A stretch of DNA of 25,831 nucleotides, from positions 1 through 25,831 of the forward strand of contig JBPCUG010000474.1 in NCBI GenBank assembly GCA_051011275.1, read 5' to 3'. The notes below the pieces were generated by a model. The model was not told where the DNA came from. It saw nothing but the letters and a program-made list of their open reading frames with translations, and did not search any database. Position 1 is the first letter of the stretch. Each line of letters begins with the position of its first letter. Source of the stretch: Cyclobacteriaceae bacterium (GTDB lineage Bacteria > Bacteroidota > Bacteroidia > Cytophagales > Cyclobacteriaceae). Made by a program: the position numbers and the translations under genes. Positions 1 through 25,831 of the stretch are shown here, one piece after another.

Positions 1-35
1 ATATTGCAGTGTAATATTTCCTTTATCGCTATTGC

Positions 36-461
36 CTATGCAACAGCCTCCTCAATGAATTCTATAACTTTTGATAAGACTGGATTGTGATCTTTATCGG
101 TTGGAAAAGTTCTCCCTTACCTTTTGATATATATCCTTTTTGGTATCTATCATAGTCAAACGACCGGCATTTTCCAAATACGTATCAACAGCCCTTTTAC
201 CTTCCAAAGTACTAGAAGCAGGTGCAATTAAAGCTGCTGCTACCCTCATCATAGTTTCTCCACCGCAAACTACCAAATCAGGTTCAGTCTGCCCAGCCGT
301 TTCCGGAATGATCAATTGACCGTTATCAAATTGTTTGGACCATTTTTCCCTAATATTTTCAGTTTGCTGGCTTATGCGAGGCAGAACAACACATGTGGTG
401 AATTGTCCAAATCGATCCAGATCTTTTTGTTATCGCTAACAGATGGTTTTTGTTTGTTCAT
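36..461 (-). pseudogene. Remnant of a DUF354-like (GT-B fold-like) gene with a large internal deletion and frameshifts
   Basis: ATG at 461 reads MNKQKPSVSDNKKIWIDLDNSPHVLFCLA* (TAA 374-372); KIWIDLDNSPH is what I recognise as the DUF354 N-terminus. A second frame from 384 reads LPRISQQTENIREKWSKQFDNGQLIIPE...DLVVCGGETMMRVAAAL...RAVDTYLENAGRL, a degenerate form of the family C-terminus (DLVISGGGTMNREAAAL...AVDxYL..GRL). A third frame (DHNPVLSKVIEFIEEAVA*, TAG 38-36) looks like the tail. Family assignment is by recall, not by search. Confidence 0.65.
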
Positions 462-491
462 GTAGCTTTGATTATAATTCAGCTAATTACG

Positions 492-1409
492 CTACGCATA
501 ACCTTTTTTGTAAAATCCGGCCACGTCCTTTGGTAAAGCATGCCAATATTGATCGGCATACTGCACTTCTATATACTTCAACAAATTCAAATATAACTCG
601 ATTGGAAACTCCTCCTCACCTGGGGTAGCATTGAAACTCATATAATCAGGATGAGTATTTACCAGTACCATACCACCATTTTTTACAATCCAGTCAATTT
701 TTTTTGTCCAGAATCCAATATCTCTTCTACGCATTAAAATAAAAGGAGTGAAATCCTGAGCAAGTGTATAAGGCAATTCCACGTAACTACGTTTTTTTCC
801 CATGTCCGTAACCATAAAAGGGAAAATAGTCCCTACTCCAGATGGCTGCGGCTCGAAGGGATCTGTATCAAAGGTAGATAGATCATATTCAACATCTAGG
901 TCTAACATCCATTGCAAATTTCGATGCATTGCCGGTGCCCTGAAACCCACTGCCTTCCATTCTGCAAGGTAATGATTGATCTTTTCGGCTCTACTGGTAA
1001 ATATTTGTTTTGACTGAAATAGTTTCCCATCGTGATTTAAACCATGAACCCCTACCTCAAATCCGTTTTCTTCCAAATCTTTTCGCAACTCTGGAGAAAC
1101 ACTGTACCGTTCCGGTACAAAATTAAAAGAGGACTTGAAGCCACGTGCCTTTTCAAGTTTCATTAGCTCCAGACATCGATCATGTCCTTTTTGGAACTCT
1201 ACATCATGAGTCAATACAACTGCAAATTGTTTGCCTTCAGGCCACCCTTTCCAACCAGGAGGTTTTGTCCCGGCACTTTCCAAAATGGGCCACTCACTAC
1301 GATACTTGGGTAGTCTAACCTTAACCCATCTTCTCCTTAACCACAATTGCAACCATCGTGGAATTATGGTTTTAAGTTGGTAATAAGCAGTTCTTAACAA
1401 TTTTAACAT
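492..1409 (-). CDS. Polysaccharide deacetylase-like protein (NodB/CE4 superfamily), about 305 aa
   Basis: CE4-type motifs VVLTHDVE, EVGVHGLNHDG (HxxxH metal ligands), GFRAP, ELPYTL and VNTHPDY. Start placed at ATG 1409 (MLKLLRTAYY), 1 nt after the NRPS stop, instead of the overlapping ATG at 1451 given in the ORF track. Confidence 0.8.
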   Translation of the reverse strand: MLKLLRTAYYQLKTIIPRWLQLWLRRRWVKVRLPKYRSEWPILESAGTKPPGWKGWPEGKQFAVVLTHDVEFQKGHDRCLELMKLEKARGFKSSFNFVPERYSVSPELRKDLEENGFEVGVHGLNHDGKLFQSKQIFTSRAEKINHYLAEWKAVGFRAPAMHRNLQWMLDLDVEYDLSTFDTDPFEPQPSGVGTIFPFMVTDMGKKRSYVELPYTLAQDFTPFILMRRRDIGFWTKKIDWIVKNGGMVLVNTHPDYMSFNATPGEEEFPIELYLNLLKYIEVQYADQYWHALPKDVAGFYKKGYA

Positions 1410-1410
1410 A

Positions 1411-4400
1411 TTAGAAATGCAAGGTTTTCGCTGGCGTTTCAATTGCCTCATTTATTTCCTTAGCCAACATTTCCGCAAATGGCTCTACCAGCATCCCACG
1501 TGGACTTATAGGCAACTTTCTAAGTTCCACTCCCTGACTCGCTAAACCTTGCCATCCAAATTGGGGGTCATCTAATCCTTTAAAAAACTTGTCCGGTTTT
1601 ATTAATACAATTTTTCCATCGAACCCAGTAGGTTTATATGCCAATTGGGCTTTGTCATTTAGTTCTGCTATTTTTAAGTGAATGTAATCGGAATCCGAAA
1701 CCTTTTTGAAACCATTTTTAAACCGTTCTTTTAACCGATCCAAGGCTACAGAGAATCTAGCCCTTTCTGCTTGATATTTTATTAAAAAGAACTTTGACTT
1801 GTTATTCGCTTTCATCAAATTTTCAAAGTGATATAAAAGGTTTTGAAACTTGTTATAAAGCACCGATAGCCTTGTTCTTTTGCTAAAATCAATCGATTGA
1901 ATATTATAAGACTCCAACATAATTACAGGCCCTACTTGTTTACCCATCTTTTGCAACTGACGGGCCATTTCAAATGCTATAGTTCCTCCTAGGCAATATC
2001 CTCCAAGAAAATAAGGGCCATCTGGAAATTTTTTAATGATCTCATCGACATAGTGTTGGGCCATTTCTTCCATTTGCGGAATGAAACTGGACCTCCCATC
2101 TAACCCTTGACTTTGCAAGGCATACACAGGCTGATCGTATCTGTTTAGAATTTGAGCTAACTCTCTATAAAGCAATACATTACCCTCGGCCCCGTGCACT
2201 AAAAATAATGGAGGACTGGAACCTTTTGGTTGCACAGGTACTAAAGAAGGCCAAGACGACTTTCCATTATTACTTTCGATCATTTTGGCTTGATGCTTAA
2301 TTGTTGGTGATTCAAATAGGGAAGCCAAAGGCAGGGATTTACCAAATTTCTTATCGATTCGCAGGAACAACTGGGCTGCCAATAAGGAATGCCCACCCAA
2401 ATCAAAGAAACCATCGGTGACACCAACACGTTTCACCCCCAGAAGCGACTCCCACATCTCCACCAGTTGAGATTCCAGTTCGCTAGTGGCCGGCTGGTAA
2501 TCTACACTCTCTGCCGGTACACCATCAGGTTCCGGTAACGATTTGCGATCAATTTTGCCATTCGGGGTCAACGGAAACGAATCTACCGTCATGTAAATCC
2601 CTGGTATCATATAATCAGGCAGTTCTTTTTGCAGAAAAGCTTTAATATCTCCACTATCAATCTCACCATTCTCCGGTATTATATATCCAACTAATCTAGC
2701 CGCTGGTCCTCCCACTCCTTGAACAGATACCACCGCATCGTGTACACTAGAATGGGATTTCAAGCTGGTCTCTATTTCTCCTAGCTCTATCCGGAAGCCA
2801 CGTACTTTTACTTGATAATCCATGCGGCCCAAGCATTCAATCTCCCCGTTGCGCAATATGCGGGCGTAGTCTCCGGTCTTATAAATCCGCGAGCTTCCCG
2901 TAACATCAAATGGGTTTGTTATAAATCTTTCTGCTGTCAGCTCCTCTCGATTTAGGTAGCCACGAGCTAAACCGTCACCTCCTATATGTAATTCCCCGAT
3001 AGCGCCACGAGGTACCAACTGTAGCTGAGAGTCCAATATATAAATCTGGGTATTGGCGATGGGACGACCTATAGCGATCACACCTTGGCGATTCTCCACT
3101 TTTTGTAATGTCGACCAAATAGTGGTCTCGGTGGGCCCATATTCATTCCATAAACTACCCCCTTTGTCAAGCAATTGTGTAGCCAGGTCTCTAGGCATGG
3201 CCTCGCCGCCACATAGTATCTTTAGGTTCGGAGTCTTATCCCAGCCTGCATCTATCATCAATCGCCAGGTGGCTGGCGTTGCTTGCATTACAGTGACATC
3301 ACGTGTAGACAGCTCTTTTACAAGCGCCTTACCGTCCAAAGTAGTTTGTTTATCTACTAACACTAACGTTGCTCCGGTTACCAAAGGCAGGAATATTTCT
3401 AATACCGCAATGTCAAAGGACAGCGTAGTTACCGATAGTAATACATCCGAGGCTTCTAAGCCAGGCTCCTTTTGCATTGAGTGCAAGAAATTCACAACAT
3501 TGCCATGTTCCAATTGCACCCCTTTGGGTTTACCCGTTGATCCTGAAGTGTAGATAACATAAGCCAGGTTGGAGGTTGATACCTCCGTAAGAGGCGTATT
3601 ATGAGCACGTTGTTCTATGACTCCCCAGTCCTGATCCAAAAGCACTAGATTACCCTCATAGTCGGGGAAGGTGTCTTTTAGGTTCTGAGTAGTAATCAGT
3701 ACTGATGAAGAGGCATCCTCTAACATATATAACAACCGATCTTTAGGAAACGCAGGGTCCATTGGAAGATAGGCCGATCCCGATTTTAGTATCCCAAGTA
3801 ATCCTATCACCATCTCTATACCCCGGTCCACGCACAAACCCACCAACTGATCAGGACCAACCCCCTGAGAAATTAAATGATGCGCCAATTGATTCGCTCG
3901 TTGGTTCAATTCTCCATAACTTATAGAGGTCTCTTTAAACTGTATAGCCACCTTATGAGGTGTGCTTGCAGCTTGAGACTCAAACCAATGGTGCAAACAC
4001 ATTTCTTCTGGATATTCACTAAAGGTATGGTTTACCTCTTCCATCAAGAATTGCTGCTCTCTAGGTGATAGAAGCGGAATATTGCCTATGGTTTGATCCG
4101 GATTTGTTGTTATTTGTTCCAACAAAATCCCGAAGTTGGTTATCATTCTTTCAATAGTGGCCCCTTCAAAAAGATCACAATTGTACTCAAGGCTTCCCTT
4201 TATTCCCTGCTCATTTTCCTTGAGCTCCAAATAAAGATCGAACTTAGATGTGCCTGTGGCCAACCTTTCAGGATTCATTTTAATTCCATCAAATGAGCTC
4301 TCTACTAATGGCATTGACTGTAAAACGAGCATCACCTGAAACAATGGATTACGACTCAAATCGCGAACAGGCTTAAGCTCTTCTACCAGCTTGTCCAATG

Positions 4401-7400
4401 GCATTTCCTGGTGTTTAAATGCATCTAAGATCGAAGATTTGTTACGATTTAAGAATTCTACAAAAGTAGGGTCTCCACTTAGGTCCGAGCGAAATACCAC
4501 TGTGTTTACAAAGTACCCAATTGAGTTTTCTAGCTGCTGAGTACTCCGATTGGCTAAGGGTGACCCAATAGTAATATCGTCTTGGCCGCTATATCTTTTT
4601 AACAAGACATTAAAAGCACATAAAATTGTCATATAAAGGGTACATCCCGTCTGTTTGGATAACTCCTTCAACTTATTACGCAATTCCGGGGTGAACTCAA
4701 TTGGCAGGCGGTCACCTTTAAAACTTTGTCGGGCCGGTCTTGGAAAATCAGTGGATAGCTCCAATGGTGGTAAGTTATCCCCTAATTTAGTCCTCCAATA
4801 TTTTAATTGTCTTTCCTCTTCGTCTTCATCGAACCAACTGCGTTGCCAAACGGTATAATCCGCATACTGAATCGGTGGAGGCCCTAACTCAATTTTTTTA
4901 TCGTTAGCCAAAGCATTGTAAACACTTGCTATTTCAGAGAGAAATACACCAAATGACCAGCCATCAAAAATGATGTGATGCAGAAGGAACAATACTAGAT
5001 GTTGCTGCTCTCCATATTTAATGACCACAGATTTTAGTAACGACTCCGCTTTGAGATCAAAACCTTTACCGGCATACTCATTAGCAAGATCTTTGGCGGC
5101 CGCCAAGGTGTTTTGAGGTTGATCGCTGATATTATGAAAATCAAAGTACAAATCTACATTGCTGCCAATTATTTGCTTTAGCTCGCCATCAATTTCACGG
5201 AATCCGGTTCGCAAGGATTCATGACGGTCAACCATCAGCTCCATTGACTCTTTTAATGCCTTGACGTTTAATTCTCCTTCAGCTCTGAAGCAAATGGGAA
5301 TGTTATACACCGCCAGTCCTGGCTCAAGTTGATCTAAAAACCATAATGCCTCCTGTTGAAACGACGGAGGGACATTACCCAAAACACTTTGGCCTGGCAC
5401 TATTGGTTCTCTTACAGCCGAGGTTTCTTGAGCGTCCAAGACTCCAGCGCCCGATTCCTCTTTAATGATCTTAGCCAAATGTTCTATGGTTGGCGATTCG
5501 AATAAAGTGACTAACGGTATGGCTTTGCCAAACTGTTTCTCTATACGCATTAATAGCTGTGCGGCCAGCAAAGAATGTCCCCCTAAATCGAAAAAACCAT
5601 CAATAACACCAACTCCGGTAACCCCCAATAGAGATTCCCACATTTCTACCAACTGGGATTCCACTTCGTCCCGAGCCTCTTGATAATCTGCGGTCTCGAC
5701 GCTGGCACCATCTGGGTCTGGCAGCGATCTGCGATCGATTTTGCCATTTGGAGTTAGAGGGAAAGATTCCAAAGTCATGTAGATGCCAGGTATCATATAG
5801 TCAGGCAGGTCTTTCTGTAGGTGACTTTTAATCTCCGCAGTGTCAATTTCACCATTCTCCGGTATGATATAACCCACCAATCGGGGCGCCAGTCCTTCTG
5901 CACTCTGTACGGATACTATTGCATCATGAACAGTAGCATGTGATTTCAAGCTGGTCTCGATTTCTCCCAGTTCAATCCGGAATCCCCTGACTTTGACCTG
6001 GTAATCTATTCTACCCAAACATTCAAGTTCACCGTTGGCCAATATGCGAGCGTAATCTCCAGTTTTGTAGATTTTAGAATTACTTGAAGGATCAAATGGG
6101 TTGGAGATGAACTTTTCTTCATTTAGTTCCGGTCGGTTTAAATAACCACGCGCCAATCCGTCACCTCCAATATGCAATTCTCCCACTACACCTCTGGGCA
6201 CCAATTGTAGATGTTTATCTAAAATGTATACTTGGGTATTGTTAACAGGTTTGCCTATTGTTACCTTACCTTCCCTATTCTCTACATGCTTAAAGGTGGC
6301 ATAAACGGTAGCTTCTGTTGGCCCATATCCGTTCCACATGCTAGCACTTTTATCTATCATTTTGGTGGCCAAATCTCTGGGTATCGGTTCACCGCCACAT
6401 AAAATCTTTAATTTCGGAGTTTGCTGCCACCCGGCTTCTACCATCAACCTATAGGTCGCTGGAGTGCCTTGTAATACTGTCACTGACCGCTTTTCAATTT
6501 CGGCCAGCAATGCCTTACCATCCATACTGACCTGCTTGCTTACCAATACCAATCTAGCTCCTGTAACCAGGGGTAAAAAAATCTCAAGTACTGAGATATC
6601 AAAAGACAAAGTGGTAACTGAAAGCAATATGTCCTCTTGTACGAGACCAGGTGTCACTTGAACTGACGATAACATATTGACCGCATTTTTGTGTTCTACC
6701 TGCACACCCTTGGGTTTTCCAGTTGATCCGGAAGTATAAATCACATAAGCTAGCTGCTCAGAACTAAATGAGATTGAAGGGTTGTGCCCTGGCTGGGTTT
6801 CAATACTGGACCAATCATCTATGAAAACCATTTCACCCTGATAATTTGGAAAAGTATCTGCCAAATCTCTGGTAGTCACTAATATTGATGAAGAGGTGTC
6901 CTCCAACATATATTGTAGTCTGTCCTTGGGAAACATTGGGTCCAAAGGAAGATATGCTGATCCCGATTTCAAAATAGCCAATAAGCCAGCAACCATTTCA
7001 ATGCTACGGTCTACACATATACCGATTATTTGATCCGGTTTGGCACCTATCTGCAGCAGGTAATGTGCAAGTTGGTTTGCTTTGATGTTTAAGTCCTTAT
7101 AAGTAATCGATTGCTGCTTGTAAAGAATAGCTATGTGGTCCGGGTGGAAACCGACCTGATTTTCAAACCATTGATGTATACACACCTCCTTAGGGTATGT
7201 ATTTTTTGTGTCATTAATATCCTTCAAAAGAAAGGACTTTTCTCCTTCTGGGAGTATGGAAATACTTTCGATGTGCTGGTTAGGATCCAAAGCGATTTCA
7301 TCCAATAGAATTTGGAAATTTTCTATCATTCTATCTATCGTCCCACTTTCAAATAATTCGGTATTAAACTCTACTACTCCATCGGCACCATTTTCGGTCT

Positions 7401-8643
7401 CTTTTAGTAAGAATGAAAGATCAAACTTGGAGGTTTTGGTCTCTAGCTTTACTGGGTCCAACGAAATCCCATCGAATTCTACTTCTCGGGAGGGCACTGA
7501 CTGTAAGGCTAGCATCACTTGAAACAATGGATTGCGGCTTAAATCACGAGTCGGCTTCAGTTCCTCCACTAGTTTATCCAAGGGCATTTCCCGATGCTCA
7601 AACGCATCAAGAATCGAGCTTCTGCAACGCTTCAGCAGGTCAATAAACGTAGGATTGTCCGTTAAGTCGCTGCGGAACACCACCGTGTTCACATAATAAC
7701 CAATGGAACTTTCTAGTTCTGAGCTGTCCCTATTAGCCATTGGGGAACCTACTGTTATGTCGTCTTGCCCACTGTATCGTTTCAATAATACCTTAAATGC
7801 ACAAAGTAAGGTCATATACAACGTACAGTGATGAGTGCTGGACAACTGCTTTAGTCCATTTAGTGTGTTGAGGGAAATACTCATCCAGCGGACATCCCCT
7901 TTGAAGTTTTGCCGGGGAGGTCTTGGAAAGTCTGTTGGCAATTCCAATGGCTCCAACTCCCCTCCCAAATTTTCTTTCCAAAATTTCAGCTGTCGCTTTA
8001 ACTCACCTTGCTCAAACCATTTGCGTTGCCATACCGAGTAGTCTGCATATTGTATCGCGGTAGGTTCTAAGTCAATTTCCTTGGCGTGCAATAGCGCGTT
8101 GTACACTGACCCTAGTTCAGATAGAAATATACCTGAGGACCAACCATCAAAAATAATGTGGTGTAGTATGAATAGTAGTAAATATTGATCCTCTCCATAT
8201 TTAATAACTATTGGTCTGAACAGTGATTTGTCGGTAAGATCAAACCCCAGAGTAGCATGATCTCTTGCCATTTGCATGGCCTCATCGAGGGCATTTGGTA
8301 CCTGCTTTGAGATTTCTTGATAGTCAATGGTTACTTTAATGTCCTTATAAATAATCTGCCTAAGTTCACCGTCTATTTTACCAAATCCCGTCCTAAGGAC
8401 TTCGTGACGGTTGACCATAAAATCAATAGCCTCGGCTAAAACGGGAACCTTTAAGTCGCCCTTTGCTTTAAAACATAAAAGTAAATTATATACTGGTAGT
8501 CCTGGCTCAAGCTGATCCAAAAACCACAACGCTTCTTGTTGAAAAGATAGCGGAAATGTATAAAACTCTTCTTGGCTATCAGTGTTTACTTGATCTTGAA
8601 TTTCAGAAACGGTCGATTTGCCTGCTGCTTTTTTTTGATTCAT
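1411..8643 (-). CDS. Bimodular terminal NRPS: C-A(Gly-clade)-T-C-A(Gly-clade)-T-TE(Cys type), 2410 aa
   Basis: Two C domains with HHIIFDG (about 8145-8165 and 4960-4980). Two A domains with YTSGSTGKPKG, YGPTE, YKTGD, RGFRIELGEIE and NGKID. Two T domains with DGFFDLGGHSL. Terminal alpha/beta-hydrolase with HGAEG and GYCLG (Cys at 1993-1995). Specificity codes read by eye: DILQLGGVYK and DILQLGEIWK. Confidence 0.95.
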   Translation of the reverse strand: MNQKKAAGKSTVSEIQDQVNTDSQEEFYTFPLSFQQEALWFLDQLEPGLPVYNLLLCFKAKGDLKVPVLAEAIDFMVNRHEVLRTGFGKIDGELRQIIYKDIKVTIDYQEISKQVPNALDEAMQMARDHATLGFDLTDKSLFRPIVIKYGEDQYLLLFILHHIIFDGWSSGIFLSELGSVYNALLHAKEIDLEPTAIQYADYSVWQRKWFEQGELKRQLKFWKENLGGELEPLELPTDFPRPPRQNFKGDVRWMSISLNTLNGLKQLSSTHHCTLYMTLLCAFKVLLKRYSGQDDITVGSPMANRDSSELESSIGYYVNTVVFRSDLTDNPTFIDLLKRCRSSILDAFEHREMPLDKLVEELKPTRDLSRNPLFQVMLALQSVPSREVEFDGISLDPVKLETKTSKFDLSFLLKETENGADGVVEFNTELFESGTIDRMIENFQILLDEIALDPNQHIESISILPEGEKSFLLKDINDTKNTYPKEVCIHQWFENQVGFHPDHIAILYKQQSITYKDLNIKANQLAHYLLQIGAKPDQIIGICVDRSIEMVAGLLAILKSGSAYLPLDPMFPKDRLQYMLEDTSSSILVTTRDLADTFPNYQGEMVFIDDWSSIETQPGHNPSISFSSEQLAYVIYTSGSTGKPKGVQVEHKNAVNMLSSVQVTPGLVQEDILLSVTTLSFDISVLEIFLPLVTGARLVLVSKQVSMDGKALLAEIEKRSVTVLQGTPATYRLMVEAGWQQTPKLKILCGGEPIPRDLATKMIDKSASMWNGYGPTEATVYATFKHVENREGKVTIGKPVNNTQVYILDKHLQLVPRGVVGELHIGGDGLARGYLNRPELNEEKFISNPFDPSSNSKIYKTGDYARILANGELECLGRIDYQVKVRGFRIELGEIETSLKSHATVHDAIVSVQSAEGLAPRLVGYIIPENGEIDTAEIKSHLQKDLPDYMIPGIYMTLESFPLTPNGKIDRRSLPDPDGASVETADYQEARDEVESQLVEMWESLLGVTGVGVIDGFFDLGGHSLLAAQLLMRIEKQFGKAIPLVTLFESPTIEHLAKIIKEESGAGVLDAQETSAVREPIVPGQSVLGNVPPSFQQEALWFLDQLEPGLAVYNIPICFRAEGELNVKALKESMELMVDRHESLRTGFREIDGELKQIIGSNVDLYFDFHNISDQPQNTLAAAKDLANEYAGKGFDLKAESLLKSVVIKYGEQQHLVLFLLHHIIFDGWSFGVFLSEIASVYNALANDKKIELGPPPIQYADYTVWQRSWFDEDEEERQLKYWRTKLGDNLPPLELSTDFPRPARQSFKGDRLPIEFTPELRNKLKELSKQTGCTLYMTILCAFNVLLKRYSGQDDITIGSPLANRSTQQLENSIGYFVNTVVFRSDLSGDPTFVEFLNRNKSSILDAFKHQEMPLDKLVEELKPVRDLSRNPLFQVMLVLQSMPLVESSFDGIKMNPERLATGTSKFDLYLELKENEQGIKGSLEYNCDLFEGATIERMITNFGILLEQITTNPDQTIGNIPLLSPREQQFLMEEVNHTFSEYPEEMCLHHWFESQAASTPHKVAIQFKETSISYGELNQRANQLAHHLISQGVGPDQLVGLCVDRGIEMVIGLLGILKSGSAYLPMDPAFPKDRLLYMLEDASSSVLITTQNLKDTFPDYEGNLVLLDQDWGVIEQRAHNTPLTEVSTSNLAYVIYTSGSTGKPKGVQLEHGNVVNFLHSMQKEPGLEASDVLLSVTTLSFDIAVLEIFLPLVTGATLVLVDKQTTLDGKALVKELSTRDVTVMQATPATWRLMIDAGWDKTPNLKILCGGEAMPRDLATQLLDKGGSLWNEYGPTETTIWSTLQKVENRQGVIAIGRPIANTQIYILDSQLQLVPRGAIGELHIGGDGLARGYLNREELTAERFITNPFDVTGSSRIYKTGDYARILRNGEIECLGRMDYQVKVRGFRIELGEIETSLKSHSSVHDAVVSVQGVGGPAARLVGYIIPENGEIDSGDIKAFLQKELPDYMIPGIYMTVDSFPLTPNGKIDRKSLPEPDGVPAESVDYQPATSELESQLVEMWESLLGVKRVGVTDGFFDLGGHSLLAAQLFLRIDKKFGKSLPLASLFESPTIKHQAKMIESNNGKSSWPSLVPVQPKGSSPPLFLVHGAEGNVLLYRELAQILNRYDQPVYALQSQGLDGRSSFIPQMEEMAQHYVDEIIKKFPDGPYFLGGYCLGGTIAFEMARQLQKMGKQVGPVIMLESYNIQSIDFSKRTRLSVLYNKFQNLLYHFENLMKANNKSKFFLIKYQAERARFSVALDRLKERFKNGFKKVSDSDYIHLKIAELNDKAQLAYKPTGFDGKIVLIKPDKFFKGLDDPQFGWQGLASQGVELRKLPISPRGMLVEPFAEMLAKEINEAIETPAKTLHF
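4355..4383. repeat. 29-bp exact repeat shared by paralogous C domains (copy 1; copy 2 at 10839-10867)
   Basis: CTCAAATCGCGAACAGGCTTAAGCTCTTC is identical at 4355-4383 and 10839-10867, marking the duplicated C domains of modules 4 and 2. Confidence 0.85.
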
Positions 8644-8662
8644 TCCTTCCTATTTTCTTAAA

Positions 8663-11600
8663 TCACTTCGTTCCACGTGCCTCTCTGGGTACACTGGTTA
8701 TTTTTGGTCTACTTTCAGCTGTATTGTTATCAGAATAACTTATGATTTTAGCAATTGCTTCAATGGTTGGCGACTCAAGCAAAGTGGCTAAAGGTATAGA
8801 TCGTCCAAATTGCTTTTCGATGCGCATAGCCAGTTGTGCTGCTAACAATGAGTGACCACCTAGATCAAAGAATCCATCGTTGATCCCAATTTTTCTTGCA
8901 CCTAACAATTCTTCCCATATCACGACCAGTTGCTTTTCCACTTCATCACGGGCTTCCTGGTATTCAGCATGGCCTTCAAGCTCCATAGTTTCAGGTTCTG
9001 GAAGCGCCTTGCGATCAATTTTTCCACTAGGTGTTAAGGGGAAAGTTTCTAAGGTCACATATGTGCCCGGTATCATATAATCCGGTAGTCTACTTTGTAG
9101 AAATCCCTTAATTTCCACCGCACCCAACTTATTACCCTCATTCAAAATAATGTAACCCACTAGTCGAGGGGCGGGTCCATCTGCATCTCTTACCGACACT
9201 ACTGCATCTCTAATAGCTAGATGCTCTTTGAGCGCTGTCTCTATCTCTCCTAGTTCAATTCTAAATCCGCGAATTTTAACTTGAAAATCATTCCGGCCTA
9301 AGTAATCAATAGTGCCATCTTCCATATATCGAGCCAAATCCCCCGTTTTATATAGCTTGGTACCTTGGTCGCTTCTGAATGGATCGGGGACAAAACGCTC
9401 CGCGGTAAGTTCAGGTCGATTCAAATATCCTCTAGCCACTTGTATCCCACCTAAATAGAGTTCTCCGGGAATACCTATAGGAACAAGCTGCTGCCTTTTG
9501 TCCAGAATATAGGTTTGGGTGTTGGCGATGGGTTTACCTATGGGCACTCGCTTTGACAAGGTTTCAATGCTACAGTCCCAAGTGGTAACATCCACCGCTG
9601 CTTCAGTTGGTCCGTACAAGTTATACAACCCACAACTTAGTTTTTCGAAGAACTTCTTTTTGGTTTCAAATTCAAGAGCTTCCCCACCGCAAAAAACTCG
9701 TTTTAAACTCTTACACTCAGTGACACCGTCTTGCTCAAGAAAGATTTTAAGCATTGAAGGAACAAAATGGAGCGTGGTAACTCCTGTGGCTTTGATTAAA
9801 TCCACCAAATAAGCACTATCCCTGTGGCCCTATGGTTTTGCAATTACCAACCTGGCGCCATATAATAAAGGCCAGAAAAATTCCCCTACTGAAACATCAA
9901 AACTAAAGGGTGTTTTTTGTAAATACCGATCATTTATAGAGAGCTGATATTCCTCTTGAAACCAAATCGATCGGTTACAGATACTCCCATGCTCAACCAT
10001 CACCCCTTTAGGTTTGCCGGTAGAACCTGAGGTGTATAAAACATAAGCGAGATTTTTCTCACTAATTTCATTAGCTGGATTTTCTGGATTACAATTGGCT
10101 ATATCTTCCCAATTTGTGTCCAGGGCTACCTGGGCTATTCCTTCGTTTTTTATCTTGTCCGAGTATTTTGCTGAAGTAAGTACCATGGTCAGACTGGCGT
10201 CCTTTGCCATGAAATCGATTCTATCTTGAGGATACTCGGGATCTATTGGTAAATAGGCCCCCCCGGCCTTCAGGATTCCGTAAATGCCAATTACCATTTC
10301 AAAAGATCGGTCCAATATTATCCCAACTATTTGCTCCGGTCCAACACCCCTTGTTTTTAGATAATTAGCTAGTTGATTTGCTTTGAGGTTTAGCTCATTG
10401 TAGGTCAATTGTTGGCCATCAAATTCAAGTGCAATGCCATCTGGGGTATTCGCAGCTTGGGCTTCGAACATCGCTATCAATGTGTTTTCTTTAGGATATG
10501 GTCTATCAGTATCGTTAATATCTTCCAACAAAAACTTCTGCTCGGACTGAGATAATAGAAATATGTTACCTATGGCTTGGTCTGGATCTGCAACAATTTG
10601 CTCTAGCAAAATCTTAAAATTATTCAGCAGCCGTTCGATTGTTGCTTCTTCAAAAAGATCTGTGTTATATTCAATAAACCCTTTGATACCATCCTGACAT
10701 TCCTTCAATTCTACTAAGAGGTCAAATTTAGAGCTACCAGTACCCACCCAAACCGGATCTAAGGAAAGTCCATTAAACGAACTGTGGTTAGAAGACATAG
10801 ACTGTAAAGCAAGCATTACCTGGAACAGTGGATTGCGGCTCAAATCGCGAACAGGCTTAAGCTCTTCCACTAATTTATCCAACGGCATTCCTTGGTGTTC
10901 AAATGCATCAATAATTGGACCTTTGCTACGTTTTAGCAGCTCAGTAAAAGTGGGGTTGCCTGTTAAATCGGTGCGTACTACCACAGTATTTACATAGTAA
11001 CCGATAGAATCTTCCAGCTCTGAATTACTCCGGTTGGCCATTGGTGAACCTACCGATATATCCTCTTGCCCGCTGTACCTTTTTAATAATACATTAAATG
11101 CACAAAGAATCGTCATGTACAAGGTACACCCGTGCTTCCTGGACAATGCATTTAGTCCGTTTAGGATCTCAGCCGAAAAATCGATCATCCGGTAATCACC
11201 TTTAAAATTTTGCCGGGGAGGTCTGGGGAAATCGGTGTGCAGCTCTAAGGGCTCCAATCCGCCCCCTAACCTCTTTTTCCAAAATTCCAATTGCAGCTCC
11301 TTCTCTTCTTCGTACCATTTCCGCTGCCAAACTGAATAATCTGCATATTGGATATCCAGAGGTTTCAAACTGACATTTTTCCCATTCAAGAGTGTGTTAT
11401 ATGCTGCCGCTAATTCTGAAGCAAAAATATCCTTTGACCAGCCATCAAAAACAGTATGGTGTATCACAAACAACCATAAATATTGTTGTTCTCCATACTT
11501 GATTACTACTGGTCTAAACAATGATTGATCTTTGAGATCGAATCCTGTGGTAGCTTCGTCATTTACTATAAGCAAAGCTTTATCTAGCGCGTTTGGGTCA

Positions 11601-11944
11601 GTAGAAACATCCTGGTATTCAATACGCACCTCTACATTCGTTTGGACAATCTGCTTTAGTTCTCCATCGACCTTCCCAAACCCTGTTCTTAAGGATTCAT
11701 GACGATCGACCAGGTAGTTAATCGATTTAGTCAAAACGGGTAACTCTAAATCGCCTTTAACTTTATAACAGATTGGAATGTTGTAAACTGGTGATCCTGG
11801 CTCAAATTGATCGAGAAACCACAATGCTTCTTGTTGAAAAGAAGGAGGGAAAACAAATGTTTCGTTTTCATTTTCGACTTTGTGTTCTGTTGACTGATTC
11901 TCTTGGTCGCCTAGCACATTGAAATCTTCATTTTCTAAATCCAT
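8663..11944 (-). pseudogene. Monomodular NRPS C-A(Ser-clade variant)-T interrupted by a single in-frame TAG at 9830-9832; 1093 residue positions if read through
   Basis: ORFs 9830..11944 and 8663..9808 are in the same frame. The junction reads GCA AAA CCA TAG GGC CAC AGG GAT AGT GCT TAT TTG = AKP*GHRDSAYL, inside the A core. C domain HHTVFDG, A motifs YTSGSTGKPKG/YGPTE/SGKID and T motif GGHSL are intact. Whether this is a real pseudogene, a sequencing error or read-through cannot be decided from the sequence alone. Confidence 0.85.
10839..10867. repeat. 29-bp exact repeat shared by paralogous C domains (copy 2)
   Basis: Identical to 4355-4383. Confidence 0.85.
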
Positions 11945-11953
11945 GTTTGTTAT

Positions 11954-14900
11954 TTACTTTTCGTTAGCTCTATATGCTTTTCGAGTTACCTTAGAAATCG
12001 AATGACCTTCGGAAGGCTTTTCATCTAGCTTCTCTTGTTGCTTGATTATGCCAAAAATAGTAGGGGCCTTATAAAAATGCCCTAATGAAACGTTAAATCC
12101 AAGTTCTTTTTTCAGCCTAAAGCTAAGTTTTGTGAGTGATAATGAATGACCACCAAGGTCAAAGAAACTATCATGTATTCCGATTTTGCTTATGTGCAGT
12201 TCTTCTAACCAAATATCTGCCACTTTTATTTCCAGTTCAGTTTGAGGTGGGGTGTATTCCGTTTTGTCATTGCGCTGAATTTCTGGTATGGGTAGGGCTT
12301 TGTGATCCAGTTTTCCGTTTGGTGTTATGGGAAATGATTCCATTAATACATAATTTGCTGGAACCATATACTCTGGAAGTTGATCCAGCATGTGGTTTCT
12401 CAAAGTGCCAGGATCAACACTATCTTTATCATTAGCTACCAGATATGCTACCAATCGTTTATCACCCGGGGTATCTTCTCTTACCAATACTGCCGCTTCT
12501 CTGATAATCTCTTGTTGCATCAGTACTGATTCTATTTCCCCTAATTCGATCCTAAATCCTCGAATCTTAACCTGGTGGTCTATACGACCTAAATACTCTA
12601 TATCAGATTCCGTTATAAATCTCGCCAGATCACCAGTTCTATAAAGTGTCTCACTTTCCCGATGAGGGTTTTTTATAAATCTGGATTTATTTAATTCCGG
12701 GCGTTCCAAATAACCCTCGGATACCCCAGCCCCACCTACAAACATTTCGCCTGGAATACCCAAGGGAACAGGCTGAAGGGCGCTGTCAAAAATATAGACC
12801 TTAAGATCAGGTATGGCCTCACCAATTACACTCCCGGACTCCAAATCTCGGGCACTTAATGGTCTATAGGTTACATGTACGGTGGTTTCCGTAATTCCAT
12901 ACATATTTACAAGTTTCGGAGTGTCGTCACCATGGCGCTCAAACCACGGAGCCAAACTTTGAAGGTCTAGAGCTTCTCCCCCAAATATTACTGTTCGCAG
13001 TGATAGTTGATCTGTAGTCCGTTTCGATTCCTCTGCTTTGATAAGTTGATTAAAAGCTGATGGGGTTTGATTTAAAACTGTTACCCTTTCACTCACAAGT
13101 AGGTCGTAGAATAGTTCGGGATCACGAGTGGTCATTTGAGGGACTACCACCAATTTACCTCCAAATAACAAAGCTCCCCAGATCTCCCAAACAGAAAAAT
13201 CAAAGGCATAGGAATGAAATAATGTCCATACATCAGAGCTTGTGAAATTAAACCAATGCTCGGTTGATTGAAATAATCTCACCACATTATAGTGCGATAC
13301 TTTTACTCCTTTTGGCTTCCCAGTGGAACCGGATGTGTAAATAACGTAGGCCAATGCTGTGGGGTCGAAAGATCTTCCCGGGTTCGATTGGCCAGAGTTA
13401 TTGATATTAACATCATCTAAAAAAATAACCTCAGGGGCGTTTTCCGGGATCTTATCAGCCAGTGCTTTTTGGGTCAAAAGCATCGGTGCTTTGGCATCTT
13501 CAAGCATGAATGCCAAACGTTCCTTTGGATAGCTAAGATCAATAGGCAAATAAGCCCCTCCGGATTTTAGAATGGCCAGAATACCTACAATTAATTCAAG
13601 AGACGGATCAGCGCATATCCCTACCAAGTCTCCCTTGCTAATCCCCCGAGATAATAAATAATTGGCCAGTTGATTAGCTTTCCTGTTCAGAGTATCGTAG
13701 TCAAGGGTGTCCCCCTGGTAGGAAATTGCGGTTAACTTAGGATTTTGTTTAACCTGATCTTCGAAAAGATCGATAATACTAAGATTAGATTGACTGGTGT
13801 CAATTTTCCTTTCAGTAGTTTTTTCGAAGGTTTCTATTTCTTGTTCAGTCAATAATCTTAAGCTGCTGACTGGTAAAGTAGGGTCAGCAATAACAGAATC
13901 AATCAGAGTCTCAAAATGACCAGCCATCCTTTCAATGGTTTCAGGGTCAAATAAGCTAGTACTATATTCAAAATATCCTTTTAACCCAGTCTCGTTTTCA
14001 AACAAATGTAAGGCCAAATCATATTGAGAGGTTCCGCTATCAAACCAGAAAGGGCTAAGTTTAGCATCTCCAAGTTGTAATTCCGTTTGGTTGGAAATCT
14101 GTAAAACAACTTGAAACATAGGATGATAACTCATATCCCTTTCCGGGCTCAATCTTTCTACTAATTTTTCAAATGGAACGTCCTCATTTTGATAGGCCTC
14201 CAAAGTGACGTCTTTCACCTGTTTTAACAACTGATCAAAAGTTGGGTTTGCAGAGAAATTGGTTCTTAGTACCAACATATTTAAGAACAGGCCAATCATA
14301 TGCTGCAGCTCCTTGCGATTGCGCTTGGCCATTGGTGTCCCTATAATGACATCCTCACTGCCCGTATATCTATATAACAATGTGTTATATATAGCACTAA
14401 CCACCATAAACAAAGTACATTGGTTACTTTGAGCCAATCTTTGCAATTTCTGATACCGGGCACTATCAATCTCTACAAAATGCTTGGCTCCATTGAAATC
14501 TTGCTGGCTAGGTCTAGGCCGGTTTCTTGGGAGTTCCAATACAGGTGGGCATCCTTTTAATTGCTTTTCCCAATACTTAAGTTGATCCTCAATGAGCTCC
14601 TCCTCCATCCACTGACGCTGCCATTGAGCGTAATCAGCATATTGTATACTTAGTTCAGGTAAATTTGGTGCTCGTCCTTCTAAAAATGCTTGATATAAAA
14701 TTGATAATTCATTAAATAATATGCCCATTGAAAGCCCATCACAAATTATATGGTGAAGATTCAGGATTACCACATGTTTGGTGGGACTTTGAGAAATTAG
14801 TTTAGCTTTTATCAAGGGCCACTTTGCCAATTCGAAAGTACTTTGTGCAACTTCTCTAACCAACTCGTGCATTTTAGAATCAGTGCCGTCCTGAACATCT

Positions 14901-15280
14901 ATAGTTACCTCTTCGATTTCAATTTCAATTTCATTGGATTCAATTGGTTGTTGAACAGGCTGATCAGAAATCTTTATAAATTCACTCGACAATATTTCAT
15001 GTCGAGCTAGTATGGCGTTGAGAGCCTTTTGTAACAAGACCCGGTCAATTTCCCCATCTATACATAATGCTACTGGCACATTATCGGAGGGATGGCCGGA
15101 ATAAAGTTGATATAAAAACCACAGTCTTTCTTGAGCAAAGGAAAGTGGTGCCGCCTCTTTATTTGCTCGTGGAATAATAGGTATATTCGATATTCCAATG
15201 CCTTCTGATTTCAACAGAGCAGCAAATTCGCTCCTTTGTTCAGGAGTTAGATTGGCAATATTTTTTAACAAATCTTCCAT
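11954..15280 (-). CDS. Monomodular NRPS C-A(Thr)-T, 1108 aa
   Basis: C domain HHIICDG. A domain FDFSVWEIW / TVLNQTP / VIFGGE / NMYGITETTVHV gives the code DFWNIGMVHK, the canonical Thr signature. T domain SFFDLGGHSL. Confidence 0.95.
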   Translation of the reverse strand: MEDLLKNIANLTPEQRSEFAALLKSEGIGISNIPIIPRANKEAAPLSFAQERLWFLYQLYSGHPSDNVPVALCIDGEIDRVLLQKALNAILARHEILSSEFIKISDQPVQQPIESNEIEIEIEEVTIDVQDGTDSKMHELVREVAQSTFELAKWPLIKAKLISQSPTKHVVILNLHHIICDGLSMGILFNELSILYQAFLEGRAPNLPELSIQYADYAQWQRQWMEEELIEDQLKYWEKQLKGCPPVLELPRNRPRPSQQDFNGAKHFVEIDSARYQKLQRLAQSNQCTLFMVVSAIYNTLLYRYTGSEDVIIGTPMAKRNRKELQHMIGLFLNMLVLRTNFSANPTFDQLLKQVKDVTLEAYQNEDVPFEKLVERLSPERDMSYHPMFQVVLQISNQTELQLGDAKLSPFWFDSGTSQYDLALHLFENETGLKGYFEYSTSLFDPETIERMAGHFETLIDSVIADPTLPVSSLRLLTEQEIETFEKTTERKIDTSQSNLSIIDLFEDQVKQNPKLTAISYQGDTLDYDTLNRKANQLANYLLSRGISKGDLVGICADPSLELIVGILAILKSGGAYLPIDLSYPKERLAFMLEDAKAPMLLTQKALADKIPENAPEVIFLDDVNINNSGQSNPGRSFDPTALAYVIYTSGSTGKPKGVKVSHYNVVRLFQSTEHWFNFTSSDVWTLFHSYAFDFSVWEIWGALLFGGKLVVVPQMTTRDPELFYDLLVSERVTVLNQTPSAFNQLIKAEESKRTTDQLSLRTVIFGGEALDLQSLAPWFERHGDDTPKLVNMYGITETTVHVTYRPLSARDLESGSVIGEAIPDLKVYIFDSALQPVPLGIPGEMFVGGAGVSEGYLERPELNKSRFIKNPHRESETLYRTGDLARFITESDIEYLGRIDHQVKIRGFRIELGEIESVLMQQEIIREAAVLVREDTPGDKRLVAYLVANDKDSVDPGTLRNHMLDQLPEYMVPANYVLMESFPITPNGKLDHKALPIPEIQRNDKTEYTPPQTELEIKVADIWLEELHISKIGIHDSFFDLGGHSLSLTKLSFRLKKELGFNVSLGHFYKAPTIFGIIKQQEKLDEKPSEGHSISKVTRKAYRANEK

Positions 15281-15281
15281 T

Positions 15282-18200
15282 TTAGCTTTCGCCTGGACTT
15301 TGTACTTTTTTCAATAAGTCTGCTAGTTTATTACTGTTATCCTGTTGGGTAACCTGTTTCTCATCTACCAATGATGCCAATGATGCCACCGTTGGTGCCG
15401 CAAACAAATCTTTTATATCAATACTAACGTTCGTCGATTTGTTGATATCCGCAATAATCTGAGTACCTAAAAGCGAATTACCCCCGAGCTCATAATAGTT
15501 TTCATAAATACCCAATTGCTTTATCCCTAATCGACTGCGCCATATTTTGCTAATCTCCTCCTCCAATTGATTTCTAGGGCCCTCAATGCTGGAGTCAAAA
15601 CTCATTTCCTCTTGAACCTCAATCTCTTCTTCAGGAGCATCCAATCCGGTGAATGTCAATGAACTTCCATAGGCACTTTGAAAATCTCTGGGGTAAATCA
15701 CTATGTGATGTAGCCCACTACTGACGATCCGCTCAAATACCTCTAGCCCTTCTCGGTTGGTTATGGCATTCTCCATAGCTTTTTCCTTCCAGGGTCCTTC
15801 TGGTAAATCAGTTAATATGCCCACTTCTTTCCAGCCGGGCCAGTTAATATTAATTGTGGTACAGTCTGGAATCGTCGCACTTGGTTGACTATTAGCATCC
15901 AAGAACGCGCTTGCAGAAACATAATCTATTTGGCCGGTTGGAGCTAAATAGGCGTTAATCGAAGAAAACTGGATAAATAGCGGGATGTTCAAAGCCGCCA
16001 CTTGGTCTTTCAAATTATTTGTGCCTTCAACTTTGGGACTTAGGACGTTTTGTAATGTCTCTCGGGTTTTCTGGCTTATAGGGCTGTCATCTATCATCCC
16101 TGCACTGTGGATAACACCATCTATAGACCCGAAATGTTGTTTCAATTGGTTAAAAGTTTTTGCAACAGCCTCTTTATCTCCAACATCTACTATTGGAGTC
16201 AAAACCTCAATACCCTTTTCCTCCAAAAATTTCAAGCCTTCAATTCGCTCTTTGGTTCTCCGGTCAAGAGAAGAATCTGCTAGAAGCTTGTCCCAAGAAT
16301 CCTTAGATGGGATTTTACTTCTTCCTAGCAACGCCAGTTTTACCTGGTATTCATTCGCCAAATGCTTCGCAACCTCCAACCCTACCCCATTGAGGCCTCC
16401 GGTAATAGCATAGACCCCTTGCTTTTTAAACTTCGAGGCAGAAGGGATACCAGGTGACATGGTCACCGGCTCAAAATGCATGCTCCAAGTAGATCTTTCC
16501 TTCAAAACACGTATCGGCTCCACACTTGATCTTGAAAATTCATTAAGTATTTTAGGAGATAATTGGAGCGACTGGTGATCAATTAATTGCATGTCCAGTT
16601 GCATCATTTTGATGTGGGGATACTCCTTCGGTATGACCCTAGTGGGCCCAATAAGTAATGCACCTCCGGTCACAATTTTCTCCTCTCCGGTAATCTCAAA
16701 AGTATCTTTTGAAATTACTCCTATTCTGAATTTTTTATCTACCATATGGCCACATACAGAAGCTGTATCCGATAGCGCCATAAAATTAGCAAGGTACTGA
16801 TCAGTATTTCCCTCAAATAGACAACAATATAGAATGTTGATATCGCTCTCTTTAACGATAGTCATCAAACGTTCAAATTCTTCCTTATCAGTTGAATCTA
16901 TTTCAATATCTGAATTGTTTTTTTTATTTAACGAAGAAGTAAATCTATGGACTGATTTGCCCTGAGATTGCAATGAGTCCTCTAACGCACTTTCAAGCTC
17001 CGTGTTAGCACCCATTATTACCCAAGCGCCAGTAGGTAACTCCAGGGTTCCCAGGTTAAGGTTTGCACGTTTCTTCCAGGTTGGTACGTAGCCCCAATTT
17101 TTCAGTTCTTGTCTGCTTCTGGCAGTCAACTGGTTCTGCTTAGCACTATACCAATGTTCACTACGATCAAACGGATAAACTGGCAGCGGCACCCGGTTTA
17201 GTGGTTGTTTTCCATTGACCTCTTCCCAATTGATTTTTATGCCCTCTAGAAACAATTTTCCTAATGCATTCAGCTGAAATATTAAATCAGAGCCTTCCTC
17301 CTTAGGATGGCGCATCGATGGATAAGCTGTTTGTTCTTTACTCCGTAAAGGATGTTGGTTTACAAAAGTACTTAGGTTTCGGCCAGGTCCTACTTCCAAA
17401 AAAATACGACCGGGTACTTTAAGCAATTCTTCCAGGGTGTCATTGAATCGCACGGCACTGCGCAAATGATCCTGGTAATATTGATTGCTGGTGGCCATCT
17501 CCTTAGTAATCCAGCTACCGGTTACATTTGAAATATAGGGAATCTCGGGAGGCTTCAGCTTAATCTTTTGTAAGGCTTTATCGAAGTCTTCCAGAATTAC
17601 GTCAATCATCGGGGAATGGGCAGCAACATCCACCTTCAATTTCTTCGCTTCTACACCCTCTTTAGCCAGTACTTCGAAAAGTTGGTCTATGGACTTTTCC
17701 GGCCCGGATGCTACGCAAAGCGAGGGTGTATTGATGGCAGCCAAGGTCAGGTCGTCCTTTAGGTATTTTGTTACTTCCTTTTCTGACATTGGTATGCTTA
17801 GCATAGATCCTTTGGGCAAGGTTTCGAAAAGCCTCCCCCGTATTACGACCATATATAAAGCATCTTGCCATGAGATCACCCCTGACAAACATGCCGCAAC
17901 ATATTCACCTACACTATGGCCAGTCATAGCACTGGGCTTTATCCCCCAGGAATCCCAAAGCCTAGCCATTGCATAAGATGATATGAATAAAGCTGGTAGA
18001 CCAATGGAAGGTCTTTTGAACGCTTCCCTGGCCTCAGCTAAGGCGCTCTCCTCCGGAAACAGCAACGGTTTTAGATCAAAATCCATTTCCTTGCTTAAAA
18101 AGTCTAGGCACAAATCGACCTCTTCTCGATACTTGACTTCCCCTTGGTATAAATCCTTGCCCATATTGGGATATTGTGCACCACCACCGGGGAACATAAA

Positions 18201-19793
18201 TACCAAATCTTTTGATTGATCCGGTGCTAAACCTTGAGGCACCTTACTTGGGTCTGGATTTTGGAGTAACTCCGATGCTTGTTTTCGATCTTCAGACACT
18301 AAAAATCTTCGATGCTTCAAGGCTTTTCTACCTACTTGGAGGGTGCTGGTAATGTCTTGAAATGAGAAATCTGTAGAGGCGAGATAAGCAGAGAGATTCT
18401 CCGTCAGATGGCCAAGAGCAGTAGCACTATGACTAGACCAGACCATAAGTCGCGGTTTGGGAGATTGCTCTGCCGATTTTCTGCTGGGTGCTTCCTCTAG
18501 GACGATATGTGCATTGGTACCGCCAATTCCTAACGAAGTTACTCCTGCCCTCCTGGGGGGGCCATTAGTGGTCCACTCACGAAGCCGGTCATTGATAAAA
18601 AATGGGCTTTGTGGGAAGTCAATTTCGGGGTTGGGTGTTTCGAAGTTTAAGGTTGCTGGAATTTTTTGGTGTTTTAAAGCCAACGCTGTTTTGATCAATC
18701 CAGCGACTCCTGCGGCAGCATCCAGATGTCCTATGTTGGACTTCACGGAGCCGATAGCACAGTATTGGTTTTTGTCCGTATCCATTCTGAAGGCTTTTGT
18801 TAGCGCAGTAACTTCAATGGGATCTCCCAAGTAGGTACCGGTTCCATGAGCCTCAATATATGAAATGCTATCAGCGCTTACTCCAGCACTTGCTAAGGCT
18901 TCTACCACTACCTCTGCTTGGCTGTTTACGCTTGGTGCAGTGTAATCTGTTTTTCGCGAACCATCGTTATTGACGGCACTGCCTTTTATTACAGCATGTA
19001 TGGTATCATTGTCCTTTACGGCATCAATTAATCTTTTGAGAGTAACGATACCTACACCGCTTCCGAAAATCGTACCTTGGGCACTGGCATCAAAAGGGCG
19101 GCAATGTCCATCCGGTGAAAACACGGCCCCTTTGCTGTAAAAATGACCTAACTCATTTGGTACTCTTATTGAAACGCCACCGGCTAAGGCCAGATCACAC
19201 TCCTCATTGATTAAACTTTGACAGGCACTATGTACAGCTACTAATGAAGTGGAGCAAGCAGTCTGCACTGTAACACTGGGACCTTTTAAATTCAATTTAT
19301 AGGAAACCCTGGTGGTCAAAAAGTTATTATCATTCCCAATAAGCGTCGATAAGTAATCAGTTACGAATTTGGAGTTGTGTCCGCTGTTGATGAAATAAGT
19401 GTTCATAGCCGTTCCTCCGTAAACACCTATCGGCCCATTAAAATCTTCGGGGTTGTATCCCGCATGTTCCATAGCATGCCAGGCGCACTCCAGGAAAATC
19501 CTCTGTTGCGGATCCATTAATACCGCCTCTCTAGGAGAATATCCAAAAAATTTGGCATCAAAAGACTTGTAATTTTCTAAAACCGGCGAGGCTTTTACGT
19601 AACTAGGATCATTGACAAAAGCTGCATCGACACCTGCTTTGATAAGCTCTTCTTCGCTAAAGAAGGAAATTGACTCCACACCATTAGCAAGATTTTCCCA
19701 ATATGATTCGATGGAATCAGCACCGGGGAATCGCCCCGCCATTCCGATTATAGCAATATCAAACTCACTGATATTTTGCAAACTCTGCTGCAT
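15282..19793 (-). CDS. Single-module cis-AT type I PKS: KS-AT-KR-ACP, 1503 aa
   Basis: KS triad VQTACSTS (Cys 19254-19256), EAHGTGT and NIGHL. AT GHSVG (Ser 17913-17915), RGRLF and VAAH. KR TGGLNGVG, HSAGMIDD, PKVEG and YVSAS. ACP LGGNSL. No DH or ER between AT and KR. Confidence 0.95.
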   Translation of the reverse strand: MQQSLQNISEFDIAIIGMAGRFPGADSIESYWENLANGVESISFFSEEELIKAGVDAAFVNDPSYVKASPVLENYKSFDAKFFGYSPREAVLMDPQQRIFLECAWHAMEHAGYNPEDFNGPIGVYGGTAMNTYFINSGHNSKFVTDYLSTLIGNDNNFLTTRVSYKLNLKGPSVTVQTACSTSLVAVHSACQSLINEECDLALAGGVSIRVPNELGHFYSKGAVFSPDGHCRPFDASAQGTIFGSGVGIVTLKRLIDAVKDNDTIHAVIKGSAVNNDGSRKTDYTAPSVNSQAEVVVEALASAGVSADSISYIEAHGTGTYLGDPIEVTALTKAFRMDTDKNQYCAIGSVKSNIGHLDAAAGVAGLIKTALALKHQKIPATLNFETPNPEIDFPQSPFFINDRLREWTTNGPPRRAGVTSLGIGGTNAHIVLEEAPSRKSAEQSPKPRLMVWSSHSATALGHLTENLSAYLASTDFSFQDITSTLQVGRKALKHRRFLVSEDRKQASELLQNPDPSKVPQGLAPDQSKDLVFMFPGGGAQYPNMGKDLYQGEVKYREEVDLCLDFLSKEMDFDLKPLLFPEESALAEAREAFKRPSIGLPALFISSYAMARLWDSWGIKPSAMTGHSVGEYVAACLSGVISWQDALYMVVIRGRLFETLPKGSMLSIPMSEKEVTKYLKDDLTLAAINTPSLCVASGPEKSIDQLFEVLAKEGVEAKKLKVDVAAHSPMIDVILEDFDKALQKIKLKPPEIPYISNVTGSWITKEMATSNQYYQDHLRSAVRFNDTLEELLKVPGRIFLEVGPGRNLSTFVNQHPLRSKEQTAYPSMRHPKEEGSDLIFQLNALGKLFLEGIKINWEEVNGKQPLNRVPLPVYPFDRSEHWYSAKQNQLTARSRQELKNWGYVPTWKKRANLNLGTLELPTGAWVIMGANTELESALEDSLQSQGKSVHRFTSSLNKKNNSDIEIDSTDKEEFERLMTIVKESDINILYCCLFEGNTDQYLANFMALSDTASVCGHMVDKKFRIGVISKDTFEITGEEKIVTGGALLIGPTRVIPKEYPHIKMMQLDMQLIDHQSLQLSPKILNEFSRSSVEPIRVLKERSTWSMHFEPVTMSPGIPSASKFKKQGVYAITGGLNGVGLEVAKHLANEYQVKLALLGRSKIPSKDSWDKLLADSSLDRRTKERIEGLKFLEEKGIEVLTPIVDVGDKEAVAKTFNQLKQHFGSIDGVIHSAGMIDDSPISQKTRETLQNVLSPKVEGTNNLKDQVAALNIPLFIQFSSINAYLAPTGQIDYVSASAFLDANSQPSATIPDCTTININWPGWKEVGILTDLPEGPWKEKAMENAITNREGLEVFERIVSSGLHHIVIYPRDFQSAYGSSLTFTGLDAPEEEIEVQEEMSFDSSIEGPRNQLEEEISKIWRSRLGIKQLGIYENYYELGGNSLLGTQIIADINKSTNVSIDIKDLFAAPTVASLASLVDEKQVTQQDNSNKLADLLKKVQSPGES

Positions 19794-19801
19794 AAGTGTA
19801 G

Positions 19802-22800
19802 CTACCGCCGGTTACGCCCTCTTTTTCGTTCTCTTCTATTCGCGCCTCTTTGCCGACTTGTTTCAGCGTTTACCGTGGACGAAGAATCCCCTTGAAGTGT
19901 ACTTACCATGGAACTAATGGAAGGGCTCTCAAAAAGATTGACAATTGATATATCCAGGTTTAGATTTCTCTTTAACAAAGCTACTAACTGAACCCCTTTC
20001 AAAGAAGTACCACCTATCTCGAAAAAATTATCATTAATCCCAATATTGGAAGAATTTAATACTTGCGACCATATTTCTGCAATGGCCTTTTCCAAATCAT
20101 TCTCTGGAGCAATATATTCAGCACTGCTTACCTTCACATCAACTACTGCGTGAGACGATTGTATTTGTTTCAAAATTGCTGCTGGGGTAGATAATTCACC
20201 AGCAATTTCCGCTAGAATTTGATTGCTTACCAGCACGGGAGACTGGACCGTTGAACTTAAGTCTTGGCTATCACTCGCCGGTTGACCAGCATCAGGATCG
20301 AAAGCTAAGGTCTTCGCAATTGCTACCGGTAAGTCAAAACGATGCCCAGTTTCAAGATCCGACATAAATTCAGTAGCGATGCTCTCCAGGAATTTTAGGG
20401 CTGGAAGATTTTTGGTGGTAGGAATAAAATTAAGAACTACCTTTTCCAAGCCTTGGTTGGAGGCCTTCTCTCCTAGGGTTTGAACCATCTTGTGTGCCAC
20501 GCCTTTACCTAATACCCGGCAACTGAGCAAAAAAGTATCCACATGAAGTGCCGCTTGTTGAAGCTTGTATAAAATCACACCTACTAGTCCATAGTCTCCA
20601 AAGCGATCTCGCACACGTACGGTTAGCGCGTGCAGTTCGTCGCTTTTTAACAGTTTTCTAATTTCAGACTCAGATCTTCGTATAGTAGTAAGATTGAATT
20701 GATTGGTTCGATGAGTCAATTGCGAAATACGGGGAAAATCTTCTGAAGTAGGTTCTTCAATTGTAATATCCAAATTTAAGCTTCCAATGAAATCCTTTAG
20801 AGTTAGTGATTCTTCTTTAAGGTGCTCCCTTTGAATATTCTGCTGGTACATCTTGGTGCGTTGCTGGTCCTCCTTGGTCACCTCCATATGGTCGAAGGCC
20901 CAGATATTTTTTAAAAATTCGGGGATTTTTAAAGGGTCTTGTGGTAAAGTGAAAGTCAACACAGACGGACATGCTGCAGATACTTCAGCAGTTTCCATCG
21001 CATTGTCGTCAATAAAAATAAAGCTGTCCAATCCCAGATTAAGCTCTTGAGCCAATATTTTAATATTATCTGATTTTGCCTCCCAGTTTATCTTATGAGC
21101 CACTATATGGTCCAGACTTAATAACATATCATCTCTTTGCTGAAATATGTCCAAAACATCTTGTTCGGCATTTTTACTACAAAGACAAAGGATCATGCCC
21201 TCCTTCGTTTGTTGGATCATAAAATCATGAAGAAACTTGTACTCCTCATCAATGGTGACACCTTGAACACCCTCTTCTCCAACTACCCCTTTCCAAAGTG
21301 TATTATCACAATCCAGTACAATTACCTTTCGGGGGGTGCTATGTAAGCTGTAGAATTTTCTGGCTACTGTAGAGCCCAGTGCTGCAAAATACTCATTAGT
21401 ATAAGGGACGTGACCGATCTCATTTCCTTCGGGGTCGAAGTATTCCGGGACTTCATAGTAACGATCTACTTCTGAGGAACCAAATGCATGCAAGTTCTTT
21501 ACCTTAGAAATTCGGCTTAGCAAAAGATCCTCTAATTTTTGATACCGATTCTCCAACTCTTGGATTTCTTTTACTCCCGGAGATCGAGGGGCCACCATAA
21601 CAAGATAGGGAACGGACGAATTGGCGGCTACAGACTCCAGGGTGGCGGATAGATCGTTGATATTTTTTTCCACCTCTTCCCAACGATTGTCCGCTTCTTC
21701 TTGCGAGACCTGCCCCTTTCTGGTTGCAAAAATATTATACAGACCTGAATGCTGCAATAAATCCTCTTCTTCAATATGAAACTCGAAGCCTCGCTTCTCC
21801 AATATTTCCTTTACCTCAGCAATAACCGGACCCTCAGTGTCATGAACTTCCATCACAATCTGCTTAATCTTGGGCCAATTGTCGTCGGCAATTCCATGAA
21901 GAATAGGCAACTCGCTTTTTTCAGCATCAATTTTCAGCAAATCAATGCTTTCAAGGTTATTTTCTTCGATAATGTCCGCAATAGAAATAAGTTGACAGGT
22001 GAAATTCTTGCTTTGCATACGATCCACCATGATTTCGTCCAAATAGGCATCTAAGGCGCCGGTATCTGCGGTAGAACTCTCTCTTAGCATATTTCGAACT
22101 ACTGCACTTATAGCTTCCTTATCCAATTCGGCGTCTGCATTGAAGCTTGAAAAAACTGAAGATTTTTCGTAAAAAGTAAATTCAGCTTCTCTCTTCTGGT
22201 CAGCAACGCCATAGGCGAAAGCTTTAACATTAGACCCATATAATTGAGCATTGGCGGATAGAATCTCATGTACTACCGGCGAAGGCTCATACGCATAGAC
22301 TCTTGGGTTTTTACATTGTTGGTTTACCCATAGTGTGAACATTCCGATATTTGCTCCTATATCTAAAATGCAGTCACCATCCTTGATAACAATATCGTGC
22401 TTGTTATAACTTTGATCGACAAAAATTTCTTGATACAAATACTCCGTTTCGTATTGGTTTAAGTGTGCGATCTTCAACCCGTTTGGCAATACGTAAGAAT
22501 CCTGCTCGCCAATGATAGCCGCCAACTCCGGGCCGGAAAAATTAGATTGTAGTTGATGACCTTTGCGCATCCAGTCCTCCAATCCCAATAGTAGTATATT
22601 GGCCCCTTGGGCATTACTACGAGTTTGACTGCTGGGATCTAATAGTTCCTGAAACACCTGATTATATGGTGCAATTTCTATGTTGAATGGAAGTTTAAGT
22701 GTACTGCTCCAAAAAGCCAGAGAGCCTTGCAAGGGATCCGCCGTAAATGTACTGGTTATTACAAGTTTAGTGCTAGCTATCTTTGTACTATGATCTAAAA

Positions 22801-23605
22801 AACTGTAAGAAGCACCTATCAGAGATCCAAAATGTTCTCCATTTACATCATAAAGAAAAACATTAGCAGAATCTTGCCTTTCATTAAGGACTGCTTTACA
22901 ATAAAAATCGTCTTGAATAGTTCGAATTAGGCGCACCTCTTGGAAACCTCCTAGTACAAAGGTTTTGCCTGCTGAACTTGTTAGGCTTGCTAGTACTTGA
23001 ACGCAAGCATCTAATAACACAGGATGAACCGCAAACTGCTGGATTTCCGAACTAACTTTATTGCTAAGCTTTATCTTACCTAAAGCAGTTCTTTCTCCCA
23101 GCCAAACTTGATCAACCACTTGGAATTGTGGTCCGTATTGATTGCCATTTGCTAGCAATCGCTCATAGCAGTCCTGTCCAGATAGAATTTCTGGTTGTTC
23201 GGAGTTAACAGAATCTAAATCAAGATCCTCAATGATTGATCTATCAGGGACTGAATGAGGAATAGATAGCGAAACCAGGGACCCGTTTGGTTCTGAGTCA
23301 CCCCTCTGGGAGCACCAAATTTCTGTCGCGCTTTCCCCGATGTTTGTTGAAAAGTGTAGCTTTTCTTCTTTTCCGCCAATTAAAAAAAGTTGCCTATAAT
23401 TTATATCAGTCAAATATAACTCTGAATAATTTAATTTACTCGAGGCAAACTGGAGGGCTTGATCTATATAAAATGATCCTGGGAGGACCACCATGTCTTG
23501 AAAGCCATGGTCAGGTAAAAACGAATATGTCTCTATATTTGGCTCAAAACTCCATATTTCTAATTGGTTGTTAAGTAGCCGGTCGTTCTTTTCGCGTAGC
23601 TGCAT
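19802..23605 (-). CDS. Multidomain loading protein: PKS-type DH, FkbH-like glyceryl transferase/phosphatase with an inserted FkbM-family O-methyltransferase, and ACP; about 1267 aa
   Basis: DH motifs HGFQDMVVLP (23480-23509) and LLDACVQ (about 23000). FkbH N-region TFTADP...APYNQVFQELLDP...EDW. FkbM LDIGANIG, YEPSP and LLKIDAE. HAD motif DCDNT (about 21300), FIDD, RTNQFNLT and SCRVLG (Cys 20519-20521). ACP FEIGGTSL. Start placed at ATG 23605 rather than TTG 23638. Confidence 0.9.
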   Translation of the reverse strand: MQLREKNDRLLNNQLEIWSFEPNIETYSFLPDHGFQDMVVLPGSFYIDQALQFASSKLNYSELYLTDINYRQLFLIGGKEEKLHFSTNIGESATEIWCSQRGDSEPNGSLVSLSIPHSVPDRSIIEDLDLDSVNSEQPEILSGQDCYERLLANGNQYGPQFQVVDQVWLGERTALGKIKLSNKVSSEIQQFAVHPVLLDACVQVLASLTSSAGKTFVLGGFQEVRLIRTIQDDFYCKAVLNERQDSANVFLYDVNGEHFGSLIGASYSFLDHSTKIASTKLVITSTFTADPLQGSLAFWSSTLKLPFNIEIAPYNQVFQELLDPSSQTRSNAQGANILLLGLEDWMRKGHQLQSNFSGPELAAIIGEQDSYVLPNGLKIAHLNQYETEYLYQEIFVDQSYNKHDIVIKDGDCILDIGANIGMFTLWVNQQCKNPRVYAYEPSPVVHEILSANAQLYGSNVKAFAYGVADQKREAEFTFYEKSSVFSSFNADAELDKEAISAVVRNMLRESSTADTGALDAYLDEIMVDRMQSKNFTCQLISIADIIEENNLESIDLLKIDAEKSELPILHGIADDNWPKIKQIVMEVHDTEGPVIAEVKEILEKRGFEFHIEEEDLLQHSGLYNIFATRKGQVSQEEADNRWEEVEKNINDLSATLESVAANSSVPYLVMVAPRSPGVKEIQELENRYQKLEDLLLSRISKVKNLHAFGSSEVDRYYEVPEYFDPEGNEIGHVPYTNEYFAALGSTVARKFYSLHSTPRKVIVLDCDNTLWKGVVGEEGVQGVTIDEEYKFLHDFMIQQTKEGMILCLCSKNAEQDVLDIFQQRDDMLLSLDHIVAHKINWEAKSDNIKILAQELNLGLDSFIFIDDNAMETAEVSAACPSVLTFTLPQDPLKIPEFLKNIWAFDHMEVTKEDQQRTKMYQQNIQREHLKEESLTLKDFIGSLNLDITIEEPTSEDFPRISQLTHRTNQFNLTTIRRSESEIRKLLKSDELHALTVRVRDRFGDYGLVGVILYKLQQAALHVDTFLLSCRVLGKGVAHKMVQTLGEKASNQGLEKVVLNFIPTTKNLPALKFLESIATEFMSDLETGHRFDLPVAIAKTLAFDPDAGQPASDSQDLSSTVQSPVLVSNQILAEIAGELSTPAAILKQIQSSHAVVDVKVSSAEYIAPENDLEKAIAEIWSQVLNSSNIGINDNFFEIGGTSLKGVQLVALLKRNLNLDISIVNLFESPSISSMVSTLQGDSSSTVNAETSRQRGANRRERKRGRNRR

Positions 23606-23680
23606 ATTTGGTAGTTCTCTAAAAAAATTGAAGCCCAATCAGGGACACCAAACAAGGGTTCAGGTGGTTCATTCAAGGCG

Positions 23681-23710
23681 CAATATTCAATTTTTTTTTG
23701 ATTAAAACAA
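23681..23710 (-). promoter_or_regulatory. Candidate Bacteroidota-type sigma70 promoter for the BGC operon
   Basis: The minus strand reads TTG-19 nt-GAATATTG(CG). The spacing fits the -33 TTG / -7 TAnnTTTG consensus, but the -7 octamer has two mismatches. The spacer contains an A9 run. Confidence 0.25.
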
Positions 23711-23766
23711 GAAAAATTAATACTATCTTAAGAATTAAAACTTGATCAGTATAGCAGTTTTCAGTT

Positions 23767-23793
23767 ATAATTTATTGATAATCAATTAATTAT
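23767..23793. promoter_or_regulatory. 13-1-13 imperfect palindrome, candidate operator
   Basis: ATAATTTATTGAT-A-ATCAATTAATTAT: 12 of 13 arm positions are complementary. It lies in the divergent intergenic region. Confidence 0.4.
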
Positions 23794-23948
23794 GTGTTTT
23801 CTTTTATATTTATGAGATAAATACCGATAATTCACGGCTAAGTCCAAATATGCAACTTAATAATCTATTAAGAAATTGATTAATGTTATAAACAGAATGT
23901 GTGTAATATTTGCGTTCCAGTAGCCTCATTCATCGAATTTTTATGATG

Positions 23949-23972
23949 ACCAATAATTGTTAAATTATTGGT
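23949..23972. promoter_or_regulatory. Perfect 10-bp inverted repeat with a 4-nt spacer, candidate operator or hairpin
   Basis: ACCAATAATT-GTTA-AATTATTGGT. Confidence 0.4.
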
Positions 23973-24101
23973 TTTCCATACAGATATGGGGCACAACTTG
24001 TTCATAGATGGTTGAAATCAAGTTAGTGTAATTTTTCTTGTATTATTTCAGTTTTAGCTGTTATGTTTTTGAGTAAACTTGTACCACTAAATCAAATATG
24101 A

Positions 24102-25166
24102 ATGGGTTACAATTTGCAGCTTTCGTTTAATCGGGGACATTTACCTGCCTTGGACGGCCTTAGAGGATTGGCCATAACTCTGGTACTTCTACACCATAGT
24201 TTTGGCTTCTTAGGTTCCCCCTTAGGACCATTCGTTCATGTAGGTTGGATCGGAGTGGATTTGTTCTTTGTACTTTCGGGATTCCTTATCACGGGCATTT
24301 TGGTAGATTCCAAAGAGAAACCCAATTATTATAGAAATTTTATTGGTAGACGTACGCTGAGAATTTTTCCTCTTTATTATCTGTCATTGACCCTGTTTTT
24401 TATTTTCGTGCCCCAGGAAAATTATGGCAATTATTTCGTTAATAACCAAATATATTTTTGGACTTATACTCAGAACCTGCTATTTGCTTTCACGGATTGG
24501 CCTAGTCATAAGATTCTCAATCACTTTTGGTCTTTAGCCATTGAAGAACAATTCTATCTATTTTGGCCCTTAATTATTTGGTTATTTTCTACAAAAAATC
24601 TAGTAAGAACCAGTATAATTGGAATAGTAATCAGCTTAGTAATTAGAAACCTTTGGACCGAGGTTCCATTTGGGTACACTTTTACACTGGCTAGAATTGA
24701 TACCTTGCTGATTGGAGCGCTAATCGCCATCATGATTCGCAGTAACAAACAAATCCTTGAAAGAATGGCTCCACTAGCAGGGGCGCTCGCACTAGTGACG
24801 CTTATTAGTATCATCGGGATTAGCGAAAGTACTGCCATGGACAAACCCCTGATGATTAGATTTGGCTACACCGCTGCCGCAGTCATGTTCGGAGCACTTC
24901 TTATCTTCAGCTTCGACACAAATCGGTTAGGAAAGTTTGTTAAAAATTGTCTGGACGTCCAGGTATTAAGATTCTTAGGCAAGTATTCCTATGGAATTTA
25001 CGTTTATCACTGGATTTTATACAATACCATTTTTCGTTCATTAATGGATGTATTTTTGAATCGATGGTTAGCAACCATTGTTTATCTTACTATTACCTTA
25101 ATATTAGCCTTATTGAGCTACCATCTTTTCGAGTCGAGATTTTTAAAACTTAAAAAATATTTTTAG
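24102..25166 (+). CDS. Acyltransferase family 3 (OafA/YrhL-like) integral membrane acyltransferase, 354 aa, no SGNH domain
   Basis: Family motifs ALDGLRGLAI, GVDLFFVLSGFLIT, RRTLRIFPLYY, HFWSLAIEEQFYLFWP, LGKYSYGIYVYHW and SYHLFE, with about 10 hydrophobic segments. Confidence 0.92.
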   Translation: MGYNLQLSFNRGHLPALDGLRGLAITLVLLHHSFGFLGSPLGPFVHVGWIGVDLFFVLSGFLITGILVDSKEKPNYYRNFIGRRTLRIFPLYYLSLTLFFIFVPQENYGNYFVNNQIYFWTYTQNLLFAFTDWPSHKILNHFWSLAIEEQFYLFWPLIIWLFSTKNLVRTSIIGIVISLVIRNLWTEVPFGYTFTLARIDTLLIGALIAIMIRSNKQILERMAPLAGALALVTLISIIGISESTAMDKPLMIRFGYTAAAVMFGALLIFSFDTNRLGKFVKNCLDVQVLRFLGKYSYGIYVYHWILYNTIFRSLMDVFLNRWLATIVYLTITLILALLSYHLFESRFLKLKKYF

Positions 25167-25193
25167 CGATATTAACCTTTGACGGCATCCACC

Positions 25194-25736
25194 ATGAACC
25201 TCGAGCCAACACTTATCATTTCATTGAAAATTCTGGGATACTCTTTTACCCTGTGCTTATTGTATTTGCTATTTTTTCTAACTAGTAAGACTTTGACAAA
25301 GAAGAATGCAAACTACTATACTTTAATAACCGTGGTTTTGTCGATGATAATTATCACCTACATAGGACTAAAAGACATAGCCCTCTGGCGCCCACAATAT
25401 GACACCTTCATCCTAATTTTAATTGGGGTGATAATAGCCCTCATAAGTGAGGTATTCCTTCAAATGTATAAACCTATCCAAACAAATTTTAAGTTGAATA
25501 GTCCTATGAGGCTTCCCAAGTGGTACCTGAATATGAAGGCTCGTAGAGCTTTCGTAATCACCTTCATTTACGGTGTTGCAGTTTCTATTCCTATCGTGTT
25601 ATATATTAAAGGCCACAGTAACCAATTAGTGGGAGCGGTTTCGGTTGGATTTGTTGGAATGTATCTCATCAAAAGTAAAATCATTGCAATCCTTGGACGC
25701 TTTTATTCTTGGACCATTGGCAAACCAAGAGCTTAG
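25194..25736 (+). CDS. Hypothetical integral membrane protein, about 180 aa, about 5 hydrophobic segments
   Basis: Open frame 27 nt after the acyltransferase stop, with several long hydrophobic stretches. ATG 25194 preferred over TTG 25179. No family recognised. Confidence 0.65.
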   Translation: MNLEPTLIISLKILGYSFTLCLLYLLFFLTSKTLTKKNANYYTLITVVLSMIIITYIGLKDIALWRPQYDTFILILIGVIIALISEVFLQMYKPIQTNFKLNSPMRLPKWYLNMKARRAFVITFIYGVAVSIPIVLYIKGHSNQLVGAVSVGFVGMYLIKSKIIAILGRFYSWTIGKPRA

Positions 25737-25776
25737 CTGGTCGTTAATTTGATCTTACAAACTCACCGTTTCTCTG

Positions 25777-25831
25777 AGGTCGCGAGCGGATTCGAACCGC
25801 TGTGAAAGGTTTTGCAGACCTCTGCCTAGCC
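25777..25831 (-). tRNA. tRNA-Cys(GCA), 5' part cut off by the window edge
   Basis: Minus strand GGCTAGGCA-GAGGT-CT-GCA-AA-ACCTT-TCAC-AGCGG-TTCGAAT-CCGCT-CGCGACC-T. It shows the anticodon arm (GCA at 25815-25813), the T-arm with TTCGAAT, the acceptor 3' strand and the U73 discriminator typical of tRNA-Cys. CCA is not encoded. Confidence 0.93.

What the first reader, a model, noticed from the sequence alone, without database searches (positions are those of the whole stretch)
36..25166. Possible peptide/polyketide-to-glycan transfer system: assembly line co-transcribed with a polysaccharide deacetylase and a DUF354-like gene, next to an AT3 acyltransferase
Seen in sequence: the gene directly after the TE-bearing NRPS (1 nt gap, so probably translationally coupled) is a CE4-like deacetylase, followed by a DUF354-like remnant. 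The only other neighbours are a family-3 membrane acyltransferase and a membrane protein. The TE has a Cys nucleophile but no catalytic His. Established: CE4 enzymes free amines on N-acetyl sugars, AT3 proteins acylate surface glycans, and acyl-Cys thioesters are readily aminolysed. Inference: the product, roughly [O-methyl-glycerate-derived acyl]-ketide-Thr-X-Gly*-Gly*, may be transferred as an amide onto a de-N-acetylated sugar or cell-surface polysaccharide. The megasynthase would then decorate a glycan rather than release a diffusible metabolite. I know of no characterised pathway with this full combination.
Basis: partly seen in the sequence, partly recalled or inferred. Interest (0 to 1): 0.85.

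Follow-up and report, generated by a model that had tools for sequence, protein, structure and literature searches.

The report
Assembly line coupled to sugar deacetylase
A six-module polyketide-peptide assembly line ends in an unusual cysteine release domain that lacks the usual histidine, and it is followed at once by a conserved sugar-deacetylase-like gene; this pairing recurs inside surface-polysaccharide gene clusters of at least five bacterial phyla, so the product is probably attached to an amino sugar, though this is untested.

Summary
On the minus strand, a DH-FkbM-FkbH-ACP loader, one PKS module and four NRPS modules (Thr, Ser-like, Gly-like, Gly) end in a thioesterase (TE). This TE has a Cys nucleophile and Pro where the catalytic His should be. 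One base later a 305-aa CE4/NodB-fold gene (CE4L) starts, followed by a DUF354 remnant.

The odd TE is not decay. 69 of its 120 nearest relatives share Cys, Pro-for-His, Glu-for-Asp and a new lid His, and nearly all sit behind a Gly module.

CE4L belongs to a very large unnamed family (at least 7,998 clusters). It normally lies in Wzx/Wzy-type polysaccharide operons, right after a FemAB-like transferase. In 10 of 83 loci the gene just upstream is this TE instead. Six of the seven closest TE relatives have a CE4L within 8 kb.

So transfer of the product to a de-N-acetylated sugar is supported by gene context, but nothing shows the chemistry. The nearest sister cluster has no glycosyltransferases nearby.

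This copy carries an in-frame TAG, which is GAG in a relative. The AT3 gene is not conserved with the line.

Earlier follow-ups in this scan reported similar thiotemplate lines in glycan loci on other DNA.

The parts
19802..23638 (-). Loading protein DH-FkbM-FkbH-ACP (1278 aa)
   Evidence: Pfam PS-DH, Methyltransf_21 and PP-binding. NCBIfam FkbH TIGR01686 at 310 bits and FkbM TIGR01444. The same architecture heads the sister cluster L173.
15282..19793 (-). PKS module KS-AT-KR-ACP (1503 aa)
   Evidence: Pfam ketoacyl-synt, Acyl_transf_1, KR, PP-binding.
11954..15280 (-). NRPS module 1, C-A-T. The A-domain code is DFWNIGMVHK (Thr).
   Evidence: Pfam. Code read by motif anchors. The match to the Thr code is from my own knowledge.
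8663..11944 (-). NRPS module 2, C-A-T. The A-domain code is DVGHFGLVDK (Ser-like). It is split by an in-frame TAG at 9830-9832.
   Evidence: Both ORFs are in the same frame and the A domain is divided between them. A roughly 95%-identical population in run X2 reads C at 9832 on the + strand, which gives GAG (Glu).
2254..8643 (-). NRPS modules 3 and 4, C-A-T-C-A-T. The codes are DILQLGGVYK (Gly-like) and DILQLGEIWK (Gly, 9 of 10).
   Evidence: Pfam. Codes.
1414..2253 (-). Terminal TE domain of the Pro class. Key residues: Cys2217 (1993-1995); Pro2381 at the canonical His position (1501-1503); Glu2244 at the acid position (1912-1914); Glu2153 in the HGAEGN loop (2185-2187); lid His2322 (1678-1680).
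   Evidence: PF00975 matches only its first half. Alignments. Model pLDDT 93 with a type-I TE fold. Residue coordinates.
492..1409 (-). CE4/NodB-fold deacetylase-like protein (CE4L, 305 aa). It has two N-terminal amphipathic helices and no signal peptide.
   Evidence: D69, H122, H126 and H253 are invariant in 42 homologues; R157 is conserved in at least 90%.
94..461 (-). DUF354 pseudogene remnant: N-terminal and C-terminal pieces in different frames, with the middle deleted.
   Evidence: The same remnant is on sister contig C300. An intact DUF354 follows CE4L in L025 and L051.
24102..25166 (+). AT3 family membrane acyltransferase, divergent from the operon.
   Evidence: PF01757, E 4.4e-32. Not present beside the sister cluster L173.
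25179..25736 (+). 185-aa polytopic membrane protein of unknown family.
   Evidence: No Pfam or NCBIfam hit. It is 38% identical (E 4e-23) to the divergent gene beside sister cluster L173. The Atlas search gave nothing informative.

Best explanation
The operon encodes a hybrid PKS-NRPS. It builds an acyl-peptide: a methylated glycerate-derived starter, one ketide, then Thr, a Ser-like residue, a Gly-like residue and Gly. The chain ends as a glycyl thioester.

The terminal domain belongs to a large, conserved TE subfamily with Cys nucleophile, Glu for Asp, and Pro at the His position. I propose it takes the chain onto its Cys and does not hydrolyse it. Instead it passes the chain to an amine.

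The translationally coupled CE4/NodB-fold enzyme would make that amine by removing an N-acetyl group from a cytoplasmic amino sugar, either nucleotide-linked or undecaprenyl-linked. The result would be an N-(acyl-peptidyl) sugar, which enters a surface polysaccharide or is released as a glycoconjugate.

Shown here: the gene order, the folds, the conserved motifs, the family-wide active-site pattern, the Gly-module rule and the co-occurrence with glycan genes.

Inferred: Cys acylation, aminolysis, the identity of the acceptor and the fate of the product.

In this MAG the line is interrupted by one nonsense codon, so this copy may be inactive or polymorphic.
For: 1. The TE-CE4L pair recurs.
- TE is the gene directly upstream of CE4L in the window, L011, L012, L025, L030, L035, L051, L078 and L086, and lies about 1.9 kb upstream in L033 with a 216-aa ORF between.
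- CE4L also directly follows TE in metagenome loci L100, L105 and L112.
- Six of the 7 closest TE relatives have CE4L within 8 kb.

2. TE-linked CE4Ls are scattered on the CE4L tree and group by taxonomy. The best tree needs 7 changes of the label. This fits repeated juxtaposition.

3. CE4L is at home in polysaccharide loci. A FemAB-like gene is directly upstream in 44 of 83 loci, with DegT, Wzc, WecB and DUF354 nearby.
- L035 reads Wzc, initiating transferase, GFO, hexapeptide acetyltransferase, DegT, [C-A(Gly)-T-TE], CE4L, GT4, GT2, Wzx, GT4, Wzy.
- L174 and L195 place a NodU-type carbamoyltransferase between TE and CE4L.

4. The association is specific. CE4L, FemAB or DUF354 flank 11 of 40 TEs that lack the canonical His (38 Cys) against 0 of 40 His-bearing TEs, nearly all Ser/His (Fisher p 4e-4; related loci are not independent).

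5. The active-site pattern is conserved, not decayed. In 69 of the 120 nearest TEs, Cys is present in 69/69, Pro at the His position in 69/69, Glu at the acid position in 62/69, the HGAEGN loop Glu in 62/69 and the lid His in 60/69.

6. The last A domain before a Pro-class TE carries a Gly-type code in about 50 of 57 cases. So the family handles an unhindered glycyl thioester.

7. CE4L has the CE4 motif residues. Its structural neighbours include ArnD, which acts on an undecaprenyl-linked sugar.

8. A 92%-identical sister contig, C300, continues past the DUF354 remnant into WecB, DegT and a hexapeptide acetyltransferase.

9. Precedents exist. NodB (CE4) frees an amine that NodA acylates from an acyl carrier protein (PMC5080398). 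The Pks13 TE releases its product onto trehalose (PMC12933137).
Against: - No experiment or structure shows the TE using an amine acceptor.
- The nearest sister cluster (L173/L011, also L012) has CE4L but no glycosyltransferase, Wzx or Wzy genes within 10 kb.
- One close TE relative (L194) shows no CE4L in the 2.6 kb available.
- Only about a quarter of the more distant Pro-class TE loci show CE4L, FemAB or DUF354.
- CE4L occurs far more often without any TE, so its role does not depend on one.
- The starred branches of the CE4L tree do not exclude a single origin of the pair.
- The window copy has an in-frame TAG and a decayed DUF354.
- C300 is a related strain or a second copy, not proven to be the window's own flank.
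- The A-domain codes were read by motif anchors and compared with codes recalled from memory.
Confidence: 0.5

Rival explanations
1. This is an ordinary secondary-metabolite cluster. The TE releases a free linear or cyclic lipopeptide-like molecule. CE4L is a tailoring or maturation enzyme acting on the small molecule, for example by removing an N-acetyl protecting group. The glycan genes nearby are incidental.
For: - The sister cluster L173 is compact: GNAT, loader, PKS, NRPS, PKS, NRPS-TE, CE4L. It has no GT genes within 10 kb, and a GNAT plus a deacetylase could form an acetylate/deacetylate pair.
- The TE has an ordinary type-I TE fold.
- His-bearing Cys-TEs such as AB3403 are its nearest solved relative.
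Against: - Most CE4L loci examined lie in polysaccharide-type surroundings without any megasynthase. In 44 of 83 a FemAB-like gene is directly upstream.
- In L035 a TE-bearing single module sits inside a Wzx/Wzy operon.
- The loss of the canonical His and Asp across 69 relatives argues against standard hydrolysis or cyclisation.
Confidence: 0.25
2. In this MAG the locus is a decaying, non-functional remnant, whatever its ancestral role. A nonsense codon splits module 2 and the downstream DUF354 gene is already destroyed.
For: - In-frame TAG at 9830-9832, where a related population has GAG.
- DUF354 is reduced to about 120 codons in two frames, and the same remnant is on C300.
- No FemAB and no intact DUF354 were found elsewhere in the 88%-complete MAG.
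Against: - The other roughly 22 kb of megasynthase reading frame is intact, with its motifs.
- It is a single base change, and it lies where the source-like run X1 has no contig. That fits a polymorphism or an assembly or sequencing error.
- CE4L and the TE keep every family-conserved residue.
Confidence: 0.3
3. CE4L is the missing half of the release machinery. The His-less TE only holds the chain on its Cys, and the metal-dependent CE4L supplies the catalytic water or base in trans. That would make a two-protein thioesterase.
For: - The two genes are tightly adjacent and often overlap: 1-nt gap in the window, 4-nt overlap in L011, shared base in L012.
- The TE lacks the canonical His and Asp.
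Against: - CE4L is mostly found with no TE at all, so its conserved function cannot be TE completion.
- The Pro-class TE has its own conserved candidate catalytic residues: the loop Glu, the lid His and the Glu at the acid position.
Confidence: 0.1

Closest known systems
Nod-factor N-acylation: NodB (CE4 deacetylase), NodA (N-acyltransferase), NodF/NodE (dedicated carrier protein and ketosynthase), NodU (carbamoyltransferase)
   Same: A CE4/NodB-fold enzyme is paired with a carrier-protein-borne, custom-made acyl group, in a locus that builds a glycan. In the Nod system the deacetylase frees the amine that is then N-acylated from the carrier protein (PMC5080398). Some related loci here even carry a NodU-type carbamoyltransferase next to CE4L.
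   Different: There is no NodA homologue here; a Cys TE domain fused to the assembly line would do the transfer. The donor is a multi-module PKS-NRPS product ending in Gly, not a fatty acid. CE4L is only distantly related to NodB-type Pfam members (20.7 bits, below cut-off). The acceptor is unknown.
Pks13 thioesterase domain of mycobacteria
   Same: It is a type-I TE at the end of a megasynthase that releases its product onto a sugar rather than water (PMC12933137). Pks13 is the best NCBIfam hit of the window's TE (56 bits) and is among its structural neighbours.
   Different: Pks13 TE has the Ser-Asp-His triad (own knowledge) and forms an ester with a trehalose hydroxyl. The window's TE has Cys, Glu and no canonical His, and an amide is proposed.
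Cys thioesterase of AB3403 (Acinetobacter baumannii NRPS, PDB 4zxh/4zxi)
   Same: It is the best solved sequence relative of this TE family (E 1.8e-38) and has the same GG(W/Y)C(F/L)GG nucleophile elbow.
   Different: AB3403 keeps the canonical His (LPGDHSSIM). The window's subfamily has Pro there, together with co-varying changes in the oxyanion loop, the acid position and the lid.
XrtA/PEP-CTERM exopolysaccharide accessory genes: FemAB-family TIGR03019, deacetylase TIGR03006, acyl-CoA ligase TIGR03098
   Same: In relatives of the window's genome the CE4L neighbours hit these models: FemAB at 149 and 101 bits and the ligase at 373 bits. CE4L itself hits TIGR03006 weakly. The pairing of FemAB with a deacetylase is the same.
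   Different: All scores are far below the curated cut-offs (CE4L scores 24.9 bits against 276). These are therefore different subfamilies, and those families are themselves uncharacterised.
LpxC / LpxD of lipid A biosynthesis and ArnD of lipid A modification
   Same: LpxC and LpxD follow the logic of deacetylating a sugar amide in the cytoplasm and then N-acylating it from a carrier protein (own knowledge). ArnD is a CE4-fold enzyme acting on an undecaprenyl-phosphate-linked sugar (function from own knowledge) and is a structural neighbour of CE4L.
   Different: There is no sequence-level membership. LpxC has a different fold. ArnD is a deformylase with only 13% identity.

Membership tests
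Carbohydrate esterase family 4 / NodB homology domain | Distorted (beta/alpha) barrel NodB fold | tested here: met
   AlphaFold model with pLDDT 93. Foldseek matches 3rxz at E 7.5e-12 with TM 0.61-0.65, and also HP0310, PuuE, ArnD, PdaC and SpPgdA.
Carbohydrate esterase family 4 / NodB homology domain | Metal-binding and catalytic motif residues: Asp of motif 1, His-x3-His of motif 2, Arg-x-Pro of motif 3, His of motif 5 | tested here: met
   THDVE (D69), HGLNH (H122, H126), FRAP (R157) and NTHP (H253). D69, H122, H126 and H253 are invariant in 42 homologues and R157 is conserved in at least 90%. These residues align to the same motifs of 3rxz. Assigning roles to the residues rests on my own knowledge of CE4.
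Carbohydrate esterase family 4 / NodB homology domain | Score above the Pfam PF01522 gathering threshold | tested here: not met
   20.7 bits against a cut-off of 23.1. None of the 120 listed homologues has a precomputed Pfam hit. CE4L is a divergent, unnamed subfamily.
Carbohydrate esterase family 4 / NodB homology domain | De-N-acetylase or esterase activity on a sugar substrate | not testable with these tools
   Needs an enzyme assay.
Type I thioesterase domain of NRPS/PKS (alpha/beta hydrolase, PF00975) | Alpha/beta-hydrolase TE fold with a helical lid, at the C-terminus after a carrier domain | tested here: met
   PF00975, E 9.6e-25, profile positions 2-107 only. Model pLDDT 93. Foldseek matches 7crn, 4zxh, NocB, Vlm2 and Pks13 TEs with TM 0.6-0.7.
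Type I thioesterase domain of NRPS/PKS (alpha/beta hydrolase, PF00975) | Nucleophile in a GxS/CxG elbow | tested here: met
   GGYCLGG. Cys is present in 69 of 69 Pro-class and 46 of 49 His-class relatives.
Type I thioesterase domain of NRPS/PKS (alpha/beta hydrolase, PF00975) | Catalytic His after the last core strand and Asp at the acid position | tested here: not met
   Pro replaces His: SPRGML aligns with GDHSSIM of 4zxh. Glu replaces Asp in 62 of 69 subfamily members. Whether the conserved lid His substitutes could not be tested.
DUF354 (PF04007) | Full-length match to the roughly 349-position profile | tested here: not met
   Only profile positions 2-15 and 261-312 are recognisable, in two frames, with E 0.096 and 0.034. 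It is a pseudogene remnant.
Acyltransferase family 3 (PF01757) | Full-length match above threshold | tested here: met
   111.9 bits against a cut-off of 31, profile positions 2-325 of 326. A functional link to the operon is not supported: no AT3 gene lies beside sister cluster L173.
Nod-type deacetylate-then-N-acylate system | A NodA-family N-acyltransferase | tested here: not met
   No NodA family appears among the Pfam or NCBIfam hits reported for any ORF of the window. The resemblance is one of logic, not of membership.
XrtA-system polysaccharide deacetylase (TIGR03006) | Score above the curated cut-off | tested here: not met
   24.9 bits against a cut-off of 276.2.

The most novel reading that the evidence does not exclude
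The Pro-class Cys TE is not a hydrolase at all. It would be a new kind of assembly-line-fused N-acyltransferase that couples NRPS/PKS products, through a C-terminal glycine, to an amine freed by the CE4-like enzyme on a lipid-linked or nucleotide-linked sugar. Bacteria of many phyla (Bacteroidota, Ignavibacteriota, Calditrichota, Desulfobacterota, Chloroflexota and others) would then decorate their surface polysaccharides with custom peptide or polyketide chains. That would be an unrecognised class of glycoconjugate, and a reason why many 'orphan' clusters never yield a diffusible product.
Probability: 0.35. Interest if true: 0.85.

Novelty: new variant of a known kind. Interest (0 to 1): 0.68.

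Why it matters
Genome mining treats every NRPS/PKS cluster as the source of a free small molecule. If a whole TE subfamily instead hands its product to sugars, several things follow.

- Many orphan clusters in uncultured Bacteroidota, Ignavibacteria, Calditrichia and others would be cell-surface tailoring systems. That would explain missing products and point to new glycoconjugate chemistry.
- The TE subfamily has at least 69 of the 120 nearest relatives, taken from more than 1,400 hits. It would give a sequence signature that predicts this behaviour: GYC(L/M)GG, HGAEGN, LE(S/T)YN, and P(R/K)GML in place of GxHxxML, after a Gly module.
- The CE4-like family (at least 7,998 clusters, no Pfam model, named 'hypothetical') would receive a first functional context.
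- Mechanistically, a thioesterase fold that works without its canonical His and Asp is of interest to enzymologists.
- The idea is directly testable with T-TE constructs, peptidyl-SNACs and amino-sugar acceptors.

Tried and rejected
- Complex prediction of the TE domain with CE4L scored 0.00 and returned 'no answer'. This is no evidence either way.
- Seven literature searches found no paper on this TE subfamily, on the CE4-like family, or on NRPS products attached to polysaccharides. They found only the Nod and Pks13 analogies. The 'DUF354' query matched only unrelated DUF354x families.
- The Atlas search for the 185-aa membrane protein gave only unnamed transmembrane clusters, with scores at most 0.86.
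- A PDB sequence search with an intact DUF354 gave only a non-significant UDP-GlcNAc 2-epimerase hit, E 0.72.
- I considered that the His-less TE was a sign of decay. I rejected this because the pattern is conserved in 69 relatives with co-varying changes.
- I considered that Arg of SPRG replaces His. I rejected this as a general rule because the position varies: R 51, K 14 and H 4 of the 69 Pro-class relatives in the protein set, and also A, G and P in the metagenome set.
- I considered that the TE is related to the XrtA 'hydrolase 1/2' pair noted in earlier scan reports. Neither TIGR03100 nor TIGR03101 is among its NCBIfam hits.
- I considered that TE simply replaces FemAB. This is only partly true: TE and FemAB co-occur in L030, L093 and L174.
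- I could not measure distances in the TE model, because the tools do not return coordinates.
- The terminator and promoter scans were at background level.


Full report
WHAT IS THERE

The window is the whole of contig C474, the longest contig of a fragmented MAG: 4.1 Mb, 828 contigs, 42.6% GC, 88% complete. A same-family genome that carries a homologous gene is Splendidivirga corallicola, so the organism is a Cytophagales-type member of the Bacteroidota.

Seven reading frames lie head to tail on the minus strand with gaps of 1-30 nt.
- 23638-19802: DH-FkbM-FkbH-ACP (FkbH TIGR01686 at 310 bits).
- 19793-15282: KS-AT-KR-ACP.
- 15280-11954: C-A-T.
- 11944-8663: C-A-T, cut by an in-frame TAG at 9830-9832.
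- 8643-1411: C-A-T-C-A-T-TE.
- 1409-492: a 305-aa gene.
- 461-94: two fragments of a DUF354 gene.

On the plus strand are an AT3 acyltransferase (24102-25166) and a 185-aa membrane protein (25179-25736).

I read the A-domain specificity residues by motif anchors. They give DFWNIGMVHK (the Thr code), DVGHFGLVDK (Ser-like), DILQLGGVYK (Gly-like) and DILQLGEIWK (Gly, 9 of 10). The reference codes are from my own knowledge.

THE OBSERVATION

All parts of it hold.
- The NRPS stop (1413-1411) and the next ATG (1409-1407) are 1 nt apart. Homologues confirm this start.
- The 305-aa protein (CE4L) misses the Pfam threshold for Polysacc_deac_1: 20.7 bits against 23.1. Its AlphaFold model (pLDDT 93) is nevertheless a CE4/NodB barrel. 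The nearest structures are 3rxz, HP0310, PuuE and ArnD.
- The CE4 motif residues D69, H122, H126 and H253 are invariant in 42 homologues, and R157 is conserved in at least 90%.
- CE4L has no signal peptide. It begins with two basic amphipathic helices, which suggests a cytoplasmic, membrane-peripheral enzyme (inference).
- The DUF354 remnant is weak but collinear with the profile. It is 45.5% identical over 101 aa to an intact DUF354.

THE THIOESTERASE

The TE has GGYCLGG, with Cys2217 at 1993-1995. In two independent alignments the canonical His aligns with Pro2381 of SPRGML. One alignment is to His-bearing relatives. The other is to the solved Cys-TE of AB3403 (4zxh, LPGDHSSIM).

This is a family trait. 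Of the 120 nearest TEs, 69 form a 'Pro class':
- Cys in 69/69.
- Pro at the His position in 69/69.
- Glu instead of Asp at the acid position in 62/69.
- HGAEGN instead of HGAGGD in the oxyanion loop (Glu in 62/69, Asn in 69/69).
- A lid His (Y-x-H-L) in 60/69, where the His class has Glu.
The residue after the Pro varies (R, K, H, and A/G/P in metagenome relatives), so it is not a general substitute.

The domain still folds as a type-I TE with a three-helix lid (pLDDT 93). So the canonical triad is gone, but the site is under strong selection. The lid His or the loop Glu may act as the base. I could not measure distances.

A further family rule emerged. The A domain directly before a Pro-class TE has a Gly-type code in about 50 of 57 NRPS-terminated members. 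His-class members show no such rule. The subfamily therefore handles glycyl thioesters.

THE LINK TO THE DEACETYLASE AND TO GLYCANS

CE4L belongs to a very large unnamed family. There are at least 7,998 clusters at E 1e-20 or better. None of the 120 listed has a Pfam hit, and they are annotated mostly as 'hypothetical'. The family is 54-72% identical across Bacteroidota, Ignavibacteriota, Calditrichota, Desulfobacterota, Nitrospirota, Chloroflexota, Fibrobacterota and others.

I examined 83 loci. The gene directly upstream of CE4L is:
- a FemAB-like transferase in 44;
- the Cys TE of an NRPS or PKS in 10;
- a stand-alone adenylating enzyme in 2;
- an AAC(3)-like gene in 2;
- Wzc in 2;
- DegT in 2.
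Fifteen loci have some other gene there, and six are cut by a contig end. DegT, Wzc, WecB and DUF354 are common nearby.

In S. corallicola the locus reads ACAD, ACAD, FemAB, amino-acid adenylation enzyme, DUF354, unknown, AAC(3)-like, CE4L, GDSL, FemAB, Wzc.

In a Calditrichia genome (L035) a single C-A(Gly)-T-TE and CE4L sit between DegT and GT4 in an operon. That operon also holds Wzc, an initiating sugar transferase, a GFO oxidoreductase, a hexapeptide acetyltransferase, GT2, Wzx and Wzy.

In Ignavibacteria, an intact DUF354 follows TE-CE4L in L025 and L051, as the remnant does in the window. In L174 and L195 a NodU-type carbamoyltransferase lies between TE and CE4L.

Searching from the TE side gives the same picture.
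- Six of the seven closest TE relatives have CE4L within 8 kb on the same strand.
- In a metagenome sample, CE4L, FemAB or DUF354 flank 11 of 40 TEs that lack the canonical His (38 Cys, 1 Ser, 1 of unclear class) and 0 of 40 His-bearing TEs, nearly all Ser/His (Fisher p 4e-4; related loci are not independent).

On a CE4L tree the TE-linked copies are scattered and follow taxonomy. The window's copy, with L011 and L012, is sister to Cytophagales copies from non-NRPS loci. The best tree needs 7 changes of the label, but the well-supported branches alone do not exclude a single origin.

THE WINDOW'S OWN SURROUNDINGS

The contig ends 90 nt past the remnant. Contig C300 matches window 4-590 at 92% identity. 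It includes the same remnant and the last 32 codons of CE4L. It continues into a co-directional WecB-type 2-epimerase and a convergent DegT aminotransferase plus hexapeptide acetyltransferase. That set is typical of 2,3-diacetamido-sugar pathways (own knowledge). C300 is a related strain or a second copy, so this is indirect evidence for the window's left flank.

The AT3 gene is not found beside the sister cluster L173. The 185-aa membrane protein is: it is 38% identical (E 4e-23) to the divergent gene there.

The TE was not found in 12 same-family genomes sampled. CE4L was found in 2 of 36 same-family genomes, both in non-NRPS loci. The assembly line is therefore rare in this family.

STATE OF THIS COPY

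The TAG lies in the motif AKP-x-GH. A population about 95% identical, in run X2, reads C at 9832 on the plus strand, which gives GAG (Glu). The source-like run X1 has no contig across the site. The stop is thus a recent single-base change, a polymorphism or an error. Together with the old DUF354 remnant, it leaves open whether this copy works.

MECHANISM PROPOSED

The chain reaches the last T domain as a glycyl thioester and moves to Cys2217. CE4L removes an N-acetyl group from a cytoplasmic sugar, either nucleotide-linked or undecaprenyl-linked. The freed amine attacks the acyl-Cys, and the N-acylated sugar goes on into a polysaccharide or a smaller glycoconjugate.

Only the anatomy and the co-occurrence are shown. 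Each chemical step is inference.

The logic has precedents:
- NodB, NodA and NodF/NodE (PMC5080398).
- Pks13-TE release onto trehalose (PMC12933137).
- LpxC and LpxD (own knowledge).

Against the model:
- The sister cluster L173/L011 keeps CE4L but has no GT genes within 10 kb.
- L194 shows no CE4L in the short flank available.
- Most distant Pro-class loci show none of these genes within 6 kb.

The rivals are a free metabolite with CE4L as a tailoring enzyme, a dead locus, and CE4L as a trans-acting release partner. They are scored separately in the report.

NOVELTY

Seven literature searches found no description of this TE subfamily, of the CE4-like family, or of their pairing. Earlier follow-ups in this scan described thiotemplate lines in glycan loci on other DNA: e1-4838574, e1-4633673, e1-3920282, e1-4322274 and e1-960523. 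The present case adds four things:
- the conserved TE-CE4L gene pair;
- the Pro-class active-site signature;
- the Gly-module rule;
- a full six-module line.

I class it as a new variant of a known kind, namely carrier-protein acyl transfer to sugars. There is a fair chance that the TE subfamily is a new type of acyltransferase.

Noticed in passing
window 9830-9832: An in-frame TAG splits the A domain of NRPS module 2 (AKP-stop-GH). A roughly 95%-identical population in another sample (run X2) has GAG at the same codon. The source-like run has no contig over the site.
   Followed up: partly
window 25179-25736; L173 2-454 (minus strand): The 185-aa membrane protein with no known family is conserved beside the sister assembly line, divergently oriented (38% identity, E 4e-23). 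It may belong to the cluster, for example in export, anchoring or immunity.
   Followed up: partly
G000 contig C300, 1-3024: A second contig of the MAG repeats window 4-590 at 92% identity. It continues into WecB, DegT and a hexapeptide acetyltransferase. It is either a co-assembled sister strain or a second copy of the locus.
   Followed up: partly
P0002-P0120 (last A domains); L011, L012, L025, L035, L051: NRPSs ending in the Pro-class Cys TE almost always have a Gly-type specificity code in the final A domain. DILQLGMIWK alone occurs 35 times. His-class relatives do not show this.
   Followed up: yes
L174 5052-6758 (minus strand); L195 12098-13804: In Ignavibacteria-type loci a NodU/CmcH-family carbamoyltransferase lies between the Cys-TE NRPS and CE4L. 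This is a further Nod-like element.
   Followed up: no
L011 15197-16810 (minus strand); L012 11054-12658 (minus strand); G000 contig C579 9287-10030: A 534-537-aa protein with Polysacc_deac_1 and Laminin_G_3 domains lies convergent to CE4L in both sister clusters. It has a 60%-identical homologue on another contig of the window's MAG.
   Followed up: no
window 4312-4650 and 10796-11133: These are 76% identical DNA segments in the C-A region of modules 2 and 3 (the only internal repeat found in the contig). This fits module duplication.
   Followed up: partly
L007 12225-13313 (minus strand) and homologues in L025, L051, L054, L057, L064, L077: A roughly 360-aa protein with no Pfam or NCBIfam hit repeatedly follows DUF354 in these polysaccharide loci. 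DUF354 and this protein look like a conserved pair.
   Followed up: no
G000 contig C70, 1-1976: A prolyl-PCP-dehydrogenase-like ACAD is followed by a stand-alone adenylating enzyme that runs off the contig end. This resembles the ACAD/A-domain cassette next to CE4L in Splendidivirga.
   Followed up: no

Follow-up and report, generated by a model that had tools for sequence, protein, structure and literature searches.

Introduction

Release domains decide which product leaves an assembly line, be it an acid, a macrocycle, an amide or a strained ring. The accepted picture of thioesterase (TE) domains is, to our knowledge, that of a Ser/Cys-His-Asp triad, and TE-like domains without a triad are usually written off as inactive. 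In a structural review from 2023 (PMC10510592) and the SulM paper from 2024 (PMC11298585), Ser/Cys-His-Asp triads are the only TE active sites described, and the Asp takes one of two positions. Besides the Cys TEs of ObiF1 and SulM, which form a β-lactone and a β-lactam, respectively, AB3403 is the only other solved Cys TE listed (PMC10510592, PMC11298585). Our literature searches on Cys TEs and on TE domains without the catalytic His returned ObiF, SulM and AB3403 only and nothing on the group of domains described below; a paper on PUFA-hybrid lipids and one on LgnA (a Ser-type TEII) concern other families. Likewise, neither NCBIfam nor the ESM Atlas nor these literature searches yielded a separate family or description for the group.

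In this study, we analyzed a stretch of 25,831 nucleotides from a Cyclobacteriaceae bacterium (GCA_051011275.1 JBPCUG010000474.1:1-25831; the whole stretch is referred to as the window), in which an NRPS gene ends in an unusual TE domain. A previous sequence-only reading of this DNA had described a TE with a Cys nucleophile, a Glu in place of the Asp and no catalytic His, and had taken these three coordinated changes as signs of a distinct subfamily rather than of random decay.

The gene cluster and its terminal thioesterase

According to the ORF list and Pfam matches, the minus strand of the window encodes a hybrid PKS/NRPS cluster. In its first protein (DH-FkbM-...-ACP; 19802-23638, minus strand), the N-terminal domain of a PKS dehydratase is accompanied by an FkbM methyltransferase and a carrier domain; full-length homologues with about 39% identity are found in two further loci (L046 and L049), where they are located downstream of TEs of the type described here. 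This first protein is followed by a KS-AT-KR-ACP protein (15282-19793), a C-A-T module (11954-15280) and a second NRPS C-A-T module, which is split within its A domain into two ORFs comprising C and the first part of A (9830-11944) and the rest of A together with T (8663-9808), all encoded on the minus strand. Because of the in-frame stop in this upstream module, the window's own assembly line may be impaired; alternatively, the split at 9808-9832 may have to be bridged by read-through, or the stop could stem from a sequencing error.

The line ends with an NRPS of 2410 aa (1411..8643, minus strand; P0001) of the architecture C-A-T-C-A-T-TE, for which Pfam reports two Condensation, two AMP-binding and two PP-binding domains as well as one Thioesterase domain. 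Its C-terminal ~280 residues constitute the TE (1414..2253, minus strand; supported by PF00975, AlphaFold2 and Foldseek), which directly follows the last carrier domain of the line. The Ser of this T domain, which delivers the chain to the TE, lies in a GGHS motif (2386..2388, minus strand; DNA, translation and PP-binding match). No other release domain was detected by Pfam among the window ORFs scanned. TE residues are numbered according to the translation of window:1414-2310 on the minus strand (P0002). Divergently oriented to the cluster, a membrane acyltransferase-3 gene (24102-25166, plus strand; PF01757, E 4.4e-32) is followed by an ORF of 185 aa (25179-25736, plus strand) with no Pfam or NCBIfam match.

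Fold and active-site motifs

The AlphaFold2 model of the window TE (mean pLDDT 89.6, pTM 0.88) shows an α/β-hydrolase TE fold with a lid between β6 and β7. With this model, Foldseek retrieved NRPS/PKS TE domains as best matches (7crn, 4zxh, Vlm2, NocB and Pks13) and a probability of 1.00 to many TE structures. NCBIfam gave partial Pks13/EntF matches only, and the ESM Atlas generic “thioesterase domain” clusters only. The domain has the PF00975 score, the fold, the G-x-S/C-x-G elbow after β5 and the post-carrier location of a type I TE and departs from this class in one feature, the loop His after the last strand, which is replaced by Pro270. The PF00975 match reached 91.9 bits (cut-off 26.4), but covered only profile positions 1-107 of 226 and only the N-terminal half of the domain. 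This partial match and the absent canonical His would fit an inactive remnant or a purely structural cap, comparable to the triad-less TE0 domains, of which PacP TE0 is a published example regarded as inactive (as cited in PMC8748450); this explanation is weighed below against the conservation of the domain.

In detail, the nucleophile position is occupied by Cys106 (codon TGC, 1993..1995, minus strand) within the elbow GGYCLGG, right after the predicted strand 100-105, so that DNA and translation bear out the G-Y-C-L-G elbow proposed before. Glu133 in the motif VIMLES takes the acid position I, 27 residues past Cys106 and right after the predicted strand β6 (126-132); here, the earlier assignment named the correct residue, but its coordinates (1913-1915) were shifted by one base, as the GAG codon is found at 1912..1914 (minus strand). 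Translation further agrees with the Pro at 1501-1503 and with the lack of a His between the conserved Trp and the final helix: Pro270 and Arg271 (1498..1503, minus strand) are located in the segment L-P-I-S-P-R-G-M-L-V-E-P-F (LPISPRGMLVEPF), with Pro270 4 residues past the predicted strand β8 (261-266) and before the final helix (278-297), and residues 253-297, starting with the conserved Trp253, are free of His. The only His after Trp253 is residue 298, which is not conserved. A misaligned or shifted His is thereby ruled out for the window copy; among its relatives described in the next section, 43/302 have a His at position 271.

The TE of AB3403 (4zxh) was the best match among solved structures, both with the single sequence (E 5.9e-20) and by profile (E 3.8e-58), and also one of the top fold matches. 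Since the profile alignment places the L-P-G-D-H of AB3403 on the L-P-x-x-P of the window TE and its relatives, Pro270 falls exactly in the column of the catalytic His. The window TE is thus a domain with Cys at the elbow, Glu at the acid position and Pro in the catalytic-His column.

A large clade of thioesterases without the loop His

A search with the TE region returned 720 NRPS/PKS proteins, the best 120 of which span about 97% of the domain and are 31-64% identical to it. Among these best 120 of 720, Cys is present in 118, Glu or Asp in 92 and 26, respectively, and Pro270 in 109. When 1.84 billion representatives were searched with HMMER, 1129 clusters were obtained at E <= 1e-30; of the 150 best representatives at 50% identity, 127 belong to the clade defined in the following. 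For the tree, 352 non-identical TE domains from the protein-search matches and from 79 genome loci were aligned to the family HMM, and the resulting tree was rooted only at its midpoint. The window TE lies inside one clade comprising 302 of the 352 domains (support 0.96). All 302 members have Cys106 and none has a His at 270 (Pro in 291), while the acid is kept in 299 (Glu in 191, Asp in 108). The 50 relatives outside the clade, in contrast, mostly carry His270 (43) along with Cys (33) or Ser (14) as nucleophile. On this tree, the clade is a large, monophyletic group of type I TEs and sister to the Cys-Asp-His TEs of the AB3403 type. The exchange of the loop His for Pro appears to have happened once, at the base of the clade, with His not seen again at position 270, which is the most parsimonious reading of the midpoint-rooted tree.

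The window copy keeps 40 of the 41 positions that are near-invariant in the clade (>= 93% conserved) and is consequently an intact member; it also has all six clade markers, namely Cys106, Pro270, Asn44, Asn136, His/Gln161 and Asn164. Its closest homologues (64%, 51% identity and below) have Cys and Pro rather than the Ser and His that would have marked this copy as a degenerate one. A degenerate single copy is ruled out, as these homologues share all features. The proposed subfamily is hence supported, since the pattern recurs in 302 related domains, far beyond chance, and GYCxGG and PxGMLxEPF are indeed conserved together in hundreds of loci. The idea of three coordinated changes, however, stands only in part. 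While the loss of the His holds throughout the clade, the split between Glu and Asp makes Glu133 a trait of the window's subclade and not of the family. Moreover, only the His loss is new, because the nearest relatives are Cys TEs with a normal His.

Conservation also bears on the suspicion of an inactive remnant or cap. Against it speak the invariant Cys and the elbow, the oxyanion-loop motif and the acid, all kept across at least 10 phyla, as well as the C-terminal location of the TE in 228/229 proteins and, in the window, the lack of any other detected release domain. We therefore regard an inactive or purely structural domain as extremely improbable, and the non-catalytic cap considered in the earlier reading as unlikely in view of the invariant Cys.

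Clade members terminate both NRPS and PKS lines. Their commonest setting is a single C-A-T-TE module of about 1340-1400 aa, and further ones include KS-AT-KR-ACP-TE PKS proteins (P0013, P0029 and P0044) and long PKS-aminotransferase-NRPS hybrids. Of the 116 A domains that precede a clade TE and have a readable specificity motif, about 95 show a motif starting with F-D-I-[AS]-x-L, and such a D-I-L start of the code is a mark of glycine-activating domains. The 79 genome loci stem from at least 10 phyla and nearly all from metagenome-assembled genomes, with representatives of Ignavibacteria, Acidobacteriota, Desulfobacterota (including the isolate Geobacter sp. AOG1), Verrucomicrobiota, Planctomycetes, Chloroflexi, Nitrospira, Bacteroidetes and others.

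Outside the clade, we observed canonical Cys-His relatives that occur twice in one protein, once of them internally (C-A-T-TE-...-C-A-T-TE; P0049, P0099, P0107, P0135, P0098 and P0164; 3400-4400 aa). In the internal copy, the acid position is usually taken by Asn rather than by Asp (L-N-C-A-P). Some other proteins contain two TE domains in tandem.

What could stand in for the lost His

The positions separating the clade from its canonical relatives are, apart from Pro270, Asn44, Asn136, His161 and Asn164. Asn44 (2179..2181, minus strand) belongs to the oxyanion loop H-G-A-E/G-G-N and is present in 292/302 members, whereas relatives have Gly, Asp or Asn. Asn136 (1903..1905, minus strand) follows the acid in the motif E-[ST]-Y-N (also E/D-T-Y-N) in 281/302, where relatives carry Pro or Ala. 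Lid helix 1 contributes the motif Q-N-x-x-[FY]-H-x-x-N (1819..1830, minus strand) with His161 (1828-1830; His in 275/302, Gln in 23) and Asn164 (1819-1821; 294/302). A basic residue occupies position 271 in 253/302 members (Arg 134, Lys 76, His 43), but 46/302 have Ala (33) or Gly (13) there, so that this residue cannot be essential. Glu133 is mostly paired with Arg271 and Glu42, and Asp133 with Lys, His or Ala at 271 and Gly42. Taken over the whole clade, only Cys106 and the acid are essentially universal.

Based on this pattern, we tentatively propose, at a probability somewhat short of even, that these TEs are active Cys-thioester release domains with His-independent off-loading. The chain would move from the phosphopantetheine thiol of the last T domain to Cys106 via thioester exchange, an energy-neutral step documented for ObiF1 (PMC6668435). 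This step would require a thiolate only and not a strong base, and the thiolate of Cys106 could be stabilised by the helix dipole of the elbow and by the basic residue 271 paired with Glu/Asp133. Off-loading would then proceed without a His general base, with the attacking group bound and oriented by the acid 133 and a conserved polar lid face formed by Asn157, His/Gln161, Asn164, Lys178, Arg185 and Tyr225. Chemically, an amine or an intramolecular group would fit such a site better than a His-activated water. Against the proposal speaks that the chain built by the window's line offers no obvious free amine and that this line may be impaired by the in-frame stop.

Two His residues are possible bases and count against a His-independent reading. 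One is His39 in the H-G motif of the oxyanion loop (2194..2196, minus strand; 301/302), which is about equally conserved in canonical relatives (45/50) and there part of the oxyanion loop. The other is His161, a candidate for the non-standard base considered in the earlier reading. In this case, the catalytic His would have moved from the loop after β8 to lid helix 1, oriented by Asn164 or Asn136, yielding a papain-like Cys-His-Asn arrangement on a hydrolase fold, with the chemistry otherwise as in a normal Cys TE. Consistent with such a relocation, His161, Asn164 and Asn136 are clade-specific and co-occur with the exchange of His270 for Pro, while in canonical relatives the same helix motif (N-x-x-[YF]-[WH]) often contains Trp at 161, and only 2/302 members lack a His at all seven candidate positions (161, 211, 264 and 269-272). 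However, parsimony on the tree indicates a minimum of 9 losses of His161 inside the clade, with Gln, which is not a base, in 23 of the 27 members without it, and four of these groups persist as subclades with a depth of up to about 1 substitution per site. The association between 161 and 270, moreover, effectively amounts to one evolutionary event, given the single origin of the clade. As Gln can take over the hydrogen bonds of a His but not the transfer of protons, His161 is probably not an obligatory general base, and the substitutions point to a role in hydrogen bonding rather than in proton shuttling. Altogether, we consider a relocated His rather unlikely.

Further candidates were dismissed. 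An alternative His at 264 or 211 is conserved in neither case, His211 changing state at least 24 times in the clade, and a metal site composed of Cys/His/His/Glu was dropped, as canonical relatives have the same residues except His161.

Genomic neighbourhood and a possible hand-over to glycans

Directly downstream of the TE, the window contains a gene for a distant CE4/NodB-type deacetylase-like protein (492..1409, minus strand; Pfam, NCBIfam and PDB profile match), whose likely start codon ATG (1409-1407) lies one base past the stop codon TAA of the TE (1413-1411). Matches of this protein to known families are weak, i.e., PF01522 with E 4.5e-4 (7 of 15 family members match), TIGR03006 with 1.1e-5 and the PDB entry 3rxz with E 0.001 by profile. 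An alignment of the family (A2) shows invariant T-H-D and H-x-x-x-H-D motifs.

Homologues of this CE4-like gene are found near the TE in 19/79 loci and directly after it in about 10, from three phyla. Other recurrent neighbours in the 79 loci are genes for a PPTase (19), a group-1 glycosyltransferase (11), a FemAB-like GNAT (10), a DegT-type sugar aminotransferase (9), a hexapeptide acyltransferase (9), a P450 (8) and the exosortase EpsH (7). In five Acidobacteriota loci (L057, L059, L061, L062 and L078), genes for a glycosyltransferase, a FemAB-like protein, a CE4-like protein, the exosortase EpsH and a PPTase form a conserved block directly upstream of the NRPS with the His-less TE, and a P450 gene lies downstream. 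In 10 loci, the His-less TE is directly followed by an unannotated, Cys-rich protein of ~320 aa, which consists of two repeats, shows several invariant Cys and Trp residues and matches no Pfam family (alignment A3; e.g., L077:8954-9922, L053:8944-9873 and L074:8900-9811).

These glycan-flavoured neighbourhoods prompt the speculative idea of a hand-over, in which Cys106 would serve as an acyl-holding station whose sole task is to accept the chain and to offer it either to a co-encoded enzyme or to the amine of a sugar or glycan. By analogy to the NodB/NodA logic, the acceptor could be an amine freed by the adjacent CE4/NodB-like deacetylase. The recurrence of CE4-like genes, to which the window adds its own copy, is in line with this idea, as are the glycosyltransferase, DegT aminotransferase, hexapeptide acyltransferase, FemAB-like and exosortase genes nearby and the membrane acyltransferase-3 gene of the window. 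Yet 59/79 loci have no CE4-like gene within 8 kb, the neighbour counts refer to these 79 related loci only, and the CE4 assignment itself is a weak one, so that we hold a mere holding function to be unlikely. In a combination with the His-independent mechanism, a His-base-free Cys thioester would pass a Gly-terminated peptide or polyketide to an amine acceptor. In a subset of loci, this amine would belong to an amino sugar or a glycan that the co-transcribed CE4/NodB-like deacetylase has exposed, and the product would thereby be covalently attached to surface glycans. In this complete form, the proposal is distinctly improbable.

Implications

At 50% identity, the clade falls into at least 127 clusters, and its members are spread over at least 10 phyla, most of them uncultured. 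If active, the clade would represent a second catalytic solution on the TE fold, affect the prediction of products by genome mining for many soil and sediment gene clusters, and offer a Cys-thioester release catalyst for engineering approaches.

Comparison with known systems

A Cys thioester intermediate for acyl transfer, as proposed here for the clade, is employed by the PHA synthase PhaC and by papain-like and transglutaminase-type enzymes, all of which use a His. The Cys-His-Asn of papain resembles the candidate arrangement Cys106/His161/Asn164; the folds are unrelated, and we do not claim homology. With the canonical type I TEs, e.g., of EntF, SrfA-C, Pks13 and FAS (PF00975), the clade shares the fold, the position after the carrier domain and the architecture of oxyanion loop and elbow, but these enzymes feature a Ser nucleophile and a Ser-His-Asp triad (PMC10510592) where the clade has Cys.

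PacP TE0 likewise is a TE-like domain without a complete triad (cited in PMC8748450). As far as the published description goes, the clade differs from it in keeping an invariant nucleophile, many conserved residues in the region of the active site and the terminal place.

The TEs of ObiF1 and SulM have in common with the window TE the GxCxG elbow and, if our proposal applies, covalent thioester catalysis after exchange from the carrier (PMC6668435, PMC11298585). Nevertheless, both keep the His (His1284 in ObiF1 and His2956 in SulM) and have their Asp at position II after the next strand (β7), whereas the acid of the window TE is at position I and the loop His is absent (PMC11298585). ObiF1 matches the clade profile weakly and in its N-terminal part only (E 1.3e-14).

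The closest described system is AB3403 of Acinetobacter baumannii, a C-A-T-TE protein (4zxh/4zxi), which shares the Cys nucleophile (GGWCFGG in AB3403) and the acid at position I after β6 (PMC11298585) as well as the lid and C-terminal motifs N-x-x-A-x-x-x-Y-x-P and G-W. Its module was crystallised in the presence of glycine (4zxi; PMC10510592), and the TE of most clade members is preceded by an A domain with the D-I-L start. Asn44, Asn136, His161 and Asn164 characterise the clade and not the canonical relatives, and AB3403 keeps the catalytic His at the very position where the clade has Pro.

What the first reader, a model, noticed from the sequence alone, without database searches (positions are those of the whole stretch)
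19802..23605. Stand-alone DH-FkbM-FkbH-ACP starter factory predicted to make 2-methoxyacrylyl (or O-methylglyceryl)-ACP
Seen in sequence: four catalytic units in one protein with intact key residues. These are the DH His (23507-23509) and Asp (23009-23011), the FkbM SAM motif DIGANIG, the HAD motif DCDNT with the SCRV Cys, and the ACP Ser. There is no KR. Established: FkbH loads glycerate from 1,3-bisphosphoglycerate, and DH*-KR*-FkbH-ACP modules (bryostatin BryA, FR901464) convert it to lactate. Inference: replacing the KR with an O-methyltransferase would trap the enol, giving CH2=C(OMe)-CO-. After one KS/KR round this yields a 3-hydroxy-4-methoxypent-4-enoyl cap on a tetrapeptide. I recall a similar logic proposed for trans-AT macrolides such as phormidolide (needs checking), but I do not know it feeding a single cis-AT module plus NRPS.
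Basis: partly seen in the sequence, partly recalled or inferred. Interest (0 to 1): 0.75.

Follow-up and report, generated by a model that had tools for sequence, protein, structure and literature searches.

The report
Free-standing methoxyacrylyl starter-loading enzyme
This gene encodes a real four-part enzyme (dehydratase, methyltransferase, glycerate loader, carrier) that most likely makes a 2-methoxyacrylyl starter for a small polyketide-peptide line, but the same module design is already described for the oocydin and phormidolide synthases and is common in genomes, so it is a new member of a known kind.

Summary
Minus-strand ORF 19802-23605 (ATG; an upstream TTG lies at 23638) encodes DH, an FkbM methyltransferase nested in the FkbH N-terminal region, the FkbH core and an ACP.

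The literature describes OocJ module 1 as DH-MT-FkbH-ACP. [quoted passage not shown]

- P0001 aligns colinearly (36% over 1202 residues) with trans-AT loaders of that design.
- DH-less relatives (OciA of Planktothrix; Nodularia sphaerocarpa and Nostoc KVJ20 NRPSs matching published SuoB/BslA) are 43-46% identical. Published modules of that design (SuoB, BslA) are proposed to load 2-O-methylglycerate. So O-methylation of the C2 hydroxyl probably comes first, followed by DH elimination, rather than "enol trapping".
- The DH dyad is invariant in 120 homologues.
- The DH also occurs where no downstream KR exists, which argues that it acts on the starter.

The stand-alone form followed by KS-AT-KR-ACP is the commonest genomic context: 538 or more genome loci in at least ten phyla. 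This scan reached the same verdict at least five times before on other DNA. Features particular to this window are the absence of the FkbK-ACP-FkbI-A set, an odd AT motif (VAAH) and an in-frame TAG in NRPS module 2.

The parts
19802..23605 (-). Loader gene (P0001/P0002): DH, FkbH with nested FkbM, ACP. 1267 aa from ATG 23605; the open frame reaches TTG 23638.
22829..23554 (-). PKS-type dehydratase domain (res 29-270) with His44 (23507-23509), YGP and Asp210/Gln214 (Asp at 23009-23011)
   Evidence: Pfam PF14765 1.5e-23 and PF21089. Nearest solved structures are the CurF/CurH/CurK DHs. His 116/116 and Asp 120/120 in homologues.
22439..22771 (-). First part of the FkbH N-terminal region (res 290-400)
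   Evidence: It adjoins the second part directly in 44 MT-less FkbH loci
21704..22438 (-). FkbM-type SAM methyltransferase (res 401-645) inserted into the FkbH N-terminal region; DIGANIG at 22343-22363
   Evidence: PF05050 and TIGR01444. The insert is 239-272 residues in 33 loci. The motif is invariant in 120 homologues.
21344..21703 (-). Second part of the FkbH N-terminal region (res 646-765)
20366..21331 (-). FkbH core: HAD-IIIC phosphatase half (DCDNT 21299-21313) and C-terminal half with Cys1040 (20519-20521)
   Evidence: TIGR01686 1.7e-92 and TIGR01681. D776/D778/T780/C1040 are conserved.
19901..20086 (-). Carrier domain (PCP-like GGTS motif, Ser1212 at 20003-20005), followed by a basic C-terminal tail
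   Evidence: PF00550 8.7e-12; Ser 120/120
15282..19793 (-). cis-AT PKS module KS-AT-KR-ACP. The KS has Cys/His/His. The AT has GHSVG and VAAH. The KR has an IDD (B-type-like) motif.
11954..15280 (-). NRPS module 1 (C-A-T)
8663..11944 (-). NRPS module 2 (C-A-T); its A domain is cut by an in-frame TAG at 9830-9832
1411..8643 (-). NRPS modules 3 and 4 plus thioesterase (C-A-T-C-A-T-TE)
492..1451 (-). Polysaccharide-deacetylase-like protein, a recurrent partner of this cassette
   Evidence: Weak PF01522 match. 53% identical to the gene after the TE in L036 and 45% to the one in L061, where the open frame is 747 aa. Atlas relatives are about 305 aa; one matching cluster (755 aa) carries glycosyltransferase domains.

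Best explanation
P0001 is a free-standing starter-unit module. (1) The FkbH core takes the glyceryl group from 1,3-bisphosphoglycerate, removes the phosphate, and passes it via Cys1040 to the phosphopantetheine of its own ACP. This is established for FkbH enzymes and inferred here. (2) The nested FkbM domain methylates the C2 hydroxyl with SAM, giving 2-O-methylglyceryl-ACP. This is inferred from DH-less relatives of the design that published work on SuoB and BslA links to 2-O-methylglycerate. (3) The N-terminal DH (His44/Asp210) removes the C2 proton and the C3 hydroxyl, giving 2-methoxyacrylyl-ACP, an enol ether. This is inferred from the published phormidolide/oocydin module of the same design. 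(4) The next gene's KS-AT-KR-ACP extends the starter once and reduces the keto group, giving a 3-hydroxy-4-methoxypent-4-enoyl chain. That chain is passed to a four-module NRPS and released by the TE. Steps 1-3 rest on homology and conservation. Step 4 rests on gene order and intact KS and KR motifs. Nothing was measured, and module 2 carries an in-frame stop, so the line may be impaired.
For: Domain set and all catalytic motifs are intact. They are invariant or nearly so in 120 homologues: His44 116/116, Asp210 120/120, Tyr168 119/120, Pro53 119/119, DxGANIG, DxDxT, Cys1040 and Ser1212. Literature: OocJ module 1 = DH-MT-FkbH-ACP (PMC4552970); the phormidolide first module makes a 2-methoxyacrylyl starter and methoxyvinyl congeners exist (PMC6174933). 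P0001 is colinear with trans-AT megasynthases that have DH-FkbM-FkbH-ACP-KS-ECH-ECH-ACP: L030 of Leptolyngbya PCC 7375 and P0196, 36% identity over 1202 residues. The same loader is fused directly to C-A-T in Amycolatopsis (P0232). In both of those settings no KR product exists for the DH to act on. DH-less FkbM-FkbH-ACP-sulfotransferase relatives (OciA; Nodularia sphaerocarpa and Nostoc KVJ20 NRPSs matching SuoB/BslA; 43-46% identical) have the design that published work on SuoB and BslA links to 2-O-methylglyceric acid 3-O-sulfate. On the tree, cyanobacterial DH forms are sister to these sulfotransferase forms (SH-aLRT 99). The C3 hydroxyl is thus either sulfated or, where a DH is present, available for elimination. 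The window holds no other loading domain, and the KS has its Cys/His/His.
Against: There is no biochemical or product evidence for this protein or any stand-alone homologue, and I know of no in vitro reconstitution of the trans-AT modules either. The Gly of HxxxGxxxxP is Asp. In cis-AT settings the DH always co-occurs with a DH-less KS-AT-KR-ACP whose KR looks B-type, which would also fit a DH acting later. I could not compare directly with the OocJ or phormidolide sequences, only with unnamed proteins of identical architecture. The DH alone is no closer to other loaders' DHs than to ordinary module DHs.
Confidence: 0.65

Rival explanations
1. The DH is not active on the starter. The loader delivers 2-O-methylglyceryl-ACP, and the cap becomes 3,5-dihydroxy-4-methoxypentanoyl.
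For: The FkbM-FkbH-ACP part alone is proposed to load O-methylglycerate in published SuoB/BslA modules, and P0001 is 43-46% identical to proteins of that design. The HxxxG glycine is Asp. The OocJ DH and MT were once judged non-functional from their motifs (PMC4552970).
Against: His, Asp, Tyr, Gln and Pro of the DH site are conserved in essentially all 120 homologues, although the domain otherwise diverges quickly (23-39% identity). Nature makes O-methylglycerate with DH-less modules, so keeping about 280 extra residues implies a use. The OocJ judgement was later revised.
Confidence: 0.15
2. The N-terminal DH acts in trans on the 3-hydroxy product of the next module, alone or in addition to acting on the starter. 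The cap would be 5-hydroxy-4-methoxypent-2-enoyl or 4-methoxypenta-2,4-dienoyl.
For: In every cis-AT locus that could be read, the DH form is followed by a KS-AT-KR-ACP without its own DH. The window's KR has the IDD motif typical of KRs that feed a DH.
Against: The same DH-MT-FkbH-ACP unit precedes a KR-less beta-branching module (L030, P0196) or a C domain directly (P0232), so its conserved job cannot depend on a downstream KR. A DH at the N-terminus of the upstream protein serving a downstream cis-AT module has no precedent that I know of.
Confidence: 0.12
3. The protein is an extender-unit factory (methoxymalonyl-ACP) rather than a starter loader.
For: The sister clade (Type I) sits beside FkbK-like and FkbI-like oxidoreductases. 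The window's AT has VAAH where all relatives have the malonyl motif HAFH.
Against: The window has no FkbK/FkbI. The best matches in the genome are only 38% and 34% identical, against 56-82% (FkbK-like) and 53-74% (FkbI-like) among true cluster partners, L019 apart. In Type I those enzymes come with their own small ACP and a stand-alone A domain, a self-contained set like ZmaG/H/I/J of zwittermicin (the zwittermicin parallel is from my own knowledge). Without this loader the window's KS would have no starter.
Confidence: 0.05

Closest known systems
OocJ module 1 (oocydin/haterumalide) and the first module of the phormidolide trans-AT PKS
   Same: Same domain order, DH-MT-FkbH-ACP. The published product is a 2-methoxyacrylyl starter derived from 1,3-bisphosphoglycerate. 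Proteins of identical architecture align colinearly with P0001 (36% identity).
   Different: Those modules are the N-terminus of megasynthases (the architecture-equivalent proteins read here exceed 4500 aa), served by trans ATs and followed by a beta-branching module. Here the unit is a separate 1267-aa protein followed by a cis-AT KS-AT-KR-ACP and an NRPS.
OMT-FkbH-PCP-sulfotransferase loading modules of OciA (cyanopeptolin/oscillapeptin), SuoB (suomilide) and BslA (banyaside-like)
   Same: The FkbM domain is nested in FkbH in the same way; 43-46% identity over residues ~280-1250 to OciA and to Nodularia sphaerocarpa and Nostoc KVJ20 NRPSs of this design. Published SuoB and BslA are proposed to make a glycerate-derived, 2-O-methylated unit.
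   Different: They have no DH, carry a sulfotransferase after the carrier, and are fused to C-A-T. The C3 hydroxyl is sulfated, not eliminated.
DH*-KR*-FkbH*-ACP lactate loaders (BryA of bryostatin, Fr9C of FR901464); recalled from my own knowledge, not read here
   Same: A DH placed before FkbH acts on carrier-bound glycerate.
   Different: A KR reduces the resulting pyruvyl group to lactyl. P0001 has no KR and has an O-methyltransferase instead.
FkbG/H/I/J/K methoxymalonyl-ACP pathway
   Same: FkbH loading of glycerate followed by O-methylation.
   Different: That pathway needs the FkbK and FkbI oxidoreductases, which are not in the window or convincingly in the genome, and it has no DH.

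Membership tests
DH-MT-FkbH-ACP 2-methoxyacrylyl loading module (OocJ1 / phormidolide type) | Domain order: DH, methyltransferase, FkbH, ACP | tested here: met
   Pfam and NCBIfam coordinates
DH-MT-FkbH-ACP 2-methoxyacrylyl loading module (OocJ1 / phormidolide type) | Full-length colinear homology to loaders that head trans-AT PKSs with a following KS plus ECH beta-branching module | tested here: met
   L030 (Leptolyngbya PCC 7375) and P0196: 36% identity over residues 131-1265, with Pfam DH, FkbM, KS, two ECH stretches and ACPs. The named OocJ and Phm sequences themselves were not available.
DH-MT-FkbH-ACP 2-methoxyacrylyl loading module (OocJ1 / phormidolide type) | Intact catalytic residues in all four parts | tested here: met
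   His44, Asp210, DIGANIG, DCDNT, Cys1040 and Ser1212
DH-MT-FkbH-ACP 2-methoxyacrylyl loading module (OocJ1 / phormidolide type) | Part of a trans-AT megasynthase | tested here: not met
   It is a separate gene; the next gene has its own AT. This is a difference of setting, not of module design.
DH-MT-FkbH-ACP 2-methoxyacrylyl loading module (OocJ1 / phormidolide type) | The product carries a methoxyvinyl group | not testable with these tools
   Needs mass spectrometry of the loaded carrier or of the natural product
OMT-FkbH-PCP-ST O-methylglycerate loaders (OciA/SuoB/BslA) | FkbM nested in the FkbH N-terminal region | tested here: met
OMT-FkbH-PCP-ST O-methylglycerate loaders (OciA/SuoB/BslA) | Sulfotransferase after the carrier, and no DH | tested here: not met
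   No sulfotransferase match in the window; a DH is present
DH-KR-FkbH-ACP lactate loaders | KR domain between DH and FkbH | tested here: not met
   No KR/SDR match in P0001. All residues between DH and FkbH are accounted for by the FkbH N-terminal parts and FkbM.
Methoxymalonyl-ACP pathway (FkbGHIJK) | FkbK (3-hydroxyacyl-CoA dehydrogenase type) and FkbI (acyl-CoA dehydrogenase type) partners | tested here: not met
   None in the window. The best genome matches are 38% and 34% identical, on other contigs. The genome is 88% complete, so absence is not proven.

The most novel reading that the evidence does not exclude
The stand-alone loader with its KS-AT-KR-ACP is the core of a large, uncharacterised class of small enol-ether-bearing metabolites, found in cave, soil and sediment bacteria of at least ten phyla. 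In this class the N-terminal DH may work twice, on the starter and in trans on the next module's 3-hydroxy product, giving a 4-methoxypenta-2,4-dienoyl warhead. A DH of that kind, placed on the loader but serving a cis-AT module, would be a new arrangement.
Probability: 0.1. Interest if true: 0.6.

Novelty: new member of a known kind. Interest (0 to 1): 0.3.

Why it matters
The 2-methoxyacrylyl starter is a rare enol-ether building block. As far as I could find, it has only been proposed from gene architecture and product structures, not shown in a test tube. A soluble-sized, self-contained protein of about 1270 residues is a far easier object than the trans-AT megasynthases that carry this module (the ones read here exceed 4500 residues). 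It could be used to test the order of methylation and dehydration and to serve as a portable loading part. The census also shows that hundreds of uncultured bacteria carry this loader with one cis-AT module, so a whole family of products remains unidentified. For this particular window the value is modest. The design is known, the scan has met it several times, and the downstream line has an in-frame stop.

Tried and rejected
The contexts of the closest homologues, P0003 (58%) and P0005 (48%), could therefore not be read.
- The phormidolide gene-cluster paper is not held. I relied on Meoded 2018 and Matilla 2015 for what it reports.
- Searches for FkbH+FkbM+dehydratase, enol/glyceryl, lactyl/FR901464 and methoxyacrylyl found no biochemical study of the module.
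- Corramycin and the Mycale paper were irrelevant.
- A DH-only search of 1.84 billion representatives found 5038 hits. The list is dominated by multi-DH megasynthases. Other loaders' DHs score no higher than ordinary module DHs, so no loader-specific DH clade could be shown.
- The tree that included MT-less FkbH rows as an outgroup was poorly resolved at its base. I use only the starred groupings.
- Sequencing runs: no RNA holder is listed. The DNA holders are cave-metagenome contigs from one study, at low depth. They showed no indels in the loader and did not cover the TAG site usefully.
- A motif-anchored read of the A-domain codes was only partial: the last module reads DIL...IWK, the broken module DV...LVD, and module 1 was not captured. 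I do not confirm the Thr/Ser/Gly/Gly assignment.
- The promoter scan of the 460-nt region upstream found nothing above chance on the minus strand.
- A cyanobacterial origin is unlikely: no psbA-type match was found in the genome, which is 88% complete.
Full report
**What is there.** The window is the whole of contig C474 of a metagenome-assembled genome (4.1 Mb, 828 contigs, 88% complete). Nearly all of it is one minus-strand operon.
- Eight nucleotides later comes KS-AT-KR-ACP (19793-15282).
- Then follow C-A-T (15280-11954) and a second C-A-T whose A domain is cut by an in-frame TAG at 9830-9832 (11944-8663).
- The line ends with C-A-T-C-A-T-TE (8643-1411) and a polysaccharide-deacetylase-like gene (1451-492).
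- A membrane acyltransferase_3 gene and a 185-aa ORF with no family match are transcribed divergently upstream.

**The observation.** Pfam and NCBIfam place four domains in the loader:
- a PKS dehydratase at residues 29-258;
- an FkbM methyltransferase at 424-620;
- the FkbH domain at 770-1091 (310 bits against a cut-off of 147);
- a carrier domain at 1185-1246.

No KR is present. The stretches on either side of the FkbM domain are the two halves of the FkbH N-terminal region. In 44 FkbH loci without a methyltransferase these halves adjoin. In 33 loci with one they lie 239-272 residues apart. The methyltransferase is therefore an insertion, as a sibling note on this genome said.

**How common it is.** The word-indexed search returned more than 2000 relatives. 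The top 120 are all about 1250-1350 aa with the same Pfam set. A scan of one genome per species found at least 538 loci in:
- Acidobacteriota, Verrucomicrobiota, Chloroflexota and Ignavibacteriota;
- Thermodesulfovibrionia, Betaproteobacteria and Planctomycetota;
- Cyanobacteria and others.

In the window's own lineage the gene is sporadic. None of 40 relatives in the family and order carries it. Only one of 400 sampled genomes of the phylum does, at 43% identity. The host is probably not a cyanobacterium, because no psbA-type match was found. The DNA recurs in cave-metagenome runs from one study.

**Contexts.** Four kinds were seen.
- *Type I, the commonest.* Loader, FkbK-like dehydrogenase, an 84-aa ACP, FkbI-like dehydrogenase, a stand-alone A domain, then KS-AT-KR-ACP ending in a TE or followed by a C domain.
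- *Type II, as in the window.* Also seen in L005 (Thermodesulfovibrionia) and in L032 and L036 (Chloroflexota). The loader is followed at once by KS-AT-KR-ACP, then by an NRPS or a TE, with the deacetylase-like gene nearby.
- *Trans-AT megasynthases.* They begin DH-FkbM-FkbH-ACP-KS-ECH-ECH-ACP (L030 of Leptolyngbya PCC 7375; P0196 and relatives).
- *Direct fusion to C-A-T.* Seen in Amycolatopsis (P0232).

Without the DH, the FkbM-FkbH-ACP unit is followed by a sulfotransferase and C-A-T. Examples are OciA of Planktothrix, a Nodularia sphaerocarpa NRPS, a Nostoc KVJ20 NRPS and several Nostoc loci.

**What is known.** Matilla et al. describe the first module of OocJ as DH-MT-FkbH-ACP (PMC4552970). 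Meoded et al. make three relevant statements (PMC6174933):
- this architecture belongs to PKSs that use 1,3-bisphosphoglycerate-derived starters;
- haterumalide B, biselide B and a new oocydin congener keep the methoxyvinyl group.

The suomilide and banyaside papers assign 2-O-methylglyceric acid 3-O-sulfate to the OMT-FkbH-PCP-ST loading module (PMC8609519, PMC13122637).

**Why I think the DH acts on the starter.**
- The catalytic His, Asp, Tyr, Gln and Pro are kept in essentially all 120 homologues. The DH as a whole has drifted to 23-39% identity.
- The DH unit occurs in front of a KR-less beta-branching module, and directly in front of a C domain. Its conserved role therefore cannot be to dehydrate a downstream KR product.
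- Cyanobacterial DH forms are sister to the sulfotransferase forms on the tree (support 99). The two designs differ in what happens to the C3 hydroxyl.
- The FkbK/FkbI genes of Type I first looked like competitors for that hydroxyl. They come with their own small ACP and A domain. From my own knowledge this is a self-contained set resembling the zwittermicin aminomalonyl-ACP genes, so there is no conflict.

Because DH-less modules of this design are linked to O-methylglycerate, methylation of the sp3 hydroxyl most likely precedes dehydration. Trapping of a transient enol is the less likely order.

**What remains open.**
- Nothing has been measured.
- In cis-AT settings the DH always travels with a DH-less KS-AT-KR-ACP, and the window's KR has an IDD motif. 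A later or second action of the DH therefore cannot be excluded.
- The DH alone does not form a recognisable loader-specific group.
- The window's AT reads GHSVG and VAAH, whereas every relative's cis AT domain that I read has HAFH. The extender unit here is uncertain.
- The in-frame TAG may mean that the line is impaired, or it may be an error in a low-depth assembly. The runs I laid did not settle this.

**Verdict.** The novelty is limited to a free-standing copy in a Type II setting. Earlier follow-ups in this scan reached the same conclusion on other genomes. I had reached mine before reading them.

Noticed in passing
window 17616-17627 (AT domain of the PKS, residues 723-726): The AT specificity motif reads VAAH (with GHSVG), whereas the cis AT domains of all relatives' PKS modules that I read (Types I and II and other cis-AT loci) have the malonyl motif HAFH. 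The extender unit of this module may differ from its relatives'.
   Followed up: partly
window 9830-9832: An in-frame TAG splits the A domain of NRPS module 2. Pfam matches 1-238 of the profile before it and 249-384 after it. It could be a real nonsense mutation or a low-depth assembly error; the laid contigs did not cover it usefully.
   Followed up: partly
window 492-1451; L036:19528-20532; L061:7262-9502: A deacetylase-like protein of about 305-320 aa recurs next to this cassette: 53% identity in L036 and 45% in L061, where the open frame is 747 aa. A structurally matching atlas cluster of 755 aa carries glycosyltransferase family 4/1 domains. In L036 the neighbours are a DegT aminotransferase, a GNAT/FemAB-like protein and a glycosyltransferase. 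This hints that the small acyl product may end up on a sugar.
   Followed up: partly
L024:13656-17764; L099:15195-19190 (G137, same phylum): The commonest context (Type I) carries FkbK-like, an 84-aa ACP, FkbI-like and a stand-alone A domain between the loader and the PKS. This looks like a self-contained aminomalonyl- or hydroxymalonyl-ACP pathway, yet the module's AT has the malonyl motif. The product of this very widespread cassette is unknown.
   Followed up: partly
P0232 (Amycolatopsis sp. QT-25, WP_276368656.1): DH-FkbM-FkbH-ACP is fused directly to C-A-T, with no PKS module. This predicts an N-(2-methoxyacryloyl) amino acid or peptide in a cultured actinomycete.
   Followed up: no
window 19805-19855 (last 17 residues of the loader): A strongly basic C-terminal tail (nine Arg/Lys in 17 residues). 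Three Arg positions are conserved across the 17-sequence alignment. It may be a docking element for the partner KS.
   Followed up: no
window 21704-22438: The FkbM domain is an insertion of 239-272 residues (by my domain boundaries) between two halves of the FkbH N-terminal region. Those halves adjoin in 44 methyltransferase-less FkbH loci.
   Followed up: yes
L030 (Leptolyngbya sp. PCC 7375, JH993793.1): A trans-AT PKS opens with DH-FkbM-FkbH-ACP-KS-ECH-ECH-ACP-KS-KR, and two free AT genes lie just upstream. This is the phormidolide/oocydin opening in a sequenced culture-collection strain.
   Followed up: partly
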